Virus record (IMG/VR): IMGVR_UViG_3300045988_179183 | Length of the DNA stretch: 64,000 bases | Strand: one strand, 5' to 3' | Source of the DNA: a virus | In this document: in pieces, positions 1-64,000 of the stretch | Layout of the letters: each line of letters begins with the position of its first letter | How positions within the stretch are numbered: the first letter of the stretch is position 1 | Made by a program: the position numbers and the translations under genes | The notes under the pieces: model-generated | The model's input: the letters and a program-made list of their open reading frames with translations, nothing else | The model's database searches: none | Told to the model about the DNA's origin: nothing

Positions 1-233
1 GATTCATTTTGGCCCCTTCTAATTAAATCGATGTCTCGGACATTCTTTCTAGAAGTATAATCGAGCCAACATTTCTCTATCGCGGATTGAATCGCAGTCT
101 TCCCACTTCCATTACTCTCCTGACCCTCATCGGATCTATTCTCACCAACCAGAAGCACCGGTCCTTCCTCGAAATCATACTCAAGTTCCTTGAACGAAAG
201 AAAATTCGTTAACTTTAATTTTATCGGTTGCAT
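1..233 (-). CDS. Rad50/SbcC-like (T4 gp46-like) recombination ATPase, N-terminal fragment; the gene runs off the window start
   Basis: ATG at 233 on the minus strand. My translation is MQPIKLKLTNFLSFKELEYDFEEGPVLLVGENRSDEGQESNGSGKTAIQSAIEKCW. This shows the typical Rad50/SbcC N-terminus plus a Walker A (GSGKT). It sits directly downstream of recA and near the sbcD-like gene. Confidence 0.7.
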   Translation of the reverse strand, partial: MQPIKLKLTNFLSFKELEYDFEEGPVLLVGENRSDEGQESNGSGKTAIQSAIEKCWLDYTSRKNVRDIDLIRRGQNE

Positions 234-234
234 G

Positions 235-2235
235 TTAATCCAATTTTATCTGTTTACGTATTTCCTCCAATAATTCCGGGTTGTCGGATAGTACTGTTTT
301 AACATTCACCTCTCCTTGACCCAGACTCGTTCCATTATAGGAGAACCAACTTCCGTTCTTCTTGATGATACCCTGCTCGATCGATAAATCTAATATTTCT
401 TGCATGATATCGATCCCCTTACCGAAAGCGATTGAAATCTCCGCCTGCTTAAACGGGGGTGCTATTTTGTTTTTTTTAACGGTGACCTTGCTCCGAATAG
501 CGGTGACATCGTCACCCTCTTTTTTATTACCCATCCTGCAAATCTCGATACGCTGGGATGCGTAAAATTTCATCGCGTTTCCTCCGGGTGTTGTGTTCGC
601 CGCACCCATAAATCCGATATTACTTCGGTATTGATTTATGAATATAACCAACGTCTTATTCTTCTTTGCCTTCTGCGCTATAAGGGGTAACTCCGCGCTC
701 ATCAACCGAGCGACTAATGCGATCACGGCATCACCGACCTCACCATCTATCCTCGCCTTGGGTACTAACGCGGCGATGGAGTCAAGGATAATTATACCAA
801 TATCCGGGCAATCCAACATCCTCCTCATGATGGAAAGGGCCATCTCTGCCGAATCTGCCTGACTTAACACAAACTTTTCCGGGCTCAAATCAACCCCGAG
901 TGCCCTCATATAATCAGGATCCATTGCTTGCTCGGTATCGATATAACCCGCCGAGCGACCCATATCCTGTACTTCCCTGCACGCGTGAATGGCGAGGGAA
1001 GTATTATGTGTTATAACATGATCCTCAAGCAAATATGAATGATCGGGTGAATCTATGCTAATACAAGTACATTCGCCTGCATCAACCTCATCTATTGCGA
1101 CAACCTTTCTATGACACCCCCTTCCTGTGAGAAGAGCGGCTTTACTATGCTTTCTTTTGCAACTAAATGGATTGAACGTCACCCTCAACGAAATAGAGTA
1201 ATAGGAAAAACCTTTCGTGTTATGACATAATTTAACCGGGGACGTATATCCACCTAAACTTTGAACAAGATAAATGATATCGTTTATAAGTTGAAGTGAT
1301 GCGCTTGTATATGATACAACACTTGCCGAAACGCAACCATCCGTATCCATTAATCCCGCCAACAGATCCCTTCTTTGCGAAATAGAACCGTTGAGATAGT
1401 TTTTTGGTATAAACTTATCGGACGAAGGAACTCGAATACCTAATCGATCAAGTTCAGAAATATATTCATTTTCACGACTATAAATATCCTTTACAATTCG
1501 ATATTGAGAACAATTTTTCTGATTTCTACAAACAGTTATCCTGTAACCATCATTTAATTCTAATTTAACTCGATCGATAATATCGGAATCAGTGTTTCCT
1601 ATCGCCATAGTGGGATAACAATGGAGGCATCCATCGCCAAGAAGAACCCCCAAAATATAAGGAGAGATAAAACAATCAATAGGTTCTCTCTCTAAAGGTT
1701 TGCATAAAGGAATCTCCCATCTATAATTAGGCTTTGTTATGCCCCTCCTATAATCACTCGGAACGCGATTTCTTAAAACGCCTTTTTCTATCATTGATTT
1801 AAGCGTTCTGGGTGCATATTTTCGAATATGAGGGTTACCCATATCTTTTGCGAACCAAATATGGTCCTCCGAGCATATTTTTTCAACACCATCAATAAAC
1901 CGAACCTTATATAATCGTTTTATTCCTTGAGGATAAACACCGGTTACAGGATAAAGGTTTCCATCCGACGCGTAAACCTTATCCCCTATTCTTAAACTCT
2001 CAATAGGCGTGAGACCTTGTTCCGTAAATATCTTTGTACCATTCTTTAGGGCTTTGCCACTCGATTCATGTCCGAATATCTCAACCAGCCTACCCAGTCC
2101 GTAACCACCACCTAGCGCTCTATCTAGAATCAACGAACCCGATGGCACTCTCTCAACATCTATGTAACTACCACATATTGCTTCCTTGCCGAACTCTTTC
2201 TCAATTCCGGCAATCATACTTTTTAAATCCATCAC
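235..2235 (-). CDS. recA: RecA/UvsX-family recombinase interrupted by an intein (666-aa precursor, 316-aa mature)
   Basis: The N-extein ends FGHESSGK and the C-extein starts TSLAIHA, which rebuilds the RecA P-loop GxESSGKT. The C-extein carries RecA core motifs (IIILDSIAALVP, NQYR..IG, TPGGNAMKFYAS). Confidence 0.9.
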   Translation of the reverse strand: MMDLKSMIAGIEKEFGKEAICGSYIDVERVPSGSLILDRALGGGYGLGRLVEIFGHESSGKALKNGTKIFTEQGLTPIESLRIGDKVYASDGNLYPVTGVYPQGIKRLYKVRFIDGVEKICSEDHIWFAKDMGNPHIRKYAPRTLKSMIEKGVLRNRVPSDYRRGITKPNYRWEIPLCKPLEREPIDCFISPYILGVLLGDGCLHCYPTMAIGNTDSDIIDRVKLELNDGYRITVCRNQKNCSQYRIVKDIYSRENEYISELDRLGIRVPSSDKFIPKNYLNGSISQRRDLLAGLMDTDGCVSASVVSYTSASLQLINDIIYLVQSLGGYTSPVKLCHNTKGFSYYSISLRVTFNPFSCKRKHSKAALLTGRGCHRKVVAIDEVDAGECTCISIDSPDHSYLLEDHVITHNTSLAIHACREVQDMGRSAGYIDTEQAMDPDYMRALGVDLSPEKFVLSQADSAEMALSIMRRMLDCPDIGIIILDSIAALVPKARIDGEVGDAVIALVARLMSAELPLIAQKAKKNKTLVIFINQYRSNIGFMGAANTTPGGNAMKFYASQRIEICRMGNKKEGDDVTAIRSKVTVKKNKIAPPFKQAEISIAFGKGIDIMQEILDLSIEQGIIKKNGSWFSYNGTSLGQGEVNVKTVLSDNPELLEEIRKQIKLD
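1003..2052 (-). mobile_element. Intein in the RecA P-loop (350 aa) with a LAGLIDADG homing-endonuclease domain; starts with Ala and has class-3-like features
   Basis: Codon-checked boundaries: GK|ALKNGTKIFTEQG at the start and EDHVITHN|T at the end. Block B reads SEDHIW. LAGLIDADG motifs are ILGVLLGDGCL and LLAGLMDTDGCV. The C-terminal region reads CTCISIDSPDHSYLL..VITHN. Confidence 0.85.
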
Positions 2236-3290
2236 TCAACGTATTTTTTCAGGAAATTATATCCCGCGTTAAAATCATATTTTTTCTCGTCACAGAATTT
2301 TTTAAACACATCTTTCATACTTGCCCTCGACACCGGATTATTTTCTTCCCCGTTAACGGGAGCAACATCACACTCTATATCCTTTCTCCGCTTCTTCACA
2401 ACAATACCCTTCTCCGTGAAAATTTCATCAGCAAGTGATTTAAGTTTACTTTCAGATCCGATAAATTCAATTTTCACGTTTGAATTCGATGTGTCTTGCT
2501 CTTCAGCGAGCTTAACTAGCTCTGATTTCGATATGTTATCTAGGTCAACCTTGAATGAACGGTATTCCCTGAATCGTGCCTTCTCAAAAATCACCTCGCC
2601 GTCATCACATAGCAACCAAAAGCCTTTTTCCGGATCCTCGCCGAAATTATTCTGCCTTATCGAAGATAGGTGATATATTCCCTGTGATACTTCTTGAGCG
2701 TTGTGATAGTGGCCGAGATAAACTCTCGTGAAGGTTTCTTTCAATAACTTGGGTGTGATCTTGCTTATGACTTTTGAGCCGTCATTGTTGACACTCCCCG
2801 TTAACGCGGTATGACTCAACAATACCTTGGGTGCCGATGCCGCGATACCGTTCTCGGAGATCTTTCTCCTCAACTTCTCATACCTCTCCAACCATATTTC
2901 AGTGTCATAAAACGGTATAACACCCACCGCTAGATCTTGAATTGATATTAATTCCTCGGTTCTGTGAAGGTGAAATGCCGGGTGATGATAAAACGGATCC
3001 AAAAAACTACTATCACTTTTATAATCAGTCTTATCATGGTTTCCGGGAATACAACTCAGACCCATGTGATTCTCCCTGATCATGTCAAGTATCGCCGTGA
3101 ACGCATTCAAAACTTCCTCTCTCTGTGAAATCCTACTATCGAACACATCTCCCAAACAGAGCAATGTCTTGCAATCATGTTGTTGTGCAAGTTTGATCTG
3201 CTGATCGATAAGATCTTTCACGATAGCTATATTAGATTGTTGTAGATGCCAATCCGTTGAGATGACACCTATGACTCTATCCTTATCCAT
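2232..3290 (-). CDS. sbcD: Mre11/SbcD-like (T4 gp47-like) nuclease, calcineurin-type metallophosphoesterase
   Basis: Phosphoesterase motifs appear in order: ISTDWHL, GDVFDS, GNHD, SHTAL, GHYH. Confidence 0.85.
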   Translation of the reverse strand: MDKDRVIGVISTDWHLQQSNIAIVKDLIDQQIKLAQQHDCKTLLCLGDVFDSRISQREEVLNAFTAILDMIRENHMGLSCIPGNHDKTDYKSDSSFLDPFYHHPAFHLHRTEELISIQDLAVGVIPFYDTEIWLERYEKLRRKISENGIAASAPKVLLSHTALTGSVNNDGSKVISKITPKLLKETFTRVYLGHYHNAQEVSQGIYHLSSIRQNNFGEDPEKGFWLLCDDGEVIFEKARFREYRSFKVDLDNISKSELVKLAEEQDTSNSNVKIEFIGSESKLKSLADEIFTEKGIVVKKRRKDIECDVAPVNGEENNPVSRASMKDVFKKFCDEKKYDFNAGYNFLKKYVE

Positions 3291-3327
3291 ATTTCATATT
3301 GATAAAAGAAAGGGTGTTACCCCTTTC

Positions 3328-4638
3328 TTATTTTTTTCGATTAAGAATGTTTCTTAAAGAAGCTTTCACATCTTTCGGATCGTGAACCTTAACACCTGTA
3401 TCCTCCTGTTTTACCTCTCTTTTTTCGGTTACCGGTGATGCATTGGGCACTTCATCCATGACTCCGGGTTCATCCCCCTCTATTTCATCAAACGGTAATT
3501 CTTCCCCCTCCATCGCGAGTTGATACCACTTAACAAGATCCTCTTTCGATAAATTCGGTAAGGTATACCCTTCGTCGGAATAATTGGATGCTATATACTC
3601 ACGAAGCATTTTTTTCATCTTCAGTGGTGTCACTTCATTCGATTCTTCTTTTTTAAATGCCTGCTCGACCTCATCCTCGGCAACTTGTTTCGGTTCCGGA
3701 ACGATTTCATATAACTTACTTACAAGTTCTTCAAAATCTGGATCACGCAACACGTCGAACTCCGGGTGTTGCGCTTCGAGATTCTTCAACCCCTCTAACG
3801 CAAGATTCAAATCACGAGTTGTGTAGCAGTCAACGTATAATTCTTTCAAGGATGGCTGACCTACCAATCTTTCTAATTCCGAATCGGAGATCTTACATTT
3901 TTCAAAGAAATCTTCCCATGATTGTCCAACCGTGGGTTTTCCCGCCTCAACATCGTAATAAACTCTTTCCTTTCCGTTCTGCGTTTTAGTTCCCTTCACA
4001 ATAATCAACGGGAAACCATCGTCAGGTGATGAGAACATATCCAAGGATACTTTATTGCACTCTTCCGCCAATTCGATTGATTTCTTGTGCAATAAATTGA
4101 ACCAATTTGTTCTCAATTCGAGACGATACAAATCCCTTTTTGCATCCTGCACGTAGCAGACCCAGGTTGATTGAGGAATACACCCAGGTTTCCAATTCTT
4201 TCCCGATCCCCCACCCTGTATCGGAAATAAGAATTTCTTCTTATCATTCTCATCCTGAAAATCTTCCGCTTTTTCAAACACCTTTTGGATGTAGAACTCA
4301 ACGGGATCCTGAAGACCTGATTCCTTAACCGCGTCACAGTGGGTTGTTGCGATGAAAATTTTCTTATTCTTCATCACTTTCCGCCCTGTTTTCTCACCGT
4401 TTTCCCATTCGTCATCTAAAACGGGTAACTGCGTTGTACGCATCGCGACGTACGCCGCCGTTTCCGGGTCTGATGATGGTAGCACGCGGAGCCAATTTCG
4501 TCCGTCGCTGATTGTGTAAAAGGGAGCTCGTCGTCCATCGGTTTGATAAAATGTTTTATTCGTTTCCTTCTGTTTCTGTTCCTCTTTCTGAATAGTCTCA
4601 AAACTTGATGCTTTAAATCTACTTCTGTCAAATGCCAT
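3328..4638 (-). CDS. Probable ssDNA-binding protein, distantly T4 gp32-like
   Basis: GRNWLRVLPSSDPE resembles gp32 GQAVIRFLPSKNDE. STWVCYVQD..LYRLELRTNWFNLL resembles gp32 SYWANILVVKD..FKYRFGKKIWDKI. The C-terminal tail is acidic. It sits inside the recombination gene set. The gp32 zinc ligands are not evident. Confidence 0.5.
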   Translation of the reverse strand: MAFDRSRFKASSFETIQKEEQKQKETNKTFYQTDGRRAPFYTISDGRNWLRVLPSSDPETAAYVAMRTTQLPVLDDEWENGEKTGRKVMKNKKIFIATTHCDAVKESGLQDPVEFYIQKVFEKAEDFQDENDKKKFLFPIQGGGSGKNWKPGCIPQSTWVCYVQDAKRDLYRLELRTNWFNLLHKKSIELAEECNKVSLDMFSSPDDGFPLIIVKGTKTQNGKERVYYDVEAGKPTVGQSWEDFFEKCKISDSELERLVGQPSLKELYVDCYTTRDLNLALEGLKNLEAQHPEFDVLRDPDFEELVSKLYEIVPEPKQVAEDEVEQAFKKEESNEVTPLKMKKMLREYIASNYSDEGYTLPNLSKEDLVKWYQLAMEGEELPFDEIEGDEPGVMDEVPNASPVTEKREVKQEDTGVKVHDPKDVKASLRNILNRKK

Positions 4639-4658
4639 AACTTTACGTTTTAAATTGT

Positions 4659-4934
4659 TTAATTAATCTTTTTACTTAACTCTGATAATCTACTTAAAAA
4701 TTCGTCCTTCAATAAATGATATTTATTTAACAATGAACTTAAATCACTAGCCGTATCAAATGACACTCTCTCAACTGCGAGAGATATCGCCCTTTCTAAA
4801 GTGACACCGTATGCTAAATCTTTCGAATATGATTCCTTGATTTTCTCGCCGCTTCTTATTTCGAACACGTCATATCTACCAAGGGTACCCGGGCAGGGTT
4901 TGATCTCAATATTCTCAATTATTAATGAATCCAT
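4659..4934 (-). CDS. Hypothetical protein (91 aa)
   Basis: ORF packed tightly in the co-directional array; no motif recognised. Confidence 0.5.
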   Translation of the reverse strand: MDSLIIENIEIKPCPGTLGRYDVFEIRSGEKIKESYSKDLAYGVTLERAISLAVERVSFDTASDLSSLLNKYHLLKDEFLSRLSELSKKIN

Positions 4935-4935
4935 G

Positions 4936-5502
4936 CTATAATCCTTTCTTGATTAAAAATGTGTTTACTTTTGCTTCAACTAATTCGGATAAAAATTCCT
5001 CCGGTGATACGGGTCGAACTATCGAACTTAACTTCTTACTTTTATCATTGATCGCCCAGAACCAAGAATCCAAAATATTCAACATTCTCTGATTCTCAAT
5101 CATATCATCCTTCAACGCCTGAAATTCAGTGTCAGTATAGATAGCTTCATCAACTGATTTCTCCGTTAATTTGATATAATCATCACCGAATTTAAACTTT
5201 CCTTGATTTTTATTCGCTTCGATACGGATATCCTTGCGAAAATTCGCCTCGTAAATATCACATTTCAATTTACTCCTATTGTATAGCGCCTCTGCTTCCG
5301 CCTTCCAGATCCCCACCTTGTTCAACAATGCTGAAACGGTCACTATCTCGCCGTACAAATTTCCATGATCGATCCTGCACAAAGCGTCAATATCTATTTC
5401 ATCTTCCGAATCCTCCGATATCAGCACAACAGGCCTATTTCCTATATGAACAACAGTATTCATCTCTTCTTGTTTTCGTTTACGTCGTTTAAAGATACCC
5501 AT
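4936..5502 (-). CDS. Hypothetical protein; possible UvsY-like recombination mediator
   Basis: Weak by-eye resemblance to T4 UvsY (LY..LLNK.. segment and LTEKSVDEAIYTDTEF..LNILDSWFWAI segment). The position between the gp32-like gene and the polymerase fits that role. Confidence 0.3.
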   Translation of the reverse strand: MGIFKRRKRKQEEMNTVVHIGNRPVVLISEDSEDEIDIDALCRIDHGNLYGEIVTVSALLNKVGIWKAEAEALYNRSKLKCDIYEANFRKDIRIEANKNQGKFKFGDDYIKLTEKSVDEAIYTDTEFQALKDDMIENQRMLNILDSWFWAINDKSKKLSSIVRPVSPEEFLSELVEAKVNTFLIKKGL

Positions 5503-5535
5503 TCAAAAATCAAATCACAACAACCAAAATAACCG

Positions 5536-7531
5536 TTACGTTAGTATCAACACCTCCGTGTTTTCATTCGCGTAAATAGCCATTTGTTGATTTCTCTCGT
5601 CCCAGTTTGTTCGACCGTTCATAAACAGGATCGTATCCTTACAGTTTTTCAAAATATTTTCGAACGATTCATATTCATTGGACCAGAAAACAACCGTTCG
5701 AAACTGGTAATTCTGCTCAAGCGTGATGATGGCGTAATCACCCTTTCGTCCAGTTTTTATTGCGATTTCATACACATAACCCCCAGCCGTTAAATTATAA
5801 CTTTTCGTTTCCAAGGGATCGTCCACTATTTCCGAAAAATCTTTGAAAGGATACTCCGAATCACCAACCATCTCCTTGAAATAATCCAAGTATAATTTTG
5901 AGTAATTGAAAAACGCCAAACCACACAATTTCTTCTGCCTCAAATTATGCCACCACTCTAGTTTCACCTTATCGGGATTCAACTCAAACACATCTTTTTC
6001 CTTATCGATTTTTACCTTATTAACGGTTCTGTATCGTTTTATAAGTTTTATCCTGTCTATAACGTTTGATATTGATTCTAGCTTATCGAAAGCACCACAT
6101 GAAATCAAATTTTCTATAACACTTTTATTAACGGCACTTCCTTTCTGTGAATGACGGTCTAAAAATTCATCAAAACCAAAGTAGGGGCCGTTCTCGGATC
6201 TTTCCTTCATGATCTCCGCTTGTGCCTTCTCGCCGACCTGTTTCACTGATGAGATTGACCACACCAAACTTTTATCAGTGAAATCTGTCTTGATCTTATC
6301 CGTCGATTCATTAATATCAGGGGGGGTCACCTTGATATTTCCTATTTCATTTATCTCGTGTAGATAAACGGGGAAATCATCATCATCAGCGTAGGAGAAC
6401 GCAACGGACCAGAAAGCTAACGGATAATTTACTTTTAACCACTGACACGCGTATCCTGTGTTTGCATACGCGACCGCGTGGGATTTATTGAACTGATAAT
6501 CAGCCATATTCTCAATTTCCTTCCATGTCTCTTCCGCGTATTTTTGATCAACACCGAAATTCTCGATATAATTTTTCAAAAATCTTTCCCTGAAGGGTTG
6601 AAGTTTCTCCACGTTCTTCTTACCAATCGCACGGCGTGCGCCATCCGCGTCAACAAGATTAAACCCTCCTAACACTTGGAACATTTTCATTGTCTGCTCC
6701 TGCCATATCATGATATACCGGCTACTTTGAAGTATTTCTCCCGCCCCTTTTCTAAATGATACTTCCCTCTCACCCTTTTTACGAAGGATATACTCGTTAT
6801 GGAAATTTCCCTCCATAACCCCCGGTCGATATAACCCAATACAGTTTACAAGCTCTGTTATGTTATCGGGCTTTAACATCTTACAATATCCGGTTAACCC
6901 TTTCGCGCCAAAATGAAATACATCACCATTCCACCCCCTTTGAAAATACGAGTAAACTTTCGGATCATCAAGAGGTAATTCATAGAGGTTGATTTCTTCA
7001 CCAGTATCATCTTTGATTAATTTCAATATATCACCGAACTTACTTAACTGCAAGATTCCCAGAATATCCTCTTTCAAAAAACCCGCGGTGTCAAGTTCAC
7101 CACCCTCCCACTCACTGATCAACATATCACCCTGCCGGCGAATCGGATTCCAATGATACATATCCTTTTCATCCGGGTAAATCATCATGGCACATGCGTG
7201 AATCGATTTCGCCTTAGGTTGACCCTGTATCAAGCCGACCATCTCGATGATCTCCGGGTTTCTGTTAATGAAATTCGCGACATCTTTTTTCTGACAGGCG
7301 ATTCTGAATAAATCATCAAAATCCTTCACACCATCTATTTTAGAAGTAAATGAGTTTACCTCTGCGACGGGGACACCTTTCAACCTACATAGATCCTTGA
7401 CGGCGGCCTTGACTTGAAGAGTCGTGTAGGTTCCCACGGAGCAAACTTGATCGGCACCGTAACGCTCCTCCATGTATCTTTTAACTTCCGGTCTTCTCGC
7501 CATCTCGAAATCAGTATCGATGTCCCTTAGT
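5536..7531 (-). CDS. dnaE: DNA polymerase III alpha (DnaE-type) replicase, 3' exon; the 5' limit is approximate
   Basis: In frame, upstream of the first ATG (7503) and with no start codon, the sequence reads ..RLRDIDTDFE-MARRPEVKRYMEERYGADQVCSVGTYTTLQVKAAVKDLCRLKG. This aligns with E. coli DnaE [51 protein letters not shown]. Downstream is the finger/beta-binding region (FNKSHAVAYA). Confidence 0.85.
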
Positions 7532-8520
7532 CTGGCAGCGAACCGTGCTTGATTCGCTGCCGCTTTTCTAATTTAATTGATTTAACTATATATTCCATTT
7601 CAAATTTTGTTTTATCTGTTTTACAAATCTAGATTTTTCAATAAAAGACATCACCTTTCTCCTTATATCTGTTTCTCTTAAATACACCTCCGTATATAAA
7701 GGAACCCATTTCCTTTCGAATAGCTTGCCTTTCTGAAGAAAAGTAAGTAATGTATCATGATTACCACTCGGTGATAATGTTTTTTGTGCGTCATAAGCAG
7801 ATAGAAATTTATGTACCTCTAAAGTATAAATATTTATCATCACAATCGGTTTCGCATTCGGATTAAGACTCCCTTTCGCAACACCCCGGTCTTTTCGGAT
7901 TACTGAGATATGATCCTTCATTTCCTGGGACCATTTATTCCCATAATTACCATTTTTCCCACCCACTCGTCTCGGCGGCTTAATACCGCCAATTTTTAAA
8001 TTTAGTGTTCGTCGATCTCTCACCCACTGATGATCAACTACACGTTTTTCCTGAATCAATGCATCATCTACGGTATTAAAATACAACAAATTCACTCTCT
8101 TAAACGCACCAACCCCGTACAATCTCACGCAATTACCTAATGGCATTGGTAAAGGGTCCTTGTAATCTTTTAAACCGGTGGAGTAATCCGTCTTGATTCC
8201 GCCACCAATATAAGAATCTTCCACTGTTTTTGATGAATGAACCCCAACATATACTTTTCCGTTTACCATACAGGTTGTTTTATACAAAATATTATAAAGG
8301 TTATTGTCACCCTTAAACGGATTCTTTTGTCCGTTCGAGCATTTTGCTAATATCTCCTGATCCGACACTAACGATTCTATCTCCATCTTTTAAATCTTGA
8401 GCTTTTACATCTAATTTTTCTCCCGATCTAAAAATACACACTTTATCATCAAAATCCAACTCTATATCTAAATTATTATCGAATGTGATTTTTACAACGT
8501 CCACTTCAACTTGTTGACCG
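7532..8520 (-). mobile_element. Probable group I intron carrying a GIY-YIG homing-endonuclease ORF, interrupting dnaE; boundaries are tentative
   Basis: The DnaE reading frame breaks after FERFLNKGR (R codon at 8523..8525). It resumes at RDIDTDFE (7504..7527), which has no start codon of its own. A perfect 9-bp stem (7534..7542 pairing with 7553..7561) lies just before the resumption point. An HEG ORF lies inside. One frame-preserving junction is ..CGT AT | A CTA AGG.., with U before the 5' splice site and G at the intron end. Confidence 0.55.
7586..8386 (-). CDS. GIY-YIG homing endonuclease (I-TevI/Seg-like)
   Basis: The GIY-YIG module reads NILYKTTCMVNGKVYVGVHS...YIGGG. NUMOD3-like linkers are GKNGNYGNKWSQEMKDHIS and GSLNPNAKPIVM. 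There is a C-terminal DNA-binding-like tail. The ORF lies between the two dnaE halves. Confidence 0.8.
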   Translation of the reverse strand: MEIESLVSDQEILAKCSNGQKNPFKGDNNLYNILYKTTCMVNGKVYVGVHSSKTVEDSYIGGGIKTDYSTGLKDYKDPLPMPLGNCVRLYGVGAFKRVNLLYFNTVDDALIQEKRVVDHQWVRDRRTLNLKIGGIKPPRRVGGKNGNYGNKWSQEMKDHISVIRKDRGVAKGSLNPNAKPIVMINIYTLEVHKFLSAYDAQKTLSPSGNHDTLLTFLQKGKLFERKWVPLYTEVYLRETDIRRKVMSFIEKSRFVKQIKQNLKWNI

Positions 8521-9935
8521 ATACGACCTTTATTCAGAAAACGTTCGAATAGCAAATCGTAATCAAACGGGTTAATGTGCGTCAGACCCAATAAATAGGC
8601 GACGAGGGAGCCACAAGCTGATCCACGGCCGAACCCTACGAGTATACCTTGACGTTTACACCATTGGGTGATATCCCAAAGTATCAAGAAATAATCAACA
8701 ACATCTCCGTATTTAATTACATCTATCTCAGTTTCAAGTCTATCAAGATACTTCTCTTGTTCATCAACATCACTTATCCCCATGCTATTAAACCCATCCG
8801 CGACCAAGGATATAAGCATATCAACTTTTGATCCATCATATTTCTTGAACTCCTCCTCGGTCATTTTATATTTAGGAAGATGACGTTGTGATAGATCGAC
8901 CTTGAAATTACTACACCTTTCAGCGATATCATTTGTGTTCTCGATCGCGAATCCGATGATATCAAGCATAATATCTTGGTCATTATCAGAGAATAACTCC
9001 CTAATCTCCATCAAATATTCTTCGTTACATTTGAAGTATTGATTTTTTGAAAAATCGTTACTTATACCCGCGGATGAATTCAACGCTTTTTTCAGATAGA
9101 AATATTCTTGGTCCAAATAATACGCATCACAGATATTTGTGGGCAACATGGAACTTGAGAAATATTCCTGAAGATTCAAAAGATATACCCTATCTCTTTC
9201 ATTTGAATCAAACTTAACTGAATCAAGTTGATAGTATGTGTTCATCAATTCTTTCGGCACATCTTTAAATTGCAGGCTCTTCGGGTCAATCACGATAATT
9301 AATCCCTCTCTCAATGACAGAAACTTTCCTTCATCGATCCTCACATTATTATCAACGTTAATTTCCTTGTTGATAGAAAGAAGGTTCATCCACCCTGTTT
9401 CATCCACGACGTAAACCTTCACATCGTACAGAAGATCTTTCTTTTGATTGAACACGGTAACGGTTTCACCGATCACCGGTTTCAAACCGTGTTTCTGGCA
9501 TTCCAACTGAAATTTAAGCACACCCGCAAGTGTGTTTTTCTCACAGATACCCAAAATACTCACACCGAAAAAATTCGCTTTTCGACACCAATCTCCATAA
9601 TCTCCGGTTCCGTTCAATAATTCAAACGGACCTCTCACTCCCAGAAATGATTCGGTCGGTAAATCACTATCAACCTTACCGATATATTTCAAGAGTTTCA
9701 ACTTCACTTTCGATTCATTACCCTTTCTCAAAGTGTAATACAGACGGCCGAACTTATAGATGTAATTATTCGCAGTGATGGGTGTTCCTATGTAATTAAA
9801 CCCTCGATCAAACAGAAGTCCGTCGACATTGGGCCCTGATAATTCATATGTATCACCATCCATTGTGATAATACCCAGGTCGGAAATATCATATATAAAT
9901 CCATTGCGATCGAGATACGATAACAGTTCTTTCAT
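8521..9935 (-). CDS. dnaE: DNA polymerase III alpha (DnaE-type) replicase, 5' exon; the ORF reads through into the intron as far as 8313
   Basis: The palm region YFLILWDITQWCKRQGILVGFGRGSACGSLVAYLLGLTHINPFDYDLLFERFLNKGR matches the DnaE consensus. An N-terminal PHP-like region is present but lacks the usual His ligands (FLGVRGPFELLNG where E. coli has HLRVHSDYS). Confidence 0.85.
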
Positions 9936-9957
9936 ATTTTAAATATAATGGGAACCC

Positions 9958-9975
9958 TTTTACGGGGCCCCGTAA
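9958..9975. other. Perfect 18-bp palindrome TTTACGGGGCCCCGTAAA in the gap upstream of dnaE
   Basis: Read directly from the sequence. It lies between the stop at 9984 and the dnaE start at 9935. No clear U-run follows on the minus strand, so it could be an operator or a weak terminator. Confidence 0.4.
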
Positions 9976-9983
9976 ATTCAAAT

Positions 9984-10580
9984 TTATATCTCGCCCTGGC
10001 TGGAATCACAACTCGATGCCTCAATTGCCTTAACACACTTGTAAATATACACGTTGCTTTTTCCAAGAATGGTTGCTATTTCAGCTTTTTTCTTTCCCTC
10101 AGAGAGAAGTTGTTTGATTTGAGGTAATAGTGGGTTACTGAGAGAGATCACACCGTTTCTCTTCCCGGTCACTGACTGTTTCTTCGCCTTCTTCTCAGCC
10201 GGTTTTTCATCCACACTTTTATCCGTTTCAACTGTGTGCTTCCTGAAATCATCCGGGTTGAAATTTTCACGGAATGAAAGGATCGCATCCAACTCACTCT
10301 CTTCAAGATCCTTCATATCGCGATCATCAACAATCGCGTCAACCCTGGCGTATAAATCGCATGCGCCAAACGCCGCCAGTTGATCGTAAAATTCGGTTGC
10401 CTGATCGCACTTGCTCTTTACATCCTGACCCAGTTGATCCGCAACCGAATTCTTTCGAGCCTCATATTCTTCCAATGTCTCAACTAATTTTAAATTAGAC
10501 ATTGTGATATAATTTTTAATTCCACGAATTGATGCTTCTTTACGAAGTTCCTCACGGGTCATTTCACTAAACTTTTTCAT
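9984..10580 (-). CDS. Hypothetical DNA-binding protein (N-terminal HeH/Rho-N-like motif, C-terminal HTH-like segment)
   Basis: TREELRKEASIRGIKNY..LKLVETL resembles SAP/HeH motifs. KKAEIATILGKSNVYIYKCVK looks like an HTH. It is preceded by the conserved promoter motif. Confidence 0.4.
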   Translation of the reverse strand: MKKFSEMTREELRKEASIRGIKNYITMSNLKLVETLEEYEARKNSVADQLGQDVKSKCDQATEFYDQLAAFGACDLYARVDAIVDDRDMKDLEESELDAILSFRENFNPDDFRKHTVETDKSVDEKPAEKKAKKQSVTGKRNGVISLSNPLLPQIKQLLSEGKKKAEIATILGKSNVYIYKCVKAIEASSCDSSQGEI

Positions 10581-10624
10581 AATCTCTTGTTTTTAAGTTG
10601 TTACTGTTTCATTGTTTCAATGTC

Positions 10625-10644
10625 TAAAGATACACAATGTTTAT
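10625..10644 (-). promoter_or_regulatory. Conserved promoter-like motif, copy 1 (plus strand TAAAGATACACAATGTTTAT)
   Basis: One of four near-identical intergenic copies. On the coding strand it reads ATAAACATTGTGTATCTTTA, which contains TATCTTTA and resembles the Bacteroidota -7 box TAnnTTTG. It lies 45 nt upstream of the ATG at 10580. Confidence 0.5.
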
Positions 10645-11448
10645 TTATTTACCAACGAATCCAGCAAAAAATCGGTACTTTTCAATATTAAATTTTATGT
10701 CATTCCATTGAGATTGTTGTACATCGATACCCACCATCTTATGAAGCATCACGGGAATTTTTTCTTCAAGTCCGCTATCCGTATATCTTACACCGTGTAA
10801 ACCATGAATAACTGGATTAGATGTATCGATACTTCTGATAAAGTGATACTTATCCTCGTTATATTGGCAAACTTCTTGCGGTAATACTGTGCCCAGTAAA
10901 TGCAACGGCTTTTCACAATCCATAACACCGTGATTGATGAGCTGGTCAATGAACATTTTTCTTCCTCTACAATATGCCTTCGATGTATTCTCATCAGCCG
11001 CGAGACTTAAATAAATGGGTAAGTTGAAAGGTAGCGCAACCATATCACAGCATTCGACCATGCATTTATAGCATTCGACAAGTTCATTCCAACTTATCCC
11101 CTGAACAACACCGATTGAATAGCTGCACGATATTTTCTCCCACGTTCTCGCCATTCTCATCGTTTCTTTCGCATTTCTCAAAACATCGGGTAAAACGTAA
11201 TAAGTTGGCTTCAGTGCCTTAATCCATGAACGAAATCTATTTGCGTCAAATGCCGACCCCAATTCGAACACTGAATTGTCAAGAATTACCTCGCGTCCCT
11301 TGTTAACAAGCGCATCCATGAAAAATTCGAAATAATCGCCACCTATATCGGGATCTTCAAACAAGTGAACAAGTGCGTAATCATAATCAGTCATCGATTG
11401 AACCTTGTTCATAATCGATAACGGTGCTTCATGCGCTATCTTAATCAT
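10645..11448 (-). CDS. Divergent TGT-fold (tRNA-guanine transglycosylase/DpdA-like) TIM-barrel protein; second paralogue
   Basis: Motifs occur in the TGT order: ILDNSVFE (cf. DSGGFQ), VLPDV (cf. LDEC), GVVQG (cf. IVQG), PLHLLG (cf. YLMGVG), SIDTSNP (cf. GIDMFDCV). It is adjacent to queC. Confidence 0.45.
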   Translation of the reverse strand: MIKIAHEAPLSIMNKVQSMTDYDYALVHLFEDPDIGGDYFEFFMDALVNKGREVILDNSVFELGSAFDANRFRSWIKALKPTYYVLPDVLRNAKETMRMARTWEKISCSYSIGVVQGISWNELVECYKCMVECCDMVALPFNLPIYLSLAADENTSKAYCRGRKMFIDQLINHGVMDCEKPLHLLGTVLPQEVCQYNEDKYHFIRSIDTSNPVIHGLHGVRYTDSGLEEKIPVMLHKMVGIDVQQSQWNDIKFNIEKYRFFAGFVGK

Positions 11449-13171
11449 TGTGTTGATATTTTATGGGATCCGTCATTCCGTTTAATTCAAACGCTTCGAG
11501 CCGCTCGGTACAATTATGCACCAAATATCCCTCACAAATAAATGAACCAGCACTAGTCTTAATATCATATACATGTGCCTCCTTAACTGGTTCATCTATT
11601 TTATTTACCACCACTTGGTCTAAAAGCCTTATTGAATTATATGTGCCTAACTTTTCAAGCATCGACGCACGTTTTCCCGCACCGTACTTTAATGTAATTA
11701 TGTACGGTCTTGTTACTCTCCAAGTTTGCATAAGGGTACCGCCCTCTTTAAAACCGGGCGTAACGGATTGCGACCTGTCACACTTAATCCCCAACAATGA
11801 TAATGCTTTATCGATTTGAATACACTTTTCTTTATTCACAATCACTGCTTGGCTTATAGAAAAACCGAATGATCCATTTGATTTATTATGACAAGCACAC
11901 CCATCAGCTATCAACATTCCGTTTAAATACCCGCGCAAATACTCAGGGTGTTCATTAAATTTTGTCTTCTCAAGAAACACAGGACCATAACCGCCACCAG
12001 CACGGTGCATGTTGGTATCCTCCCTGTAAGTGATTTTTACATCACATGGCTTGATATATTTATCATAAAGAGACCAAAATTCTTCCAATACATCGAACTC
12101 CTTTTGAAATGTATGAACACCCCGTGTGTCAATGGATCCATCACCATCAGCAAATCCACGTAAATAACCCAGGGCGAATTTTTCATCATCAACCTCTTTT
12201 CTTGTATTTGATACTGGCCAAAATTTCACCATATAAGTAGCATCCTTTCTCTTCATCTCCTCGTACTTTCTATATCTTGGCCTTAACTTCATATTTGAAG
12301 CATACACATAATGATCCTTCGTTAAAAGAAGACCCGCCATATCATATACCGGTTGAATACCATTATCAAACTTATCCAATACCTTCGCCACACAAATTTT
12401 CTTCGTGTTTTCATCCACGGACCACACTTCGTCTCCAATACAAATATCCTTAATTTGCTTCCATGTATTATCACTCATCAGTACTTTCTGCGATTCTTCT
12501 ATACACGACCCACACCTTCCACACGATCTTCCTTCTGGATCGGGATTATAGCACGTGTGAGTGTTACCCAGAACCAAATTAATTTCATAATCATTGAACC
12601 CGAGGATCGTCATCGCACGTAACCCTTCGGCAAGTACACCGCCCTTATCCATGTGATTGAACGGAGCTTCGTATCCCACTCTTTCACTACCCCAATTCGA
12701 TACTTTAAACGCGTGCTCACAAGCGATTCGAGATTCCTCGGATGTATCAGGATAACAGCAATGATCGCCGCTATGTAGGCCTAAAAACACATCAACATTA
12801 CTCTCCGTTTTATTCGCCCATGAAAGTGCCTTCCCATAAATGATAGCGGAAAAGATCACGTTTCTATTTTCAATAACCGTTGATTTCATATTTTCGGACG
12901 CGTAATGACCTTCCGGTATAGGTTCACCACCTACATGAAGGGACGAATTACTGTCACTGAAACAATCCCTCAGATCGATAATCTGGTGTGATAACTTAAA
13001 CCTCTTACCTTGCAAGAACTCAATATTTCTTTTCACCTTCTCCAATTCAACCTGATGCTTCTGACCGTATTGAAAAGAATAAGCCTTAACTTCGTAATCA
13101 TGAGCAAGTAAATACATGAGCAAGCACGTACTATCCAATCCGCCCGATAAACTTAAAATCGCCTTTTTCAT
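11441..13171 (-). CDS. queC: 7-cyano-7-deazaguanine (preQ0) synthase QueC interrupted by an intein (576-aa precursor, 245-aa mature)
   Basis: PP-loop MKKAILSLSGGLDSTC. The C-terminal Cys cluster SCGRCGS-[intein]-CTERLEAF rebuilds the QueC CxxCxxC..R motif. I prefer the start at 13171 (2 nt after the upstream stop) over the longer ORF start at 13228. Confidence 0.85.
   Translation of the reverse strand: MKKAILSLSGGLDSTCLLMYLLAHDYEVKAYSFQYGQKHQVELEKVKRNIEFLQGKRFKLSHQIIDLRDCFSDSNSSLHVGGEPIPEGHYASENMKSTVIENRNVIFSAIIYGKALSWANKTESNVDVFLGLHSGDHCCYPDTSEESRIACEHAFKVSNWGSERVGYEAPFNHMDKGGVLAEGLRAMTILGFNDYEINLVLGNTHTCYNPDPEGRSCGRCGSCIEESQKVLMSDNTWKQIKDICIGDEVWSVDENTKKICVAKVLDKFDNGIQPVYDMAGLLLTKDHYVYASNMKLRPRYRKYEEMKRKDATYMVKFWPVSNTRKEVDDEKFALGYLRGFADGDGSIDTRGVHTFQKEFDVLEEFWSLYDKYIKPCDVKITYREDTNMHRAGGGYGPVFLEKTKFNEHPEYLRGYLNGMLIADGCACHNKSNGSFGFSISQAVIVNKEKCIQIDKALSLLGIKCDRSQSVTPGFKEGGTLMQTWRVTRPYIITLKYGAGKRASMLEKLGTYNSIRLLDQVVVNKIDEPVKEAHVYDIKTSAGSFICEGYLVHNCTERLEAFELNGMTDPIKYQHND
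11513..12505 (-). mobile_element. Intein in QueC (331 aa), class-1-like, with a LAGLIDADG endonuclease
   Basis: Codon-checked boundaries: GS|CIEESQKVLM at the start and EGYLVHN|CTER at the end. Block B is LLLTKDHYVYA. LAGLIDADG motifs are LGYLRGFADGDGSI and LRGYLNGMLIADGCA. Block F is HVYDIKTSAGSFI. Confidence 0.85.
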
Positions 13172-13172
13172 T

Positions 13173-13757
13173 TTATAATCTGTAATTAAATTCCATAATA
13201 TCCAATACCTGGGAAACTCTTTCGTCAATACTTCCGCTCACATAGTGTATCCCTCGTGGTGCGAAGTCTTGTAACATACGCGCGTTTTTCTCAAATAAAC
13301 GATCGATTTCCTTTTGAAATACTTCATCAGTTGACCGAACTCCGTCGTCCACGATTTTAAACTCCGGCCTCAGTACAATGTGATGGCTGTAAAGGGGCTC
13401 TATATGAAATAGAAGTTGGGTGACCGTGTCAACCATTTCATCCCAGAGAGGCCTATCCTCGCTCGATGACCTGTCCCGGTTATACTCCGTGTAGCATAGA
13501 ACATCTAATAAACATCTATCGGAAATAATATGATCATGCGCTGACATCGCTGACTCGATAATTTCTTTCACATACGAAGTTGCGATCCAAAGTTGATCAT
13601 AAATACCCGCTTCCTTATTAATCTTTATGCCGCGATCATTACCTTTCCTTGAAGGAGATCCCATAAAGAGAGATCCCTTCAAACACTCCTCCTTTTTCAA
13701 CGCCTCAATTAACGTTGTCTTACCTGTGCATTGAGCACCTGAAATTGATATAATCAT
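13173..13757 (-). CDS. P-loop NTPase, NadR/AAA_28-like putative nucleoside or nucleotide kinase
   Basis: Walker A ISGAQCTGKTTL. Kinase-like segments SDRCLLDVLCY and VDDGVRSTDEVFQ resemble the NadR ribosylnicotinamide-kinase domain. Confidence 0.45.
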   Translation of the reverse strand: MIISISGAQCTGKTTLIEALKKEECLKGSLFMGSPSRKGNDRGIKINKEAGIYDQLWIATSYVKEIIESAMSAHDHIISDRCLLDVLCYTEYNRDRSSSEDRPLWDEMVDTVTQLLFHIEPLYSHHIVLRPEFKIVDDGVRSTDEVFQKEIDRLFEKNARMLQDFAPRGIHYVSGSIDERVSQVLDIMEFNYRL

Positions 13758-13786
13758 TTTTAAACAATTAATTTATTTCTAACACC

Positions 13787-13807
13787 ATAAAGATACACAA
13801 AGTGTAT
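13787..13807 (-). promoter_or_regulatory. Conserved promoter-like motif, copy 2 (ATAAAGATACACAAAGTGTAT, preceded by AACACC)
   Basis: Intergenic, about 31 nt upstream of the ATG at 13757. It shares AACACCATAAAGATACACAA with copy 3. Confidence 0.5.
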
Positions 13808-13814
13808 CGAATTA

Positions 13815-13845
13815 TCAACAAAAACAGAGATTATTTTCTCTGTTT
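13815..13845 (-). terminator. Hairpin plus U-run, putative intrinsic terminator after the dCTP-deaminase-fold gene
   Basis: The minus strand reads AAACAGAG-aaaataat-CTCTGTTT followed by TTGTTG. The stem overlaps the stop codon at 13831. Confidence 0.4.
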
Positions 13846-14331
13846 GTCGTTTTGATATTGGCCGTTATATAAATCTTCCTCGTTTACATCCGTGCAATCA
13901 TAACAGTAGAACTGGGCCACGCGGGCGTTCTTCTCGATCGTGATTGTGTGAAACACTTCCATGAACGTACCCATCGAATCAGTGTGAAAACCCGCGTCGA
14001 AAATCGATGAATAAATCCAAGCACCGCACCGGGCAACTGAACTTCGCTGTACTATCCGACCCATTTTGTTTTTGGGTATGTTACAACCTTCAATGAAATC
14101 AACCATGTAATACCCCGGAGGTAGATGCCAAACTTCGTTTCCATTTATATCAGGAAAACATCGAACTTCTTCGTATGAGGGTAACATTGTTTTGCCCTCG
14201 CGGGGTATGAATCCATGACCTTTCACAACACTTACCTTTCTCAACCGAATATCACATCCGTGCTGGGTTAGATTCTCTTCTAAATGATTAACGATAACAC
14301 CTTCTCCGTGTAATTCCTTTCCGTTTAACAT
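13831..14331 (-). CDS. dCTP deaminase/dUTPase-fold protein
   Basis: GRIVQRSSVARCGAWI...FDAGFHTDSMGTFMEV...ARVAQF matches the dCTP-deaminase family pattern (grSS.aR.G, dPGf.G..tlEl, aQl). Confidence 0.6.
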   Translation of the reverse strand: MLNGKELHGEGVIVNHLEENLTQHGCDIRLRKVSVVKGHGFIPREGKTMLPSYEEVRCFPDINGNEVWHLPPGYYMVDFIEGCNIPKNKMGRIVQRSSVARCGAWIYSSIFDAGFHTDSMGTFMEVFHTITIEKNARVAQFYCYDCTDVNEEDLYNGQYQNDKQRK

Positions 14332-14355
14332 AATCTCTAATTTATTAAAATTTAA

Positions 14356-15252
14356 CTATTCAATTATTTCATCATTCTGTTTTTCATACAAGAACTCTCT
14401 CGCTCTCGCGTCAGCGAACGCGTACAAAACTATATCTCGACTCAGATAATGATACGGTATCCTGCCAGATAGATCGGGGCCGGCACTCCCATACGCATCT
14501 TGCCCCGGTACGAGGGTTCCCTCTGCCACTTTCTTCAAAAAATTATTACGTGCCTTCTCAATATTGATGGCGTACCTGAAAATAGAGAAATCGACCGAAT
14601 CCGGCATGACAAACCGGGTTGTTTCAACGTTTGAACATCCCAGGAGATGAACGTATTTCCCTTTATCGCGAGCGTACTTCATCATCTTTCCCAGTTCATC
14701 CCTGTACACATGCCATTCCCTACCCTGAGCCAGACCTCCTATCGAAAGGATGGGGTAGAGGGGCGAGTCACAGAGATCCTTCCAGTATTGAAAACCCTGA
14801 TGCATTTTAAATACCGGTGCGGGATAGTACCCTGTTATTTCCTTGATCTCGTCTCTCAGATAATTTTTAGGTGATAACAGGTTATCATCTTTTCTAAAAT
14901 ACTCGTTATCAAGTTCAAAACACATTTTAAACGGATACATTTTAAGAAACCGAAGAAACTTTTTCTTCATTTTCTCGCATTCATTCCAAAAATCAGGGTT
15001 GTTTTCACCCAGTTTCTTCTGTTTTTTGAATAATGTGAAACCACCGGAATCCAACCATATTCGATCGCCTCCAACAACGGTTTGAATAAATTTAATATAC
15101 CCGGCGGTCATATCAACGGTTGAAATTAGATAGTCGTTATCATGTGCAAGCAAAAGTTTTTCCAAGACCTTATCGGACCTACAACTACACACCAGACCAC
15201 CACCCAATCCCATCACAAGCCTTTTTTTAGGTTTTTCAAACATATCAATCAA
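14356..15252 (-). CDS. dpdA: DpdA-like DNA (7-deazaguanine) transglycosylase, TGT family
   Basis: TGT motifs: WLDSGGFTLF, FELDNEY, LSIGGLAQG, YVHLLGCS, PDSVDFSIF. It is embedded among the preQ0 synthesis genes. An alternative start lies at 15243. Confidence 0.7.
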   Translation of the reverse strand: MIDMFEKPKKRLVMGLGGGLVCSCRSDKVLEKLLLAHDNDYLISTVDMTAGYIKFIQTVVGGDRIWLDSGGFTLFKKQKKLGENNPDFWNECEKMKKKFLRFLKMYPFKMCFELDNEYFRKDDNLLSPKNYLRDEIKEITGYYPAPVFKMHQGFQYWKDLCDSPLYPILSIGGLAQGREWHVYRDELGKMMKYARDKGKYVHLLGCSNVETTRFVMPDSVDFSIFRYAINIEKARNNFLKKVAEGTLVPGQDAYGSAGPDLSGRIPYHYLSRDIVLYAFADARAREFLYEKQNDEIIE

Positions 15253-15682
15253 TACCAGCTATTAATTTATCAAGTTCATCTTTGTTATCTTGAAGGGTTG
15301 TGATACCGATTTCTTTCATCGCATCCTTGTTGCCTGATTTTTCAACAAGACGTTGAAGGCCTGTATAATTCCATGAGGAATACTCACCAACTTTATTATC
15401 AGCGACCAAAAAACCAACCTTTTCCTCGTCCGTTAAACCACTAACGACTAAAACATCAAACTCTTCAACGCCAAGTAGCTGTAACGCTTTGAATCTCGTG
15501 TTTCCCGCAAGTATCGTTCCTTCTTCATCAACAACAATAGGATTGATATATCCATATTCTTGGATGCTTTTTGCAACAATTTTCGCGGATTTCGAATTTT
15601 TTCGAGGATTCAATGGGTGGCAGCGTATGTCACCCACGCTCACCCATTTAATTTCCTTCCGTATTTTCTTTATCGCCGACAT
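15245..15682 (-). CDS. ParB N-terminal-domain (ParB/Srx-like) protein, possible DpdB analogue
   Basis: VSVGDIRCHPLNPRKNS...IQEYGYINPIVVDEEGTILAGNTRFKALQLLG is a typical ParB-like nuclease/NTPase domain with a GxxR box. Its stop overlaps the dpdA-like start by 8 nt. Confidence 0.65.
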   Translation of the reverse strand: MSAIKKIRKEIKWVSVGDIRCHPLNPRKNSKSAKIVAKSIQEYGYINPIVVDEEGTILAGNTRFKALQLLGVEEFDVLVVSGLTDEEKVGFLVADNKVGEYSSWNYTGLQRLVEKSGNKDAMKEIGITTLQDNKDELDKLIAGID

Positions 15683-15685
15683 ATT

Positions 15686-16327
15686 TTATTTTCTCCCGAG
15701 TTTATAAATCTGTATCGCTCTTAAAAACTCATCTCGGCTATTCATCTCATTTGTTAAAAACGCCCCCGAACAATAGTGGGTTGTCATCGTACTATTATCT
15801 TCCGCGCCCCGCATACTCACGCACATATGTTCCGCCTCAATATAAACTGCGATACCCAGCACTGTGTCGCCGAATATGTTAACCAAATAATCATGAATCT
15901 GACGAGTTAATTGTTCTTGTAATTGAGGCCGTTTGGCGAACCAGTGAACTATTCTGTTTAGTTTCGAAAGACCAATAACTTGGCCACTTTCCTTGCTGAT
16001 ATACGCCAAACTACAGAATCCTGTGAACGGAAGTAAATGGTGTGAACACAATGAATTCACCTCGATCCCATGTTCAATTACCATACCTGAGTATCCTGAA
16101 CTTGGGAATACCGCCAATTTCGGAGGTGCAGAATACGCACCTGACGTGATTTCATTGACAAACATTTTCGCAACCCTGTACGGTGTTTTTATCATGTTAG
16201 GGTCATTCTTCCAATCATACCCCAGGGCCTCCAAGAACTTACCGTACGCCTCGGTGGCCCTTGCCAACATCTCGTTTCTATCATCATCGGAAAGAACGAC
16301 GTTCCCTCCTGCCATTATTTTTTTCAT
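15686..16327 (-). CDS. folE: GTP cyclohydrolase I (FolE)
   Basis: Active-site motifs SLCSHHLLPF and EAEHMCVSMRG, plus QERLT-like QEQLTRQI. Confidence 0.9.
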   Translation of the reverse strand: MKKIMAGGNVVLSDDDRNEMLARATEAYGKFLEALGYDWKNDPNMIKTPYRVAKMFVNEITSGAYSAPPKLAVFPSSGYSGMVIEHGIEVNSLCSHHLLPFTGFCSLAYISKESGQVIGLSKLNRIVHWFAKRPQLQEQLTRQIHDYLVNIFGDTVLGIAVYIEAEHMCVSMRGAEDNSTMTTHYCSGAFLTNEMNSRDEFLRAIQIYKLGRK

Positions 16328-16352
16328 ATTTCGTGTTTTATCTCGTTTTTAA

Positions 16353-17117
16353 CTAAGCATCTCTCTTATCTCCGAAGATTATTATATGTAAGCGGTCAGA
16401 GTAGAAGTAGCCCAAATCTATACATCTCTGTGCCAACCATTTTCTTTTCTCTGCCAGTTTCTCCTCGGTATCCCCCTCCGGCATCAGATAGACTATTACA
16501 GGCCAGAAGGGGTCCAGTTTAGATACCTCCTTCTTAATTTTCCGAACTTGTCTCTCGACTTCCTTTATATCATCCTCCGAGGACACCACATATTTCAACT
16601 GCGAGAATTTCGATTCCATGATCCATGACACTATAGCGGGGATATTCTCCCTCGTTTTCGCGTGTTTCTCCGCGAATTCGCCCGAACTCGGAATTGAACT
16701 CTTCAATTTAGGTGAGATTGATACGACGTCTACGTACGTATCCTCATCCAGTACATCACCTCTCGCGATGGTTCCGTTCGTTTCCATGCTCACACTCAAC
16801 TTATGTCTCCGACCTATCTCGATCAACGATCTCAACAATTCGGGATGAAGGGTCGGTTCTCCCCCGGTAATAAGCATGCATTTTATCTGAGGGTTCATGA
16901 TTATGATATCGACGACATCGTTCAATGAATATTTACCCTTTTCCGGGTTCCACGAGCTGTAGGCCGTGTCACATATACTCCCTTTAAAAGTACATCTCAG
17001 GTTACACCCAGATGTTCTTATAAGAATATGGGGGACCCCCACCTTCATACCCTCTCCCTGTATACAGGTGTGCAAATCAATAATCGGTTGAATTTCTGAA
17101 TAATCCATTTTTAACAT
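16353..17117 (-). CDS. queE: 7-carboxy-7-deazaguanine synthase QueE (radical SAM)
   Basis: IQGEGMKVGVPHILIRTSGCNLRCTFKGSICDTAYS, followed by GGEPTLH. The Cys spacing is Cx3Cx6C rather than Cx3Cx2C. Confidence 0.8.
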   Translation of the reverse strand: MLKMDYSEIQPIIDLHTCIQGEGMKVGVPHILIRTSGCNLRCTFKGSICDTAYSSWNPEKGKYSLNDVVDIIIMNPQIKCMLITGGEPTLHPELLRSLIEIGRRHKLSVSMETNGTIARGDVLDEDTYVDVVSISPKLKSSIPSSGEFAEKHAKTRENIPAIVSWIMESKFSQLKYVVSSEDDIKEVERQVRKIKKEVSKLDPFWPVIVYLMPEGDTEEKLAEKRKWLAQRCIDLGYFYSDRLHIIIFGDKRDA

Positions 17118-17344
17118 AAATAAGCGTTATACAATTCTATAAACTCGGCGAGATCCAGTTCTGAGAATCTCCGTTCTTTCGCAATCTCTTTAATAAGATC
17201 AAGTTGATTTTCATAAAGCTCGTCCGCCATCTCACCATACCCGCTCACCCTTAAATCAATCACAGGCAATGAAAGTTCAAATGCCAGACTTTCATCAAAC
17301 CCATAGCGATCAACAAGATCATTTAGTTCCTTTTTCGTTATCAT
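17111..17344 (-). CDS. Hypothetical small acidic protein (77 aa)
   Basis: ORF overlapping both neighbours by a few nt, suggesting translational coupling between queD and queE. Confidence 0.5.
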   Translation of the reverse strand: MITKKELNDLVDRYGFDESLAFELSLPVIDLRVSGYGEMADELYENQLDLIKEIAKERRFSELDLAEFIELYNAYLC

Positions 17345-17916
17345 AACTTCACTTGTAGTTCAACCTTTGGGTTCACGAATTTAATCCCTCGAAAAAGTTT
17401 ATGATAAATCTCAGTTTTTGCCAGTGAAGGGCTAACTTCTATTTCTTCGGGATACATTTCCAAGTATCTATCATAATCATTTCGATCCGATTCGGCATAA
17501 CCAGTATCTGTTTCATGAACTCGCACTGATTGCACAACCACGTTACCCTCACCATTGTTAAATTCTGTTTTTTCCAATATCGATTCAAAACAAGCGAAAA
17601 ACATGGATGAGAGTAATTCAGCGGAGGGATTGCAAGGTAAAATTATCCACCTATCATTCATCGCCTGTATAAAATTTTTGTAAACCTCGTTATCCTTCGC
17701 CCACAATAAATGAGTATGATCGAATAAATCAACGACTTCTTTAAAATTACCAAGAAGACCGAAATCGACGACCATCCCTGCGTTATCCAAACGATCCGAG
17801 GTCAAAAATAACTCAACTTTATAGCTGTGTCCGTGAATTGAATGTGAACATCTGTCCGATGTACAATTTCTCACAATATGGCTTCCCTCAAACTTAAACA
17901 ATTTTCTAATTATCAT
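17341..17916 (-). CDS. queD: 6-carboxy-5,6,7,8-tetrahydropterin synthase QueD (PTPS family), long form
   Basis: FKFEGSHIV..CSHSIHGHSYKVELFL and VRVHETDTGYAE match PTPS/QueD signatures. Confidence 0.8.
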   Translation of the reverse strand: MIIRKLFKFEGSHIVRNCTSDRCSHSIHGHSYKVELFLTSDRLDNAGMVVDFGLLGNFKEVVDLFDHTHLLWAKDNEVYKNFIQAMNDRWIILPCNPSAELLSSMFFACFESILEKTEFNNGEGNVVVQSVRVHETDTGYAESDRNDYDRYLEMYPEEIEVSPSLAKTEIYHKLFRGIKFVNPKVELQVKL

Positions 17917-17942
17917 ACTATCAATATTTTTAAATCAACACC

Positions 17943-17963
17943 ATAAAGATACACAATGTTTAT
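17943..17963 (-). promoter_or_regulatory. Conserved promoter-like motif, copy 3 (ATAAAGATACACAATGTTTAT, preceded by AACACC)
   Basis: Intergenic, about 28 nt upstream of the queD ATG at 17916. Confidence 0.5.
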
Positions 17964-18433
17964 CAGATAAACAAATCTTCAACCAACAATTCTACGTCTA
18001 TATAGCGTAATGGTATACTTTCTCCTTTCGGTGTTGTGACGATTATTTTTTCCCAATTAGGATTATTCTCCTTCACAACACACACTTCACCCTGATACCT
18101 TACCTTTCTCCCTGATTTAAATGCGTAAAATCTATCATATATCACCGGACTGTTTTTTAAAGGGTCATATTTCAAACTCGGCATCCCGTACGGTTGAAGG
18201 AACACATCCTTCAACATGCGATGGTATTCTTGACTATCCTTGAAAATACTACGCAGTTGGTATTGATGCGAGATTTTCATTATCTTAGCCTTTTTCTTCT
18301 CGCAAATATCATTACACATTTTAATAAAACAAGGTTCCTCGTACACCAAGGCCCTGAATAAATATGAGAAATATTCCAACTCCAATTGTTCAAAATATTC
18401 CCTTACCGTTAATTTTCCGTTCTGAGGTATCAT
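17963..18433 (-). CDS. Hypothetical protein (156 aa)
   Basis: Long ORF in the array. It overlaps the primase 3' end by 44 nt. No motif recognised. Confidence 0.5.
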   Translation of the reverse strand: MIPQNGKLTVREYFEQLELEYFSYLFRALVYEEPCFIKMCNDICEKKKAKIMKISHQYQLRSIFKDSQEYHRMLKDVFLQPYGMPSLKYDPLKNSPVIYDRFYAFKSGRKVRYQGEVCVVKENNPNWEKIIVTTPKGESIPLRYIDVELLVEDLFI

Positions 18434-19445
18434 ATATCGTTTTATCTAGGTTATTTAAATAAAAATTCAAAGGATCCTGCATATCGATCAGAACTCGTTG
18501 TAAATATTGCATCGTCATATTTCCGGGATCAACATCTTTATCCTTTATCCGACAAACTTTCACATTGAAAAATTTACTCAAATGGAGTGCTGTTTCCTTG
18601 CTTTCCCTTAAAGCGTCCTCATCGTACATTAAGATCACCGTTTTGACGTTCGTTTTTCTTAATTGATTCAATTGACCCGGACTTATCTTCTTGCCAAATG
18701 TGAAGCAACATGCGATTTCTTGGTTAAATCCCAGGTTAATCAGATAATCAACGTTCACCTTATCAAACAAACCCTCAACCAATATCACCGTTTCTGTTTC
18801 CGGCCCGATAAAATTATACCCACCCAGAATATGAGAAAAACCATCCTGACTGTTCATGTATCGTAGAACCATTTTGCCAATACCTTCCTTGAATAACGTT
18901 CTATTATTATCATGCCACGTTTTATTGTATCGTGACCTTGCCAGCCACGCGACAACCCTATCTCCTTCCTTAATCTTGAAGATAATGTAATTATGCTTGG
19001 CTAACGTCTCCTCCAAAACTGATTTAGTGTATGATGGTTCAAATTCTTCATAGTGTTCCTTTAAAAAATGCCTGCTCTCCAGATACGGATCGTTGACCAA
19101 AGGTTTCAACCCAATGGGGAGTCTTGTGTTTGATTGAACATTCTCTTCAATATCATCCTCTTCTTTGATTAAAGGTGTTAATTTAGTATTTTTTTTCGAC
19201 ATTTGGTAATCATTTCTTATCAAATCTTTTCGGTCCATTTTGATAAGATAATTACGAATACTTGTTTTCGTTCCGCATTTAAAACAATGGAATACTGCCG
19301 AATGTCCATCGTCCGTGAAAATTAATGCATTCTTCCCATCTTTCCCACAAAACGGGCACGGTTCTTTCGAACTTAACCAACCTTTTTGGCCGAAGGGCTT
19401 GAGGTTTAATTCGGCGATTATCTCATCCTTATCAATAATCATCAC
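18390..19445 (-). CDS. DNA primase (zinc finger plus TOPRIM)
   Basis: Zn ribbon CPFCGKDGKNA...FHCFKCGTK. TOPRIM motifs VILVEGLFDKVNV and LMYDEDA. It lies immediately downstream of the helicase. Confidence 0.8.
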   Translation of the reverse strand: MMIIDKDEIIAELNLKPFGQKGWLSSKEPCPFCGKDGKNALIFTDDGHSAVFHCFKCGTKTSIRNYLIKMDRKDLIRNDYQMSKKNTKLTPLIKEEDDIEENVQSNTRLPIGLKPLVNDPYLESRHFLKEHYEEFEPSYTKSVLEETLAKHNYIIFKIKEGDRVVAWLARSRYNKTWHDNNRTLFKEGIGKMVLRYMNSQDGFSHILGGYNFIGPETETVILVEGLFDKVNVDYLINLGFNQEIACCFTFGKKISPGQLNQLRKTNVKTVILMYDEDALRESKETALHLSKFFNVKVCRIKDKDVDPGNMTMQYLQRVLIDMQDPLNFYLNNLDKTIYDTSERKINGKGIF

Positions 19446-20860
19446 ACAACCCTCCCTTTCTGTTCGTTTGAATTAGATCTTGTTCGTTTTCTCCCACCAC
19501 CATGTGTGTGTGTAATTTTTAAATCATAGAATTCCTCTAGGGTTCTCTTTCTATCATAGAACCGTCCGGCGTTATAATTCGTTGCCACTTTAAAAACAGG
19601 ATCGATATTTTCATAATCACGGACCTTATCCTTGAAAATCCTACAAGTTTTATGTTTCACCTCCTCTAATGTTTGATTAATAGAAAATACCCAACTAAAA
19701 GGTTGAACAACAGTTCTATCACCTTCCGCGTAGCTTCGATCTATAACTTTTTCTTCGTCATTCCAAACTTCAAAAGGAACATCACCCGTCTGAATCGCGG
19801 TTACACAGGACATACTGAATTCCTCACACATATTTTTCAATCTTTTTCCACACTCCTGAAACTTATATTTTGGTCGGGGGTCATTATCAAAACTCGGTAT
19901 ACCCGTTCTTATCAGGTTAAATGAATCTATGATTAAAATCCTAGGAAACTTACCCACTAATTTCTTATATTCGAGGCATATCGTCCTCACATCAAGAATG
20001 GTCGCATCACCAAATTTCTTGAAACTGTAAATTTTAATATCATTCGCATAGGATTCTATATCCTTCAATGTCTTATGTAAATCATCAAGCTCATCCTGGG
20101 TGAAATTATCCTCCTTCAAATCGGTATACGTCTTAAAGGTCCACATCTGGGAATATTTCATATGTATTTTCTCTTTCGCCTCCTCACATTGGATATGAAG
20201 AACGTCTGCCCCGGTAAGTGCGGATGTTAACCCCCTCCATCGTAACACTGTTGACTTTCCCACCCCGGATCTGGCCAACCATAACTCAGTGTCGCCCACA
20301 TCAATTCCCCCGTATTTATCATCAAGTGCATCTATTCCGAATGCAACAGGAGGCTGCTGCTCTGTTTTTTCGGCCCAATCTTTCCGGCATTTATCAAAAT
20401 CACTAAACACCCCTAAAAACATCTCCGACTGAGCCCTTAATGAAAATTCCAAAATCCTCGTACTTTCCTCCTTGCTTAACCTCATCGCCTCTTCTTTTTT
20501 TCCTTCACCATAAAGATCAACGATGGCCTTGTTAAGGAGAAGAAATTCACTGTCACGAATATAGCTTTCAAGTTGATTTAAAAGGACTTCGTCATCAACA
20601 ATTTGAGATTCCTTTATCTGATCAACCGCGAGTTGAACAGACTCCATGTCACTATATTTTTGGGAGATAACCCCCAGTGAAGGTATTTTATCATATTGGT
20701 GAAACTGTTCTTTCGCATCCTTCAAAATAAATTTATACCCCACTTCCTCTTTAGGAATAAATTTAAAATCAAGGTGTCTGTCAACAATAAACATCATTTC
20801 CTTGCTTAGAAACATTTTCCGAAACAGTTCACCTAAAAAATTTGCGTTTATTTTTTCCAT
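19442..20860 (-). CDS. DnaB-family replicative helicase
   Basis: Walker A LARSGVGKSTVL and Walker B ILIIDSFN, with a RecA-like C-terminal domain. I prefer the start at 20860 (MEKINANF), 2 nt after the terL stop. Confidence 0.75.
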   Translation of the reverse strand: MEKINANFLGELFRKMFLSKEMMFIVDRHLDFKFIPKEEVGYKFILKDAKEQFHQYDKIPSLGVISQKYSDMESVQLAVDQIKESQIVDDEVLLNQLESYIRDSEFLLLNKAIVDLYGEGKKEEAMRLSKEESTRILEFSLRAQSEMFLGVFSDFDKCRKDWAEKTEQQPPVAFGIDALDDKYGGIDVGDTELWLARSGVGKSTVLRWRGLTSALTGADVLHIQCEEAKEKIHMKYSQMWTFKTYTDLKEDNFTQDELDDLHKTLKDIESYANDIKIYSFKKFGDATILDVRTICLEYKKLVGKFPRILIIDSFNLIRTGIPSFDNDPRPKYKFQECGKRLKNMCEEFSMSCVTAIQTGDVPFEVWNDEEKVIDRSYAEGDRTVVQPFSWVFSINQTLEEVKHKTCRIFKDKVRDYENIDPVFKVATNYNAGRFYDRKRTLEEFYDLKITHTHGGGRKRTRSNSNEQKGRVV

Positions 20861-20861
20861 A

Positions 20862-23800
20862 TCAATCCAAATCAACAAAATCAATCATTGCCTGTACGTT
20901 GTTTTCCCTCAAATCTTGTATTGCCATGAACGATGACATACATATATCATCATGTCCACAAACTGATTCAAGAGTCCCTTTCTTTGAGTTAAACGCGATT
21001 GAATTAAATTCACCAAACATCGTATCAACCAACTTTCGTGTGTTTTCATCTCCGTAAGGCACCCTCAAACGTGCACTTTCAAAAAACGCTGATAGTGAGG
21101 GTAGACCTGATTTCAGATCCTTTTTATTCCCTTCAGTTGTGATAAATTCCTCGACATTAACTAATCCCCTCTCTTTCGCCATACCCGCAAGAATTCTTTG
21201 AAATCCATTCGACTCACACACGGATTTGTTCGGTTTATATCTCGCGTTAAATTCAATAAGTTTATTCACTTGAAGATCATGGCTCGCACCCTGCTCTCTA
21301 AATATATTTATAAGATATATCAATCCGTGTGCATCCATACCCCATACAGTGTATACTGTATAATCGGCACCCACATTACCCGATATCGCAAAATCACATC
21401 CCACGACAACCCTGACTAACTTTATGGGGTAACTTTCTATATCATTTGCGAAACTGATATGTTCCATCCCACGTATCGATCTTTTCAGAAATTCATACGG
21501 GAAAATCGTTGACGTGTCCGCGATCGGCACAACTAGATATTCTCGGTTGAAAACTAACGTTCCAAGTGATTTCCGTTCCTCCGTTAACCTTTTAAACGTA
21601 AGACGATCAGGTGCTAACAGTTGACCATTTGGGAAAACCGCCGGGTATTCAAATACCTTGAATCGGCCATCTTTTTTTAAATCCCCGTAAATATCCGTTG
21701 CCGAATACGGTGTGTTGTGTGATATTATCCCATTCGAAATAAACCGATGAGAAATTGGGATTTTGAAATCAACGGTGTAAGACTCACTCTCAATTATCGA
21801 TTTTATCGGTGCGAAATGATACTTCAAATTCATATTACTCAAAATAATCTGAACATCAGGATCATTTTGAGGTAAAGATAAAATCCATTTTTTTATCGGT
21901 CCGTTCATTCTTTTAAAAGAATGAACTTTCGTATAAAAATCCCCCGATCTCATACCGTAAAATTTCATCTTATCATTACCCAACGGATATTTTGATCGAA
22001 TCTTTCTTAATATCACCGATTGAAACGGTATTCCTTTATCAATGCAAGAGGATTCTCTCCTAGTTTCTCGCGGAACCTTCCCTTTTCCTGAATAAGTGAA
22101 CCCGATTTTCTCCATGAATAGTTTCACGCTCGAATTTTTGCTTATAACCAAATTGTATCCTGTTCGGTTTGATTTAACTAATTCGGTTGATTGGCATTTT
22201 TTCTTCTCAATACGTGAATCAATCCCCATGTTAAGAAGAAGTATTTGAATCTGCTGGATTAAACGAAAGCTCGTTGAAAAATAGCTTACATTTATTCCTT
22301 TATCTGAACGATGTCCGTGATAGCAGCATCCATCGCCATCAAAACACCCTCGAAGAAACCATATAACATCCTCCTCGGACGCACTCATGATTTTATCAGG
22401 AATTGTCTTGGTATGCGAATACATCCCTTTTCGATACCCTAAACTCAACCACGTGGAGATTTTCTCCTTGCTATTAAACGACATCCCTATGTGATTTTTC
22501 TTAGGGTGATACCCCCTCTCATTAATCAGAAAATTTCTTATACCGGGATTCTTTTTTGTTATCGTGACCCTATTTCCATAACCACTTAAATCCAACGTAC
22601 CGTCCGCTATACAAAGCCCGATTTCATAAAGCTCCTCCCCTTCTATACCAAGAGAACGACCCCAAATATTTGACCCCATCTTAAACGCGACAAAATCTCC
22701 TTCATACAAATCTTTCGCGTTAACCCATTCGAATAAGCCCGTTTCCGAATTACATCTAAGTAAAGGATGAATGAAACTTGTTTCAATCTCCAATCCGTTT
22801 GAAAGGGTTATGATTTTTGTGGGGGTTTTTCCGTTTACGTAATAGTCTGTCGCGTTAACAAATCCCTCACCATCATGAATGTTCATATCAAGAGGGAAAA
22901 ACCCCTTCTCTCTTTCAATATTAACAGGAGATAATTTGCCAATTTCAGTTAAACCGTTTTCGGTAAACACGTACGTATCTGGTCTCACACAACCGAGTAC
23001 ACATAAATAGCCGAACGGTTCCACGATCGGAGTGATTGACCCGTAAAAAACTTCATGAAGCTTCTCCCTTTGCTCTTGTGAATACAACGAACTTTCATCA
23101 GGCAGGTCGTCGCATACGACGGCACCAACGTGAAGACCTCGAATCATGGAATCTTTCGATCTCAAATGGAGGATTGAATCTGTTTCAGTCGTGATTGATG
23201 TCGCGGCTAACTTAGCTTTTCCGTTGCGATTCAATTTCTCCCGAAGAATATCATTTTGCTCTATCTCGGAAATAATCATCGCGATGTGTTTCTTGCCGAG
23301 TGTTTCATTATTCGTAATCATACACGTTTCCTTACGATTCTTATTGTCGATACTATCCCTAAGAAACGTGGTTGGTCGGTCATAAGAATATAACCTCCAT
23401 AAAATGAATGCAAAACACCCCTCGTAACTATTATGTACAACGGTCCCATCTTTCAAGAGAAAAAGGTGATCTCCGTCACAAGAAAAACCAACATAATCGC
23501 CATCACCGATACATTCAACCTTGAGAGAGGTTGATAAATTATCCTGCACCGTGATTTTTGAAGGTATCTTCTTTCTTTCTATTTTCACAGGAATTTCATC
23601 AACATCTCCCGAAATTGTTATCCTGTAATGAGTATAATCATGAAGGATGTTTTCACCCTTTAATGTTTTCACCTTTACATCTGCCGTCCGAGTTATAATC
23701 GAATTACATCTGAATCCCAATGATTGAGCAAGTCTTTGCGTTTGCTCTATTAAATTCCTGTCCTTAAACCCAATTTCAAAAGCATATTTACTTCGAGGAT

Positions 23801-24875
23801 TTCCTTTTTTATACTGGGATGAACCGTCAGTATCAATTAACCCGGCTAAAAGTTTCAACCGTTGTTCCCTTGATCCAAGAAGATAAATTTCAGGTATATG
23901 CTTATTACCAAGAACCCCTAAATCTTTAAGAGCGGTTTTTAGGCGGTTTTTGAATAACCTTTCTTTTTCAATAATTCGATATGAATATTTATTTGAATTA
24001 TGTTTTGACAAAATAAAACCGTTTTTCTCACAAAATTCATTTAAATATTCAATTATTTCATGATCAATAGTTGTCACTACGGGTTCCGTGTATAAACCAT
24101 CACCCAACCACAACCCCAATAAATACGGATCAACAGGAAGGTCTTTTTCAGGAAGGTCCCACCCCTTCGTTCTATACCCCATTATTTTTCTCTGAGTGTA
24201 CCCTGGCATAGAGGGGATCTCCTCAACGGGAATATTAAAGGTTTTCCAGCGCATATCTTTCCCAATACGTTTTTCATATCGAGATGGAACCTTCTTTTTG
24301 CAACAAACAATATGACCCTCGTTTACAACGTAATCAATACCCCATGTTTGTTTCACTTTCCACATTCTCGATCTACCTTTGTGTAAAGATAAAACGGTTC
24401 TTGGTTTTGAATCGGGCCCCATAACTTGATCTCCGATCGAAACATCCTTTATCTTGCGAATCGTTCCATCAGCCATCACTATTTCTGTCTCGGGAGATAA
24501 ACACTTTCCCGATGAGCGGCTCGCTAAAATGCAGTTATACAAATATAACTGGAATAGGTTACCCCATTCAAGGTTTCTCCATCCCTGTCGAAACGTTGGA
24601 AGACAAACAGTTTTAAAATAATTATAACTCTGCTTACGTAGCGAGAGGTCCATGCTCTTCTCCACGTTGGCGAGATATTCCAGTTTTTCCATGTCAAGAG
24701 TTCTATCCATGTGGGTAACGATGCATGTTTGTTCTCTCATCACGGATAGAAGCCGATCCAAATCATTTTCATAACCTGAAAGTAACTCTTGGATCGCCTT
24801 CGGTGGTAAACTCGATATTATCTCCCTGACGTAGTTATCTATATAGCTTTCTTGTACGGGAGATAATAACATCAT
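20862..24875 (-). CDS. terL: Terminase large subunit interrupted by two inteins (1337-aa precursor, 553-aa mature)
   Basis: The exteins rebuild Walker A ILASRSSGK|S, Walker B VVCDDLPDE and the coupling motif LCVLG|TPYSATD. The C-terminal nuclease domain reads VVGCDFAISG..ADYTVY. Confidence 0.85.
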   Translation of the reverse strand: MMLLSPVQESYIDNYVREIISSLPPKAIQELLSGYENDLDRLLSVMREQTCIVTHMDRTLDMEKLEYLANVEKSMDLSLRKQSYNYFKTVCLPTFRQGWRNLEWGNLFQLYLYNCILASRSSGKCLSPETEIVMADGTIRKIKDVSIGDQVMGPDSKPRTVLSLHKGRSRMWKVKQTWGIDYVVNEGHIVCCKKKVPSRYEKRIGKDMRWKTFNIPVEEIPSMPGYTQRKIMGYRTKGWDLPEKDLPVDPYLLGLWLGDGLYTEPVVTTIDHEIIEYLNEFCEKNGFILSKHNSNKYSYRIIEKERLFKNRLKTALKDLGVLGNKHIPEIYLLGSREQRLKLLAGLIDTDGSSQYKKGNPRSKYAFEIGFKDRNLIEQTQRLAQSLGFRCNSIITRTADVKVKTLKGENILHDYTHYRITISGDVDEIPVKIERKKIPSKITVQDNLSTSLKVECIGDGDYVGFSCDGDHLFLLKDGTVVHNSYEGCFAFILWRLYSYDRPTTFLRDSIDNKNRKETCMITNNETLGKKHIAMIISEIEQNDILREKLNRNGKAKLAATSITTETDSILHLRSKDSMIRGLHVGAVVCDDLPDESSLYSQEQREKLHEVFYGSITPIVEPFGYLCVLGCVRPDTYVFTENGLTEIGKLSPVNIEREKGFFPLDMNIHDGEGFVNATDYYVNGKTPTKIITLSNGLEIETSFIHPLLRCNSETGLFEWVNAKDLYEGDFVAFKMGSNIWGRSLGIEGEELYEIGLCIADGTLDLSGYGNRVTITKKNPGIRNFLINERGYHPKKNHIGMSFNSKEKISTWLSLGYRKGMYSHTKTIPDKIMSASEEDVIWFLRGCFDGDGCCYHGHRSDKGINVSYFSTSFRLIQQIQILLLNMGIDSRIEKKKCQSTELVKSNRTGYNLVISKNSSVKLFMEKIGFTYSGKGKVPRETRRESSCIDKGIPFQSVILRKIRSKYPLGNDKMKFYGMRSGDFYTKVHSFKRMNGPIKKWILSLPQNDPDVQIILSNMNLKYHFAPIKSIIESESYTVDFKIPISHRFISNGIISHNTPYSATDIYGDLKKDGRFKVFEYPAVFPNGQLLAPDRLTFKRLTEERKSLGTLVFNREYLVVPIADTSTIFPYEFLKRSIRGMEHISFANDIESYPIKLVRVVVGCDFAISGNVGADYTVYTVWGMDAHGLIYLINIFREQGASHDLQVNKLIEFNARYKPNKSVCESNGFQRILAGMAKERGLVNVEEFITTEGNKKDLKSGLPSLSAFFESARLRVPYGDENTRKLVDTMFGEFNSIAFNSKKGTLESVCGHDDICMSSFMAIQDLRENNVQAMIDFVDLD
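21714..22991 (-). mobile_element. TerL intein 2 (426 aa) before the GTP/motif III site, with a LAGLIDADG endonuclease
   Basis: Codon-checked boundaries: CVLG|CVRPDTYVFTENG at the start and SNGIISHN|TPYS at the end. LAGLIDADG motifs are LYEIGLCIADGTL and WFLRGCFDGDGCC. Confidence 0.85.
23430..24503 (-). mobile_element. TerL intein 1 (358 aa) in the Walker A P-loop, with a LAGLIDADG endonuclease
   Basis: Codon-checked boundaries: SSGK|CLSPETEIVMADG at the start and KDGTVVHN|SYEG at the end. LAGLIDADG motifs are LLGLWLGDGLY and LLAGLIDTDGSS. Confidence 0.85.
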
Positions 24876-25534
24876 GATGGTATCTGAAATTTAAATTGTT
24901 CCCTGAAAGATCCCTCACCGTTTGATTGGGATGCTACACCTTCTCCTCTCAATTTTTTGATATACGTGATAAAAAGCTGAGCGTTCGATCTTGTATCATA
25001 GATCGCCCTGTGGGCCCCCACCAAGGCTATATCGTTATTACTACAACATGTCGCAAGCTTATAATCCTGCTGTTCAAGAGATGAGTAATAAGCTAATTTC
25101 TGCGTGTCCTCAACCCATTTCACATATTTCCACACATCATCACCGTAATATTTGAATAATTCGATCGTGAAAGGGTGGTCAAACCCCGTGAAATTATGTC
25201 CGCATACAATTGCTCCCTGACGCGGATTCTTATATTTCACATACAAATCTTTTATCTCCTTGTAAATGATTTTCGGATCTTTTCCTTGTTCGTCCAACAT
25301 ATCAAGTGTGAGACCGTTCACCTCCAGCGCTTTAGGTGCGTAGACAAGACCATCTTTGTAATGAGGCTTAAATAATGATTGGTACTCTTCAATCACCTCC
25401 AACTTTTCCATATCAACGACAACGCACGCCACCTCGCATAACGCTATATCAATGAACGGTTGATGGTCTTTATCGGGTAATCCCCCGGTCTCATAATCTT
25501 GAACGATTACATATTTTACACTACTTTTCGCCAT
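24872..25534 (-). CDS. DnaQ/epsilon-like DEDDh 3'-5' exonuclease
   Basis: ExoI VIVQDYETGG, ExoII GHNFTGFDHPF, ExoIII HRAIYDTRSNAQL. Confidence 0.8.
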   Translation of the reverse strand: MAKSSVKYVIVQDYETGGLPDKDHQPFIDIALCEVACVVVDMEKLEVIEEYQSLFKPHYKDGLVYAPKALEVNGLTLDMLDEQGKDPKIIYKEIKDLYVKYKNPRQGAIVCGHNFTGFDHPFTIELFKYYGDDVWKYVKWVEDTQKLAYYSSLEQQDYKLATCCSNNDIALVGAHRAIYDTRSNAQLFITYIKKLRGEGVASQSNGEGSFREQFKFQIPS

Positions 25535-25778
25535 TTTCTTTCAATAAATTATACGTTTTTATTCTTGGATCTTTTTTTGAGATCACCTTTTCAATCCTAT
25601 TTCCTCCCAAATACTTAGGTAGACGGCCCCTATTGCAATACGCTTTCACATCGTGAATAGTGAATTCCTTCGCTACACCCGACCCTTCCGTGGAAACGGG
25701 GGTTTTCATTTTATTCTCATTTAACCAATCTCTCAATGTTGAAAGAGTAACTCCCTCCAAAACAAACTTATTATCCAT
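25521..25778 (-). CDS. Hypothetical small protein (85 aa), possibly DNA-binding
   Basis: ORF in the array; basic, with an HTH-like segment. No firm motif. Confidence 0.4.
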   Translation of the reverse strand: MDNKFVLEGVTLSTLRDWLNENKMKTPVSTEGSGVAKEFTIHDVKAYCNRGRLPKYLGGNRIEKVISKKDPRIKTYNLLKENGEK

Positions 25779-26289
25779 TCTTTCTTCTTACTATTAAATC
25801 AAAATCATCATCACGGTCGTGTTCATCCGTATACGATAATACGGTGTTGTAAATTAACGGTCGACGCGTGACGTCCAAACTCCCCCTATTCAACAATATG
25901 GCCGGATTCCCATTTTCATCCTCGGTTTTCTCCCACGAGAAAATCTCAGATACCTTGATACAGGTATAATTAAAATCTCTAAACAAAAGAGCCGTCCCTT
26001 TAGTTGACACCGAAACCCCACCCACTAATTTTTTAGTGGGTATGTTTAACGATAATCTCGTTAATTTCTCTTCAATATCCTTATCACTCACTGTCTTGTA
26101 CTTCCTAAAAACATGGAAAACTTCTTCTTTTCCACATTTTTTAAGAATTTCCAGCAATAACATGATTATTCTGATATCACTATTGGATATCGGATTGATA
26201 TATCGATCACCGAACATTTCGCGGTGGAGATCCGTCATATTCTTGATAACTTCCTCATTCATGATGTAAAAATACGATTTTAAATTCAA
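25771..26289 (-). CDS. Hypothetical protein (172 aa)
   Basis: ORF in the array; no motif recognised. Confidence 0.5.
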   Translation of the reverse strand: MNLKSYFYIMNEEVIKNMTDLHREMFGDRYINPISNSDIRIIMLLLEILKKCGKEEVFHVFRKYKTVSDKDIEEKLTRLSLNIPTKKLVGGVSVSTKGTALLFRDFNYTCIKVSEIFSWEKTEDENGNPAILLNRGSLDVTRRPLIYNTVLSYTDEHDRDDDFDLIVRRKNG

Positions 26290-26299
26290 TAAACAAAGT

Positions 26300-26755
26300 T
26301 TATTCCTTTTTTCTTTTTAAAAAAGCCTCACGTGATCTGAAATCATGGGTGTAATGACAATCAATACACCATAACTTGATATTATCCTCGTTCAATCTTT
26401 CCTCCGTGTGAGCACCCTTACCCTTCACATGTGCAAAAAATTGTACTCGAGGTTCTTCTCCTAGATAACAACCACAATGTTCGCAATAATGAGGCCTCAA
26501 TTTCCATATTTTAAGAAACAAATCCTTCTCACCCGTTGCCTTACGAGGTTTTCGTTTTATGGGGGTGGGTTTCAACCGTCCGGGTGTGAATGATGATGGC
26601 ACGCTCACGCGGCCTAATCTCTCCCTGTTACAATAATCGCATAATCCGTACTTCTTATTCACTATATAGGTCTCCCTCCCGCATTTATGACAAACACCTC
26701 TACTCTTTAGCATATATTTCGTTCCAATTACAGGTTGTGATTGGTAATCCCTCAC
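26300..26755 (-). CDS. HNH endonuclease-like protein
   Basis: Cys pairs CHKCG..CDYCN and CEHCG, then FAHVKGKGAHTEERLNEDNIKLWCIDCH, which is an H-N-H core with a CxxC..CxxCH zinc-binding arrangement. Confidence 0.55.
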   Translation of the reverse strand: MRDYQSQPVIGTKYMLKSRGVCHKCGRETYIVNKKYGLCDYCNRERLGRVSVPSSFTPGRLKPTPIKRKPRKATGEKDLFLKIWKLRPHYCEHCGCYLGEEPRVQFFAHVKGKGAHTEERLNEDNIKLWCIDCHYTHDFRSREAFLKRKKE

Positions 26756-26808
26756 TAATCATTCCACCAAAAGTAATTTCAATCTGATTTAATATATACT
26801 CCTCCATG

Positions 26809-27309
26809 TTAACAACAATGTTTTTTATATTTACAATTCTTACAAAACGGGTTTGCCTCATCGTAAAGAACACCCCCGAAATCCAAACAATTCAAATACC
26901 CCCGTGATGTGTTCCAATACATTTTACGCTGTTTGTTTTTATAATCCTCCGACAGCTTCAACGAATAACTTTCTCTAAGAGGGTTTTTTATCGTTTTGGA
27001 CTCCTTGTATTGCTGGAGGTAATATATTTGCTCCTCCGTCCTTTCATTATAGCGTAAATACATTTTTTCACTATAAATCCAATTCAATTCGATGTGGCGT
27101 CGTGTTAGGAGACCCTCATAGCACCAAAAAGCGTACACGGAATAATTCCATATAAAACTATCACCGCTGCTAATGGGTATCAACTTTGTGAACTTCGAGA
27201 GCATCCTTAGATTTCTCGAAGTTCTGGGTAAACGATATTCGGGTTGCAAGTACTTTCTTTGGTATAAATACTCAAAAACGCGAATTATCTTATATACAGG
27301 AACCATCAC
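26809..27309 (-). CDS. Hypothetical protein (166 aa), Cys-rich C-terminus (CKNCKYKKHCC)
   Basis: ORF in the array. Confidence 0.5.
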   Translation of the reverse strand: MMVPVYKIIRVFEYLYQRKYLQPEYRLPRTSRNLRMLSKFTKLIPISSGDSFIWNYSVYAFWCYEGLLTRRHIELNWIYSEKMYLRYNERTEEQIYYLQQYKESKTIKNPLRESYSLKLSEDYKNKQRKMYWNTSRGYLNCLDFGGVLYDEANPFCKNCKYKKHCC

Positions 27310-27915
27310 CTATTTTTTGAACCGACCTAATTCGGCTCTCAGAGATTCAATGTTCGTACAAGGATCGTTAGATTCAAGACCCCTCACTTTCAAATAGGCC
27401 TCGTATGCTTCAGGAAAATTATCCTTCAATGAATTTTCTGTTGTTATCCCTGATAGTGCGCAATCGATCTGATTTTTTAGACTAAAAATCTTGTGGGTTA
27501 ATCGAGCCCATGCTAAAACAAGCTCGAACACTTTGTTTAAAACAGCCTCATCTTTCGCTATAAGACTGATGATATTTGCCTTTGATTTTCTCTCAAAATC
27601 ATACCTATATGGTATATCAGAAAAGTCAATCGATTCGACATACATCCCCTCGATTTTTTTACGTTCAGGTAATCTCGACCAATCACCTTTAATATTGAAA
27701 AAATCACGAGGACCGTACCACTCAGAATCTTTCGAAATTAAACCGGGATATTTTTCATGAAACTTAATCACCTCGTCGGGAGCTTTACCTTGTATAAAAG
27801 ACGAAATCTCATCTTTTATGTTTTTACGAATTTCATTCACTTCTTTCCGAGTCGGTTCAAGAAGTTTGTTCCTAATAGCCTCTCTCTCGGCCTTATTTAA
27901 TCTTTTCACTGCCAT
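27310..27915 (-). CDS. Hypothetical protein (201 aa)
   Basis: ORF preceded by conserved promoter motif copy 4. Confidence 0.5.
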   Translation of the reverse strand: MAVKRLNKAEREAIRNKLLEPTRKEVNEIRKNIKDEISSFIQGKAPDEVIKFHEKYPGLISKDSEWYGPRDFFNIKGDWSRLPERKKIEGMYVESIDFSDIPYRYDFERKSKANIISLIAKDEAVLNKVFELVLAWARLTHKIFSLKNQIDCALSGITTENSLKDNFPEAYEAYLKVRGLESNDPCTNIESLRAELGRFKK

Positions 27916-27947
27916 AATTAATTGGTATTAATATTAATTTTAACAGG

Positions 27948-27968
27948 ATAAAGATACACAATGTTTAT
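27948..27968 (-). promoter_or_regulatory. Conserved promoter-like motif, copy 4 (ATAAAGATACACAATGTTTAT)
   Basis: Intergenic, about 34 nt upstream of the ATG at 27915 and immediately downstream of a terminator hairpin. Confidence 0.5.
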
Positions 27969-27977
27969 CTATTTGCC

Positions 27978-28007
27978 AACAATAAAAGGAGGAATTTTCC
28001 TCCTTTT
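27978..28007 (-). terminator. Putative intrinsic terminator at the end of the structural gene block
   Basis: The minus strand reads AAAAGGAGGA-aaat-TCCTCCTTTT followed by ATTGTTG. That is a 10-bp stem, located 8 nt after the stop at 28015. Confidence 0.6.
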
Positions 28008-28014
28008 ATATCTT

Positions 28015-28578
28015 TTAATTCCACTCAACATTTAATTGCCAACTCTCATCGGTTTCTTTCTTCACACTCTCAAACCAATACAATTTATTCTCCATCGGTT
28101 TTGCCACATCCCTATAATCTTTCATCACATTATCGGTATCTATCTGCCTGCACACCCATATACCGATAGATCCATTGGGAGGTATCGCCCCTATATTAAG
28201 TTTATTCTCGGAATCAGTCGTTTGAAAATCTCCGACAAAAGGTTTTGAATAGATATCCGGGATTCTTTCCATGACGGGTCTCCCCTCCTTATCAACATTC
28301 ATGGCAACGGGAGCGATCAGGAGAGTTCCTTGATTTAATTCACCCGCTGTTGTCATATATAATGTCACATCCGTCGCCTCCTGATCCGAATCATTAACGA
28401 GGACGAGGGCCCGGTATTCAGTTTTAGCTTTCGATGCCCCGTACACGGAGATTTCACCGAATAAATTATCAAACTCATCATTTCTCACGGTTAACTCTGA
28501 TATATAACCGCCGATCGATCCACTCGGTCTATTAGGCCCTTGACCCGAATTCAAACTCGTTGTATAACACAATTTCAT
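28015..28578 (-). CDS. Hypothetical virion/fibre-associated protein
   Basis: ORF at the end of the tail-fibre block. I prefer the start at 28578 (MKLCYTT) because the longer ORF overlaps the upstream gene by 38 nt. Confidence 0.45.
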   Translation of the reverse strand: MKLCYTTSLNSGQGPNRPSGSIGGYISELTVRNDEFDNLFGEISVYGASKAKTEYRALVLVNDSDQEATDVTLYMTTAGELNQGTLLIAPVAMNVDKEGRPVMERIPDIYSKPFVGDFQTTDSENKLNIGAIPPNGSIGIWVCRQIDTDNVMKDYRDVAKPMENKLYWFESVKKETDESWQLNVEWN

Positions 28579-28588
28579 TTTTCTTCTC

Positions 28589-29398
28589 TTAAATGGTCCA
28601 ATACTTACGTAACGTATCCTGATCACTAACCGTGATCACTCCGTTATTATTAACAACTTTTGCTAAAAGGAATTCGATATCCTGAACATACGCTGGAGGG
28701 CCGCCATTAACCGATTCAGTCAATAACTTCGACGCGTTATATCTATCATATGAATACAATCCCTCTTTCTGTTCGTCTGAGAAATTAGTACCGATGGGTA
28801 ATGTACCGAGAACAACCATTTTTAGATTCTGCTCGGCAACCAAACTATTATATGAATTAATAATCGCGGAAGTTCCGTTCACGACATCAACAACTTCGTA
28901 TATGCCGTTATTCAAAGGATCTGACCCGTCTTCTTTCTCAAACTTAATACTGATCGGTGCCTGACTTCCCTGCCCTCTTAGAACGTTTAAGAAATCAGTG
29001 TTTAGCCCGTTCAAATTTCCATTCACATCGACCGATACGTACCCATCCTCCCAGTGAACGATATCATACGCTAGAAAGACATAATAAGGTATCCCGTTGT
29101 TGGGAACTTCTAGATATCGTATTTCAGGTACTGTGATTAACTGTTTGTTCTTCGTAACGATATACCCCGGGGTTATTTTAATCGTGCCGGGATTCGAATC
29201 AGCTGTCACTCTTAGCTCTGTCGAACTCGATCCCCCCGCTGATGATACTATCCCCCATGATTTCGTTATCCCCATCAACAGGGTCTTGCAGAAACCCAGT
29301 TCGGAGAGAAACTCCTGACTTTTTTGTAGCTCCTCCTTTGAAAGAAACGTTCTTCTGTTATAATTTAATTTACTCATATATCCTTTTGTTTTAATCAA
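28589..29398 (-). CDS. Hypothetical fibre-associated protein
   Basis: ORF downstream of the LRR protein gene. An alternative start lies at 29377. Confidence 0.5.
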   Translation of the reverse strand: MIKTKGYMSKLNYNRRTFLSKEELQKSQEFLSELGFCKTLLMGITKSWGIVSSAGGSSSTELRVTADSNPGTIKITPGYIVTKNKQLITVPEIRYLEVPNNGIPYYVFLAYDIVHWEDGYVSVDVNGNLNGLNTDFLNVLRGQGSQAPISIKFEKEDGSDPLNNGIYEVVDVVNGTSAIINSYNSLVAEQNLKMVVLGTLPIGTNFSDEQKEGLYSYDRYNASKLLTESVNGGPPAYVQDIEFLLAKVVNNNGVITVSDQDTLRKYWTI

Positions 29399-32300
29399 CT
29401 AAAATCAAATTCCAACCTTTTGCTAGCACCAAATCACGAGAAGGCCCACCCTCTTTTAAATAAAGATCACTGTTTGAATAATAATACTTACCATCAGTTG
29501 TTGAATTTAAGTAACGTAAAAATCCGTTGTAATTACTCAAAAGTTCGGATGCGACACGAGCGTTCTCGGCATGAATTTCTTTATATGAAGGTGTCTCCGA
29601 TGAGACTACCATGGTGTCGGCTGAACATCCTGCAAAATTCAGGTATGTTATCCTCGTTGAAGTGAAAACTTCTATCCGCTCCAACTGTTTACAATTCTCA
29701 ACAGACATCCATCTTAAATTAGCACAGTATTTTACTGTACCACCGACAGATTTTTGAACCTCCGTTCGAACCGCAGTTGAACCGCTAATATCAATCACTT
29801 CAAGCCCCTCCATATGATAAAGAGGAACCCAACCTTCATACGCGTCTTGTGGTGAGAATTGCGTTAAATTTCTCAAATACAACTCTTTCAGTTTACTTGA
29901 TTGCAATAACGCGTAATAAACTTGCGCACCCGGAAGATTCACAGAATCGGATAAATCAAGATACTCCAACGAAGTGGGAACTGCGATAAGCAGGGTTTTC
30001 AATGAGTTATTCTTACTCAGATCTAATTTGACAAGATTCCGTGTTACAATCCCGAACGCGGGTATTGATGTGTTCGATGATAGCCAAGTTTGAACGTTCA
30101 TTATCGAATTCCACCAACCGAGTCCATCAATGGTCATATCGGGGTTATTATTTAGGTTGACATTCAATAAATTCGAATTATTCGTCAAATCTATAAGTTT
30201 CAACTGATTATTGCTCGCATTGAAATCCTCTAGCTTATTACCCGCTGCCAACGCTTTTCCAAATGTTATCGAAGGTTGACCTGATGATTGATTTTTTCCC
30301 AGTTGATTATACGAGCAATTGAATTTTCTCACATAATCGATTGTAGATAAATCCAACGTTGTTAATTCGTTGTATGAACAATTAACAAGTTCAAGTTTAG
30401 GAAAACGGAGCGCACCGACATTTTTATAGTAATTGATCAACCGCTGAACATCACTATCGGAAAAGTATCTATCAGTTATGATAACATCCTGCGCTCTTCC
30501 TTTAAACAACTTCCACCCTGATTGATATCCCCGGCCGAATGATATATGCTCGGTTCCGGTAAATCCAAGTAATCCATCATACGATAACGTGTCGCCTCCG
30601 GGTGTTGTTGATGCCGTGTATTTAACACCGTCAACATATATCTCGGTTAACCATGGGCCACCATTCCACTTAAATCTGAACATGACATGTTGCCATCGAT
30701 TAGGAGTTAGCTGGATCGCTTGACAGGTTTGACGCCCCGATCTCGTATAAAGGTCGACCGTTAATTTATTTTGGAACGTATTTTGCCCCCATCCAATCGC
30801 CCATCCAAATTGTCCTGTATTTAACCCGAAAAACACACCACCACATAGCCCCTGATAAGAAGTGACATCCGTTGGATAAATCATAAAACTACCTGAAACT
30901 TCTGACGTTACATTCGAACTCATTGTTAAAGGTAACTCAGCGTAAGTGCTTCCCATTTGGAGAGCGGATCTACCTTCTTCGTAACCTTCGACATAGCGCG
31001 GTTGCCCGACAATTGATGAAAATTCGAGTAAACTCTTATTCATTTTATTCATGTTTCCGTTAAGCAGATACGCTATGTCGATCGGGGTGGTCATTGAATT
31101 AACCACATCCTCGACATTCTCCGCCGTTGAACCACCCTCCGGCGTGAATGTTAGATTGGTGAGATTGTTATTATCGCAATTCAATGTCGTTAAATTCACC
31201 GTGTTCGTTAGATTCAATGTAGTCAGTAGGTTTTCACTGATATTTAATACCTGCAATGACTCACCTATTGCGTTTGGATCAAACGAGGTCAATAAGTTCT
31301 GATTCAGGTTCAAATTCACGATATTTTTACATCCCGTATAATTAAATGTGTGAATTTGATTGTTATATAGATAAACGAATTTCAACGCGTTATCCGTCGA
31401 TATATTAACCGTCTCCAAGGCATTATTATACCCGTTTAAGGTTTCAAGTACAGGGTTGTTCGAAACATCCAGTGTTTCCATCAACGCATTATTCGTCGCG
31501 GTTGCCGTTTTTAAAACAGGGCAATCATGTAACTCGACAAATTTAAGCTGAGGTTTATTACTGATGGTAAACTGGGTGAAGTTATTATAACTAGCATCGA
31601 CATTGACAAGATTATTACTTGTCACAATACTTGCAGCCGAACTATCCGTCAGTAAATTGTGTGAACAGTTCAATCCCCGTACGCCGGGGTGGGAACTGAG
31701 GTTAAGTGATGTTAATTGATTATTATCAACATCAATATTCTTCAACTCAGTGTTATTCGTTAATGTTATCGATGTCAATTGATTGTTGGATAAACTCAAA
31801 TTCGCAAGTTTCGTACAATACGGGGCTGAGAACGTTGTTAATCTATTGTTATCCATCGATAGAGTTGCGAGGTTGCTGTTTGTACTCAAATCGATCATGG
31901 TTGAAATCGATGTATTATCAGTTCTTAAACTCTGTAATTTACCGTCATTCAGAACATTCACGCTCGTCAAAATCGAGTTATCACCACAATCAGCTGTCAA
32001 TAAACTACCGCACCCGGATATATCAACTGAGGGTAATTTCGAGTTATTCGTCACATTTGCCACCGTCATCGCCGGACACTTACTCGCTGTCAACGTCGTT
32101 AGAAGATCCATCCCCGTGACTGTTAACGAGGTCATCACGGGCATATCGGCTATTAATAGAGTGGTAAGTTTCGGGTAACCCGCCCCCGTGAAATTACCCG
32201 TGGAGAGGTTATTCTTTCCTATATTCAAATCGACTAAGATGTTCGATGATGGGATTGTGAACGTGGTTAATTTATTATTATATACCGTGATCAATTTCAG

Positions 32301-34646
32301 ACTCGTTGCGTTACCCAAGTTCAAAGATGTCATTTGATTATTATCGGCATTCATGTTGATAAGCGCAACATTCGCGGCAACGTTAAGAGAAGTCAACTTG
32401 TTATCGTTCAAAAGTAAGTTTTTTAACGATACGAGGTTACTCAAATCAAGCGACGAAAAGTTATTTCTCCCCAAATCCAAGTAATTCACATTCGGATTCG
32501 CGGTTAGGGATAGATTGGATAATTTATTATTCTTCAATGAAATCGATGTTACCTTTGTTAACGATGATATATCTATCTGGGTTAACAAATTATTATCCAT
32601 GTTAAGAACATCGATATTCGGCATATTAGTAAAACTGACAGATATAATTTCATTATCGGGTACGTTCAATGTCGTTATATCCCCGTCATTGATCACGATA
32701 ACGTGTTGGGCCTGATTATCAGTATATCGGTGTGTTAGAATATCGGTTGTCGTCACACCATCCCCCCAATCAACAACCAACTTCCCATCATACTGAGTTC
32801 CCTCGAAAGAAAACGCACGTTTTGACGTGACAAAATTCATCAACGATTTTTTGAACACGACGTTTGCGACTATGTTTTTGCTCATCGAAACCAGATATTG
32901 ATTCGAAACTGGCTTCATCTCCCCGTCTATCTCGACCGAATCTATCTGATACCCAACACTAGGTGTGATTCTGATAGTCGCGATATCCCCGGCTCTGTAC
33001 GTCCCGGCACCCACAACAACACCTCCGGCTGTTGGAACCCAGTTAACTGTAAGAACGAAGAACATAATATCAACACCCGTTAAATAAGTTGGTAGCAGAA
33101 CATTGTTCTTGTAACTTAAAAGGTATTGCTCCGTGAAGTTCTTAATATATGATTCCTCCCTCCCGGAATTATTATAAAAGTATGTTGCAATCGGTAGTAT
33201 CGAACTCAAGTATCCCCGCTCGATCGATAATTGTAGCGGTTTTACCTTGATATCTCGTATTAGAAGTGCCTTATCGCCGCTCTGATATGTTTGTGTTATA
33301 ACGGGCGTGAAATATCGCATATCCTTGTGGGATAACAAGGGTGTCCCGTTTAGGAAGTTAAGTCTCACATTCGGGTTCGGATATTCATCCGCTCTTAATA
33401 TAACCGCACGGAACCAATATTCAACACCGATCTGATTTATCACCCGTGGTGTATCCTTGTCGTAAAATGAATTCTGAGGCTGCCCGGTCTGAGCGTTGGA
33501 AAAATCCAAGGGTGAGAGATTTTTATCGTAACCCTTCACACCGAAATTCAAATGATCGGGTGCGGTTACCTCACCGGAAATGGCGATGACCCTGAAATAA
33601 ATCTCATAGGGTATGGAAGGCGAGATCTTCAACAATTTTTCTTTATCAACAGGTGCTTCAATACCGTTCGTCCCCGCGGATGTTGCCAACCTCAACCATT
33701 CATAGAGTCCGTGTTGAAAAACATCAACTGAACCAACGACAGGATACTTCGATATATCCTTAATCGATTCGGTGTACTCATATGCCTTCATCGCGTTAAC
33801 GATCTGCTCCGTTCCGATCCACATGGGCGAGGAGAAATCACAACACCAGCCCAGATCCTGTCTCACTAAGTTAAAAAACATGAATTCCTCGTCCGGGTTA
33901 TAATTAATCAGTCTCAAAAATTCCCCGTTCACCGTCCCGTCCATGTCTATGATGTTACGCGTTCCCCTTTTTCGAAATTCATCTATGTAATGCGAGAAGA
34001 GATAATTTCTCTGTAATTGAGTTTCCTCCCCGGAAAGGGCCAACCCCCTTCCCTCCAGAAATAAATTGAATAGAATGTTATTTCCCGGTATATCCTCAAA
34101 CTGTCGTGCCATGTAAACGATCAGAGCGAAAAAATGCGTTATCGATAGCCAATAATCGATGAAATCCTTACTATTCTCCGTGTAATCTCTTTGTACATAT
34201 TTAGGAAGTATTCCTAATTCATATAATTTTTCGAGCACGTTAAAAGCCCAGCCCAGAACATTGATATCATTAACATCGAAAAATTGCTTGAAATCCGTTT
34301 TCGAATATATCGTATCATCGCCTTGACGAACCTCGCCTTCAAGCTGAACCCAGTTAAAATAGAGCTCTCCATTCTGTCCTTCGTGTTCATACGTGTATTC
34401 GAATAAAAACGATTCCTTTTCCTTGATTGGAACGTTTTGTAGGTTCGCGGCTGTCAAATTTTGCCAATCACTCCAATTTGTTCCTATATCTTTTGAATAG
34501 CGGAATTTCTTCTGATAATACATATCGGCTGTTTCACCGGATGTGTTATCTATGAAACCGTACAACAAAACTAAACCCAAAACGGGTACATCAGTACTGA
34601 TATGGAGCACATCGCCATTCTCCGTTGTTTTATTCTCAATGATCAT
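29391..34646 (-). CDS. Giant tail adhesin with leucine-rich repeats (1751 aa)
   Basis: Domain layout: an N-terminal ~530-aa domain; an InlB-B-repeat-like Ig module (GAGTYRAGDIATIRITPSVGYQIDS); ~25 LRRs of about 22 aa (e.g. LTSLNLSS..L..L.C..N.LT) at aa ~657-1168; a LamG-like insert at aa ~1196-1410; and a second LRR block at aa ~1416-1670. Confidence 0.7.
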   Translation of the reverse strand: MIIENKTTENGDVLHISTDVPVLGLVLLYGFIDNTSGETADMYYQKKFRYSKDIGTNWSDWQNLTAANLQNVPIKEKESFLFEYTYEHEGQNGELYFNWVQLEGEVRQGDDTIYSKTDFKQFFDVNDINVLGWAFNVLEKLYELGILPKYVQRDYTENSKDFIDYWLSITHFFALIVYMARQFEDIPGNNILFNLFLEGRGLALSGEETQLQRNYLFSHYIDEFRKRGTRNIIDMDGTVNGEFLRLINYNPDEEFMFFNLVRQDLGWCCDFSSPMWIGTEQIVNAMKAYEYTESIKDISKYPVVGSVDVFQHGLYEWLRLATSAGTNGIEAPVDKEKLLKISPSIPYEIYFRVIAISGEVTAPDHLNFGVKGYDKNLSPLDFSNAQTGQPQNSFYDKDTPRVINQIGVEYWFRAVILRADEYPNPNVRLNFLNGTPLLSHKDMRYFTPVITQTYQSGDKALLIRDIKVKPLQLSIERGYLSSILPIATYFYNNSGREESYIKNFTEQYLLSYKNNVLLPTYLTGVDIMFFVLTVNWVPTAGGVVVGAGTYRAGDIATIRITPSVGYQIDSVEIDGEMKPVSNQYLVSMSKNIVANVVFKKSLMNFVTSKRAFSFEGTQYDGKLVVDWGDGVTTTDILTHRYTDNQAQHVIVINDGDITTLNVPDNEIISVSFTNMPNIDVLNMDNNLLTQIDISSLTKVTSISLKNNKLSNLSLTANPNVNYLDLGRNNFSSLDLSNLVSLKNLLLNDNKLTSLNVAANVALINMNADNNQMTSLNLGNATSLKLITVYNNKLTTFTIPSSNILVDLNIGKNNLSTGNFTGAGYPKLTTLLIADMPVMTSLTVTGMDLLTTLTASKCPAMTVANVTNNSKLPSVDISGCGSLLTADCGDNSILTSVNVLNDGKLQSLRTDNTSISTMIDLSTNSNLATLSMDNNRLTTFSAPYCTKLANLSLSNNQLTSITLTNNTELKNIDVDNNQLTSLNLSSHPGVRGLNCSHNLLTDSSAASIVTSNNLVNVDASYNNFTQFTISNKPQLKFVELHDCPVLKTATATNNALMETLDVSNNPVLETLNGYNNALETVNISTDNALKFVYLYNNQIHTFNYTGCKNIVNLNLNQNLLTSFDPNAIGESLQVLNISENLLTTLNLTNTVNLTTLNCDNNNLTNLTFTPEGGSTAENVEDVVNSMTTPIDIAYLLNGNMNKMNKSLLEFSSIVGQPRYVEGYEEGRSALQMGSTYAELPLTMSSNVTSEVSGSFMIYPTDVTSYQGLCGGVFFGLNTGQFGWAIGWGQNTFQNKLTVDLYTRSGRQTCQAIQLTPNRWQHVMFRFKWNGGPWLTEIYVDGVKYTASTTPGGDTLSYDGLLGFTGTEHISFGRGYQSGWKLFKGRAQDVIITDRYFSDSDVQRLINYYKNVGALRFPKLELVNCSYNELTTLDLSTIDYVRKFNCSYNQLGKNQSSGQPSITFGKALAAGNKLEDFNASNNQLKLIDLTNNSNLLNVNLNNNPDMTIDGLGWWNSIMNVQTWLSSNTSIPAFGIVTRNLVKLDLSKNNSLKTLLIAVPTSLEYLDLSDSVNLPGAQVYYALLQSSKLKELYLRNLTQFSPQDAYEGWVPLYHMEGLEVIDISGSTAVRTEVQKSVGGTVKYCANLRWMSVENCKQLERIEVFTSTRITYLNFAGCSADTMVVSSETPSYKEIHAENARVASELLSNYNGFLRYLNSTTDGKYYYSNSDLYLKEGGPSRDLVLAKGWNLILVD

Positions 34647-34663
34647 AAATACTTTCGTTTATT

Positions 34664-34680
34664 CCGTAAAGATAAAAAAA
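34664..34680 (-). promoter_or_regulatory. Short promoter-like motif, late-type variant (plus strand CCGTAAAGATAAAAAAAA)
   Basis: It shares TAAAGATA with the long motif. It lies about 20 nt upstream of the ATG at 34646 and directly after a terminator hairpin. Confidence 0.4.
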
Positions 34681-34705
34681 ATAATCCTTTAAACAAAGGA
34701 TTATT
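34672..34705 (-). terminator. Putative intrinsic terminator after the LamG-like gene
   Basis: The minus strand reads ATAATCCTTT-gttt-AAAGGATTAT followed by TTTTTTTT. Confidence 0.65.
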
Positions 34706-34738
34706 CATCTTGTGTATCTATCTCGTTAATAAACAGGA

Positions 34739-35983
34739 TCAGGTTGTTTTCGTCACGATAAACTTTTGAGTGACTCCCTGAAATGTAAATTCAAAAACTA
34801 TATCACCTAACGGGAAAACATTATTAACCGGTAAATACGCTCCACTGCCGTCAAGATTATTCTTGATCTCTTTCATCGACCCGGTTATATTATACGGGAT
34901 TGTAATTCCACTGACGGTCACGGTCGCCTTGAGTGAGTACCCACCCAGCGACCCCTCAACGCCAACATCAGGAGACATCGACCGGTTAAAATACAAACCA
35001 TTTATTGCACTCGTTATGATTTTATTCGTTTCCGACGCTGCGGTCATATTAGGCTTGATATTATCTTCCGTGGTACCCGTTCCACCCGTACAAACGAAAG
35101 GCTTCGTTGCTCCCCATGAATCGATAGAAGGTGATTTCGATGTACTCGGCAACATATTACCCTTATACACCCGGTATAAAAGATTCAGTTCCACGGGTGT
35201 GAGTGCCCGTGAAAAGTAGGCATATTCTTGAAGATACCCTTGCCACCAATCTAAGGGAGGTACCGTCGTGCGGAACGCCCGACCCAACCAGATATTACCA
35301 TCCCAGGTGTAATCTCGGCCATCATATTGAACCGGGCCCCCTAGAGGATATTGATCGGGTGTCATCAACCCGTATTTCTCCCCGTTCAAGTAAAATTCAA
35401 TGGTGTTAGATGATACATCGAGAATCATTATCAGGTGATTCCACCCGTTCACGATCCAATTATCAACATCCGCCTTACATACCTGATTTGATGAACCGTT
35501 ATAAATTTGGAACCTCATCGGCGTGGATGACGGGGTTCCGTTCGCGACATCTAGACCGAGAGCGTATCCCAGACCGGAGGTTCCCGGACCGTTTAAAACA
35601 CCACCCATGATCCCGTCATACGTGGTGTTTGACGTACCCATACTGAACGCACAGATGGATATGGTAAACGCGTTCGTACCTTTCACTACCGTGGGCAATC
35701 GAATGGCCGCACCCCCGTCGATTAAATCAAGGCAAGTCGCCCCGTTAAAGCCGGCTGTGTAATATTCTATATTCCCTATCGTTGCACCGGGATCATTACC
35801 GTTCCCGGAATAGTCGGTTATATCCCCTCCCAGGGGTAAATAGATAGAAGGTTTCAGGTTAAGTATCGTGTTAATACCGGCAACCGGCCATAACTTCACA
35901 CCCTCGAACCACGCTTCTTTCAAGTTCTTACCTTCAAAGGCCCCCGCCTTCAGATCACCCAGTGTTCCCAGTGTTATTCCCAT
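34739..35983 (-). CDS. LamG/concanavalin-A-like lectin-domain tail fibre protein (414 aa)
   Basis: NAFTISICAF..YDGIMGG..WNHLIMILD..IEFYLNGEKYG..IWLGRAF..LQEYAYFSRALTPVELNLLY is a LamG-like beta-sandwich pattern. It is paralogous to the insert in the LRR protein. Confidence 0.55.
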   Translation of the reverse strand: MGITLGTLGDLKAGAFEGKNLKEAWFEGVKLWPVAGINTILNLKPSIYLPLGGDITDYSGNGNDPGATIGNIEYYTAGFNGATCLDLIDGGAAIRLPTVVKGTNAFTISICAFSMGTSNTTYDGIMGGVLNGPGTSGLGYALGLDVANGTPSSTPMRFQIYNGSSNQVCKADVDNWIVNGWNHLIMILDVSSNTIEFYLNGEKYGLMTPDQYPLGGPVQYDGRDYTWDGNIWLGRAFRTTVPPLDWWQGYLQEYAYFSRALTPVELNLLYRVYKGNMLPSTSKSPSIDSWGATKPFVCTGGTGTTEDNIKPNMTAASETNKIITSAINGLYFNRSMSPDVGVEGSLGGYSLKATVTVSGITIPYNITGSMKEIKNNLDGSGAYLPVNNVFPLGDIVFEFTFQGVTQKFIVTKTT

Positions 35984-35987
35984 AATC

Positions 35988-38900
35988 TTATCCGAAAACT
36001 AAATATAAAACCCCACTTGCCTGTGTAGCCGGTAACGCGTCAACCGGCTGAATATCTGTGACCTTCTTGGTTGAAGTCGATTTCACGAAATTCTGGGAAT
36101 TAACCCACGCCTGAGTCGCGTAACCATTTAATGCAGAACTAGTAATAAATCCACTATCATTAGTCAAATGACTGGTATTTGTTGGTATATTAACTGTTGC
36201 TGCAGCACCATTAGGATCAAATGTTTTAGCAGAGAAAGTTCCAGCTTGGAATGTTAGATTATATATAGTTTGATGTGATGTTAGATAACCCTTATTATTT
36301 ACCCATGTTTGGGTGGCCACTAAATCTCCATTCATGTATAAACTACCCCAATATCCATTAGCATAAGAAGTACTAGAACCAGCTCTCCATACCCAAGTAG
36401 AAGGAGCATAAGTACAACCAGAAGGAATTCTATAATTAACTATCACTTCATTGGAAGCAGAAGTGGCAATAGTATTTCCTAAACAAAATTCATTTCCTCT
36501 AGTTCTAATAGTAGTATAACTACCAGTAGTATTGTATAATGATAGGGAAGCAAATTGACCATTAGCCCAACTCTGTGTTGCATATCCATCTAAAGAACTA
36601 GATGTTAAATATGTAGCTCCTTTAGTAACAGTTAATGTATGGCCATTAGCTGTTATTGCAGTTACAGCATTACCAGAACCACTATTAGATATAGAGATAC
36701 TTGGTATAGATGGTATTTGATCTGTAGTAGCTATTGTTTTTCCAAATAAAAATCCTTTAGCTGTGCTTAAGTCTAATTGAAATGTTGAAGTATTAGACAA
36801 AGTAATCCTAAAAGTATTACCAGTATTTAATAATTCCATACTAAGTAGTCTTTCAGCTGCAGTGGTAGTATCTATAGCTGCACCAGATCTTCTAGCTACT
36901 AATAAAGGAGTTTGACCCCCATCCCCTGGAACTTGAACACTTAATGCTCCAGCTCCTCCATTCCAATTATTTCCTGTTCCTCCAACTACATCAATTACAG
37001 CATTATTTTTTCTGCTGTTCATGGTCAGAGCACCTGTTAATGTTCCTCCAGACAAAGGTAAATATCCTGAAACAGTAGGAATATCTGTAATTAAAGCTAA
37101 TCTAGTACTGCCAGAAGTTGTTCCAACTCTAGCATATCCATCATTATCTATAAATAAATATTTGTTAGAATTATAATTATATATATAAGCACCTAGACTA
37201 TCCATGAATCCTATTGCAGCTGAAGCAGTTCCCCTTCTAAGAACTCTCATAAAAGTTTCAGATCCATTAGTGTCATTATTATTAATTACAAGAGTTGTGC
37301 TTCCAACTGTATTTATAGTTAAATTGCCTGATAATGTTCCTCCAGTTAGAGGAAGATAATTACCTATATCAGATGTAGTAGCTAATTTAATCCACTTTCC
37401 AAATGATGTCCATTTAGTTCTATAATAAAGTTCTGTCCTATTAGCACCTGCCCATAATTGGATTCCTTCATCATCTCCTTGAACACTAAATAATAATCCA
37501 CTACTTGTTGGAGTTCCAGCAACACCCTGAGTTTCAGCATAAAATATTTGATTAGTAGGTACACTATTTGGATTATTATTATAAGATGCTGATAATATAT
37601 TAACATCTTTATTTGTTAATAACCTATTCCATTCTCCATATGTTGTCTCATTATAAGCCATATGCCTATAATAAAGACCATTTTTACTAGCTTCTGCACC
37701 ACCTGGAAACCATAATTGATTTGCCCAATGAGCATTTCTTGAATTTACTTGTAATACAGTTCCATAATTAGTGGGACCTCCTGCACTAGATACATCATAA
37801 GCATCTAATACTTGTAAATACCCACTATAATTTCTATTTGGAGTTAAATCATTTGTCCAAATACTACTTCTAAATCCTATTCCATTTTCAATATATATAA
37901 TTCCTCTAGAATAAATTCCATTAGCAGGTACTAAATTTAAAGCATCACTGGTATAACTTGGTCCTACATACAATCCTCCAGTAGCTACTTTATGAACTCC
38001 ACCAGCAGAATTTAGAAACTGAAATGCATTAGTGGAGGCGATCATATATGGACCCGTTACACCGAATACCAATTTGTTGGTATATACCGATGCGATATAT
38101 CCTGCCAGAAAAGCCCAACTCGATGATCCTAATTGCGATACACCACCCGATGCAAGACTCTTTTCGACATTGGGAAGGAAACCATTACCATTTGCTCTCA
38201 ACCATGGATACGTTGTGCCGTCAACTCTGATGATCGCCGGGTAATTGTTCTCATCGAAAGATAACCCAGCAATATTCTCATCTGCGGTCACGACTCTCTT
38301 CCAGTTGGATGAATCACCGTACCCAAGGTTATTGGCGGTCCTGAACCACATCCTGCCTGTTCCGTTATCCACGTTATGGATTATATCGAATGCGAGCTGA
38401 GTTTTCAGTGCCGCCTCATTATAGGATGAAGTGTAAGGTCCATCTATCTGTAATACATTGCCATAACCCATACCAGTAGGTGCATTGACAATCTTCCCTG
38501 GGGTGTAATAATTGAATAGGAGTTTCGGTTTATCCACCCCGATCATAGAATTCGCATCGTACCCATCGTTATTAACAGCGTGGGAAACAAATCCGTAAGT
38601 CCATGTGATGTTTTGGGGGAGGAACTCCGTGTAATTCGATGAATCAAGAATCGTGTAATCAGTTGCCCCCTTGGTGTGAATCAAATTGACATTACCACTT
38701 CTAATTTTAGTGGTACCTGAAGCACGACCTAAATGTGCCAACGTTGAACTCTGAGACCAAACCAACGCATTACCGTTCGGGTCATCCAATGACCATGTGA
38801 TTGGAACTACTAATGAAGCGGGTTTGAATTTATATTGTGCTGTACTAGAATTAACATCTCCTATACCTATATAAGCATATCCAAGATTAGTATTATTAAC

Positions 38901-40985
38901 TGAATTGTATCCTCCAAATATAGACTTTGAAGTGGCATCACTATTAGCTTGAAATGTAAGATTTCTTGCCCATGCACTTCCTGCAGGTGTACTTATATTT
39001 ACTAACAAATGTTCATTATTTGTAACTTCAAAAGAACCCACATTAAATTTACCTACTTGAAATGTGTTATTACCAGTAAATGTATTATTCCCTGATTTCG
39101 TTGCGGGATCAGATAAATTATATTTATCCCAGATTTCATAATAAGTTCCACCATGTCCAATAGCCCATTTATCTCCTGCATATCCAAATACCCCTAACTG
39201 AGAGGCTTGTGAATTTATAGCTTGTATAATACAATAATTATCAGCATCAGTGGACTGTAATCTCAATTTAATATCCACTGATTGTTTTATTGTAAGTTGT
39301 CCAGTTAAGGTACCTCCAACAAGTGGAAGGTACTTACCGTCACCCAGATCCTCTAATTGTTGCCATACGGGTGCGCCGGTACCGCTTGAGACAAGGTAAT
39401 ATCCTTTTGTTCCGACCGTTGTCGGGGCGAAGATCGACGTTGTCGGTGCGTTCGTCGCGCTTAAAAAAGTCCATCCTGTTCCATTAACACTCAAATTTCG
39501 ATCGTATATCGTCGTGGGTGTCCCAATGGCACCACCGTTATAAACTGTGGGTTTACTAAGATTATAGGAATCCCATATTTTATATGGGGTGGTATGTCTA
39601 TAATGTATTAAATCCTTATTCGAACTATAAATATTAAGATCTAATGCCGTGTTGCCAAAGCTTAATGTTTCTATGTTGTTAGTATTGTTGATAATTAAAA
39701 GTGTGGCAATCCCTTGTGATATTGATGCCAATAAGGGCTTGTTACCAAGATTTATACTACCAGTCATTGTGCCACCAGAAAGTGGTAAATAATTAGCTAA
39801 ATCAGTTGTGCTCGCCGGGGTTGGTAGGTTATAAGCATCCCATATTTTATAACTAGTATCCGACCTATGATGTAAGAGATCGCTAGCATTTGAAATAATT
39901 CTAGTTGAAAGAGCTGCTGATCCTATATCAAGTCGATTATTAAAAGATCTTAATATGTAGGTGTCACCAGTGCCATCAGCATTTCCTATTATACCTGATT
40001 CTGCAGGAAATCTAATACTACCCTTCATTGTACCACCGGCAAGGGGGAGGTAATTGGTTAGTTTATTATTGAAATCATCACTTAACGTTTTTAACGCGTC
40101 CGTGACAGCTTTCTGAGACATGACTTTATCCGTCGCCGCACCCGATACTTGAAGAACTGATGCTTTGTCAAACTTCAAATTAAGGGCATCCGTCGTTGCC
40201 TTCTGAGACATCGGATCAATTGTTGATTCCCCGGTTCCTTGCTGACTCACCAACCGATTGATGATATCATTATAATTATGTTTATGCGCCGGTGTGAGCG
40301 GAGTGAGTGGTGAGGGATCTCCCGGAACGATTGATCCATTTGATAGAGCCTGTAACCATGAATATTGTCCCGGCAACATAACCCCGGCTAATTGATCTGT
40401 CGCACCTTGAATCGTTGTCTCCTTTCCGGCAGAGCTGTGAATCGTCACCTCCGTCTCCGAATATGACGTGGTTAAGTTAACCGTGATATTTATCTTTCCC
40501 AGGGATTCCCAGGACCGGGTGACCTCATCCCAGACAATCTTCTCCGAATCCTCGAATGTCTTCCCGCTATACGGATCTGTTACCGTCCCCCCGACGGGTG
40601 AAGTGATGATAACGTACATATCACCCGCTTCCAACGTTGATGGATTAGGAAAATCCGCGCTCACCCGGATCACCCCCTTGAAATCAAGAGGATTACCCAC
40701 GGCACTTTTAACGAAATCCTTTACGGTTATCTTGTAATTGACGTTATTCGAATTAATCAACATGTAATCACCATCATCCGCTAGTTGCCGGGGTGGTAAT
40801 GTAACCAGCCACCCGTCGACATACGCTCGAACCCATTTATGGGTTGCAAGTTCCGACCATGCCGACCCGTCGTAGGCACGAAACACAAACGGAACAACCG
40901 TGTTATCCAACCATATCAGGTTGGTATTGCGGGGAGCGGAACTCCCTATATATATGGCCGCGACCTGTCCTAAATTTCTAATCAT
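35988..40985 (-). CDS. Long tail fibre protein (1665 aa) with repeated fibre modules
   Basis: YLPL(S/A/V/T)GGT(M/L)(T/K/S)G occurs five times. The modules (H)YRH..YKIWD.YNL recur. The sequence is Ser/Thr/Gly/Asn-rich, and the gene sits after the baseplate genes. Confidence 0.8.
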   Translation of the reverse strand: MIRNLGQVAAIYIGSSAPRNTNLIWLDNTVVPFVFRAYDGSAWSELATHKWVRAYVDGWLVTLPPRQLADDGDYMLINSNNVNYKITVKDFVKSAVGNPLDFKGVIRVSADFPNPSTLEAGDMYVIITSPVGGTVTDPYSGKTFEDSEKIVWDEVTRSWESLGKINITVNLTTSYSETEVTIHSSAGKETTIQGATDQLAGVMLPGQYSWLQALSNGSIVPGDPSPLTPLTPAHKHNYNDIINRLVSQQGTGESTIDPMSQKATTDALNLKFDKASVLQVSGAATDKVMSQKAVTDALKTLSDDFNNKLTNYLPLAGGTMKGSIRFPAESGIIGNADGTGDTYILRSFNNRLDIGSAALSTRIISNASDLLHHRSDTSYKIWDAYNLPTPASTTDLANYLPLSGGTMTGSINLGNKPLLASISQGIATLLIINNTNNIETLSFGNTALDLNIYSSNKDLIHYRHTTPYKIWDSYNLSKPTVYNGGAIGTPTTIYDRNLSVNGTGWTFLSATNAPTTSIFAPTTVGTKGYYLVSSGTGAPVWQQLEDLGDGKYLPLVGGTLTGQLTIKQSVDIKLRLQSTDADNYCIIQAINSQASQLGVFGYAGDKWAIGHGGTYYEIWDKYNLSDPATKSGNNTFTGNNTFQVGKFNVGSFEVTNNEHLLVNISTPAGSAWARNLTFQANSDATSKSIFGGYNSVNNTNLGYAYIGIGDVNSSTAQYKFKPASLVVPITWSLDDPNGNALVWSQSSTLAHLGRASGTTKIRSGNVNLIHTKGATDYTILDSSNYTEFLPQNITWTYGFVSHAVNNDGYDANSMIGVDKPKLLFNYYTPGKIVNAPTGMGYGNVLQIDGPYTSSYNEAALKTQLAFDIIHNVDNGTGRMWFRTANNLGYGDSSNWKRVVTADENIAGLSFDENNYPAIIRVDGTTYPWLRANGNGFLPNVEKSLASGGVSQLGSSSWAFLAGYIASVYTNKLVFGVTGPYMIASTNAFQFLNSAGGVHKVATGGLYVGPSYTSDALNLVPANGIYSRGIIYIENGIGFRSSIWTNDLTPNRNYSGYLQVLDAYDVSSAGGPTNYGTVLQVNSRNAHWANQLWFPGGAEASKNGLYYRHMAYNETTYGEWNRLLTNKDVNILSASYNNNPNSVPTNQIFYAETQGVAGTPTSSGLLFSVQGDDEGIQLWAGANRTELYYRTKWTSFGKWIKLATTSDIGNYLPLTGGTLSGNLTINTVGSTTLVINNNDTNGSETFMRVLRRGTASAAIGFMDSLGAYIYNYNSNKYLFIDNDGYARVGTTSGSTRLALITDIPTVSGYLPLSGGTLTGALTMNSRKNNAVIDVVGGTGNNWNGGAGALSVQVPGDGGQTPLLVARRSGAAIDTTTAAERLLSMELLNTGNTFRITLSNTSTFQLDLSTAKGFLFGKTIATTDQIPSIPSISISNSGSGNAVTAITANGHTLTVTKGATYLTSSSLDGYATQSWANGQFASLSLYNTTGSYTTIRTRGNEFCLGNTIATSASNEVIVNYRIPSGCTYAPSTWVWRAGSSTSYANGYWGSLYMNGDLVATQTWVNNKGYLTSHQTIYNLTFQAGTFSAKTFDPNGAAATVNIPTNTSHLTNDSGFITSSALNGYATQAWVNSQNFVKSTSTKKVTDIQPVDALPATQASGVLYLVFG

Positions 40986-41280
40986 TCACAGTTTGAATTA
41001 ATTGTCCATCTAACCTATCTATCTTGTATTGATCGGGATTGTTCGATTCAACGATCAAATCACCGCTTCCATCAACATAAAATGTATCCTCGACCCCTCC
41101 CTTAACTCTCATCACCAAATCACCGATACCGATCTTCTCGCCCTCCATTGTCCTGTCAAACTGGGATATGAAAAAGAACAAAAATTCTCCCGCCCCATCC
41201 TTGTCATAATAGGTTAATATCTCAATATAAGGTCTGTATATATTGAAGACGGTCGATGTATTCAGTTTCTTAGTCTCCGG
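40978..41280 (-). CDS. Hypothetical small baseplate/fibre-proximal protein
   Basis: ORF between the baseplate J-like gene and the fibre gene. I prefer the start at 41280 (MPETKK). Confidence 0.45.
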   Translation of the reverse strand, partial: PETKKLNTSTVFNIYRPYIEILTYYDKDGAGEFLFFFISQFDRTMEGEKIGIGDLVMRVKGGVEDTFYVDGSGDLIVESNNPDQYKIDRLDGQLIQTVND

Positions 41281-42454
41281 CATAATCACTGGGATAAAAT
41301 ATCGGTGACAGTACTCCGTTTGAATCAAATATTGGATCACCTTTTAAATCTCTCATCACAAACCCCCTAATACGAGGAAGCTCATTTATGGGAACAAGCT
41401 CGTCGGCAGAAGGATAAAATGTTGAATCTTGGACATACTTAACACCCTCCGTATCCTTCACTATACCTAATAAATCATCCCACTCTACCTTCGATCCCGG
41501 TACCCAGTATCTAAAATCGAGATACTTTGTCATCGCGATTTGAATATTCCGACGTACATCATCGGGATCATAGTTATCTGCTATCTCAACCCTGAAATCA
41601 ACACCCCGGCTTCCACCCACACTATACCATTTCACATTCGTAAGAACTATCTCAACTGTATCGCCATATTTATTTCTATCACTTAGCGGGAAATATGGTG
41701 CAGCTTGTTCTAGTAAATTTGCCAACTCAGTATCGGTAAACTCAACGCCATTCTGAGTCGAAAGTGCTAATTGTAATTTCGCATTCTCATTTACACCGAA
41801 ATTAAAAAACATCAGCACTCTATCGTCTATATTTTGGAAAACTTGTGTGAAATATTCCCTTGTACCAATTGATAATATATTCAAATTATTTCTAATCCGA
41901 ATCCTGAATGTTTCATCATCTTCTGAATCTCTCCCTCCCACCGCGTAATATTCGTTTGAACACGCCTTATGACCGACAGGTTCGGGAACCACATTCGTAA
42001 TCGTATTAGGGGCTACATTCGTCTGAGATCCTGTTCCAGCGCTCCTCACTTTCACATACGTATAGCCGTTATCACCCACTGTTGCATCAAACTCGGTCAT
42101 AAAACGAACACCGTTTATATTCACGAATTCCGTTTTACCGGCTTCGTAAAAAGTTCCCTGTTCGGCGATAACCTTAACATAGGTCGAAGATCCCAGCGCA
42201 CCCTTTCGCGGACTAACACCGAATAGCTGGGCCGCGACATCGAGATCACTCCCGGAAGCTGTATCCGGGAATATACGTGCCGCCACGATCGCGACGTCCT
42301 TTAAACACTTCTGCCCGACTTTCGCAACACCGAAAGCCGTGGCATTCACAACCGAGTTATCGCTGATATCCGACACTTTATCAGTTTTATTCAGGAACAA
42401 CTCGATGAACAAACTTTTCAGAAGGGATATTGTATGTTTAACGCCTATTATCAT
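41270..42454 (-). CDS. Baseplate J-like (P2 gpJ / T4 gp6-like) wedge protein
   Basis: NATAFGVAKVGQKCLKDVAIVAARIFPDTASGSDLDVAAQLFGVSPRKGALGSSTYVKV matches the Baseplate_J pattern. The position also fits. Confidence 0.55.
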   Translation of the reverse strand: MIIGVKHTISLLKSLFIELFLNKTDKVSDISDNSVVNATAFGVAKVGQKCLKDVAIVAARIFPDTASGSDLDVAAQLFGVSPRKGALGSSTYVKVIAEQGTFYEAGKTEFVNINGVRFMTEFDATVGDNGYTYVKVRSAGTGSQTNVAPNTITNVVPEPVGHKACSNEYYAVGGRDSEDDETFRIRIRNNLNILSIGTREYFTQVFQNIDDRVLMFFNFGVNENAKLQLALSTQNGVEFTDTELANLLEQAAPYFPLSDRNKYGDTVEIVLTNVKWYSVGGSRGVDFRVEIADNYDPDDVRRNIQIAMTKYLDFRYWVPGSKVEWDDLLGIVKDTEGVKYVQDSTFYPSADELVPINELPRIRGFVMRDLKGDPIFDSNGVLSPIFYPSDYAGD

Positions 42455-43365
42455 ACGTTTATATTTGTAATAAAACTATCACTGTTAACCGTTCTTATCT
42501 TTATCTTCATGATTATGTAATCATCTTCACGAGTTAAAGATAATAAATTTACTTCTATAAACCGATCGTCTTTCGCGAACATCGTCGATAAATTTCTGAA
42601 TAGCGTGGGGTACTGTATCGCTGAAACATTGGTTCCCACGAATTCATTCGATATACCATCTTCTGGAAATTCAGGAATATCTCCCTTGAGAGTATTCATT
42701 ATCGTGTCTATAGTTTGATTTATCGCATCCTTGTATTCAACTATCGCTAAATCATTATCCTTGAAATAAAAACGCTTATCGATATCTTTTCCGAGAATTC
42801 TTTCGCCCACCAAACTATCAACGACGGTCTGTATCCCAAAATTAGCCGTGCTACTTAAACTGATCTTAAATATCGGCCCGCCATTTCTAGGAGAATATTT
42901 CTCCTCTATAATGAAATTATCAATCGCTATATTTTCCCAGTCATTCTGCGGATCATTACTACCCACACTTGATGCGACTTGTTCAAAATTTTCGAAATCC
43001 GCTAACGCTCTTTCAAGGTAAAATTTCCCGTCATACCTTCCCACTCTCGAACTTCTCATCCATTTACTGGTATTGTTGATCGTGAGTAATTGACCCCAAG
43101 TATCCTCGAACGTATCTAAAAGATCCCACATATCAGTGGTCTTCATCTGCCCTGAAAAATTATAAAACGCGGCATCTATCTTTTCCGCTCTAAAAAGAAG
43201 ATCGTCAAGTACCTTGAAACTATTGGCCGGCAGATTTCCACCTTCATAATACGATAAAATGGATGGATATCCTTGATTGATAAAATCAACGACATCCTGA
43301 AAAAATTGAGCTATATCAATTCTCGTTATATTGTAATATTTTTCCGCACTCGTTGTTTCCATCAC
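42451..43365 (-). CDS. Putative baseplate component (304 aa)
   Basis: Position between the spike-like and J-like genes, with 4-nt overlaps to both neighbours. Confidence 0.4.
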   Translation of the reverse strand: MMETTSAEKYYNITRIDIAQFFQDVVDFINQGYPSILSYYEGGNLPANSFKVLDDLLFRAEKIDAAFYNFSGQMKTTDMWDLLDTFEDTWGQLLTINNTSKWMRSSRVGRYDGKFYLERALADFENFEQVASSVGSNDPQNDWENIAIDNFIIEEKYSPRNGGPIFKISLSSTANFGIQTVVDSLVGERILGKDIDKRFYFKDNDLAIVEYKDAINQTIDTIMNTLKGDIPEFPEDGISNEFVGTNVSAIQYPTLFRNLSTMFAKDDRFIEVNLLSLTREDDYIIMKIKIRTVNSDSFITNINV

Positions 43366-44153
43366 GGTAAAGTATCAGTTGCCCACTTTTGAATTAATGA
43401 ACCCAATTGATTCGAAAGAACATTAACACCTTTTTGAATGATCCCTGTTTGCAGTGAATTCTTCAATGAACCCTCATAGGCTTTCTTTGATAGCACCAGA
43501 CTCAAAGGCGCTATGGCTGTTAATGTCAAATTATAATTCCATAACGTATTTGAATTATCCGCGTCAGTATTTAACGTCAACCCGTTACTGGGAACCGTGA
43601 CAAGGTAGCTCTCACCTAAAGCCATGTTATAAAAATACAGCCGGAAGGGTAATCCCTGATCATCTATCCCGTTTGATTTCGCTATAATCGCACGGAGTAA
43701 ATTCATGGCACCGAAACCACTCTTCACACCAACATCAAAATTGGGATAATTAACTATCAAACTTTTCGATTTCGCCTGATATAAGTCATAAACACCCCTC
43801 GACGTGGAATATGCAACCGCGCTTCCAGTAGGACCTTTCGTTGAAAGTATCAATTTAAAAAACCTTCCAAAATTACCCTTTATAGTAATCTGTTGAGGTA
43901 CGAACGCTGTGCTACTTAACACCGTAATCCCAGTATTCGATTGCTTTATATTCGTTCTTTTAGGTTCTGTTTTCTGAATTGATGCGGGTAAGACCGGGAA
44001 TGAAAAATAATCTATCGTCCTACCCGATCCATCCGTTAATTCGAGTGCCACCATGTAATACTCAAAGTCATGAGGTGATAAGCTGCTCAAAGCCGCCTGC
44101 CCTATTGACCTAACAAGGTTCGTATACTGTCTATTAACTGAATCTATTGACAT
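43362..44153 (-). CDS. Putative baseplate component (263 aa)
   Basis: Position only. Confidence 0.4.
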   Translation of the reverse strand: MSIDSVNRQYTNLVRSIGQAALSSLSPHDFEYYMVALELTDGSGRTIDYFSFPVLPASIQKTEPKRTNIKQSNTGITVLSSTAFVPQQITIKGNFGRFFKLILSTKGPTGSAVAYSTSRGVYDLYQAKSKSLIVNYPNFDVGVKSGFGAMNLLRAIIAKSNGIDDQGLPFRLYFYNMALGESYLVTVPSNGLTLNTDADNSNTLWNYNLTLTAIAPLSLVLSKKAYEGSLKNSLQTGIIQKGVNVLSNQLGSLIQKWATDTLP

Positions 44154-44193
44154 GATTTCACTCTATTTTACAGTTAAAATTACGCAAAATATT

Positions 44194-45177
44194 TCAATCC
44201 GTAAAGGATATCTCAGAATTTAATTTACTTAAATCGGGGGCTTGTATACCGGCGACCGCGTTAACACCTGCTGTGAATGCTGTTCCACCGCCACCCCCTG
44301 GGCTCCCTTGTGCTGCCGGTGTGACTGCCGCGGAACCAGTTGACCAAGCCCGTTTCAAAGTATCTATATTCGAATTTATCTTTTCCAAAATACCCTTCAA
44401 CGTATCACCTAAAGGGATCGGTTCACTACCTCCCTTAACTTTCATTTTTATTGAAGGATCAATTATTATATTCTCCTTATCGATAAAAATTTTTGACGTA
44501 TCACCGCTTTCGGGATCAACGACTTCAATATTAACATCCATCGATGACGTGACATTCGTTGATGTGGGTGTTAACAACGCGGTCGTCGTTTTCTCATTTT
44601 CAACATCAATCACGGTCGCTTCAATCTGCTTGAAAGATTTCACGGAAACATTCCCATTCACAACTTCCATCTTATCACCGTTCGTGTTGAGTTCAATCCC
44701 GGATCCCTCGTCACCGTTAACAACAACCTTTAATTTCCGGGGGCCTATCCCGTCAACATTCACAAGTAAAGTTTGGTCATTGAGTGATGCTTGTATTAGA
44801 AACGATCCGTTATCATCCTGAAAGATTTTTCGATAATCACCCTCTTTGAATGTCACACCACTATTCGTACTTGGAATCGTCGCTATCACTAGTGGTTTTT
44901 CACCGAATTCAGGTTTAACCAAAATAATCGGAGTACCCAGCTCATTCTCTGACTCCGGGATTTTTAGGTATTGATAAACCTGTTCGGTAACTAGGCAATT
45001 ATGTATAACCGCGTTATTTCGATCTATCATGACTGAAACCCTGAGGTTTTTATCACAGGTATCAATAAAATTATCTCTTTCAACACCAGCGGGTAATATC
45101 ACGTACCCGATCTCAATCGAATAACCTCCGTTAAGAACGGGAATTCCTGTCACACCTTTATTAAATTTCATTGTCAT
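44194..45177 (-). CDS. Putative baseplate central spike/hub protein (gpV/VgrG-like)
   Basis: An N-terminal OB-like region, a repetitive beta-strand-like middle (VNGNVSVKSF..), and a Gly-rich C-terminus. It sits two genes after the tape measure gene. Confidence 0.35.
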   Translation of the reverse strand: MTMKFNKGVTGIPVLNGGYSIEIGYVILPAGVERDNFIDTCDKNLRVSVMIDRNNAVIHNCLVTEQVYQYLKIPESENELGTPIILVKPEFGEKPLVIATIPSTNSGVTFKEGDYRKIFQDDNGSFLIQASLNDQTLLVNVDGIGPRKLKVVVNGDEGSGIELNTNGDKMEVVNGNVSVKSFKQIEATVIDVENEKTTTALLTPTSTNVTSSMDVNIEVVDPESGDTSKIFIDKENIIIDPSIKMKVKGGSEPIPLGDTLKGILEKINSNIDTLKRAWSTGSAAVTPAAQGSPGGGGGTAFTAGVNAVAGIQAPDLSKLNSEISFTD

Positions 45178-45178
45178 G

Positions 45179-47410
45179 TTATAAATATCTTCTTTTTAGC
45201 ATGTACTCAAAAACATCTTCGTTTATATTGAAATCAGATTTTATCATCGATAACGAATTAAACGCGTTTCCCGTTCTCCGATTCTCCAATATCGATTTAC
45301 GTAGTTCTTCAGTGTTCACAATATTAAAATACGAGTATCGAACGGGAACTGTTTTGTTTTGATCGATTACTGTCGTCCTTGCCTTTTCAAATCCCAAACC
45401 AACCGTGTTTGTTCGCGGGTTCCGGGCCATCCTCACTTCACCAGTATCAACACCCTTAATCAAATCCCATCTCATCCCTCTTTCGACTTGAATTGTTGTT
45501 ACTCTGTCAATATTTGAACCTATCGTAAGGCTATTATCGACGCCGGTAACGTAATACAATTCATCTGTTACGTCAAGTCTGATAAATGTTCCAACCTTTA
45601 TCCTTCTATCACCATTAATCTGAATGGTTCCCTTTCTTGTGAAGGGTAGATACACGAATGATTCGATCAAAAACAGAAGGTCATTTAATATCGCTTGTGA
45701 TATGAAATCAATATCGCCTATCTGCTCCTGCCCCTTTAACGCACCCGTGTACAAATAGATGTCTGATATTTGAAGACGTTTATTCCCGAACACTTCCGCT
45801 ATCTGTGGTAGGAAGACGACTGGGATGTTTGCGGCTGTTGTTTTACCCTCCTCCCCGGTCGATGTATCCGATGGTGTTACCTGATACCACGCGTATGATG
45901 TTGTATCATATCCAAGGGTTAGATTTAACAAATCCTTGTTTTCTATCGTGATATAGTTCGCCGAATCATTTATAACACTTCTAATCGACTCACCAGTAAA
46001 AGGTGGCTGTCTGACGGTAAAATTAAACATATCAATCCATGTATCACCGAATATTTCGACGAACGGTGGCTGACATATCCTGTTAAATAATTCGAGAAGC
46101 GTTCCGTCCGCGCCACCCAGATCCCCGGATAAAACCCGGTCGTTAATATGTTCATCAAAAAAGAACTTTATGATCGACCAAACTCCCTTTAAATTTCGAT
46201 TTTCATCATCTATTCCCTCAACCTTGTTCAATTTACTCAATCGCTCCCCATAACTACTAAAAACATTACTTGATATTATCCCAAGATTTGATAATCTATT
46301 CACGACAAATCCCAGGTATTCCTTTATACTTTTCAGGCTGTAATTAAGAAAATATTGCTCAAATTGACCTGTTAGAATGTTTCTTTTAAACACACCCGAA
46401 TTCTCATCACCCATCCACATGAAACGATTATCGCTCGCCGACATAAATCGATACGAATAAAAATAAGACCCATCCTCTGATAAAAGTTTCATAAAATCAC
46501 GTCCTTTGATTGAAATTGATTTATCAGTGTATGAGAAATTCGTCGTTACATCGACGGAATCAACCAACCCCATCATATCCCAAACGCGGTACCATGATGG
46601 GTTCTCATTTGGATCGGTAATCGGGTTGGCGAGGGTGCTTAATTTCAGCACTTGACCACTTTCATATCCAACATCATCCTTCTCAACTTGTAGCCTTTCA
46701 AATCTTATAAAAACAAGATCATTATACTGTATATATTTCTCAAAATAATCAGCGATCAATTCATCTCGATTCCCCGTGAAATTAAACGTATTAACGGAAC
46801 CTTTCTGGTTAACTGCGGTCGGATATTCAACATCAAACTCCAAACTTTTAGCAGGGTTGAGTGTTATCGAAAACGCTCCCATTGCCATGTTCTTCGATGT
46901 GTTACATGCCACAACGAGAGGTGATACATCTATCAACTCATCTAATACTTTACTATAAATCCACACACGAACATTTAAATTCACAATCTGTGCGTCAATA
47001 GATACCCGGTCGATGTGTGATATAAGTGATTCAAGTTTATAATAACCGTCACTACTTTGCAGTATTTTCTGATATTCATTAAAATACGCGTTGAAATTAT
47101 CCTGTTTCAGATATTGATTCTTCCCGTAAATCAATTGTTTTTCAACCATCGTTTTATTCAAAGGAACTCGTACGAAAATCCCCGCTTTTATCATGGTAGG
47201 ATCAGCACCGTTCATCCACTTCAACTGTTCCTCTGGAGTGTAAGTTTTTACGATTTTCTGTCGATTTGTTAAATTCGATGACCCCGTGAAATCAAGAAAA
47301 TCTTTCACTGTTAAGGGTGCTCCACCCGTTAAACCGTTATCATCATTGAATTTTGATACAAAAGCACTAACTTCTATATCCTCTCCTATCGTTACAACCA
47401 TGCTTTTCAT
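45179..47410 (-). CDS. Putative baseplate hub / distal tail protein (743 aa)
   Basis: A large ORF immediately downstream of the tape measure gene, overlapping it by 4 nt. Confidence 0.4.
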   Translation of the reverse strand: MKSMVVTIGEDIEVSAFVSKFNDDNGLTGGAPLTVKDFLDFTGSSNLTNRQKIVKTYTPEEQLKWMNGADPTMIKAGIFVRVPLNKTMVEKQLIYGKNQYLKQDNFNAYFNEYQKILQSSDGYYKLESLISHIDRVSIDAQIVNLNVRVWIYSKVLDELIDVSPLVVACNTSKNMAMGAFSITLNPAKSLEFDVEYPTAVNQKGSVNTFNFTGNRDELIADYFEKYIQYNDLVFIRFERLQVEKDDVGYESGQVLKLSTLANPITDPNENPSWYRVWDMMGLVDSVDVTTNFSYTDKSISIKGRDFMKLLSEDGSYFYSYRFMSASDNRFMWMGDENSGVFKRNILTGQFEQYFLNYSLKSIKEYLGFVVNRLSNLGIISSNVFSSYGERLSKLNKVEGIDDENRNLKGVWSIIKFFFDEHINDRVLSGDLGGADGTLLELFNRICQPPFVEIFGDTWIDMFNFTVRQPPFTGESIRSVINDSANYITIENKDLLNLTLGYDTTSYAWYQVTPSDTSTGEEGKTTAANIPVVFLPQIAEVFGNKRLQISDIYLYTGALKGQEQIGDIDFISQAILNDLLFLIESFVYLPFTRKGTIQINGDRRIKVGTFIRLDVTDELYYVTGVDNSLTIGSNIDRVTTIQVERGMRWDLIKGVDTGEVRMARNPRTNTVGLGFEKARTTVIDQNKTVPVRYSYFNIVNTEELRKSILENRRTGNAFNSLSMIKSDFNINEDVFEYMLKRRYL

Positions 47411-49440
47411 CTTCCAAATAAACTAAGAATTGAACCTATTAATGATGTAGGATCCAACATCGCCGAAGCACGAGCGGCTGCCGATAATCTTTCACCCACC
47501 CCTCTGTTTTCATCCTTCATCAGAGACATTAAATCGTTTATCTGTTTTGCCCTACGTTCCGGATCATCGTATAAAAAGTTAAGTAACTCATTCATTTTAC
47601 CCACTATTGCATCTTTTAATGAGTCAATACCTCTTGTGATCTGTTCCTGTGTTGTTGTTAGTTCTCGTGCACGAGAATCTGAACTCGGACCTCCCCCGGT
47701 TTTTATTTTACTGATTGCTTCGTCTAAGTTACCCGATGTATATGCTCTGTAAAGTGCTTCAGTATCAGCATGAGATAATCCTGTTAATCCTTTAAGCAAA
47801 TATTTCGTGCTCACTTCATTACCACCAGATAGACTAGACGCTTGTGATAGATATTGGTTTAAAAATTGTGTGTTATTTAATGGATTCTCAGCCATCATTG
47901 CAAGATCCCATGTATTTGCATTCGGGTTAACCATTGCCGCTGCCCTGTATGCAAGCCCCCTTGCTAACGGATTCTGATTACTTCCGATATTCTGCAATCC
48001 GCCAACAATCCTATTTAACTGAGCACCCTGAATACCGCTTTGAGTTAAACCGCCGATAACCCCTGCAATGGCATTTTGATTAAAATCACCCCTTGAACTT
48101 AATACACTCTGTGCCGCACTTTGATACGCACCCAAAATTTCAGGTAATAACGCTAAATTTCCAAAACCATTCCTTGTAATTCGCGCAAGTGCGTTGATGG
48201 CGCCGGTCGCTGTTCCTCCTTGACCAAATCTACCCAAGGATAGCATTTGATCATATTGTCCATTATCAATCGCGAGCGCTCTTTGTTGCGCAAAATTAGA
48301 AAGTGCTTGCCGGGGTGAATAAAGTCTCCCGGTTGCTCTTTCATATGCGATCATGCGGGATGTTAATTCTCCCGATTTCAAACCCAATGCGATTGACTTT
48401 TCATCCCATTGAGTTACCATATCTCTTGCACGATCAAGCGATGTATCATGCATGACCGCCAAATCTCTTGCGCCAATCGCTTGATCGGAATATCTATTCC
48501 AACCCCACATGCTGGCCCCAATAATCGCCCCCGCAGTCAACCCTGCGGGTCCAAATCTTGAAATCATTCTGCCTATACCACCGCCAGCACCCGCAGCGGT
48601 AAGGGCCCCCGTTGTAAATAAATTACCCCAAATACCGCCTCCGCCTGACTCGCCAAGCGCAAATTGATCTTTTAATATATTAGCGGCCTCCTGTCTCCGT
48701 ATTATATCCCGTGCGTCACCGGTTCTTTTTCCTTCAAGTCTCGCAATCCATTTAGCGGCATCATCTTTCGATGTAATTCCAAGCCGTCTTACAAGCTCTT
48801 CCGCCGAATTTTTGGCGTCATTCTTCGTGTTATCCGCTATCTCACGGAGTAACTTAATAAGTAAGGCGTCTCCCTGGCGATCCGCCTGTATAGACCTCAA
48901 TCCACTACGATACTGTTCCCTACTCAAATACCCCTGATCATATCGTGATCTTAATTGAAATGCACGTTGAGTTTGATCAATTCTACTTTGCCGCTCAAAT
49001 TGCTTGATTTTTTCGTTAATATTCGAGCCAATATCACCCCCAGCCCCCAGAGCGCTCGATGCCATTTCGGAATAAAGTTCACGCGCTCTTTTACTGGGTG
49101 ACATGTCACTTTCAAGCATCTCGCGGAGACTCCTTACCTGTGCGGTGTAATAGGATCTGTTCGCCTCGAGTCCTTTGAGGTTCGATTTATATTCCCTCGC
49201 AGAAATTGCACCGCCCTTAAATTCAGCCTCTAATTCTTGTCTCCTTAAAGCGTTCGCTTTTTGATTTCTTGTTTCAAGTAAACGAATCTGTTCCGATATA
49301 TGTCGGTTAACATCACGTAAATCCTTCGCTTGTTCACGGGCGTTTTTAGCGAATTTATCGTATAATTCAGCAGCACTCTGTCTCAGTTCTTTTACCCTTG
49401 AATCATCGACCTGAATTTTAACCCTGGCATTATTGTCCAT
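47407..49440 (-). CDS. Tail tape measure protein
   Basis: Coiled-coil-rich N-terminal half, Gly/Ala-rich hydrophobic middle (GGGIWGNLFTTGALTAAGAGGGIG). It follows the two chaperone-sized genes. I prefer the start at 49440 (MDNNARVK). Confidence 0.7.
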   Translation of the reverse strand: MDNNARVKIQVDDSRVKELRQSAAELYDKFAKNAREQAKDLRDVNRHISEQIRLLETRNQKANALRRQELEAEFKGGAISAREYKSNLKGLEANRSYYTAQVRSLREMLESDMSPSKRARELYSEMASSALGAGGDIGSNINEKIKQFERQSRIDQTQRAFQLRSRYDQGYLSREQYRSGLRSIQADRQGDALLIKLLREIADNTKNDAKNSAEELVRRLGITSKDDAAKWIARLEGKRTGDARDIIRRQEAANILKDQFALGESGGGGIWGNLFTTGALTAAGAGGGIGRMISRFGPAGLTAGAIIGASMWGWNRYSDQAIGARDLAVMHDTSLDRARDMVTQWDEKSIALGLKSGELTSRMIAYERATGRLYSPRQALSNFAQQRALAIDNGQYDQMLSLGRFGQGGTATGAINALARITRNGFGNLALLPEILGAYQSAAQSVLSSRGDFNQNAIAGVIGGLTQSGIQGAQLNRIVGGLQNIGSNQNPLARGLAYRAAAMVNPNANTWDLAMMAENPLNNTQFLNQYLSQASSLSGGNEVSTKYLLKGLTGLSHADTEALYRAYTSGNLDEAISKIKTGGGPSSDSRARELTTTQEQITRGIDSLKDAIVGKMNELLNFLYDDPERRAKQINDLMSLMKDENRGVGERLSAAARASAMLDPTSLIGSILSLFGR

Positions 49441-49732
49441 TTTGTGCCTCCTGCATCTTTTGTAAAAACTCTCGTGCTTCTGCTGCACGATCCTCGGGTG
49501 TTCGATCTATCTTCCTTGATTTCAGAAAATCGCATTCATTTGGTTTATACTCATCGGTATCCTGAATCTCATTAAACAATCGATCTTCCTCCCATTCTAA
49601 CCGCATATTTAAAAAAGAAGATTCCCTATGTTGTTGCGACATGAAGGGAATCTTATGTTTTTCTCTATACCACCTGTCGATCGGAAATTTGAGATTCCAT
49701 TTTACCATGAACTCTCTAAACTCATTCGACAT
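49430..49732 (-). CDS. Putative tail assembly chaperone 2 (100 aa)
   Basis: Position between the tube and tape measure genes. Confidence 0.4.
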   Translation of the reverse strand: MSNEFREFMVKWNLKFPIDRWYREKHKIPFMSQQHRESSFLNMRLEWEEDRLFNEIQDTDEYKPNECDFLKSRKIDRTPEDRAAEAREFLQKMQEAQNGQ

Positions 49733-49737
49733 GGCCG

Positions 49738-50082
49738 TTAAATTTTCATCAACTTCTCAATTTCATCTGCGAGGGGTTTCACATCCCGGTTAAAGGCCTC
49801 CTTGATCACCGCGAAATCTTTCAAACCCAAATCTCTGATTTCACACTTCAAATCTTCCATGAATTTAGGACACAACACCCTCAATGTCGCCTCGATATCA
49901 ATGATATCTAACGCATTCATCGCACTGTTTGTTGCTGACGTAACCAAACTCGCGTACATCCCGTTGGATAACATCTGTTTGTAAACTTCAATATCCCGGT
50001 ACTGTCCGACTGTGGGTAGATTGATCTCGTACTCGTTCTGAACAGTCGATGTCTTAACTTTAAATAAAATTTTTTCCTTCAT
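49738..50082 (-). CDS. Putative tail assembly chaperone 1 (114 aa)
   Basis: Position directly after the tube gene. Confidence 0.45.
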   Translation of the reverse strand: MKEKILFKVKTSTVQNEYEINLPTVGQYRDIEVYKQMLSNGMYASLVTSATNSAMNALDIIDIEATLRVLCPKFMEDLKCEIRDLGLKDFAVIKEAFNRDVKPLADEIEKLMKI

Positions 50083-50094
50083 ATCTGATTTTTA

Positions 50095-50580
50095 TTAACT
50101 CATTGTCATGGGAGTCTTGTATCGACCTGAAATATCCGTTGTTGCAATACCACCTGTTGCGACACTCCATGACATATTTTCCATGACGCAATCGCGTGCC
50201 CTCATGATGGTGTTTCCCGTTGTGTCCGTTTCTGTAACAAGACGGTTTGTCTCATCAACACCCGTTGCCTGTTTACGATACACAACAATAGAGAAAGTTA
50301 ACGACATCAATGAGATGGTATTGATAACTTCGTCAACGGATCCGTATCTATTCAACATTTTCTTAAACCAAGGAGTATCAAATCCTATAAAGAAATAGTT
50401 GCTACTGAAACTACAATCAACAGCAGTCGGTACAAATTCATTGACCAATAAGTCACCGAGACCCCTAACCGGAGTTAAGGTGGTCTGTTCGGTGAACTGA
50501 ACCTGTTGCATTTGACCAACAAGTTCATTATCTATATAAACTGCGGCTTGAGGTGCCCCGAAAGATTTAATCGAATCCAT
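50095..50580 (-). CDS. Putative tail tube protein (161 aa)
   Basis: Size and position directly downstream of the sheath-like gene. Confidence 0.55.
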   Translation of the reverse strand: MDSIKSFGAPQAAVYIDNELVGQMQQVQFTEQTTLTPVRGLGDLLVNEFVPTAVDCSFSSNYFFIGFDTPWFKKMLNRYGSVDEVINTISLMSLTFSIVVYRKQATGVDETNRLVTETDTTGNTIMRARDCVMENMSWSVATGGIATTDISGRYKTPMTMS

Positions 50581-50584
50581 TTAT

Positions 50585-52246
50585 TTAGTTTTTAAATACA
50601 AATCCGGTGAAGAATATCTTATTAATCTCATTATTAACAACAATACCGTACGTTACCCAGTAATAATCATCTTTCTTCGTCACAGTTACGTTACGATAAG
50701 AGAGAATCAGATTATCGGTATTCGAATTGGCGGTTCTTGTTAAGAGATAATTCTCCGTCCAATTTTTCAAAATACCCACACTTAATGTGTTCGCATTTAC
50801 ACCGTTCTCGGCACCCAGCAAATCGATCTCACTGTTCACAATCAATTCTTTGTTAATCTGATCAACGATTCTCATGAATTGAATTGAGAATGATTCCCCG
50901 TTTCCTGTGAACAACACTTGATTATCCTGCAATGTGTTTATACCCTGAAGTACAACAAATTTCTGAAGACTTTCGTTATAAACAGTGACGAGCACACCCG
51001 CATCAAGAGCTTTTTTCTTATCTGTTTCAGTTAATTGGTGTTTTAGCTTTGAAACCCCTATACTCTTATTTGTAACGGGAATTTGAGGTGCCTTACCTGC
51101 CGTGCGACCGATAATACTACATAAATTATACATCACACCCCACCAACGGTATCCAATTCCCAGTGCGGTAGAAGGCATACCCACGCCGCCATGAACGACA
51201 CAAACATGAGATGAATTGAATCCTTGCGCTGCCTCTAATGATGTCGAAAAATCTCCCTGATCTTCTCCCACGCCGATAAATACTTGTTTTTTAAATTTCG
51301 CCACGTTATTAACATGAGCAATTAATGCGTTATTCATCGCGCTATTATAGTTTTGTGTACCGTACTGATCCGTGAAAACAAAACTTTCATCCAAATTCAC
51401 GATAGCAGAGAGAACATTATCAAAATATTCACTATTATACGTTTCACTACCGCCTGTTGCCGCACTGTATTTTGTAAGTACCGTTATATCCTGCTTATTG
51501 ATTGCGCCAGTACCTGTCGCTGTCGATGAACTATCCAACATAAACAATTGATTGAACGCTGAACTTGATCTGGCCCAACTGATCAATTCATTCATGTTAT
51601 TAAATTCAGGTGATTCAATAATCAATCGAGGTGCCGCCGATGCCGCGGGAACTTCGTTAAATGGTACACCATCGGGTGCCAATCCCGTAAATGTTCCTCT
51701 CCAAATTTGAAAAACATACTTCGAAGGGTCAAGTGTTCCCGAAACAATTGAAAACGCGTACCCCGTCGTAAGTTCGTCGGTTGCAGCTTCTCCCGCGGAA
51801 TTTAAACCATTTGCATTGAGACCCTCATCTAATGTGATTATCTTAAATACCCCACCATTAGATCCGCCCCCGGTCGCGGTAAATGTCATTGTTGCTGGTG
51901 TTGTTGAGGCTGCTCTCACGAACATAAGCTCGGAGATACCAACAGCCGCGGGGTTACTAGCATCCGGAAAAAAGAGTGCGTTTGCCAGTTGCCAGTACCA
52001 TCCACCTTTAACAAAGGACCTAAAATCTTCAATATTATCGAACCTATAGATGGCATTTTTCCCGTTGGCATTTTTCCCGTTAATTCCCGCTCCGCCACCC
52101 CATTTTGCACCAAGCACACCGGTATCAATTATCAGACACTTACCATAGTCAAGTGCACGGGGATCGTTTTGCTCCCCGGCTGCAATCGTTGCGTAAGCGC
52201 CCGGCAAAGTGATTTTTTTATTATTAAAATATACTGATATTGCCAT
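50585..52246 (-). CDS. Putative contractile tail sheath protein (553 aa)
   Basis: N-terminus ..ITLPGAYATI.. resembles the sheath PGVY motif. Size and the sheath-tube-chaperone-TMP order support the call. It has its own promoter-like motif. Confidence 0.6.
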   Translation of the reverse strand: MAISVYFNNKKITLPGAYATIAAGEQNDPRALDYGKCLIIDTGVLGAKWGGGAGINGKNANGKNAIYRFDNIEDFRSFVKGGWYWQLANALFFPDASNPAAVGISELMFVRAASTTPATMTFTATGGGSNGGVFKIITLDEGLNANGLNSAGEAATDELTTGYAFSIVSGTLDPSKYVFQIWRGTFTGLAPDGVPFNEVPAASAAPRLIIESPEFNNMNELISWARSSSAFNQLFMLDSSSTATGTGAINKQDITVLTKYSAATGGSETYNSEYFDNVLSAIVNLDESFVFTDQYGTQNYNSAMNNALIAHVNNVAKFKKQVFIGVGEDQGDFSTSLEAAQGFNSSHVCVVHGGVGMPSTALGIGYRWWGVMYNLCSIIGRTAGKAPQIPVTNKSIGVSKLKHQLTETDKKKALDAGVLVTVYNESLQKFVVLQGINTLQDNQVLFTGNGESFSIQFMRIVDQINKELIVNSEIDLLGAENGVNANTLSVGILKNWTENYLLTRTANSNTDNLILSYRNVTVTKKDDYYWVTYGIVVNNEINKIFFTGFVFKN

Positions 52247-52275
52247 TGTATACTATTTTTAAATCTAATCTTCGT

Positions 52276-52292
52276 GTCATAAAGATAAAAAC
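52276..52292 (-). promoter_or_regulatory. Short promoter-like motif, late-type variant (GTCATAAAGATAAAAAC)
   Basis: About 33 nt upstream of the sheath ATG at 52246. Confidence 0.4.
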
Positions 52293-52295
52293 TTT

Positions 52296-52514
52296 TTAGC
52301 AGTTACGGAAATTAAAACCGTTTTTTAATAGAAAATTTTTCCACTCATCGATCGTTCTACCGGGTGATTCGGGTAACATGTTATATAATGTCATCCTCGT
52401 TATACCCGAGATATGAAAATGATTGCACATTTGAGATAGGGTGTACAATCTTTGATTCTCTTGTTGGGGCGCCATGTTTTCATGGGCTACATTTCCTGTT
52501 CTTTTCTTCGCCAT
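52296..52514 (-). CDS. Hypothetical small protein (72 aa)
   Basis: ORF in the array. Confidence 0.4.
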   Translation of the reverse strand: MAKKRTGNVAHENMAPQQENQRLYTLSQMCNHFHISGITRMTLYNMLPESPGRTIDEWKNFLLKNGFNFRNC

Positions 52515-53278
52515 ACTGTTTTCTCAACCAATAAATTCTGATCTTCCTCGCTTAACACTGGGCCATCATTCTCCTGTAATATCGCCTTGCGAGTTTTTTC
52601 TTCTTCCTTCTCCTCCCGTATCTGTGTACGTGTTTCAATTTTCGCCTCAAAACGTATACTGTCAAGATACATCTTTCTCTCTATCGATGGAATGAAATTT
52701 GATCTCTGAAGATCTAATCCCACCGTTCTTATAAATGTGGGGTAAGGATTTAATTCCGAATTAACCAACATCTCCCTAAGTGAAAAGCTCACTTTTTCAT
52801 AGTCGCGTGCAAATGTATTATACGCACCCACCAATAAGCCGTACAAAGTATCAGAGATTGTCAGTGTCTCCTTGTAGTTTAAACCCACGCACATCAAATC
52901 ATAATTAAAACGCTTCGAATCTCTGAAAACTTGCATCTGAGCCCCACCTGATAAGGAAATTACCTCGCTATCAGTTGCTCCGATTATATTTGTATCACCA
53001 TCCACCCGGGACGGTTCACGAAGCACGATCACAGGCAAAATGGTGGTATCTTTCGGAAATTCAAGTTCAACGGTTAACATGTTTCTCGATGATTCTCTTC
53101 GAAGAAAAATCTCTTTTGCCATTAAATAAAATTCCTCGACATCACCATCTCTTTCGCCTAAATGAATGAACTGATATAACCACGAATCTTCTTCGTTATC
53201 AAATTTATCAAAATCTTGCTTCACCCATTCTAAAAGTGCTTGCACTATACCCTTTAAGTTATATATCGGACTTATCAT
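52487..53278 (-). CDS. Hypothetical head-tail joining/neck protein (263 aa)
   Basis: Position between the capsid and sheath genes. Confidence 0.4.
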   Translation of the reverse strand: MISPIYNLKGIVQALLEWVKQDFDKFDNEEDSWLYQFIHLGERDGDVEEFYLMAKEIFLRRESSRNMLTVELEFPKDTTILPVIVLREPSRVDGDTNIIGATDSEVISLSGGAQMQVFRDSKRFNYDLMCVGLNYKETLTISDTLYGLLVGAYNTFARDYEKVSFSLREMLVNSELNPYPTFIRTVGLDLQRSNFIPSIERKMYLDSIRFEAKIETRTQIREEKEEEKTRKAILQENDGPVLSEEDQNLLVEKTVWRRKEQEM

Positions 53279-54048
53279 AACCCAAAAAAATTATCAATCG
53301 CCATCGCGACTGTCGTTTGTATATTCATATTTGAAAGAGCTTGGCCCATAAAATCATGTCTCTCGAAACCCTTATTCCACCATGATAGAGGATCACTCTT
53401 ATCACTAACACGACGGAAAACATAATACCCACCTCTTTTCTCCTTGTTCGTCGACGATATATCTTTCCGAATCAAACCCGCATAAACCGATACCTTGTGT
53501 TTATATTCTTCGACGCGCTTATTCATCCTCTCTATGGTAGCTCTTTGATTCGTGCCATTAAAAGGTATCGGAAGATCCGTCTGACGTAAAGGTATCGTCG
53601 ATTGTTTTGCCAACCTCTCTATCTGTTTAGGTAAAATTCCCGCGAACGCACCCGATTCTGCCAACGCCTCACTTGATGCGTATCTGAATGGAATCGTCAT
53701 ATACCAACCACCGCCCTTTTTCATTTTCTTTTTAGGAGATTGGCTGAATCCGATCTTCTCATCAAAAGGTTCATGACCAACCTCCAACATTAAAGGTACC
53801 GGGTTTCCTTTTGAGTAATTTAATGTGAAAATGGCTTCGGTTGATGATATCCTATCGAATGACATTGCTCTTAAATAATCAACTCTCGTTGATCTAAGAT
53901 TCTTATTCACAACATTCGTCCATTCTTCTGAATACCTTTGAACCAATCTATCAAGAACAAATGATGATAACGCGGACATTCTATCGGCTGTAAGTGCAAG
54001 TGATGCACCTACCTCGCTTAAATCAATATACACTGGGAGTGGTATCAT
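53275..54048 (-). CDS. Hypothetical neck/head-completion protein (257 aa)
   Basis: Position, with 4-nt overlaps to neighbours. Confidence 0.4.
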   Translation of the reverse strand: MIPLPVYIDLSEVGASLALTADRMSALSSFVLDRLVQRYSEEWTNVVNKNLRSTRVDYLRAMSFDRISSTEAIFTLNYSKGNPVPLMLEVGHEPFDEKIGFSQSPKKKMKKGGGWYMTIPFRYASSEALAESGAFAGILPKQIERLAKQSTIPLRQTDLPIPFNGTNQRATIERMNKRVEEYKHKVSVYAGLIRKDISSTNKEKRGGYYVFRRVSDKSDPLSWWNKGFERHDFMGQALSNMNIQTTVAMAIDNFFGL

Positions 54049-54809
54049 AACTCACTACCTTTTATGGTTTGATTCGATTCATTCACAACAAAATTCGCTC
54101 TTCTCGCGATTGCTTGCACGGGGAGGTCTATCTTTTGTAAATTCCCGTTTTCATCCGTTTTATTGCTCGCTCTAATTTCATGAGGTAAATCAATAACGTT
54201 ATACTGCACATAATGCTTATAATACACGGAAACAATATCACCCTCTTTTAATCCTGCATTAGCGTTGAAGAATAGGGTATATTCATTATTCTCGGGATCG
54301 GTGTAATAGGAGTCGGGTGTTAGATTTTGAAGTTGGCCATTCCCATCTATCACGCTTAATTGAAATAATTTAAAGGGTTGGAATGTTAACCATACAAATA
54401 ACATCCCATTGAAAGCTCGAACAACACGGTTCTCAGAAAATATCCCAAACTTTTCTTTAAATGTTAATTTATCAAAAAAACTGAAGTTCAACCCCTCATC
54501 ATACGTTGAAACCGCAATGGTACCAGCATTATCCATCGTCCACTCTCGGTATTTCGTATTAACATTAACACCTGTAATTAAACATATTACCTCGGTTGGA
54601 TCAATATAATAATAACCAGTTCCCCCACAATAAGGACACGATGGATTCGGGTGGCCCGCATCCATTCCACAAGGACACGCAACAGCCCGTTCCTGATATA
54701 TCCTATACCCTTTTTGAGTAATTGCCGCATCAAACGCACCCTTATCAAATTCAGGTGACGGATATCCCGTCGTATTAGGCGACTGCTGTAACGTGTAATT
54801 TTTGCTCAT
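54045..54809 (-). CDS. Hypothetical structural protein with a DnaJ-like zinc ribbon
   Basis: CPCGMDAGHPNPSCPYCGGTGYYY (CxC...CxxCxGxG). Position in the neck gene run. Confidence 0.4.
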   Translation of the reverse strand: MSKNYTLQQSPNTTGYPSPEFDKGAFDAAITQKGYRIYQERAVACPCGMDAGHPNPSCPYCGGTGYYYIDPTEVICLITGVNVNTKYREWTMDNAGTIAVSTYDEGLNFSFFDKLTFKEKFGIFSENRVVRAFNGMLFVWLTFQPFKLFQLSVIDGNGQLQNLTPDSYYTDPENNEYTLFFNANAGLKEGDIVSVYYKHYVQYNVIDLPHEIRASNKTDENGNLQKIDLPVQAIARRANFVVNESNQTIKGSEL

Positions 54810-55603
54810 AATACCTCAAATTGTAGCCCCTTGTAAATACCCTCGATCCGTTTCACTGTTTCGGTAATTTCTTTCCCATAATTGATTAACCTCGCGTTAT
54901 ACCCCGCTGATGTTGCGGATGCCGTTGTTGAAATTGATTGACTCAAACCATCAATCGAAAGACTCTGACTCGCAACACCCGCAGTTCCGAGAATCAAATC
55001 ACCCGCTATATTTAGCGGCCCGAAAGTTGCAAGTTTACCGATAATCCCGATTAAATCCCACGGTAAATTATCAAGATCAAATCCCGTTATGTACTGATAG
55101 TTCCAGTAATCGGGTATGTTACGAAATCTTTGAATTCCAAGTTGTGTCACAATACCCGTTAAAATAATATCCTGATTCGCCGCCATTCCACCTGACCCCG
55201 TCGGAACTATACTTATACGTCTTCCCCCAATTTGATCAGGATCCTTCGCATATGATAACCATTCAACGGGATATCTTACTTGTTCAATCGTTTTTAAAAG
55301 ACCAATCAATGCAAGAGGTCTTTGAACTATATACTTCGTATTGATTATCGGGAATTGCTGGCTATAACTGTCCCAGTAATAAGAAGATGATTCGGTTATC
55401 AACTGTTTGATAATTTTCACGGAGAACCAATTTTCAACCGTTTTCTGAGCTTCCCTCACATAATATGTATAGGCTTCATCAGAGAATTTAGTGCCATTCG
55501 TCGCATTAATCTCAATACCATACAGATACAGGGTTATCACCTCCGCCGGTGAAAATAATAACCCCGTATTCTTCTTATATTTTATAGACAGTGTGAGTTT
55601 CAT
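54806..55603 (-). CDS. Hypothetical structural protein (265 aa)
   Basis: Position. Confidence 0.4.
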   Translation of the reverse strand: MKLTLSIKYKKNTGLLFSPAEVITLYLYGIEINATNGTKFSDEAYTYYVREAQKTVENWFSVKIIKQLITESSSYYWDSYSQQFPIINTKYIVQRPLALIGLLKTIEQVRYPVEWLSYAKDPDQIGGRRISIVPTGSGGMAANQDIILTGIVTQLGIQRFRNIPDYWNYQYITGFDLDNLPWDLIGIIGKLATFGPLNIAGDLILGTAGVASQSLSIDGLSQSISTTASATSAGYNARLINYGKEITETVKRIEGIYKGLQFEVL

Positions 55604-56190
55604 TACTTCACAGACATAAGTAATTCGATGATATCATCCTTCGTTCTGAATTTTCCGTCAACCATCAATTGATCCTCGCTAATTCCAAGTTGTTTAGCCA
55701 TATCAATTAACTCATCTTTTTTCTTCTCTTTCAACCGTTTTAGAATTTCATCGTCTTCTGTCTCTGTATCGGGTTCAGTTTTCCCGGGTTTAGTATCAGA
55801 CCCTTCTTTTTCAACTTCGGCTGATTTATTAAGAATTTCACCCAGCAACGTTGGATCGATGTGTTTTTTTAATTTCTCACAAATTCCTTTCCATAAAACA
55901 AGCTCCTCGTTGAGTTTCTGGATCTTTAAATTCAGGCCCATAATTTCATTCTTCAAAAAGCCCGTTTCTGCCTTGTATCCCGCCACTCGTTTTGAGAGTT
56001 CATTTTCAAGCATCAGTTCTGATTTTGTTTTATTTGACGGAACGCCCCCTTCAATATAAATGGGTAGGCCTGATGATATAGCTTTCTCACCTAACTCGTC
56101 GGTTACATCGGCAATGCCATTAACAAATTCGATATCTTCATCAAAGATTCTAATCGTTTGATTTCTATACACTTGAGATTCTATCTTCAT
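55603..56190 (-). CDS. Hypothetical coiled-coil protein with a C-terminal HeH/SAP-like motif
   Basis: DELIDMAKQLGISEDQL...DDIIELL. It is preceded by a promoter-like motif. Confidence 0.4.
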   Translation of the reverse strand: MKIESQVYRNQTIRIFDEDIEFVNGIADVTDELGEKAISSGLPIYIEGGVPSNKTKSELMLENELSKRVAGYKAETGFLKNEIMGLNLKIQKLNEELVLWKGICEKLKKHIDPTLLGEILNKSAEVEKEGSDTKPGKTEPDTETEDDEILKRLKEKKKDELIDMAKQLGISEDQLMVDGKFRTKDDIIELLMSVK

Positions 56191-56221
56191 ACTTTAAAAA
56201 TTTATTGTTAACATAGATTCA

Positions 56222-56240
56222 GCTATAAAGGTAGAAAAAA
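56222..56240 (-). promoter_or_regulatory. Short promoter-like motif, late-type variant (GCTATAAAGGTAGAAAAAA)
   Basis: About 35 nt upstream of the ATG at 56190 and downstream of the capsid-gene terminator. Confidence 0.35.
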
Positions 56241-56250
56241 ACTTTCCATT

Positions 56251-56284
56251 ATCAAAATAAAAGGGAGTGATTTTAATCACTCCC
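56251..56284 (-). terminator. Putative intrinsic terminator after the major capsid gene
   Basis: The minus strand reads GGGAGTGA-ttaaaa-TCACTCCC followed by TTTTATTTTGAT. Confidence 0.65.
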
Positions 56285-56314
56285 CCTTATAACTACCAAT
56301 ATTTAGCAACGAGA

Positions 56315-57835
56315 TTATGCTTTCGGTCTCCCGATGTTGCAAATTCTCACGAATTTACCGGGAGCGTATAATACCGGCGTACCGTAGTTCAAAATGGAGA
56401 AACGTCTACTTGGAGAAGTGATCGCGTATTCCATTTTCATAGTATCGGCTAATTGCAAGTATTGGATCAAAGAATCATCCATCTTGAATACCAATGCCGA
56501 ATGAGTGCCTGCGATAGAGCGGTTTCTATCACGAACCGCACCAGCGGCGGCTCCATCATACCCAGAAGCTAACGCTGCTGCCGGGATTTGGAAAATCGGA
56601 TAATAGTTCGCCGTGTTCGGATTTGCCGGGTTTGCCTCCGTACGATAAATCACAAATGCTTGTGTCGGGTACGTTGAATTGATCGCGGCGGTAAATTTCA
56701 AATCTACCGAATCAGTTGCAGTCACAGCTTGAGCCGCATCGTTCAATTTCGTTAACGCACTCTCACCGTAGCGGTTTTTAGCTGCGACGGCGTATAAATA
56801 CGTACCCGCATGATTCGTGAATTTCGTTTTTGAATCAGCTGCAACAATTTTAACAGCGGCTGATACGTCTTTAACAGGTGCTGCCGGTGCCTTATCGTTT
56901 GTTGCCGGTGAATTAAATAAACGAGCCGGTTTGCTATCAAAGAACGGATCCGCCATGAAATCAATGTCACCGAACTGGGTTGCAACACTGGTAACCTGCA
57001 AACCTGCTCTCGCGTTCATCATGCTGCCTGACACTCCATTAACATTCAGAACCTTGTTTTCAGTATGATCATTCACATAATCAGTGAATACAATCGGGTT
57101 TGCGATAATCTTATCCGCGAAACCGTAACGCAAGTTGACAATCGTGTTTGTTGCTTCCTGCATCAAGAAATCCGTTAAGATACTACCATCGGCATTAACA
57201 ACTGCCGGGTCAGCGTAGTAAGTGTCAAGGATACCTTCAGATGTCTTTCCGGCCATTCCGCCATAAACATCGAGAATACCTTCAACGTGCTGTTGCCAGA
57301 TTCCTGAGAATTCTTCCTCGATGCAGCTACTGTCGAAATTGGTCAATGCAACATCCAAGCTTTGTAACAATAACAAAGTTTTGTTACGAACTTCGAGTTC
57401 AAACATTGAATCACCCTCTGCTGCAATCCGCACCAACGTTGCGGGATGTGTAACCTGACCGCTCACACCCAAGAATTTCGTGATGATCGGTTTGCGTCTG
57501 TATTGTGAATCAGTGAATTGAGGAGTTTCTCCCTCAAGATTAGCAATACCGACATTGTTACCGTATTTCACCAACTGATTGTATTGATGTACGGTATTAT
57601 AAATTTTTTTCTTTCCGATGTTTTTCCAGAATACCAACTGTTTTTCAGTATATTCCAACACCTTGATAACGCCATCCAAAGACTCCACTTTCAAGCCACC
57701 TCCGTTATTCAGAGTGTTGGCATATTGCATACCAGTCATAAGACCGGCTTCCATCGCCTTCAGAATATCCGCAGTTAAGAACTCTCCGCGATCGATCCCC
57801 GGAGCAACTTCATTTAAACCAATTTGTTCTAACAT
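56315..57835 (-). CDS. Putative major capsid protein (506 aa)
   Basis: Protease-scaffold-capsid gene order, followed by the strongest terminator in the window. No sequence motif could be verified by eye. Confidence 0.55.
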   Translation of the reverse strand: MLEQIGLNEVAPGIDRGEFLTADILKAMEAGLMTGMQYANTLNNGGGLKVESLDGVIKVLEYTEKQLVFWKNIGKKKIYNTVHQYNQLVKYGNNVGIANLEGETPQFTDSQYRRKPIITKFLGVSGQVTHPATLVRIAAEGDSMFELEVRNKTLLLLQSLDVALTNFDSSCIEEEFSGIWQQHVEGILDVYGGMAGKTSEGILDTYYADPAVVNADGSILTDFLMQEATNTIVNLRYGFADKIIANPIVFTDYVNDHTENKVLNVNGVSGSMMNARAGLQVTSVATQFGDIDFMADPFFDSKPARLFNSPATNDKAPAAPVKDVSAAVKIVAADSKTKFTNHAGTYLYAVAAKNRYGESALTKLNDAAQAVTATDSVDLKFTAAINSTYPTQAFVIYRTEANPANPNTANYYPIFQIPAAALASGYDGAAAGAVRDRNRSIAGTHSALVFKMDDSLIQYLQLADTMKMEYAITSPSRRFSILNYGTPVLYAPGKFVRICNIGRPKA

Positions 57836-57865
57836 ATTTTATTTATTTATTCTGATTCAATTTAA

Positions 57866-58585
57866 TTACTCAACAACTTCAATACCTTGTTTACCCAAGT
57901 AATCAATGGTCGATTGAGATATCATCGCATTACCTGTTGAATAAGACATGATATCGTTCGCAAGTGATTTTTTCAAATCACCGTCCTGTGCCTTCTCAAA
58001 GCATTCAGTCATGATCCGTTTCAAAGGTTCACGGTGTATTGATTTTGAAAGAACTTTCTTTCCATCATCGGTTGTTTTAACATTAAATGATTTTTCTAGT
58101 ACCGCACCCTTATCAACAGAGCGGAATGGCATTGGTTGGTCTCTTAAAACCGAAATCTCATCCTTTATTGATTTCATAATGGATTTCATTTCCCCAAGAG
58201 ATTCCGAAAGATCAGAAAGGAATTCCTTTTGTGATTTATAGAAGTCCGCCTGTAATGCTTTCTCCATTTCATCGTCTTCGTCTTCTCTTTTTTTCTTTTT
58301 CTCCAACTTATCCTTTTCTTCCGCCTCTCCGGCTCTTTTTCCTTCTTCGTAATCGCGACGTTCATGTTCGCCCGATTTTTTCTCATCATAGGCGATTTCC
58401 TCTTTTTCAGTGTACTTTGATTTACTTAAAGTGGAAATCTCTCCGTTATCAATACTCTTCAAGATGTAGTCGTGTTCAAAATCCGCATCCATCAAAGCAC
58501 TCACGACGGAGTCGCCACAATATTGATCCAAAGAAAGACCCCTCTTTTGCAATTCCTGCACTATCTCATTCGTAATCGGTTTCAT
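57866..58585 (-). CDS. Putative scaffolding protein (239 aa)
   Basis: Highly charged Glu/Lys-rich helical sequence, between the protease-like and capsid-like genes. Confidence 0.5.
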   Translation of the reverse strand: MKPITNEIVQELQKRGLSLDQYCGDSVVSALMDADFEHDYILKSIDNGEISTLSKSKYTEKEEIAYDEKKSGEHERRDYEEGKRAGEAEEKDKLEKKKKREDEDDEMEKALQADFYKSQKEFLSDLSESLGEMKSIMKSIKDEISVLRDQPMPFRSVDKGAVLEKSFNVKTTDDGKKVLSKSIHREPLKRIMTECFEKAQDGDLKKSLANDIMSYSTGNAMISQSTIDYLGKQGIEVVE

Positions 58586-58636
58586 TTCTTAAATATTTAG
58601 TTTCTAATTCTTACATTGTGCGATAAAAATAAATAA

Positions 58637-59461
58637 TTAATTTGACAAACGAAAATTTTTCTCAATCTTTTTGACAAAATCACGGTAAACTTTCTCTGAA
58701 ATTAGACCAGATTTAAAACTTTTCGTTATTTTTTCGATTGTTTTTACTTTGTACTGGGGTTTTTTCTTGACCTTGATTCTAAACTTGGTATCCAACATTA
58801 ATAGATTTCCCCGTTCATCCTCCCACTCCAAGATCACCTTGTCACCTTCGTCAAAATCTTTATCACTTTCAAATTCGTAATCGATGAAATCAGCAGATTG
58901 ACGTCCCTTGATAATGTCAAAAAATGAATTCGTATTCACCGGCTGAAAAGTTAGCGCGACGTTTGTGATCAACGCCTTATTTACTTTTCGGGGATTTGTC
59001 TTATCTCTTTCGATGACCTTTCCTTCTATCGACATTCCGGGTTTGCGGGTTGACCCTGATTCAGCCATCTGAATGCACTTATCCCAGAACGCTCTCGCTT
59101 CCGGTGATTTTTTCCACAATTTCCCTTTAACAAAAAATTTATTATCTTTCACCCATGCGTCGAGAGGTTCCCCTATCCAGAAACGCGATTTATTCTCCTT
59201 CGATCGTGATGTTAGGTGATCTAAATTTAACAGCCCGCTTTTCAGAAACCTGTCCAATATAAACCCATTGGGATTCATGGATTCACCCTCATCATCCTCG
59301 CTACTATCACTTGCAACACCCTCGAAAACCATGTTGTCATACCGTGAATCATCATCAGTACCAGTCGATTTTTCTTTCGACGTCTTTGCCTTCTCTATAT
59401 CTATAGGAACCCAGAAATTAAATTTATCTTCCATTATCGATTTCGATTTACTTATTATCAC
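58637..59461 (-). CDS. Putative prohead protease (HK97 U35/S78-like)
   Basis: FEGVASDSSEDDEGESMNPNGF...LLNLDH...IGEPLDAWVKDNKFFVKGKL...GMSIEG resembles the prohead protease pattern (G.AS...D..ge.i, H....iG, v.g.l, lSiG). The start may instead be at 59434. Confidence 0.5.
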   Translation of the reverse strand: MIISKSKSIMEDKFNFWVPIDIEKAKTSKEKSTGTDDDSRYDNMVFEGVASDSSEDDEGESMNPNGFILDRFLKSGLLNLDHLTSRSKENKSRFWIGEPLDAWVKDNKFFVKGKLWKKSPEARAFWDKCIQMAESGSTRKPGMSIEGKVIERDKTNPRKVNKALITNVALTFQPVNTNSFFDIIKGRQSADFIDYEFESDKDFDEGDKVILEWEDERGNLLMLDTKFRIKVKKKPQYKVKTIEKITKSFKSGLISEKVYRDFVKKIEKNFRLSN

Positions 59462-59634
59462 ACGGTATGCTGACTAAATCTCGCGTATACCTGTGTATTC
59501 TTATCCATATTAAATCCGTACGTTTTGCTGTACGAAAGATTAGTTTCCTCATTCATCTCCGTGAAAGTATATGTTTAAATTTTCAAACGCTCTTTTTTAT
59601 ATGTAAAAGTTTGCATGTAGATAGAATTATACGA

Positions 59635-60714
59635 CTAACCTTTCTGTTTTTCTTGTTTTTTAGCGTTTCTCTCATCGAGTTTTTCCTTCACCCTTCTCTT
59701 GAATTCATCGTCGAATTCATCACTCTCTAATAAACGATTTAACGCATCACTTATCTCATCAGCCTCTTCCTTCGCGGATACATTCCTACTCTCCAATTCT
59801 TGCCGGGCGATCTGTTTCACCTCATCGGATTGCCCCGGTTTCTTGATCGCAGATTCAAGTTGTTGATCGGTGGCATTTGCGGCGTATTCCTCGAGAACTG
59901 CTCTTTTATCTTGAACCTTATTTTCAGAGCGTGACGTTTGATTCTTTCCCTGTTCATCTTGGTTTGCAGAAGATGAACCCTTTCCTTTGGGTCGCCAGCC
60001 CTTAGTCGTTCTAACGTATACCTTTCCGCCCCAAGTTCTTTCCTCTCCAATCATCGCAGCCCTCGCTTTCTCCAAAGGTTCATCGGGGATAACGATATCA
60101 ACACTGTAAAACTTGGACCCCGATAATCCCATATCCAACACGTTACCAACTGATTCATTCCATTCCTGATGGGTACCCTCCCTTTTTTCAGCTTTAATAA
60201 ATTCAATCTTACCTTCCTTATCCTTCGCAAGGATTCTATACGGCGCGGAATTTTTATCTTTCCTTAAATACAATTCACATTGACCGTTCTTTAATATAAG
60301 TTCCCAGATTTTATCTTCAAGTGAAATATTTCCCTCAATCATAGGGATGACCCATGTTTGAGTATCGGAAGAAAATAACGAGATTAAATTTTTGGCATTA
60401 GTATTTTTCCCGCTATTTCTAAGACGAATCGCTGCGACTTCACGAACGCTGAAATTTCCTTTAGGTGATGTGAATGATGTATTGCCCTCTCCGTGATCTT
60501 TTTGATATATTAATTTGAATTCCGGGTCATTCTTCATCCTCGTTTCAACTTGTGCATTTCTTTCCCTGAACTCTGTTTCAACAATACGATTCACGGATTC
60601 ATCGGTAAGAATCCACCCACGAGGAGTTTTCATATAGCTTCTACCTCCCCAAGTCCTGATTTCACCCATATAAGCCGCTCTTTTGGATTTTTCCATCATA
60701 CCTTGAAATTTCAA
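59635..60714 (-). CDS. Hypothetical head-module protein with a duplicated RTWGG motif
   Basis: AAYMGEIRTWGGRSYMKTPRGW (N-terminal) and AAMIGEERTWGGKVYVRTTKGW (middle). The C-terminus is charged. Confidence 0.5.
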   Translation of the reverse strand: MKFQGMMEKSKRAAYMGEIRTWGGRSYMKTPRGWILTDESVNRIVETEFRERNAQVETRMKNDPEFKLIYQKDHGEGNTSFTSPKGNFSVREVAAIRLRNSGKNTNAKNLISLFSSDTQTWVIPMIEGNISLEDKIWELILKNGQCELYLRKDKNSAPYRILAKDKEGKIEFIKAEKREGTHQEWNESVGNVLDMGLSGSKFYSVDIVIPDEPLEKARAAMIGEERTWGGKVYVRTTKGWRPKGKGSSSANQDEQGKNQTSRSENKVQDKRAVLEEYAANATDQQLESAIKKPGQSDEVKQIARQELESRNVSAKEEADEISDALNRLLESDEFDDEFKRRVKEKLDERNAKKQEKQKG

Positions 60715-60745
60715 ATGCGGGGTTCCCCGTGGAACCCCTTTTATC

Positions 60746-62488
60746 TTAATGTAATTGTAATCTATATTTACTTTGTTTCAACGTGGCGAGGAAATCGTCG
60801 ATCCAAGAAATCTCTCCGTTATAATCAGGGTCTCCATCAAGTATCGCTCTTAACTCTTCCGTTCTTTCAAATAGAAGGTCAACCAATTCGATTGGATCAT
60901 TCACATCAATCTGTTCACCAACAATCTCACCATCACCGAATCTTCCAAACTCTGACTGACCTGCTTCCGCGAATTTATCCTCGAAATCAGAAACTTCATA
61001 CGAGAGTTCATCCAGATAAGCATGTTTTGAATTATCCTCCTCGCTCCAATGAATGTTCTTGATCCTCGTTTTCACGCCTTCGATAAAATTGAGATAATCT
61101 CTGAACAATGATTTATCCCCGGGATCTGATTTCTCTAATTCAGAAATATCGATTCCCGTCATTCGAAGTTTCCCTTCTGCCTTAATCTCTTCAACCATTG
61201 ATTTGAAAAGTTCCGCGTGCTCAGAATCATCAAAACTAACGGTAACAGAAAAACCTGACTTCTCAACACGATCATCTTTTGTTTCACCATCCAATGATTC
61301 TCTCGCTATCACCCCGGCCTGTTCAACACCCATTCCTTTCTCAACATCTTTTTCACGCCAACTTTCAGGCAATTCGCTTTCAAGACCCAATTCCTTCGCT
61401 CTTTTCTTAATCCAAGACTTCACCTCATTTTTAGGCGTTGAAGATGCACCAACCAATCTGATGGCATCTTTGAGGTCTTGACTGTTTCTTATAGGGTACT
61501 TTCCATCGGGCATCGCTTCTCCTTCTTTTGCAAGTTTACCCCTCTCCTTCTCGGAGAAATATGTTTTATTCCTCGCCTTCTCAACCGCTTCCTTGAAAAA
61601 CGAAGGAGTGATCTTTCCTTCCTTCAACGCTTTCGCGAGTATCTCAATCGTTTCAGGTCCCTTTGATTCTTTCTCTTCCATGCCGGTAAGTTTTTTAATA
61701 TTATCTTTCATATTGAAAATAAAATCATATTTATCTAAATCTTTAAGTTCAATCCACTCAACCCCGTCGTGTTCAGTGCTATCGACCATCACTGAAGGTT
61801 GCTTATCATCAGTGAACGCCCTGTAATAGTTTATTGAACTATCACGATCCTGATAAAAACCGATAGGCGAAGGCTGAAAATTCAATTTTAACCCCGTCTC
61901 TTCCTTCAATTCGCGTTCAGCTGCATCACGGTGACTCTCACCGTAATCAACATGACCTCCCGGGATACACCATTCACCCCCTTCATCGGACTTACCTTCC
62001 TGTATTCTATGTAAAATTAGAAGTCGGCCATCGCCATCAAAAACAAGAACATCCGAGTATTCAACAGGACCTTCCTTGCCTTTTTGAATCAACTTATTAA
62101 ATGTGTCCATTGAAATACTTCCTGATTTGAAAAGTTTTTTCGATTCAAAATATCTGTCAACGTTCTCACATTCTTCCATAATCGATTCATCCTTTCTTAA
62201 TTGATCCATCTCTTTCTCAATTTTCATTTTCGATTTGATCAGATCATGTACATTCTGTTTATGATAAATCATAAACTCGTTGAACTTTGATAGTCGCTTT
62301 TCCTGTTCAATAATATCGCCCGAGATACTCAAATCTTCAACAATTGACTTATTCAATCTGAATGAATCCGCGAGTTCTTCTCCTTGTATCGAAATAACGT
62401 CCAAGCTTTTTAGTAGTTCAATATAACGGGCTACCTTCGCCTCGTCACTTTCATTCCGTTGTCCCAGTATTTTTTTTAACCAACCCAT
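60746..62488 (-). CDS. Multidomain protein: coiled coil + Nudix hydrolase + conserved phage motif + Dps/ferritin-like C-terminal region
   Basis: Nudix box GGHVDYGESHRDAAERELKEETGL. The C-terminal IKNIHWSEEDNSKHAYLDELSYEVSDFEDKFAEAGQSEFG...ISWIDDFLATLKQSKYRLQ resembles Dps (HWNV.G..F..LH...D..AER...LGG ... eK..WML). Confidence 0.6.
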   Translation of the reverse strand: MGWLKKILGQRNESDEAKVARYIELLKSLDVISIQGEELADSFRLNKSIVEDLSISGDIIEQEKRLSKFNEFMIYHKQNVHDLIKSKMKIEKEMDQLRKDESIMEECENVDRYFESKKLFKSGSISMDTFNKLIQKGKEGPVEYSDVLVFDGDGRLLILHRIQEGKSDEGGEWCIPGGHVDYGESHRDAAERELKEETGLKLNFQPSPIGFYQDRDSSINYYRAFTDDKQPSVMVDSTEHDGVEWIELKDLDKYDFIFNMKDNIKKLTGMEEKESKGPETIEILAKALKEGKITPSFFKEAVEKARNKTYFSEKERGKLAKEGEAMPDGKYPIRNSQDLKDAIRLVGASSTPKNEVKSWIKKRAKELGLESELPESWREKDVEKGMGVEQAGVIARESLDGETKDDRVEKSGFSVTVSFDDSEHAELFKSMVEEIKAEGKLRMTGIDISELEKSDPGDKSLFRDYLNFIEGVKTRIKNIHWSEEDNSKHAYLDELSYEVSDFEDKFAEAGQSEFGRFGDGEIVGEQIDVNDPIELVDLLFERTEELRAILDGDPDYNGEISWIDDFLATLKQSKYRLQLH

Positions 62489-62489
62489 A

Positions 62490-63137
62490 CTATAAATTGT
62501 TATACGCTATGATTTCATTAAATAAATCTAGCTTCATATTATCATAAAATAATTCGATGTTTCTTTTAACTCTATCCTCGGAAAAACCGTCGGATGCGTA
62601 TAATTCACTAAGCATTATGTCAGCTATATCTTCTTTCGATATGGAATTAAATTCGCTCAAGGGTTTCCCCTTCCAATTATAATTATACAGTTTACTTTTT
62701 CTATCGTTTATTCTTTGACGAACTATGGTCTTCACCTTCGCGTTCACGGCGTTCTCGTTATTTAGATGGTTCTCCTTTCTTATTCTGAGAACTTCTTCGA
62801 ACATGGTGAATTTTGCAAGATCAAATAACGCGTTTGTTGTCGTTTTCACTTGTTCTATCGTACATTCTTTCGTTGCACCCTCCCGGATTTCTTTCAAAAT
62901 CGAAAGCATATTATCGTTTATCTCCGTTTGCTTTTTCATGTAATCACTCGCCGTACCTTTCGCGAGAATCATATCCGTCAACTTATCATTCTTTTTTTCC
63001 AATCTCGCCCAATTCTGGGTAGTTTTCCTGAATACGTTGAGGAATATAACGATCATAATCGCACTCATGACCACCGTGATCCCATTATCCGCTATAAGTT
63101 TTACCAATGTACTCGTCTCTTCCATTATTGATTGCAA
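62490..63137 (-). CDS. Hypothetical membrane-anchored protein (215 aa)
   Basis: One N-terminal hydrophobic helix, GITVVMSAIMIVIFLNVF. Confidence 0.45.
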   Translation of the reverse strand: MQSIMEETSTLVKLIADNGITVVMSAIMIVIFLNVFRKTTQNWARLEKKNDKLTDMILAKGTASDYMKKQTEINDNMLSILKEIREGATKECTIEQVKTTTNALFDLAKFTMFEEVLRIRKENHLNNENAVNAKVKTIVRQRINDRKSKLYNYNWKGKPLSEFNSISKEDIADIMLSELYASDGFSEDRVKRNIELFYDNMKLDLFNEIIAYNNL

Positions 63138-63190
63138 TTATGACAAATTTTTATACGTAAAAATAAGATTTTAATTCCGTATATACAATT

Positions 63191-64000
63191 TTAAGTATAA
63201 AAAACTTTGTCACCAACAATAATTTTGACCTTTGCACCCGGTGCTGTTTTTCTTTTATAATCAATCGGTTGCTTGAATGACCTCGTTTCCTTGTCCCAAA
63301 CATCACCTTTCATGTATCGTCTCGCCAAACAACGGCAGTTGCCGCTGACACATACATTATCGTTTCTTCTAACAACCAATGTATGGTTCTTCTCAAGTTC
63401 AACATCATAAATAAAACCTTTATAAGGTTTTATTTCTTTTTTCATAACTTTCTCGTACCTGTATTTTGAATTCAGTTCAGCGACATTCCATTGGTCATAT
63501 CTGGCAAGATAATCTTTCTTCTGTTTTTTACAATGATAGATCGATTTCCCTCTATTTTTAAACGAAGGACATTTCCCCACTTTTAATAAAAGTTCACCCA
63601 AGTCATCCTTCAATTTCACCGATGATGTTGAGTATATCCTTTGAGGCTTGCACTGATACCCATCATACAAAACACCACGATGAACCGTACCATCACCTAG
63701 AAGAAACGCATCAAGAAATATTTTAATGTATTTAGGTGATAATTCTTTTATGAAATCGGGTACGTATTTTTCATGCGCGTGACCGAATGATCGAATTATA
63801 TGTATCAAATCCTTGTCATTCTCCTTGTTTAAGTTAAATTCAATCCTTTCTTTTGTTACGATAACATTTTTGAATAATGCCCTGCAACATTTAATTATTT
63901 TCTCTTTCGCTTCGGATTTTTTTTGGCTTATATTAACTCTTCTCCTCAGTATCGTACGATTCTTATCACCCCACTCTGTGAAAGAGCCTTCCGACAAATA
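63191..64000 (-). CDS. Probable MuF/SPP1 gp7-like minor head protein, C-terminal part, containing an intein; the gene runs off the window end
   Basis: The ORF is open to the window edge. The C-extein begins CRCLARRY, which resembles the conserved (H/P)NCRC motif at the end of MuF-like head morphogenesis proteins. The position at the start of the head module fits. Confidence 0.4.
   Translation of the reverse strand, partial: YLSEGSFTEWGDKNRTILRRRVNISQKKSEAKEKIIKCCRALFKNVIVTKERIEFNLNKENDKDLIHIIRSFGHAHEKYVPDFIKELSPKYIKIFLDAFLLGDGTVHRGVLYDGYQCKPQRIYSTSSVKLKDDLGELLLKVGKCPSFKNRGKSIYHCKKQKKDYLARYDQWNVAELNSKYRYEKVMKKEIKPYKGFIYDVELEKNHTLVVRRNDNVCVSGNCRCLARRYMKGDVWDKETRSFKQPIDYKRKTAPGAKVKIIVGDKVFYT
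63338..64000 (-). mobile_element. Intein (C-terminal part only; N-terminus outside the window) with a LAGLIDADG motif
   Basis: LAGLIDADG motif FLDAFLLGDGTV. Block F is GFIYDVELEKNHTLVV. Block G is NVCVSGN|C (codon-checked; Asn at 63338..63340, +1 Cys at 63335..63337). The penultimate residue is Gly, not His. Confidence 0.65.

What the first reader, a model, noticed from the sequence alone, without database searches (positions are those of the whole stretch)
1..64000. Exceptional density of selfish genetic elements in essential genes
Within 64 kb I count:
- five LAGLIDADG inteins (RecA, QueC, TerL twice, MuF-like);
- one probable group I intron with a GIY-YIG endonuclease in DnaE;
- one free-standing HNH gene.

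Four of the five inteins sit in an ATPase motif or Cys-cluster motif of the host enzyme: the RecA and TerL P-loops, the TerL coupling motif and the QueC Cys cluster. The fifth sits next to the conserved CRC motif of the MuF-like protein. This suggests intense homing among co-infecting relatives. It makes this phage a natural test bed for multi-intein dependency.
Basis: partly seen in the sequence, partly recalled or inferred. Interest (0 to 1): 0.65.

Follow-up and report, generated by a model that had tools for sequence, protein, structure and literature searches.

The report
Mobile inteins plus split-polymerase endonuclease cassette
This stretch of an uncultured human-gut phage does carry an unusually dense, recently mobile set of inteins, and the break in its DNA polymerase gene is not an intron but a homing-endonuclease cassette that splits the gene and probably makes ribosomes hop over a stop codon, as in phage T4 gene 60.

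Summary
Partly confirmed, and more interesting than described.

Four complete LAGLIDADG inteins are real: RecA P-loop, QueC Cys cluster, TerL P-loop and TerL C-motif. Each is cleanly absent from some relatives that are 97-100% identical. The fifth (MuF-like) is real, but only its C-terminal 221 residues lie in the window. Its N junction is beyond base 64000, and the full gene carries a second intein.

The RecA intein starts with Ala and shows the class 3 signature (W/C/T triplet).

The "HNH" gene is conserved at the same position wherever the upstream flank was recovered (26-100% identity). It therefore shows no sign of mobility.

The DnaE interruption is not a group I intron:
- Rfam finds nothing.
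- The 5' "intron" part is a protein tail under strong purifying selection (pN/pS about 0.1).
- After the endonuclease gene comes a conserved 23-codon leader ORF ending in the native residues SLPD, then TAA-GG, then a repeated GAC codon and the catalytic IDTDF.

Across 172 related dnaE loci, 81 are interrupted, in about nine sequence types with gaps of 0-40 nt. These mostly have matched or near-matched take-off and landing codons, a covarying 5' hairpin and, in the long gaps, a second hairpin. The architecture parallels T4 gene 39/mobA/gene 60. Translational bypass is inferred, not shown.

The parts
1003..2052 (-). RecA intein: 350 aa with a LAGLIDADG endonuclease domain, inserted in the P-loop (GHESSGK|A...ITHN|T). 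Class 3-type signature: Ala1, SEDHIW, TCISID..H.Y, T-H-N, Thr+1.
   Evidence: Pfam. The PDB sequence search matches the gp41-1 intein (3e-11) and PI-SceI. Absent from L001, L002, L003, L007, L011 and L013 and present in L004, L006, L010 and L014. Intein-less junction. Class 3 criteria from PMC2807308.
11513..12505 (-). QueC intein: 331 aa, LAGLIDADG, inserted before the third Cys of the CxxCxxC cluster (CGRCGS|C...LVHN|C).
   Evidence: Pfam QueC + Intein_splicing + LAGLIDADG_3. Presence/absence among relatives and intein-less junctions CGKCGT|C and CGKCGS|C.
23430..24503 (-). TerL intein 1: 358 aa, PI-SceI-like, in Walker A (ASRSSGK|C...VVHN|S).
   Evidence: Pfam Hom_end_hint and Hom_end. All four presence/absence combinations occur among near-identical exteins (98-100% aa); mini-inteins occupy the same site in relatives about 60% identical. 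Intein-less junction SSGK|S.
21714..22991 (-). TerL intein 2: 426 aa, LAGLIDADG, at the putative C (coupling) motif (YLCVLG|C...IISHN|TPYS).
   Evidence: Pfam LAGLIDADG_3 and Intein_splicing. Present or absent among relatives. Intein-less junction VLG|TPYS. This site type is known for Terminase_6 TerL (PMC5050341).
63338..64000 (-). C-terminal 221 aa of an intein in a putative MuF/SPP1 gp7-like head protein, with C junction VSGN|CRC. The N-terminal 128 aa and the N junction lie beyond the window end.
   Evidence: Frame read to the window end. Full gene at L025 6867-9947 with two inteins of 364 and 349 aa. L029-L032 lack this intein and read HPF|CRC.
8508..9935 (-). dnaE N-terminal cistron proper (PHP domain and start of the palm), ending ...FERFLNKGR.
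   Evidence: Pfam PHP and DNA_pol3_alpha positions 6-99. Uninterrupted relatives continue GR[VI][KQ]VSLPD[IL]D.D.
8313..8507 (-). C-terminal extension (CTE) of 64 codons plus stop, added to DnaE-N. It is absent from uninterrupted dnaE and homologous across all interrupted types.
   Evidence: Alignment of six types. pN/pS is 0.08 and 0.11 in the reading frame, against more than 1 in the other two frames. No detectable similarity to intein N-termini.
7586..8386 (-). Free-standing homing endonuclease gene (266 aa), with a GIY-YIG-like N-terminal motif and a NUMOD3-like middle region. Its start overlaps the CTE and its end overlaps the leader ATG.
   Evidence: phrog_314 at 6e-18. TIGR01453 weak. 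Homologues lie in the same position in L012, L135, L164 and L175. Lost or reduced to a remnant in L015-L019.
7527..7598 (-). Leader ORF (N-terminal extension): MEYIVKSIKLEKRQRIKHGSLPD followed by TAA. The last four residues are the native DnaE residues that precede the catalytic IDTDF.
   Evidence: Homologous leaders occur in all interrupted types. In L015 and L130 the same leader reads straight into DnaE-C with no stop.
7534..7561 (-). RNA stem-loop inside the leader, ending just 5' of the take-off codon.
   Evidence: Fold of -20.5 kcal/mol, z = -3.3. Across 13 sequence types there are 8 pairs, 4 with compensatory changes. 90% of cells are paired against 71% in shuffles, and the covariation score is 0.535 against 0.173 (0 of 500 shuffles reach it); slid controls score <=0.2.
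7522..7532 (-). Proposed recoding site: take-off GAC (7530-7532), stop TAA (7527-7529), GG (7525-7526), landing GAC (7522-7524). The next codons ATC GAT ACT GAT TTC encode IDTDF.
   Evidence: Sequence, frames. Equivalent matched pairs occur in other types: ATC/ATC, ATC/ATT, CTC/CTC, GAT/GAC. The window type has no canonical start codon in the DnaE-C frame.
5536..7521 (-). dnaE C-terminal part (catalytic IDTDF onward; palm, fingers, HhH). It is out of frame with both the leader and the N cistron.
   Evidence: Pfam DNA_pol3_alpha positions 111-260, DNA_pol3_finger and HHH_6. Frames.
26300..26755 (-). HNH-like (CxxC...H...N...CxxCH) 151-aa ORF upstream of terL. A conserved syntenic gene, not part of the mobile set.
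   Evidence: phrog_144 E=3e-4 and no Pfam hit. Present at the same position wherever the upstream flank was recovered, at 26-100% identity.

Best explanation
ORIGIN. The window comes from an uncultured, circularly permuted human-gut phage of about 100 kb with a contractile tail. Its closest cultured relatives are Bacteroides phages at 35% TerL identity.

(1) INTEINS. The window holds four complete LAGLIDADG inteins and the C-terminal part of a fifth. They sit at catalytic motifs of RecA, QueC, TerL (two) and a head protein.
- Shown: each is precisely absent from some near-identical genomes. The set therefore reflects recent homing in a co-circulating phage population.
- Inferred: the inteins splice out of the proteins, the RecA one by the class 3 route through its block-F cysteine. 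I also infer that their endonucleases cut empty alleles during co-infection.

(2) DnaE INTERRUPTION. This is a free-standing homing-endonuclease cassette, not an intron. It splits dnaE just before the catalytic aspartates into two cistrons. It adds a selected C-terminal tail to the first piece and a short basic leader to the second, presumably so that the halves reassemble (inferred by analogy with Aeh1 NrdA and T4 gp39/gp60).
- The leader ends with the native residues SLPD.
- It is followed by UAA plus 2 nt, then a repeat of the GAC codon and the rest of the gene in another frame.
- I infer that peptidyl-tRNA(Asp) leaves GAC at the stop codon and re-pairs with the GAC 8 nt downstream. This would be a short translational hop that recreates ...SLPD-IDTDF....
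- I infer that the small insert also protects the phage's own DNA from the endonuclease. This is the logic shown for T4 mobA and the gene 60 bypass.

(3) THE HNH-LIKE GENE is a conserved core gene.

CONFIDENCE BY PART. Inteins real and recently mobile, about 0.95. DnaE element is a split-gene endonuclease cassette and not an intron, about 0.9. Ribosomal hop, about 0.55-0.6.
For: INTEINS
- Pfam domains.
- Exact junctions in intein-less alleles.
- Presence/absence matrices.
- Class 3 criteria from PMC2807308 match the RecA intein sequence.

CASSETTE
- No Rfam group I hit anywhere.
- Uninterrupted alleles define the insertion point (L009 and 91 of 172 loci).
- CTE pN/pS is 0.08-0.11.
- The endonuclease is homologous across types and is lost in some, leaving a remnant.
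- The leader ORF is conserved in all types and runs uninterrupted into DnaE-C in L015 and L130.
- In interrupted types the codon before the stop, or the PD codon, is repeated exactly or synonymously just before the native sequence resumes. This holds whatever the gap length (4, 5, 6, 19 or 37 nt) and frame offset: GAC/GAC, ATC/ATC, ATC/ATT, CTC/CTC, GAT/GAC, GAT/GAT.
- Six types have no canonical start codon in the DnaE-C frame. In two of them a stop directly abuts the motif.
- The covarying 5' hairpin.
- Stable hairpins, one with a UUCG loop, directly after the take-off codon in the long-gap types.

PRECEDENT
- The T4-type cassette is described as endonuclease + CTE/NTE + bypass, with stepwise loss of the endonuclease and then of the bypass (bioRxiv 10.1101/2022.08.31.505936).
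- The tails are essential for split NrdA (PMC3045599).
Against: - No expression data: neither splicing nor hopping was observed.
- In three loci from two contigs of the window's own type, the landing codon is GGC instead of GAC.
- Four types have only near-cognate pairs: GAT/GAA, GAT/TAC, ATT/GTC, or GAG/GAA with one extra residue.
- Type I has an in-frame ATG or TTG two codons before IDTDF. Types C, F and one B form have an in-frame GTG or TTG further upstream. Independent initiation is therefore possible there.
- The window's 5-nt gap lacks the take-off stem-loop of T4.
- In the window an AUU opens the DnaE-C frame and could be a weak start.
- The endonuclease could not be placed in the GIY-YIG fold by profile or structure searches.
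- Activity of any intein endonuclease is untested.
Confidence: 0.75

Rival explanations
1. [quoted passage not shown]
For: - The two dnaE parts are in different frames, and the catalytic DIDTDF has no start codon of its own.
- The endonuclease has a weak hit to TIGR01453 'group I intron endonuclease'.
- A conserved hairpin lies near the 3' end.
Against: - No Intron_gpI hit at gathering threshold or at E<=10, in the window or in the 226-300-nt ORF-less versions of relatives.
- The 5' 195 nt are purine-rich coding sequence with pN/pS 0.08-0.11.
- Only about 60 nt follow the endonuclease ORF, too little for P7/P3'/P8/P9.
- L015 and L130 have a plain two-cistron arrangement with overlapping stop and start codons.
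- The frame offset between leader and DnaE-C differs between homologous types. A fixed splice site cannot accommodate that.
Confidence: 0.03
2. dnaE is split by the endonuclease cassette as described, but no hop occurs. The leader is a separate upstream mini-ORF. DnaE-C is made by termination-reinitiation, or by initiation at a nearby non-canonical or canonical codon (AUU/AUC/AUA, or the ATG/TTG/GTG seen in some types).
For: - Types C, F, I and B-gap4 have an in-frame GTG, TTG or ATG upstream of the motif.
- In many types the first codon after the gap is AUU, AUC or AUA.
- The GGC landing variant of the window type survives in two contigs.
Against: - The window type, B-gap6, D, E, G and H have no canonical start. 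In E and G a stop directly abuts the motif, and the next codon in G is GUC.
- The position of any candidate start is not conserved.
- The leader always ends in the native SLPD(I/L), with synonymous variation and a repeated codon. That is unexplained if the leader is not joined to DnaE-C.
- L015 and L130 show the joined product as a normal ORF.
Confidence: 0.2
3. The split dnaE is a decaying pseudogene. The phage replicates with another polymerase, and the small insert with its stop codon is simply a disabling lesion.
For: In-frame stops, frame changes and the GGC variant.
Against: - Both halves are full length and conserved at 97-100% across more than 25 contigs, with all catalytic motifs intact.
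- The CTE is under purifying selection.
- The same architecture persists in lineages that are only 50-65% identical.
- No other DNA polymerase gene was seen in the window, although about 36 kb of the genome was not examined.
Confidence: 0.04
4. The DnaE-N tail and the leader are the two halves of a split intein flanking a free-standing endonuclease (a 'fractured gene'). DnaE would then be rejoined by protein trans-splicing.
For: - The layout matches: a split host gene, an endonuclease between the halves, an acidic beta-rich tail and a basic leader starting MK(I/V)xKI like a C-intein.
- Ser would be the +1 residue.
Against: - No N-terminal Cys/Ser/Ala nucleophile context, no block B TxxH, no terminal Asn.
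- Tail plus leader total only 60-85 aa.
- hhalign against the intein N-termini of this phage gives 3.5% probability.
- This reading does not explain the stop and frame change after SLPD.
Confidence: 0.02

Closest known systems
Phage T4 gene 39 / mobA / gene 60 cassette (homing endonuclease plus 50-nt translational bypass), and its relatives in T4-like topoisomerase genes
   Same: - An endonuclease gene splits an essential enzyme gene inside a metal-binding catalytic motif.
- It adds a C-terminal tail to piece 1 and an N-terminal extension to piece 2.
- A short non-coding insert follows about 20 codons into piece 2.
- It has matched take-off and landing codons, a stop right after take-off, a 5' stem-loop and, in relatives of this window, a take-off stem-loop with a UUCG loop.
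- Lineages have lost the endonuclease, or both the endonuclease and the gap (searches compared).
   Different: - The host gene is dnaE, whereas the known family is reported exclusively in Topo2L.
- The endonuclease is GIY-YIG-like, not MobA/HNH.
- The phages are human-gut phages, probably of Bacteroidota.
- Gaps range from 0 to about 40 nt, and the window's gap is only 5 nt with no take-off hairpin.
- No sequence similarity to the T4 element was seen, though none was formally tested.
- Bypass is untested here.
Aeromonas phage Aeh1 nrdA split by mobE (NrdA-a/NrdA-b 'genes in pieces')
   Same: A free-standing endonuclease fragments an essential gene. The new C- and N-terminal tails created by the insertion are needed to assemble an active enzyme (PMC3045599).
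   Different: That case has normal start and stop codons and needs no recoding. Here the second piece lacks its own start and is out of frame with its leader.
Mycobacteriophage TerL inteins (TerL1-a in the P-loop, TerL6-f in the C-motif) and P-loop inteins in general
   Same: - Same insertion-site types (K|T/S of Walker A; C-motif).
- LAGLIDADG endonuclease domains.
- Sporadic distribution among close relatives (PMC5050341).
   Different: - Different phage lineage and host.
- Both sites are occupied in one TerL.
- All four occupancy states are seen among near-identical exteins (98-100% aa).
Class 3 inteins (mycobacteriophage Bethlehem DnaB intein)
   Same: A non-nucleophilic first residue, Trp at block B position 12, Cys at block F position 4, Thr at block G position 5, and Thr/Ser at +1 (PMC2807308; RecA intein sequence).
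   Different: - It sits in the RecA P-loop and carries a LAGLIDADG domain.
- Its splicing domain is closest in sequence to the gp41-1 intein.
- The mechanism is untested.
[quoted passage not shown]
   Same: Human-gut phages of Bacteroidota whose core genes are heavily invaded by homing elements (PMC7886860).
   Different: - Those carry mostly group I introns (up to 14) and at most 3 inteins in 145-192 kb.
- This phage is a different lineage (contractile tail, DnaE polymerase). It carries mostly inteins, at least six per genome of about 100 kb in some members, and no detected intron.

Membership tests
Intein (class 1), for QueC, TerL-1 and TerL-2 | Cys/Ser at intein position 1; C-terminal Asn followed by Cys/Ser/Thr at +1 | tested here: met
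   C...HN|C, C...HN|S and C...HN|T, read. Boundaries fixed by intein-less alleles.
Intein (class 1), for QueC, TerL-1 and TerL-2 | Hint splicing domain plus, optionally, a homing endonuclease domain | tested here: met
   Pfam Intein_splicing, Hom_end_hint, Hom_end and LAGLIDADG_3. Some scores fall below the Pfam gathering cut-offs.
Intein (class 1), for QueC, TerL-1 and TerL-2 | In-frame insertion whose exact removal restores a contiguous conserved host protein | tested here: met
   Intein-less relatives read SSGK|S, VLG|TPYS and CG(K)CG(S/T)|C.
Intein (class 1), for QueC, TerL-1 and TerL-2 | Protein splicing activity | not testable with these tools
   Needs a splicing reporter or proteomics.
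Class 3 intein, for RecA | Non-nucleophilic residue 1; Trp at B:12; Cys at F:4; Thr at G:5; Ser/Thr at +1 | tested here: met
   A1. S-E-D-H-I-W places W two residues after the block B His. T-C-I-S-I-D-S-P-D-H-S-Y has the same C/D/H/aromatic spacing as MP-Be DnaB. I-T-H-N|T. Sequence, criteria.
Class 3 intein, for RecA | Obligate block F Cys branch intermediate | not testable with these tools
   Biochemical.
Group I intron, for the DnaE interruption | Conserved catalytic core (P3-P9) recognisable by a covariance model | tested here: not met
   Rfam at gathering threshold and at E<=10: no Intron_gpI hit in the window or in six related loci, including the 226-300-nt ORF-less forms. The Rfam model can miss divergent phage introns.
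Group I intron, for the DnaE interruption | The intervening sequence is non-coding apart from an optional endonuclease ORF in a loop | tested here: not met
   The 5' 195 nt encode a tail with pN/pS 0.08-0.11. The 3' part encodes a conserved leader with an ATG.
Group I intron, for the DnaE interruption | A fixed pair of splice sites restoring one reading frame | tested here: not met
   The frame offset between leader and downstream exon differs (0, +1, +2) among homologous types.
T4 mobA/gene 60-type bypass cassette | Homing endonuclease gene splitting an essential gene, with conserved CTE and NTE tails | tested here: met
T4 mobA/gene 60-type bypass cassette | Non-coding gap bounded by matched take-off and landing codons, with a stop or slow codon right after take-off | tested here: met
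   Window: GAC UAA GG GAC. Exact or synonymous pairs occur in types A, B, C, E and F and near-cognate pairs in D, G, H and I. A GGC landing variant occurs in 3 loci.
T4 mobA/gene 60-type bypass cassette | Take-off stem-loop inside the gap | tested here: not met
   The window's gap is only 5 nt. Strong hairpins are present in the 36-40-nt gaps of types D and F (folded); H and I have matching CCCCC...GGGGG arms by inspection; the 19-nt gap of type E holds only a 4-bp GCCC/GGGC stem.
T4 mobA/gene 60-type bypass cassette | 5' stem-loop upstream of take-off | tested here: met
   Window 7534-7561, -20.5 kcal/mol. Covariation across 13 types.
T4 mobA/gene 60-type bypass cassette | Insertion in Topo2L and homology to the MobA element | tested here: not met
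   The host gene is dnaE. The endonuclease is not MobA-like. This can therefore be at most an analogue, not a member of that family.
T4 mobA/gene 60-type bypass cassette | Ribosomes actually bypass the gap; the insert protects against the endonuclease | not testable with these tools
   Needs reporter assays, proteomics and cleavage assays.
GIY-YIG homing endonuclease | GIY-YIG catalytic domain (GIY...YIG, Arg, Glu, Asn motifs; beta-beta-alpha-beta-alpha fold) | tested here: inconclusive
   - Motifs readable by eye (ILYKTT...GKVYVGV...E...N..GG).
- phrog_314 'homing endonuclease'.
- Weak TIGR01453.
- NUMOD3 in distant homologue P0009.
- No Pfam hit, no PDB sequence hit.
- AF2 model pLDDT 63 with no Foldseek match.
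Free-standing HNH homing endonuclease (as a mobile element) | Sporadic presence/absence among close relatives | tested here: not met
   Present and syntenic in every TerL locus with enough upstream flank, at 26-100% identity.
Split intein / fractured gene | N-terminal nucleophile, block B, C-terminal Asn; about 130 aa Hint fold from the two halves | tested here: not met
   Residues absent. hhalign probability 3.5%.

The most novel reading that the evidence does not exclude
The dnaE genes of a widespread group of human-gut phages carry a second, independently evolved family of programmed translational bypass elements. Each is delivered by a GIY-YIG-like homing-endonuclease cassette. The coding gaps range from 4 to about 40 nt, and the window holds the minimal 5-nt form: a hop over UAA from GAC to GAC. 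Programmed bypassing would then no longer be an oddity of the T4-like topoisomerase gene. It would be a recurrent way for homing endonucleases to immunise their own host gene, with a natural series of gap lengths and hairpins for dissecting the mechanism.
Probability: 0.55. Interest if true: 0.88.

Novelty: new variant of a known kind. Interest (0 to 1): 0.74.

Why it matters
INTEINS. This is a ready-made natural population in which at least seven intein sites (RecA, QueC, TerL x2, head protein, DnaB, DnaE) segregate independently among near-identical genomes (an eighth, the second head-protein intein, varies only against the 83-84% relatives). That allows homing rates, co-conversion tracts and fitness costs of multiple inteins to be measured from metagenomes or mixed infections.

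RECODING. Efficient programmed bypassing in phages is so far known only from the T4 gene 60 family, reported exclusively in topoisomerase genes. A non-homologous set in dnaE, with many gap lengths, would test which features (matched codons, stop, 5' and take-off hairpins, nascent peptide) are general.

ANNOTATION. The case also shows that an 'intron with endonuclease' call from sequence alone can hide a split-gene cassette. Gene callers will mis-annotate such polymerases as two or three unrelated ORFs.

Tried and rejected
- Near-identity search of the GenBank phage collection with 24 kb of the window: no match. No cultured close relative. The best TerL match is a fragmentary, unannotated phage record from human faeces (57%); the best cultured match is Bacteroides phages at 35%.
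- Exact-protein lookup of a window protein to find the source contig: not on record.
- Rfam, three searches: nothing at gathering threshold; only chance snoRNA hits at E of 3.8 and 6.4.
- Hand search for group I splice-site rules (U at the exon end, G at the intron end). No consistent junction restores the native length, and an R-element-like 'CAGACUAAG' sits directly against the downstream exon with no room for P8/P7'. Abandoned.
- -1/+1 frameshift at an A AAA AAG-like run before the hairpin in the B-type loci: the frames do not fit. Rejected.
- Split-intein idea: catalytic residues are missing and hhalign gives 3.5%. Rejected.
- Endonuclease fold assignment: no hit in Pfam, in PDB with a single sequence, or in PDB with a profile. 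The homologue search found only 9 relatives, one of them with NUMOD3. The AF2 model was low-confidence and Foldseek found nothing. Left inconclusive.
- pN/pS on the short leader in type F: not discriminating, 0.38 in two frames.
- tRNA scan of the window: none found, so no phage suppressor tRNA here that could explain the stop.

Full report
WHAT THE WINDOW IS

All long ORFs lie on the minus strand. GC content is about 40%, and there are no tRNA genes. The genes are those of a tailed phage:
- RecA, an Mre11-like phosphoesterase, a split DnaE, a DnaB-like helicase, a primase-like protein and a DnaQ-like exonuclease.
- A 7-deazaguanine gene set (FolE, QueD, QueE, QueC).
- TerL, baseplate J, a tube initiator, an SU10-like capsid protein, a head protease and two very large fibre proteins.

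No GenBank phage is close at the DNA level. By TerL protein the best hit is a fragmentary, unannotated phage record from human faeces (57%); the nearest cultured phages are Bacteroides thetaiotaomicron phages at 35% identity.

Public collections hold many near-identical contigs of 50-101 kb from human-gut metagenomes and IMG/VR. Gene order on those contigs implies a circularly permuted genome of about 100 kb (my arithmetic). No retrieved contig has exactly the window's combination of elements.

THE INTEINS

Pfam finds host-protein and intein/LAGLIDADG domains in RecA, QueC and TerL. Reading the junctions gives:
- RecA: GHESSGK|ALKNG...VITHN|TSLAIHA
- QueC: CGRCGS|CIEES...YLVHN|CTERLEAF
- TerL: ASRSSGK|CLSPE...TVVHN|SYEG and YLCVLG|CVRPD...IISHN|TPYS

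The strongest test came from relatives. In contigs whose exteins are 97-100% identical, the same genes occur without the insert and read exactly across the predicted junctions: SSGK|TSLAIHA, SSGK|S(Y/F)EG, VLG|TPYS and CGKCG(T/S)|C.

Among near-identical TerL exteins (98-100% aa) all four states exist:
- both inteins: L034-L038, L046, L052
- only intein 2: L033
- only intein 1: L040, L041
- neither: L039

More distant relatives (about 60% identical) carry mini-inteins at the P-loop site. The RecA, QueC and first MuF inteins are likewise present in some near-identical genomes and absent from others; the second MuF intein is present in all of them and missing only from the 83-84% relatives.

The RecA intein is atypical because it starts with Ala. 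It has Trp two residues after the block B His (SEDHIW), a block F Cys in the pattern T-C-I-S-I-D...H.Y, and T-H-N|T at the end. This is the class 3 'WCT' signature as defined for the mycobacteriophage Bethlehem DnaB intein (PMC2807308). Its splicing domain is closest in sequence to the gp41-1 intein and its endonuclease domain to PI-SceI.

The insertion sites are established intein site types: K|T/S of Walker A, and the TerL C-motif (PMC5050341).

THE FIFTH INTEIN

The ORF at 63191-64000 runs open to the window end. It contains one LAGLIDADG motif pair remnant and the C junction VSGN|CRC. The full gene in L025 is 1026 aa with two inteins: PGA|C...SGN|CRHC (364 aa) and HPF|C...SGN|CRC (349 aa).

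The window holds only the last 221 residues of the second intein. Relatives L029-L032 lack it and read HPF|CRC. So the intein is real, but its N junction is not in the window. The host protein is only weakly MuF/SPP1-gp7-like.

THE HNH GENE

ORF 26300-26755 has a CxxC...H...N...CxxCH pattern and a weak PHROG hit (E=3e-4), with no Pfam hit. It is found at the same position upstream of terL in every related locus that has enough flank, at 26-100% identity. That is the behaviour of a conserved core gene, not of a sporadically distributed homing element. I cannot say what it does.

THE DnaE INTERRUPTION: WHAT IT IS NOT

DnaE-N (8313-9935) matches the polymerase profile up to position 99, and DnaE-C (5536-7503) matches from position 111. 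The missing piece, the catalytic DIDTDF, lies in frame just upstream of the ATG at 7503 with no canonical start codon.

Between the two parts lies a 266-aa ORF annotated by PHROGs as a homing endonuclease. An intron is therefore a natural guess. The evidence is against it:
- Rfam finds no group I intron at gathering threshold or at E<=10. This holds in the window and in relatives whose intervening sequence is only 226-300 nt with no ORF.
- The first 64 codons after FERFLNKGR continue the DnaE-N frame and are conserved as protein in all interrupted lineages. pN/pS is 0.08 and 0.11 in that frame and above 1 in the other two frames.
- The sequence is purine-rich coding DNA, not a ribozyme core.

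THE DnaE INTERRUPTION: WHAT IT IS

Uninterrupted relatives read FERFLN(K/A)GR(V/I)(K/Q)VSLPD(I/L)D.D. These are L009 and 91 of the 172 dnaE loci collected. The 81 interrupted loci fall into about nine sequence types. All share the same plan:
1. DnaE-N plus a C-terminal tail.
2. A homologous endonuclease gene (window type, L012, L135, L164, L175), a remnant of it (L018), or nothing.
3. A short ORF with an ATG, often overlapping the preceding stop. It encodes a basic leader that ends in (G/V)S(L/M)PD or ...PD(I/L), which are the native DnaE residues.
4. In most types, a stop codon and a short insert.
5. A repeat of the last leader codon, followed by the native D.D... sequence in whatever frame results.

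In the window this reads MEYIVKSIKLEKRQRIKHGSLPD-TAA-GG-GAC-ATC-GAT-ACT-GAT-TTC (7598 down to about 7510).

Other types:

| Type / loci | Take-off | Gap | Landing |
|---|---|---|---|
| C (L018 group) | ATC | TAAG | ATC, or ATT in L135 |
| B, gap 4 (L017 group) | CTC | TGAG | CTC |
| B, gap 6 (L016, L012) | CTC | TGAGAC | CTC |
| E (L175 group) | ATC | TAG + 16 nt | ATT |
| F (L183, L179 group) | GAT | TAA or CAA + 34 nt | GAC, or GAT in L268 |

L015 and L130 have no insert at all, and the leader reads straight into DnaE-C.

Gap lengths of 4, 5, 6, 19 and 37 nt give different frame offsets. Even so, joining take-off to landing recreates the native ...SLPD(I/L)D.D... in each of these types. In the window type and in B-gap6, D, E, G and H there is no canonical start codon in the downstream frame. 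In E and G a stop directly abuts the motif.

A stem-loop ends just 5' of the take-off codon in every type. Across 13 sequences:
- 8 pairs are predicted, 4 of them with compensatory changes.
- 90% of cells are paired, against 71% in shuffles.
- The covariation score is 0.535 against 0.173 (0 of 500 shuffles reach it), and at most 0.2 when the partner columns are slid.

In the window this stem-loop is 7534-7561, at -20.5 kcal/mol. The 36-40-nt gaps carry a second, very stable hairpin right after the take-off codon, with a UUCG loop in type F; the 19-nt gap of type E has only a 4-bp stem (z-scores -5.7 to -7.6 for types F and D, -2.5 for E).

COMPARISON WITH THE KNOWN CASE

This is the architecture described for T4 gene 39/mobA/gene 60 and its relatives:
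- An endonuclease splits the topoisomerase gene inside a metal-binding motif.
- Conserved C- and N-terminal tails are added.
- A coding gap has matched take-off and landing codons, a stop or slow codon after take-off, and 5' and take-off stem-loops.
- Lineages have lost the endonuclease, or both the endonuclease and the bypass, while keeping the tails.

In T4 the insert protects the phage from its own endonuclease (bioRxiv 10.1101/2022.08.31.505936). That survey states that all known elements are exclusively in Topo2L. For Aeh1 NrdA split by mobE, the tails are essential for assembling the enzyme (PMC3045599).

My literature searches found no report of such a cassette in dnaE. These searches cover only the held library.

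I therefore propose that the window's dnaE is expressed as two polypeptides. The second would be made by a ribosomal hop of peptidyl-tRNA(Asp) from GAC (7530-7532) over UAA-GG to GAC (7522-7524).

CAVEATS ON THE HOP

- Nothing here measures translation.
- Three loci of the window's own type, from two contigs, have GGC at the landing position.
- Types D, G, H and I have only near-cognate pairs.
- Type I has an in-frame ATG or TTG two codons before IDTDF, and types C, F and B-gap4 have an in-frame GTG or TTG. Reinitiation or independent initiation is a live alternative for some types.
- The window's 5-nt gap has no take-off hairpin.
- The endonuclease has GIY-YIG-like motifs by eye, a weak hit to the I-TevI-type NCBIfam model and a distant homologue with NUMOD3. 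No profile or fold search places it.

I put the split-gene cassette at about 0.9 and the hop at about 0.55-0.6.

OVERALL VERDICT

About 9.4% of the window is intein or cassette DNA. The density is high, and for inteins possibly among the highest in phages. [quoted passage not shown]

The inteins themselves are new members of known kinds at known site types. The part that lies furthest from what is known is the dnaE cassette. If the hop is real, it is a new and apparently independent variant of the T4 gene 60 phenomenon.

Noticed in passing
L025 7512-8603 (outside the window, same gene as window 63191-64000): The MuF-like head protein carries a second LAGLIDADG intein (364 aa, PGA|C...SGN|CRHC) upstream of the one cut by the window end. 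It is itself polymorphic among near-identical genomes: absent in L021, L023, L026 and L027.
   Followed up: partly
Window 19442-20884 (DnaB-like helicase); L035 about 7490-8542: The window's helicase has no intein. Near-identical relatives (L035, L036, L037, L040, L076) carry an intein of about 350 aa in its P-loop (SGVGK|ALTLD...PTHN|STVL). It again starts with Ala and ends T-H-N, so it is probably class 3.
   Followed up: partly
L014 7030-7857; L015/L016/L017 at the equivalent site; L017 4819-6000 (these correspond to window DnaE-C residues about 350 and 293): Relatives have two further intein sites in DnaE-C that are empty in the window. One is at YQFN|.SHAVAY: 279 aa with an HNH-type endonuclease in L014, and a 171-aa mini-intein in L015-L017. 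The other is at DSARR|C...VHN|C: 396 aa, LAGLIDADG, in L017.
   Followed up: partly
Window 12506-13228 (QueC N-extein), compared with L001-L014 and L093-L109: The QueC N-extein is only 80-91% identical between genomes whose neighbouring genes are 97-100% identical. The variation does not track intein presence. This is a local mosaic or recombination hot spot next to an intein site.
   Followed up: no
L012 4790-5120: L012 has an intact B-type DnaE-N tail and the start of a B-type leader (MIIIKNIR). These are followed by a degenerate, stop-riddled copy of a C-type tail and then an intact C-type endonuclease. It looks like a second cassette invading a gene that was already split.
   Followed up: partly
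L010/L216 and L132, at the position equal to window 7522-7524: In two independent contigs of the window's type, the proposed landing codon is GGC instead of GAC. This is either a tolerated mismatch or evidence against strict codon re-pairing.
   Followed up: partly
Window 10645-17916: A 7-deazaguanine (preQ0-type) gene set: GTP cyclohydrolase I (15686-16327), radical-SAM QueE-like (16353-17117), PTPS/QueD (17341-17916) and QueC. It also holds a ParB-N protein (15245-15682) and two ORFs with no family hit (10645-11448, 14356-15252) that might be the DNA transglycosylase. This suggests modified DNA. tRNA-Asp, the proposed hopping tRNA, is normally queuosine-modified, which may be coincidence.
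   Followed up: no
Window 29391-34646 and 35988-40985: Two very large probable fibre proteins (1751 and 1665 aa). The first has long leucine-rich-repeat arrays, an InlB B-repeat-like domain and, by eye, a lectin-like C-terminal region. GC skew is locally flattened across them.
   Followed up: no
Window 1-234: The window starts inside a further minus-strand gene whose N-terminus (MQPIKLKL...NGSGKTA) looks like an SbcC/Rad50-type ATPase with an uninterrupted P-loop. It lies downstream of RecA in a cluster that also holds the Mre11-like phosphoesterase (2232-3290), which is upstream of RecA.
   Followed up: no
L164 3465-3500, L265, L235/L228, L183: The long-gap cassette types share a CCCCC...GGGGG hairpin right after the take-off codon. 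Its inner stem and loop differ between types (UUCG-type loop in F). This is probably the ancestral form from which the 4-6-nt gaps derive by deletion.
   Followed up: partly

Follow-up and report, generated by a model that had tools for sequence, protein, structure and literature searches.

The window analysed here is a stretch of 64,000 nucleotides from a virus (IMG/VR record IMGVR_UViG_3300045988_179183), in which genes for 7-deazaguanine synthesis are interleaved with accessory genes. An earlier note, made from the letters alone, had read this cluster as a DNA hypermodification island whose accessory set fits no described variant, which raises the question of what kind of system it encodes. 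We read it with confidence as an island of the DpdA3 type within a myovirus replication module, predicted to put a 7-deazaguanine in place of guanine in the phage DNA. The DpdA3 subfamily was published in 2023 (PMC10516641), and the claim of an accessory set without a described counterpart is not supported; the unusual point is that both DpdA modules are present in one phage.

A compact island with the complete route to preQ0

The island (10645..17916) is a cassette of ten ORFs, all on the minus strand, in the order QueD, 77-aa ORF, QueE, FolE, ParB-N, TGT-fold, dUTPase/DCD-fold, AAA_28, QueC with intein, and second TGT-fold gene (Table 1). The ORFs are close-packed, with overlaps or gaps of at most 73 bp. 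The sole sizeable intergenic gap is occupied by the hairpin and the promoter-like site; if these are real, the island would comprise two units, one from queD to the dUTPase-like gene and one of kinase, queC and dpdA3. Relatives down to 49-85% identity retain the full ten-gene set, and L193 is syntenic with the island. A 266-aa ORF sits between the two polymerase ORFs on one flank, and a DNA polymerase also abuts the DpdA3 islands of CC_R7, L193, and L195 and lies ~3 kb away in immuto.

Table 1. Features of the island and its flanks (window coordinates).
Feature	Coordinates	Strand	Evidence
DnaE-type DNA polymerase in two ORFs, flank	8313..9935 + 5536..7503 (span 5536..9935)	-	PHP, DNA_pol3_alpha, finger, HHH_6 domains
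DpdA3-subfamily TGT-fold transglycosylase	10645..11448	-	phrog_19058 2e-46; 8-bp overlap with queC
QueC (7-cyano-7-deazaguanine synthase), intein-interrupted	11441..13228	-	PF06508 4.6e-36
331-aa intein with LAGLIDADG homing endonuclease	11513..12505	-	Hint, Intein_splicing, LAGLIDADG_3 matches
AAA_28 P-loop nucleoside/nucleotide-kinase-like protein	13173..13757	-	PF13521 4.5e-13; phrog_2107 1e-27
Promoter-like site after hairpin	13818..13790	-	consensus scan only
Terminator-like hairpin	13822..13845	-	consensus scan only
dUTPase/DCD-superfamily nucleotide pyrophosphatase-like protein	13831..14331	-	DCD fold PF22769 1.6e-13
Divergent DpdA1-like TGT-fold transglycosylase (TGT298)	14356..15252	-	phrog_887 'queuine tRNA-ribosyltransferase' 1.6e-10
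ParB-N (ParB/Srx fold) domain-only protein	15245..15682	-	PF02195 4.3e-8; phrog_620 1e-33
FolE (GTP cyclohydrolase I)	15686..16327	-	PF01227 1.3e-48; NF006824 4e-48
QueE (7-carboxy-7-deazaguanine synthase, radical SAM)	16353..17117	-	Radical_SAM PF04055 5e-11; phrog_2076 QueE-like 1e-44
77-aa ORF	17111..17344	-	clade-conserved; flanked by queD and queE in close relatives and in those at the 85% level
QueD (6-carboxytetrahydropterin synthase)	17341..17916	-	PTPS PF01242 3.5e-22; TIGR03367 1.3e-18
DnaB-like helicase, opposite flank	19442..20884	-	PF03796 5.6e-7

Family matches to FolE, QueD, QueE, and QueC bear out the complete GTP-to-preQ0 route that had been proposed. Several TIGR QueE models match QueE at ~1e-18, and QueD carries its Cys and HGH motifs; on inspection, its sequence does not contain the DpdL motif LxxxHRHxF (described in PMC10516641). 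Some close relatives have a 46%-identical allele at the queD position. The 77-aa ORF has zero matches in Pfam, PHROG, and NCBIfam.

QueC, which probably starts at the ATG at 13171, has immuto QueC as its nearest isolate homologue (39.6%) and keeps the SGGLDS PP-loop. The intein noted earlier is real by its sequence features: alongside its domain matches, it has junctions reading GS/C...HN/C, while intein-free close relatives read SCGRCGSCTERLEAF. It is inserted before the last zinc-ligand Cys, so that its removal by splicing restores the CxxCxxC zinc motif, and its presence varies among relatives that are >95% identical elsewhere.

The earlier note had recognized no QueF, Gat-QueC fusion, or DpdC-like gene, and Pfam and PHROG scans of 56 window ORFs agree, revealing neither QueF nor DpdN, nor any Gat domain or DpdC-like family. 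Outside the island, these scans took in every ORF that reaches 90 aa apart from two, of 100 and 114 aa, for which phmmer was the only search. The immuto QueF and DpdN, used as phmmer queries against all window ORFs, likewise found none. QueF, DpdC, or similar genes could sit elsewhere, as the window covers part of the genome only.

Two unlike TGT-fold enzymes

The gene at 10645..11448 had been described as a second, divergent TGT-fold gene. The fold assignment stands, but the protein is a clear, well-placed member of the published DpdA3 subfamily, and the roles given to the two enzymes have to be exchanged. It has no Pfam match; tblastn comparison gives 43% identity to the 'DNA guanine transglycosylase, DpdA' of Flavobacterium phage immuto and 37-39% to proteins of the CP220 group. 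The subfamily, which comprises 1796 database clusters, has the invariant motifs LDNS.FE, PD, HLLG, and DTSNP. The AlphaFold2 model (pLDDT 93.8) has a TGT as its top PDB match (E 1e-5, TM 0.62).

The second enzyme, TGT298, has no match in Pfam, NCBIfam, or PADLOC; its TGT-family membership, which the earlier note had put to profile search, is upheld by the PHROG match, an hhalign link, and a TGT-like model. The link connects it to a 250-aa sister family (probability 99.7%, E 4e-27), whose profiles in turn reach the 9g-type, iggy-type, mycobacteriophage, and phi38:2 DpdA as well as the bDpdA model. The AlphaFold2 model (pLDDT 93.6) retrieves a PDB TGT (1.5e-4) and BFVD phage 'queuine tRNA-ribosyltransferases' (4e-8) as top Foldseek matches, and the clade has the invariants DSGGF, ELDNE, GGLA, HLLGC, and D221. 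By these profile links, TGT298 is a small, Pfam-invisible branch related to DpdA1-type enzymes, and is the atypical enzyme of the two.

It has been suggested for que-bearing phages without DpdA that the que genes boost a queuosine precursor for host tRNA (PMC6884629). That this phage does so and leaves its DNA unmodified is extremely improbable, given that its operon embeds a pair of DpdA-family genes whose catalytic-type motifs are intact and that every tested DpdA3 phage carries modified DNA (PMC10516641).

A ParB-N protein accompanies the DpdA1-like enzyme

The ParB-like gene overlapping dpdA was correctly recognized, the overlap with TGT298 being 8 bp. Its product is 53% identical to the protein encoded just before the TGT298 homologue in CC_R7. 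Among PADLOC models, it hits a type II methyltransferase in the N-terminal ParB domain (2e-16), with no match to DpdB; its GxxRxxA box (AGNTRFKA) is kept across 76 partner proteins. Listed before among the genes that fitted no described variant, ParB-N is in fact the rule beside this large phage DpdA-like family, Cellulophaga phage phi38:2 included: a ParB-N gene lies immediately upstream in 67 of the 71 sister-family loci, mostly with a 4-bp overlap. Within the TGT298 clade, it accompanies six of seven lineage representatives (CC_R7, L035, L037, L192, L193, and L194) and was not detected in L191.

Several ParB-DpdA-like loci contain QueD, QueE, and FolE2 without QueC within 10 kb, as might be expected if the two enzymes inserted different bases (e.g., CDG, ADG, or DG via DpdA3 and preQ0 via the DpdA1-like enzyme), resulting in mixed virion DNA. 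We regard this as decidedly unlikely here: in immuto, DpdA3 is the sole such enzyme and the DNA nonetheless contains a preQ1 derivative (PMC10516641), and thus DpdA3 can handle post-QueC bases; moreover, the window contains no DpdL decarboxylase or other tailoring gene.

Kinase-like and pyrophosphatase-like genes accompany DpdA3

The AAA_28 protein, as the earlier note had it, is a NadR-like P-loop protein: its family profile aligns full-length with PDB entries for the NadR ribosylnicotinamide kinase domain, for thymidylate kinases, and for deoxynucleoside kinases, and a P-loop, DR..D, and a lid Arg are invariant. The gene is no peculiarity of this phage, being homologous to the genes labelled 'thymidylate kinase' that neighbour DpdA3 in the immuto, CP220, and CC_R7 genomes and present in most metagenomic DpdA3 loci. 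Of 53 dereplicated DpdA3 clusters, 37, from at least five lineages, have it within ~2 kb (usually 0-1.7 kb); among clusters whose flanks both reach 5 kb or more, 27 of 34 have it. These counts are not independent, because one broad lineage dominates the sampled loci. None of 80 DpdA1-like control loci (1.18 Mb in total), most of which belong to smaller phages poorer in nucleotide-metabolism genes, contains it; the gene tracks DpdA3 and not the ParB-linked enzyme. The two genes are adjacent or one to two genes apart in the window, immuto, CP220, CC_R7, L193, L195, and L067, and CP220 additionally has an HD-kinase fusion beside DpdA3. These patterns point to AAA_28 as a conserved partner of DpdA3, with predicted small-molecule kinase activity.

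The neighbouring gene had been called a dCTP-deaminase-fold protein. The fold is confirmed, but the deaminase Glu is not conserved among homologues, and with its RSS..R.G and DAGF motifs the protein looks like an archaeal-type dUTPase: it scores 94.9 bits against NF002598 (archaeal dUTPase; cut-off 130), and its top PDB sequence match is the 'probable dUTPase' 9w59 (9e-15). This gene, too, recurs: among the 53 DpdA3 clusters, 18 have a DCD-like gene, 21 a gene for a MazG-like pyrophosphatase, and none both (Fisher p = 1e-5), an exclusivity also expected of a housekeeping enzyme. A PF00692 dUTPase lies directly upstream of DpdA3 in L193, and P0297 is a dUTPase-DpdA3 fusion (single contig). Since pyrimidines are the known substrates of trimeric dUTPase and DCD folds, and since none of the five canonical dUTPase motifs is missing from the fusion partner in L195, the pyrophosphatase may simply be a housekeeping dUTPase.

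Both genes could serve general dNTP supply (dUTP to dUMP, dTMP to dTDP) and share an early nucleotide-metabolism and replication cluster with the island by chance, leaving the que genes and two DpdA enzymes as the system. The PHROG label 'thymidylate kinase', the location in a replication module, and the immuto ThyA and Nrd genes a few kb off would fit. Nevertheless, we consider this unlikely, as the kinase gene adjoins DpdA3 despite differing gene orders, also in genomes whose que genes are at another site (CP220, L067), and has modification genes on either side in immuto (DpdN-kinase-QueF) and L195 (DpdN-kinase-QueC). The protein also reaches only 17.7 bits against the curated dTMP-kinase model (cut-off 83), and the gene's absence from the DpdA1-like loci points the same way.

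Predicted base and a proposed division of labour

The phage thus combines two modules, DpdA3 with the kinase-like protein and ParB-N with the DpdA1-like enzyme; the two TGT-fold enzymes look unrelated, and each lies beside its own nucleotide-binding partner. The combination is rare: besides the lineage of the window, it occurs in three further metagenomic lineages and in Campylobacter phage CC_R7, and we found no description of it in the literature. The analysis shows which genes are present, their folds and conserved catalytic-type Asp residues, and the two conserved gene pairings with their distributions. We are confident that the island is of the DpdA3 type, that it holds two modules, and that its product is a 7-deazaguanine.

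Beyond this, we infer which base ends up in the DNA, whether each arm acts on the nucleotide pool or on DNA, and what the kinase and pyrophosphatase use as substrates. FolE, QueD, QueE, and spliced QueC would convert GTP to preQ0, and because the window contains no preQ0-processing gene, dPreQ0 is the predicted DNA base, still the simplest prediction, as proposed before. The alternative is dADG, should QueC release an amide intermediate, since CP220-group phages also encode QueC homologues yet carry dADG; the ADG nucleoside was detected in CP220-infected cells (PMC10516641).

In the proposed pool arm, the pyrophosphatase would bring a competing or donor dNTP down to the dNMP, DpdA3 would swap guanine for 7-deazaguanine on a deoxynucleoside or deoxynucleotide, and the AAA_28 kinase would begin re-phosphorylation. 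The modified dNTP would be incorporated by the phage's own DnaE polymerase, leading to complete replacement as in DpdA3 phages. In the DNA arm, the DpdA1-like enzyme, translationally coupled to ParB-N as a putative NTP-dependent DNA-loading or targeting factor, would act on duplex DNA after replication and convert G residues that escape the pool arm. We advance this full explanation tentatively, slightly doubting that every part of it is right; the different insertion mechanism that the earlier note allowed for is a reasonable possibility. The two-module layout is relevant to the way in which certain phages come to replace all of their G.

Comparison with known DpdA systems

In tested DpdA3 phages 100% of G is replaced, an extent that would be unusual for a post-replicative enzyme, given that other DpdA types reach 0.1-30% (PMC10516641). 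For Campylobacter phages, an earlier proposal had been a route through modified dGTP (PMC6884629). DpdA3 alone showed no activity in E. coli, and the published proposal is post-replicative action (PMC10516641). In agreement with that proposal, both TGT-fold enzymes might act on duplex DNA, perhaps with differing sequence contexts or efficiencies. Each would need the help of an NTPase, DpdA3 that of AAA_28 and the DpdA1-like enzyme that of ParB-N, and the dUTPase-like gene would be the ordinary dUTPase of the phage. The P-loop protein could then be the NTPase partner in a DNA-level reaction, by analogy to bacterial bDpdA, for which ATP hydrolysis by the ParB-like ATPase DpdB is strictly needed (PMC10164549). 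A nucleotide-binding neighbour lies beside every DpdA type examined, a missing partner would also explain the failure in E. coli, and the L195 and L193 enzymes resemble canonical dUTPases. This alternative has a considerable chance of being correct, but we rather doubt it in view of the complete replacement, the extra HD-kinase fusion in CP220, and the full-length alignment of AAA_28 with small-molecule kinases, including the DR..D and lid Arg associated with phosphoryl-acceptor binding. The phosphoribosyltransferase present in many immuto-like islands also argues against it; it counts against the pool arm proposed above as well, by pointing to a nucleotide-level step in which DpdA3 would be dispensable.

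Returning to the division into a pool arm and a DNA arm, ParB-N and the DpdA1-like enzyme would form a functional analogue, not an orthologue, of bacterial DpdB and bDpdA.

A probable 7-deazaguanine island with two DpdA modules

The ten tightly packed ORFs of the island very probably form a DpdA3-type system of two modules with a 7-deazaguanine product, one joining DpdA3 to an AAA_28 kinase-like protein and the other joining ParB-N to the DpdA-like TGT298 (see table). FolE, QueD, QueE and QueC make preQ0, and DpdA enzymes exchange G for preQ0 in DNA; besides the genes for the route to preQ0, the island encodes two TGT-fold enzymes whose acidic residues at strand ends are intact, and it shows the two pairings. 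The full biosynthetic set clustered with a TGT-fold gene, as described in the earlier note, was recovered, and all ten ORFs were confirmed. The island is flanked by a DnaB-like helicase on one side and, on the other, by a DnaE-type polymerase, an SbcD-like phosphoesterase and an intein-containing RecA, and therefore lies inside the replication module. GC content in the window is ~40%, and genes for a tail sheath, a baseplate wedge and a major head protein indicate a myovirus. No match was obtained when the island was compared by megablast with 50,697 phage records; the phage has no close sequenced isolate.

Pfam or PHROG scans of 56 window ORFs (outside the island, every ORF of 90 aa or more apart from a 100-aa and a 114-aa ORF, which were covered by phmmer alone) returned no QueF, DpdN, glutamine amidotransferase, Gat-QueC fusion, DpdC or DpdL, in agreement with the earlier reading that QueF, Gat-QueC and DpdC are lacking. 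DpdC (DUF328) and the restriction genes dpdD-K were absent from Pfam scans of the window ORFs, which cover the 64 kb of genome visible. Searching all window ORFs by phmmer with the QueF, DpdN, phosphoribosyltransferase and MazG-like hydrolase of Flavobacterium phage immuto found none of them, and the window has no tRNA genes.

Features of the window in minus-strand order (all genes lie on the minus strand; island genes, QueD to DpdA3, in order of transcription)
Coordinates	Feature	Length (aa)	Observations
60746..62488	NUDIX protein	580	Head-gene region; NUDIX hydrolase domain (E 3e-20) and C-terminal DUF5856
56315..57835	Major head protein		
52487..55603	Four successive ORFs	254-265	Between tail and head genes; no Pfam match; possibly a tandem paralogue array
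50585..52246	Tail sheath		
20862..24875	Large terminase	1337	Two inteins with homing-endonuclease domains: Hom_end_hint and Hom_end (residues ~125-424); Intein_splicing and LAGLIDADG_3 (~683-1054)
	QueD		
	ORF	77	
	QueE		
	FolE		
15245..15682	ParB-N	145	
14356..15252	TGT298	298	
13831..14331	Pyrophosphatase, dUTPase/DCD fold	166	
13173..13757	AAA_28 P-loop protein, kinase-like	194	
	QueC		Contains an intein
11513..12505	QueC intein	331	Pfam Intein_splicing, Hint, LAGLIDADG_3
10645..11448	DpdA3	267	
9984..10580	ORF	198	Between dpdA3 and polymerase; no family match; C-terminal helix-turn-helix-like stretch
9951..9971	Strong terminator-like hairpin		After the 198-aa ORF
5536..9935	DnaE-type polymerase, two ORFs		PHP and N-terminal part, then finger and HHH part
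7586..8386	ORF	266	Between the polymerase ORFs, overlapping the first; no family match
235..2235	RecA		PF00154 2e-72; broken by an intein with Hint and LAGLIDADG domains

The two-ORF form of the polymerase also occurs in L193, a relative that is syntenic with the window at 49% identity; in locus L195 the polymerase is a single 1126-aa gene. The NUDIX protein of the head-gene region belongs to a class of enzymes that includes dNTP pyrophosphohydrolases, and it could also bear on dGTP exclusion.

Two very distant TGT-fold enzymes

In a tblastn search of 50,697 phage genomes, the protein at 10645..11448 matched the DpdA of immuto with 43.3% identity over 98% of the query (2e-57) and those of the Campylobacter CP220 group with 37.5-38.6% (1e-40 to 3e-43; 37.5% for CP220 itself); phiST was not reached. 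The DpdA3 subfamily was named by Hutinet et al (2023) from immuto, the CP220 group and phiST CGPG_00065 (PMC10516641), and we assign the window protein to it by homology. Its AF2 model (pLDDT 93.8) is a TIM barrel with Z. mobilis TGT as the best PDB match (E 1e-5, TMq 0.62), followed by QTRT1, and the predicted barrel is TGT-like in carrying acidic residues at the C-terminal strand ends. D57, D88 and D208, which lie at strand ends and are invariant in 36 sequences, are, we infer, the equivalents of TGT D102, D156 and D280. Further invariant motifs of the family, which comprises 1796 clusters at 90% identity and occurs in more than 500 viral contigs, are LDNS.FE, PD, HLLG and DTSNP.

It is TGT298 that is unusual, the reverse of the assignment in the earlier note, which had singled out the DpdA3 member as the divergent enzyme. 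TGT298 has no match in Pfam at E <= 0.1, including PF01702, nor in NCBIfam or PADLOC, and its family profile gave only chance matches, none relevant, against all PDB sequences. Among isolate phages, tblastn found a single match (47%), in Campylobacter phage CC_R7 (PQ092953), and a profile search of 1.84 billion representative proteins placed seven clusters (50% identity) under E 1e-30 in the core family. TGT298 nevertheless matches phrog_887, annotated as queuine tRNA-ribosyltransferase (1.6e-10), and its AF2 model (pLDDT 93.6) has TGT as its best PDB match and phage queuine tRNA-ribosyltransferases (to 4e-8) at the top of a Foldseek search of BFVD. Invariant in 42 sequences are D68-S-G-G-F, D115, G172-G-L-A, H202-L-L-G-C and D221; judged by motif order and strand position, these would represent the conserved TGT catalytic motifs, namely the DSGGF Asp, the substrate Asp, GGLA and, after the H/YLxG strand, the nucleophile Asp. 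ELDNE is invariant as well.

The link from TGT298 to the DpdA1 enzymes runs through an intermediate, the DpdA1-like sister family A3 (~250 aa). The TGT298 and A3 profiles align with 99.7% probability (hhalign, E 4e-27). The A3 member P0128 matches the PADLOC DpdA model (2.3e-7) and 218 phage genomes in which the annotation reads DpdA or queuine tRNA-ribosyltransferase, and A3 members match DpdA genes of 9g-type, Seurat-type and iggy-type phages, mycobacteriophages and phi38:2, as well as the PADLOC bDpdA model. Against single DpdA1 sequences (JenK1, phi38:2), the motifs line up in hhalign without reaching significance. TGT298 is thus by profile-level homology a DpdA relative and a predicted transglycosylase, and the earlier assignment to the TGT family is upheld by phrog_887, A3 and Foldseek despite the missing PF01702 match.

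Compared with each other, the TGT298 and DpdA3 profiles share 22 aligned columns around HLLG (hhalign, 68% probability); the two are therefore not recent paralogues, and a duplicated dpdA was discounted. By these profiles, the TGT-fold enzymes of the island are very distant from each other.

Each enzyme keeps its own partners

Pairings were counted with one HMM per island protein, scanned over all ORFs of the fetched loci, and 80 viral A3 loci (L109-L188, 1.18 Mb in total) served as the control. Of the 53 dereplicated DpdA3 clusters, 37 have the kinase-like gene; where 5 kb or more is available on either side of DpdA3, the figure is 27 of 34. These counts carry lineage bias. The gene lies 0-1.7 kb from DpdA3 in nearly all cases, and the pair is kept despite changed gene order and where the que genes are elsewhere (CP220, L067). 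None of the control loci contained the kinase, a DCD-like or MazG-like gene or DpdA3 (0/80), and 74 of the 80 contained ParB-N; therefore, the kinase goes with DpdA3 and ParB-N with the DpdA1-like enzymes.

Homologues of the window's AAA_28 protein are encoded beside DpdA3 in immuto, CP220 and CC_R7, under the name "thymidylate kinase". The family profile matches, over the full length, the NadR ribosylnicotinamide-kinase domain, thymidylate kinases and deoxynucleoside kinases, and the P-loop, DR..D and a lid Arg are invariant. The earlier call of a NadR/AAA_28-like protein was accurate: the protein is an AAA_28 member with the NadR domain as its best PDB relative. A canonical thymidylate kinase is rejected: on the curated dTMP-kinase model TIGR00041, which has a cut-off of 83, the protein reaches 17.7 bits, and PF02223 gives E 0.015.

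For the 166-aa protein, the DCD fold proposed earlier stands, and a dCTP deaminase is rejected. It scores best on the archaeal dUTPase model and PDB 9w59 ("probable dUTPase") and reaches 39.8 bits on TIGR02274 (cut-off 92.8). In an alignment with E. coli and M. jannaschii reference sequences, it has a Glu at the apparent position of the catalytic one (E138 of E. coli Dcd), but homologues do not conserve this residue; the position is Gln in locus L016 and His in immuto-like homologues. The protein is therefore predicted to be dUTPase-like rather than a deaminase.

Of the DpdA3 clusters, 18 have a DCD-like gene, 21 have a MazG-like (PRA-PH) gene and none has both (Fisher p = 1e-5 in a lineage-biased sample). 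In place of either, CP220 has an HD-kinase fusion adjoining DpdA3; phiST has a dUTPase/MazG-like gene in the same block, and L193 a PF00692 dUTPase directly upstream of DpdA3. In P0297 (L195 1150..2376), a trimeric dUTPase domain with all five canonical motifs is fused in frame to DpdA3, in one contig and possibly through stop-codon loss or an assembly error; QueF, an unassigned ORF, DpdN, AAA_28, QueC and DnaE follow. Such alternation may mean that the island needs a dNTP pyrophosphatase, or it may reflect one housekeeping dUTPase per phage, located here by chance. Overall, a pyrophosphatase usually accompanies DpdA3 and the kinase-like P-loop protein almost always does. Most of the accessory genes, which the earlier note could not map onto a known variant, are part of the usual neighbourhood of a published subfamily.

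A small phosphoribosyltransferase (PF00156) lies inside immuto-like islands (L002 6843..7238 and 33 other DpdA3 loci) and is missing from the window. An enzyme of this type, converting base and PRPP to nucleotide, is another hint of a nucleotide-level step.

In 67 of 71 scorable A3 loci, the gene directly preceding the DpdA-like one is ParB-N, mostly with a 4-bp overlap, and only about a third of the A3 ParB-DpdA loci have que genes. Judging from these arrangements, a large phage DpdA-like family is translationally coupled to ParB-N; the observation also covers L190 5642..6106. Within the TGT298 clade, the pairing occurs in six of seven lineage representatives (CC_R7, L035, L037, L192, L193 and L194), L191 being the one in which it was not detected. 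Close to the L037 pair lies a 244-aa ORF that was considered as a hidden DpdA3 and proved not to be one. Cellulophaga phage phi38:2 has a ParB-like gene that overlaps dpdA just downstream rather than upstream, and 9g-like JenK1 has no ParB gene.

The ParB-N partners keep the GxxRxxA nucleotide-binding box (AGNTRFKA in the window). Among PADLOC models, the window's protein best matches the N-terminal part of one for a type II methyltransferase, and it resembles ParB domains fused to phage DNA methyltransferases, not DpdB. DpdB is a ParB-like ATPase with a DGQQR motif and a C-terminal helical domain (PMC10164549). Orthology with DpdB is rejected; ParB-N has neither the motif nor the C-terminal domain and no PADLOC DpdB match.

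An intein in QueC

QueC contains the SGGLDS PP-loop and matches PF06508 (4.6e-36), with 114 bits on TIGR00364, under the cut-off of 150, where the intein breaks up the match. The insertion site is the last zinc-ligand Cys, with junctions ...SCGRCGS/CIEES...YLVHN/CTERLEAF... (slashes mark the splice points), and the QueC of insert-free relatives reads SCGRCGSCTERLEAF. Junctions and insert-free allele thus identify a standard Cys1/His-Asn/Cys+1 intein with a LAGLIDADG endonuclease; the Hint splicing blocks, Cys1, the terminal His-Asn, the +1 Cys and an empty-site allele are all present. Splicing restores the zinc Cys cluster C...CGRCGSC and is predicted to yield a normal QueC. Intein-less alleles occur in L004, L006-L008 and L017, and presence varies among relatives more than 95% identical elsewhere. 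The intein, recognized in the earlier note and now corroborated by its Pfam domains, splice junctions and intein-less alleles, is a mobile passenger outside the chemistry. The 64 kb contain four inteins, two in the terminase and one each in RecA and QueC.

Distribution of the dual layout

The full ten-gene set is kept in ~20 related IMG/VR contigs from several metagenomes, and it persists in ~85%-identity relatives with allele swaps of QueD, QueE and DpdA3. Two of the latter (L014/L015) carry a 38%-identical DpdA3 allele and an added DpdN formyltransferase. The cassette is a mosaic, in which module swapping appears to be frequent; L006, L012 and L020, near-identical in neighbouring genes, have a 46%-identical QueD or a 71%-identical QueE.

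DpdA3 and a ParB-coupled DpdA-like gene co-occur in the window's lineage, in L193, in L035/L036, where DpdA3, ParB and the DpdA-like gene are contiguous, and in CC_R7, at two separate loci (L001, L039). The ParB pair is absent from all ~65 immuto-like DpdA3 loci, and the dual combination is rare. CC_R7, by description a Firehammervirus close to CP220, is alone among isolates in having the ParB-DpdA-like pair, where the two genes are annotated "DNA binding protein" and "hypothetical". Identity to the DpdA3 of the window is 37.5% for the CP220 protein and only 27% for the DpdA3-like one of CC_R7. Open-literature searches found no paper that mentions the dual layout, the pairing of kinase or pyrophosphatase with DpdA3, or the coupling of ParB-N to phage DpdA-like genes.

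Mechanism and final base

All G is replaced in the DpdA3 phages CP220 (dADG), phiST (dDG) and immuto (fdPreQ1), complete replacement being reported for these three only (PMC10516641). DpdA3 could not be made active in E. coli, and Hutinet et al (2023) concluded, by default, that all 7-deazaguanine modifications are post-replicative (PMC10516641). For Campylobacter phages, an earlier proposal was a route through modified dGTP (PMC6884629). Such a route would be akin to those of T4 and the Z-genome phages.

In the island, candidate genes for a pyrophosphatase, a base modifier and a kinase are clustered and co-vary with DpdA3. We see a slightly less than even chance that the two modules act at different levels, the DpdA3 arm on the nucleotide pool and the ParB-N arm on duplex DNA. 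DpdA3, the kinase and the pyrophosphatase would then supply a modified dNTP to the adjacent phage polymerase, and the DpdA-like enzyme would act after replication, loaded or targeted by ParB-N in an NTP-dependent manner. Between the dUTPase-like and kinase genes, a consensus scan marks a terminator-like hairpin and a promoter-like site, which would split the two arms into two transcription units.

More tentatively, DpdA3 may not be a DNA transglycosylase at all but the first TGT-fold enzyme whose substrate is a free deoxynucleoside or deoxynucleotide, in which it would replace guanine by a 7-deazaguanine. On this extended reading, kinase and dNTP pyrophosphatase would complete a pre-replicative pathway whose product, 7-deaza-dGTP, is used by the phage polymerase; a separate, NTP-driven "mop-up" at the DNA level would fall to the ParB-coupled DpdA-like enzyme, and ParB-N would be the general phage counterpart of DpdB. 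Both the 100% replacement and the inactivity of DpdA3 on its own in E. coli would follow from pool-level action. The main rival, which we consider somewhat less likely than the split between pool and DNA, keeps both arms post-replicative and makes the P-loop protein simply the NTPase helper of DpdA3; bacterial bDpdA indeed needs ATP hydrolysis by the ParB-like DpdB (PMC10164549).

As the window lacks the QueF and DpdN that immuto has and the DpdL that phiST has, the predicted end product is by parsimony dPreQ0. The window's QueC is closest to that of immuto, which must make preQ0. Because CP220-group phages also have QueC homologues, dADG may be an alternative.

The dual-module operon makes it directly testable how DpdA3 phages replace every guanine: with both modules side by side, it offers a natural setting for telling the two routes apart. 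Its interest lies in the two co-resident DpdA modules and the partner relationships they expose. DNA fully substituted with 7-deazaguanine resists most restriction enzymes and is relevant to phage therapy, anti-defence biology and the enzymatic synthesis of modified DNA.

Comparison with known systems

The island resembles the DpdA3 phages of Hutinet et al (2023) in its DpdA3 homologue, FolE, QueD, QueE and QueC, the AAA_28 gene beside DpdA3, the island pyrophosphatase and the nearby phage DNA polymerase (PMC10516641). It differs in lacking QueF, the DpdN of immuto and the DpdL of phiST, and none of the characterized members has dPreQ0 as its final base. Its pyrophosphatase is of the DCD/archaeal-dUTPase type rather than MazG-like (immuto) or HD (CP220), and the ParB-coupled DpdA-like gene and the intein in QueC are additional.

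As in bacterial Dpd systems, a TGT-fold gene stands beside a ParB-fold nucleotide-binding gene, and preQ0, the base there, is predicted here (PMC10164549). However, ParB-N is a 145-aa, domain-only protein with GxxRxxA in place of the DGQQR of DpdB and no C-terminal domain, neither TGT-fold protein reaches the PADLOC DpdA model, and DpdC and dpdD-K are missing; we regard the likeness as one of functional analogy only. With the DpdA1-type phages (9g/JenK1, CAjan/Seurat, iggy, mycobacteriophages and phi38:2; PMC6884629, PMC10484667), TGT298 shares DSGGF, GGLA and H.LG. The 9g DpdA works alone in E. coli (PMC6884629). Unlike the 9g-type phages, which have no ParB gene, the window has ParB-N.

The pre-replicative set of phage T4 consists of gp56 dCTPase, gp42 dCMP hydroxymethylase and gp1 dNMP kinase. 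In Z-genome phages, DatZ, MazZ and PurZ serve pre-replicative base replacement (PMC8065100, PMC8342488). The island likewise combines, in predicted roles, a dNTP pyrophosphatase, a base-altering enzyme and a kinase beside a phage polymerase. Unlike in T4 and the Z-genome phages, the base-altering enzyme would be a TGT-fold transglycosylase, and we know of no precedent for base exchange on a mononucleotide. In T4 and the Z-genome phages, and with predicted roles in DpdA3 islands, this triad is associated with the complete replacement of one base.

Follow-up and report, generated by a model that had tools for sequence, protein, structure and literature searches.

An uncultured virus recorded in IMG/VR (IMGVR_UViG_3300045988_179183) encodes a 267-aa protein that is very probably a guanine/7-deazaguanine transglycosylase of the DpdA3 subfamily, an identity from which its activity is predicted. 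As such it is a further member of a known subfamily; what appears to be undescribed is the combination in which it occurs, with a second protein of tRNA-guanine transglycosylase (TGT) fold and a ParB-like partner, and the gene context that it shares with other DpdA3 genes. As far as we searched the literature, neither the recurrent pairing of DpdA3 with a ParB-coupled DpdA1-like protein nor the nucleotide-metabolism context of DpdA3 has been described, and the 2019 and 2023 phage papers mention neither the module of the 298-aa and ParB-like proteins nor ParB partners in phages. Our preferred reading, to which we assign a probability of about 0.45 as a single statement, is that DpdA3 acts as a stand-alone enzyme with a base from the adjacent pathway, that it belongs to a first module working on the deoxynucleotide pool, and that the 298-aa and ParB-like proteins form a second module working on DNA.

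The window, meaning the whole stretch of 64,000 nucleotides that was analyzed, includes genes for a tail sheath, a baseplate wedge, and a major head protein and therefore comes from a tailed phage; its G+C content is 39.7%, and 51 of its 53 open reading frames (ORFs) of at least 140 aa lie on the minus strand. Table 1 lists the genes of the deazaguanine cluster. The DpdA3 gene is a single ORF read from an ATG, opposite a plus strand that is full of stops. Its ATG shares 8 nt with the end of queC (AATGATTAA), an overlap that suggests translational coupling, and folE, queE, and queD lie on the same strand within 7 kb. The queC gene is interrupted by an intein within its CGxCxxC motif, which splicing would restore by joining CGRCGS to CTER. 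No homologues of QueF, the formyltransferase, the amidotransferase, MazG, or the phosphoribosyltransferase were found in the 64-kb window; given that the first three are missing there, the expected base is preQ0 or its amide, ADG.

Table 1. Genes and elements of the deazaguanine cluster in the window
Feature	Coordinates	Strand	Basis or remark
Predicted DpdA3-subfamily TGT-fold transglycosylase, 267 aa	10645..11448	-	homology, motifs, model
queC (7-cyano-7-deazaguanine synthase), intein-interrupted	11441..13171	-	likely start ATG 13171; listed ORF reaches TTG 13228
Intein in queC, 331 aa, LAGLIDADG endonuclease domain	11513..12505	-	
P-loop kinase (AAA_28; PHROG 'thymidylate kinase')	13173..13757	-	most constant DpdA3 neighbor elsewhere
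dCTP deaminase/dUTPase-fold protein, proposed dNTP pyrophosphatase	13831..14331	-	
Second TGT-fold protein, 298 aa (295 from ATG 15243)	14356..15252	-	motifs, model
ParB N-terminal-domain protein, 145 aa, proposed NTPase partner	15245..15682	-	ParB_N E 4e-8
folE (GTP cyclohydrolase I), first preQ0 step	15686..16327	-	homology to FolE of related loci
queE (7-carboxy-7-deazaguanine synthase, radical SAM)	16353..17117	-	homology to QueE of related loci
queD (6-carboxytetrahydropterin synthase)	17341..17916	-	homology to QueD of related loci

A sequence-only reading of this DNA had assigned the 267-aa protein to the TGT fold by five motifs, all of which are present in the order that it gave: ILDNSVFE at residue 55, VLPDV at 85, GVVQG at 113, PLHLLG at 181, and SIDTSNP at 206. 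It had also held that catalytic-type aspartates are retained, and D57, D88, and D208 are indeed invariant among relatives. Across 47 relatives with 44 to 73% identity, the invariant residues are D57, N58, E62, P87, D88, Q116, G117, H183 to G186, and D208 to P212, of which D57, N58, E62, P87, D88, G117, H183, G186, D208, and T209 are still conserved in relatives with about 26% identity. We propose D57, D88, Q116, and D208 as catalytic and base-binding residues. The zinc-binding CxCxxC...H subdomain of TGT is missing, the protein stopping 59 residues past D208; the family has a single invariant cysteine, C126, and no CxCxxC motif. A search of metagenomic proteins returned 1,798 relatives, and an exhaustive profile search of public data gave 3,411 family clusters at 50% identity, 449 of them with an E value of at most 1e-30. 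Net charge was dropped as a proxy for DNA binding: the median pI of DpdA3 is 5.35, yet those of phage 9g DpdA1 and Escherichia coli TGT are 5.6 and 6.0.

Assignment to DpdA3 follows from tblastn homology, the fold match with a phiST protein, the TGTs at the top of the Foldseek results (described below), and the invariant aspartates. When the protein was compared by tblastn with 50,697 phage records, 19 matched. Four of these belong to the immuto group of Flavobacterium phages, where identity is 43% across 98% of the length and the annotation reads 'DNA guanine transglycosylase, DpdA'; for one of these products, gp206 of immuto_2-6A, the E value was 2e-57. The other 15 are Campylobacter phages, comprising 14 of the CP220 group with 37.5 to 38.6% identity (38% for CP220 gp056) and CC_R7 with 26.7%. 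In a Foldseek search of BFVD with the model of the 267-aa protein, the second-best match was M4SLA5 of phage phiST (259 aa; TM 0.83/0.85, rmsd 2.9, E value 1.2e-17), and annotated phage 'queuine tRNA-ribosyltransferases' stood lower in the list; from organism and protein length, we infer that M4SLA5 is CGPG_00065. The DpdA3 subfamily was named in 2023 for precisely the immuto, CP220-type, and Cellulophaga phiST CGPG_00065 proteins (Cui, Hutinet et al., NAR 2023, PMC10516641). Thus, the protein is not the undescribed 'second' paralogue for which it had been taken on sequence grounds, but falls within a named subfamily. It resembles the reference DpdA3 proteins in length (about 260 aa), in motifs, in its FolE/QueD/QueE(/QueC) surroundings, and in the adjoining P-loop kinase. 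The present phage differs from theirs in adding a second TGT-fold gene and a ParB-like partner; by tblastn, CP220 and immuto, in which guanine is 100% replaced (PMC10516641), have no match to the 298-aa protein.

The gene neighborhood of DpdA3 was surveyed at 83 loci by a census of genes within 4 kb. An AAA_28 P-loop kinase was present at 63 loci, directly downstream at 54 of them; a QueF-like protein was likewise found at 63, FolE at 61, a PurN-like formyltransferase at 60, a MazG-like pyrophosphohydrolase at 31, a small phosphoribosyltransferase at 30, and a protein of the dCTP-deaminase (DCD)/dUTPase fold at 28. The AAA_28 kinase adjoins DpdA3 in Campylobacter phages (CP220, CC_R7) and in Flavobacterium phages, and the corresponding place is taken by a P-loop protein in phages of Bacillus (BSTP12) and Weizmannia (Youna2). 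A DNA polymerase gene is often next in line after the kinase, and CP220 also carries a fusion of an HD domain and a kinase just upstream. The DpdA1 cluster of phage 9g, on the other hand, has no kinase gene. Gene fusions also occur: dUTPase with DpdA3 in one contig, and DpdA3 with the PurN-like formyltransferase in two clusters.

Base exchange that took place solely after replication would leave a kinase with nothing to do, so this context points to a route at the nucleotide level; with P-loop kinase and dNTP pyrophosphatases flanking DpdA3, we infer a pre-replicative deoxynucleotide route. A pool-level role of DpdA3 is accordingly our tentative proposal, at somewhat under even odds. The first module would consist of DpdA3, the P-loop kinase, and the dUTPase-fold protein and would remodel the deoxynucleotide pool before replication. 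The dUTPase-fold protein would convert dGTP to dGMP; DpdA3 would then install the base supplied by FolE, QueD, QueE, and QueC (preQ0 or ADG), swapping guanine for preQ0 on a free deoxynucleotide or deoxynucleoside by TGT chemistry, in which D208 would act as the nucleophile on C1' and D57 and D88 would handle the base. The P-loop kinase would rephosphorylate the resulting 7-deaza deoxynucleotide, and the phage polymerase would incorporate it, leading to near-complete replacement.

In T4 and the 2-aminoadenine phages, bases are replaced before replication, and the hallmark of these routes is a dNTP pyrophosphatase combined with a base-altering enzyme and a kinase: dCTPase, dCMP hydroxymethylase, and dNMP kinase in T4 and MazZ, DatZ, and PurZ in the S-2L type. 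The present system would be like these routes in that a pyrophosphatase, an enzyme altering the base of the dNMP, and a kinase are clustered with replication genes and in that replacement would be complete, which is the expected outcome of a pre-replicative route. It differs in that the base-altering enzyme would be a TGT-fold exchanger, unprecedented on a mononucleotide. Several published observations bear on this point. DpdA3 is the sole transglycosylase in phages with 100% guanine replacement, while the DpdAs tested at the DNA level reached at most about 32% modification; no transglycosylase activity has been demonstrated for any DpdA3, and no modification of plasmid DNA was obtained in E. 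coli; and free dADG nucleoside was reported from infected cells (all PMC10516641). Our literature search found no later mechanistic study of DpdA3. Taken together, the complete modification in DpdA3 phages, the failed plasmid modification, the free dADG, and the linkage to kinase and pyrophosphatase genes argue for the pool-level route. Against it, we know of no member of the TGT superfamily that acts on a free nucleotide, genes for kinases, dUTPases, and MazG proteins are widespread among phages, and the dUTPase-fold protein of the window may be a plain dUTPase.

The sole paper that names DpdA3 also speaks against the pool-level route, as it proposes post-replicative insertion into DNA (PMC10516641). 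According to that view, DpdA3 is a DNA transglycosylase that flips out guanines and inserts 7-deazaguanine very efficiently; the 298-aa protein and its ParB-like partner would in that case supply a further DNA transglycosylase, one that differs in sequence context or in base (for example, preQ0 for one enzyme and CDG or ADG for the other). The homologous enzymes all act on polynucleotides, and two base preferences are conceivable, given that DpdA2 of VH7D accepts CDG, preQ0, and preQ1 (PMC10516641). Nonetheless, this view leaves unexplained the close link to P-loop kinase and dNTP pyrophosphatases, which is independent of lineage, the dUTPase and formyltransferase fusions, the restriction of 100% replacement to DpdA3 phages, and the lack of plasmid modification in E. 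coli; moreover, no enzyme of this set is smaller than DpdA3, which has no extra domain. We therefore regard DNA-level action of DpdA3 as a serious contender, though somewhat improbable as it stands. Gene context favors two of the options that had been raised from sequence, namely, different substrates or contexts for the two proteins and action on a nucleotide rather than DNA; a tRNA substrate for DpdA3, raised along with them, has no support.

The 298-aa protein had earlier been treated as the standard DpdA of the cluster. In fact it is the less characterized of the two: it has no match in Pfam, NCBIfam, or PADLOC, its one match in the phage collection by tblastn is a 'hypothetical protein' of the cultured phage CC_R7 (47% identity), and its neighbor is ParB-like. 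Its motifs (LDSGGF, ELDNE, HQGF, GGLAQG, HLLGC, and VDFS) are closer to those of TGT than are the motifs of the 267-aa protein, and it matches PHROG 887 'queuine tRNA-ribosyltransferase' with an E value of 1.6e-10. In its AlphaFold2 (AF2) model (pLDDT 93.4), TGTs come first in Foldseek, but weakly (E value 2e-4, TMq 0.45). The strong divergence claimed between the two proteins was borne out: BLASTP gave no match, and hhalign aligned HLLG alone, at 7% probability. A profile of the 298-aa family aligned by hhalign with 9g DpdA1 (gp03) over 135 columns, from LDSGGF to HLLG (E value 1.5e-4, 51% probability), though similarity at BLAST level is absent, and hhalign gave no useful alignment of this profile with E. 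coli TGT or the actinophage DpdAs, nor of the DpdA3 profile with 9g DpdA1. The 298-aa proteins form a family of their own, with DpdA1 as the nearest.

The 298-aa gene has a constant companion, the ParB-like gene, whose stop abuts or overlaps the 298-aa start in the window; its product carries a GxxRxxA nucleotide-binding motif (GNTRFKA, G60 to A66). In CC_R7, the gene of a ParB-like 'DNA binding protein' precedes the 298-aa homologue as well. We collected 55 IMG/VR loci of the 298-aa family, which with CC_R7 make 56, and read co-occurrence from 10-kb flanks. A ParB-like gene lies directly upstream of the family gene in 46 of the 56. A DpdA3-like gene lies within 10 kb in 42 of the 55 IMG/VR loci; of the 13 that have no DpdA3 match nearby, eight match an extra-copy lineage (about 50% identity to the query), and four of these eight share a contig with a first copy of the family. 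The DpdA3-like gene of CC_R7 lies about 75 kb from the 298-aa homologue, between queC and an AAA_28 kinase gene. Conversely, among the 80 best DpdA3 loci, a 298-aa family gene is found within 10 kb in 7, all close relatives of the window. The earlier remark that two TGT-fold genes are unusual for one deazaguanine cluster holds; 73 of these 80 loci have no 298-aa family gene in that range. Since the 298-aa family occurs mostly with DpdA3, but most of the best DpdA3 loci do not have it, the 298-aa and ParB-like pair is an accessory module in a subset of DpdA3 phages.

ParB-coupled transglycosylases are known from bacteria, where DpdA requires the ParB-like ATPase DpdB, the monomer of which has an extra C-terminal alpha-helical domain (PMC10164549). 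As in the bacterial Dpd restriction-modification system, a TGT-like transglycosylase gene here adjoins the gene of a ParB-fold NTPase with a nucleotide-binding motif; the present ParB-like protein differs in consisting of the N-terminal domain alone, and no DpdC to DpdK genes are present. The likeness to DpdA/DpdB would thus be architectural only, and the curated models do not match: neither the 298-aa nor the ParB-like protein had a hit to the DpdA and DpdB models of PADLOC and NCBIfam at an E value of 1 or below. Pairs of ParB-like and DpdA genes are also found in actinophages, both of the Rosebush type (gp1-gp2 of Rosebush and Lephleur) and in Finch (gp210-211). They share with the window the order of ParB and then DpdA, followed by QueC/D/E/FolE, and differ in having a single transglycosylase and partial modification, the DNA of Rosebush containing about 28% dPreQ0.

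In our preferred two-level reading, the second module, made up of the ParB-like NTPase and the 298-aa enzyme, would act on duplex DNA in the manner of bacterial DpdA/DpdB and would convert the guanines that the first module missed. The pairing at 46 of 56 loci, the GxxRxxA motif, the analogy to DpdA/DpdB, the actinophage pairs, and the hhalign result with 9g DpdA1 are consistent with such DNA-level action. A stronger form of this reading is that DpdA3 would be the first TGT-fold enzyme to carry out base exchange on a free deoxynucleotide or deoxynucleoside, creating a 7-deaza-dGTP pool for complete guanine replacement ahead of replication, and that a ParB-powered DpdA would patch the residual guanines in a subset of phages that includes the present phage and CC_R7, amounting to a two-tier system. 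In this full form, we consider the proposal unlikely.

The two TGT-fold proteins might instead form one heteromeric transglycosylase, an explanation offered from sequence by analogy to eukaryotic QTRT1/QTRT2. QTRT2 is non-catalytic and obligately paired. In both cases there are two TGT-fold proteins per system, and near confinement of the 298-aa family to DpdA3-bearing genomes, as seen from the IMG/VR loci and CC_R7, would fit a shared complex. The system differs from QTRT1/QTRT2, however, in that DpdA3 commonly occurs without the 298-aa family, the fully modified phages included, and in that neither protein has lost its aspartates, as a non-catalytic subunit would have: D57, D88, and D208 are present in every DpdA3-like protein co-occurring with the 298-aa family, which itself keeps D68, D115, and D221. 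In addition, some relatives have two copies of the 298-aa family gene. With DpdA3 mostly alone, gene spacing variable, the ParB-like gene rather than DpdA3 as the constant neighbor, and three aspartates in both families, a heterodimer of the TGT type is very improbable, and the two proteins are in all likelihood independent catalytic enzymes.

Sequence by itself does not suffice to place the 267-aa protein in the TGT fold, which the structural matches of its predicted model support. The protein had no match in Pfam (including TGT, PF01702, at the gathering threshold), NCBIfam, or PADLOC; its sole family match is PHROG 19058, of function not known (E value 2e-46). Searches of PDB sequences with the protein and with both TGT-like family profiles returned nothing relevant. 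The AlphaFold2 model, built from the 47-relative alignment (pLDDT 94.3, pTM 0.91), is a TIM barrel of alternating strands and helices, with each conserved aspartate at the C-terminal end of a strand or immediately beyond it (strands 54 to 57, 83 to 85, and 204 to 209). Structure prediction with Foldseek, the check suggested along with the original motif assignment, ranked TGTs above other TIM barrels: the top eight PDB matches are all TGTs (E values of 2.5e-8 to 9e-5, TMq at most 0.65), led by human QTRT1 (7nq4_A; E value 2.5e-8, TMq 0.65) and then Zymomonas TGT, with generic TIM barrels following from rank 9 (E values of 5e-4 and above). By hhalign with E. coli TGT, GVVQG pairs with GIIQG and KPLHLLG with KPRYLMG, and 16 of the 47 family members have sub-threshold matches to Pfam TGT (best E value 0.0065). 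A non-TGT barrel (a glycosidase, an aldolase, or similar) that mimics TGT motifs would accord with the barren PDB sequence searches, the lack of a Pfam match above threshold, and the generic barrels at rank 9, but is scarcely credible against the eight leading TGTs, a BFVD list in which phage DpdAs rank behind the DpdA3 prototype, the motif-by-motif alignment with E. coli TGT, the weak Pfam matches in a third of the relatives, and the position of the gene within the preQ0 biosynthesis clusters of dozens of unrelated phages.

If the two-level model fails, the window simply adds one more DpdA3 gene. Replacement of every guanine by a 7-deazaguanine is known from DpdA3 phages alone, and their enzyme has never been made to work. 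The kinase, pyrophosphatase, and polymerase neighbors suggest that DNA was perhaps the wrong substrate for past assays and that a deoxynucleotide would have been the right one. The ParB-coupled module offers a natural experiment that separates modification at the pool level from modification at the DNA level, and the cultured phage CC_R7 carries both modules. Should the pool model be true, DpdA3 would provide an enzymatic route to 7-deaza-dGTP analogues.

Guanine modification probably also occurs in phages of the BSTP12 and Youna2 type, which infect Bacillus and Weizmannia, respectively. Their genes related to DpdA3, the 267-aa TGT-fold transglycosylase, are distant homologues (24 to 26% identity to the protein of phage immuto; coordinates of all features are listed in the table), and each follows QueC/QueD/QueE/FolE genes and a P-loop protein and directly precedes DNA polymerase I. 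The BSTP12 gene is currently labeled NadR, and at the matching positions in related Bacillus phages, the annotated features are called polynucleotide kinase, integrase, or hypothetical.

A very small phosphoribosyltransferase (~135 aa) was located near DpdA3 in 30 of the 83 DpdA3 loci and was not found within the 64-kb window. This enzyme could recycle released guanine or synthesize 7-deazaguanine ribonucleotides. Separately, a 580-aa protein in the structural-gene region of the window carries a NUDIX hydrolase domain (residues ~96 to 269) and is a candidate for a further nucleotide-pyrophosphatase. Among public protein clusters, natural fusions join DpdA3 to an N-terminal dUTPase (P0028), a C-terminal PurN-like (DpdN-like) formyltransferase (P0284 and P0367), a NUMOD3 endonuclease motif (P0244), or DUF3310 (P0381).

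In the window, queC is interrupted at its CGxCxxC motif by an intein with a LAGLIDADG domain. The spacing from queC to DpdA3 is only ~790 nt in the close relatives L008 and L009, versus ~1780 nt; thus, some strains seem to carry the intein and others to lack it. Elsewhere, a DnaE-type polymerase III alpha subunit is apparently split into two ORFs, separated by a 266-aa ORF resembling a GIY-YIG homing endonuclease; both functions were called by reading the sequence, not by domain search. Because the same ORF lies at another position in L008, this element may be mobile. A 666-aa ORF matches the UvsX-like recombinase PHROG in three separate stretches, with terminase and helicase-type PHROG matches also in its N-terminal half, and may be a further interrupted or fused gene.

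Locations of the features discussed
Feature	Sequence	Position	Strand
Distant DpdA3-like gene	BSTP12 (L142)	5896..6684	
Distant DpdA3-like gene	Youna2 (L143)	4935..5705	
Small phosphoribosyltransferase	L066	7864..8268	
Small phosphoribosyltransferase, gp211	immuto (L001)	6843..7238	
NUDIX protein	window	60746..62488	-
queC	window	11441..13171	
queC intein, 331 aa	window	11513..12505	-
DnaE-type subunit (ORFs 8313..9935, 5536..7503)	window	5536..9935	-
GIY-YIG-like ORF	window	7586..8386	
GIY-YIG-like ORF	L008	13063..13863	
666-aa ORF	window	235..2235	-
Module region	CC_R7 (L003)	1499..2744	
Module region	CC_R7 (L004)	7363..9344	

The second TGT-fold family, of 298 aa, is present in two copies on some related phage contigs (L114/L119, L110/L121, L112/L123, and L115/L125; L097 to L100), arranged in tandem or separated by ~15 kb. 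No ParB-like gene accompanies the second copy, and, with the DpdA3-like gene counted, such contigs carry three TGT-fold genes. Furthermore, a cultured phage, Campylobacter phage CC_R7 (PQ092953), encodes both modules: a ParB-like gene with a 298-aa homologue, and QueC, a DpdA3-like protein, an AAA_28 kinase, and DNA polymerase. Its key genes are all annotated as hypothetical, and CC_R7 is the obvious experimental model.
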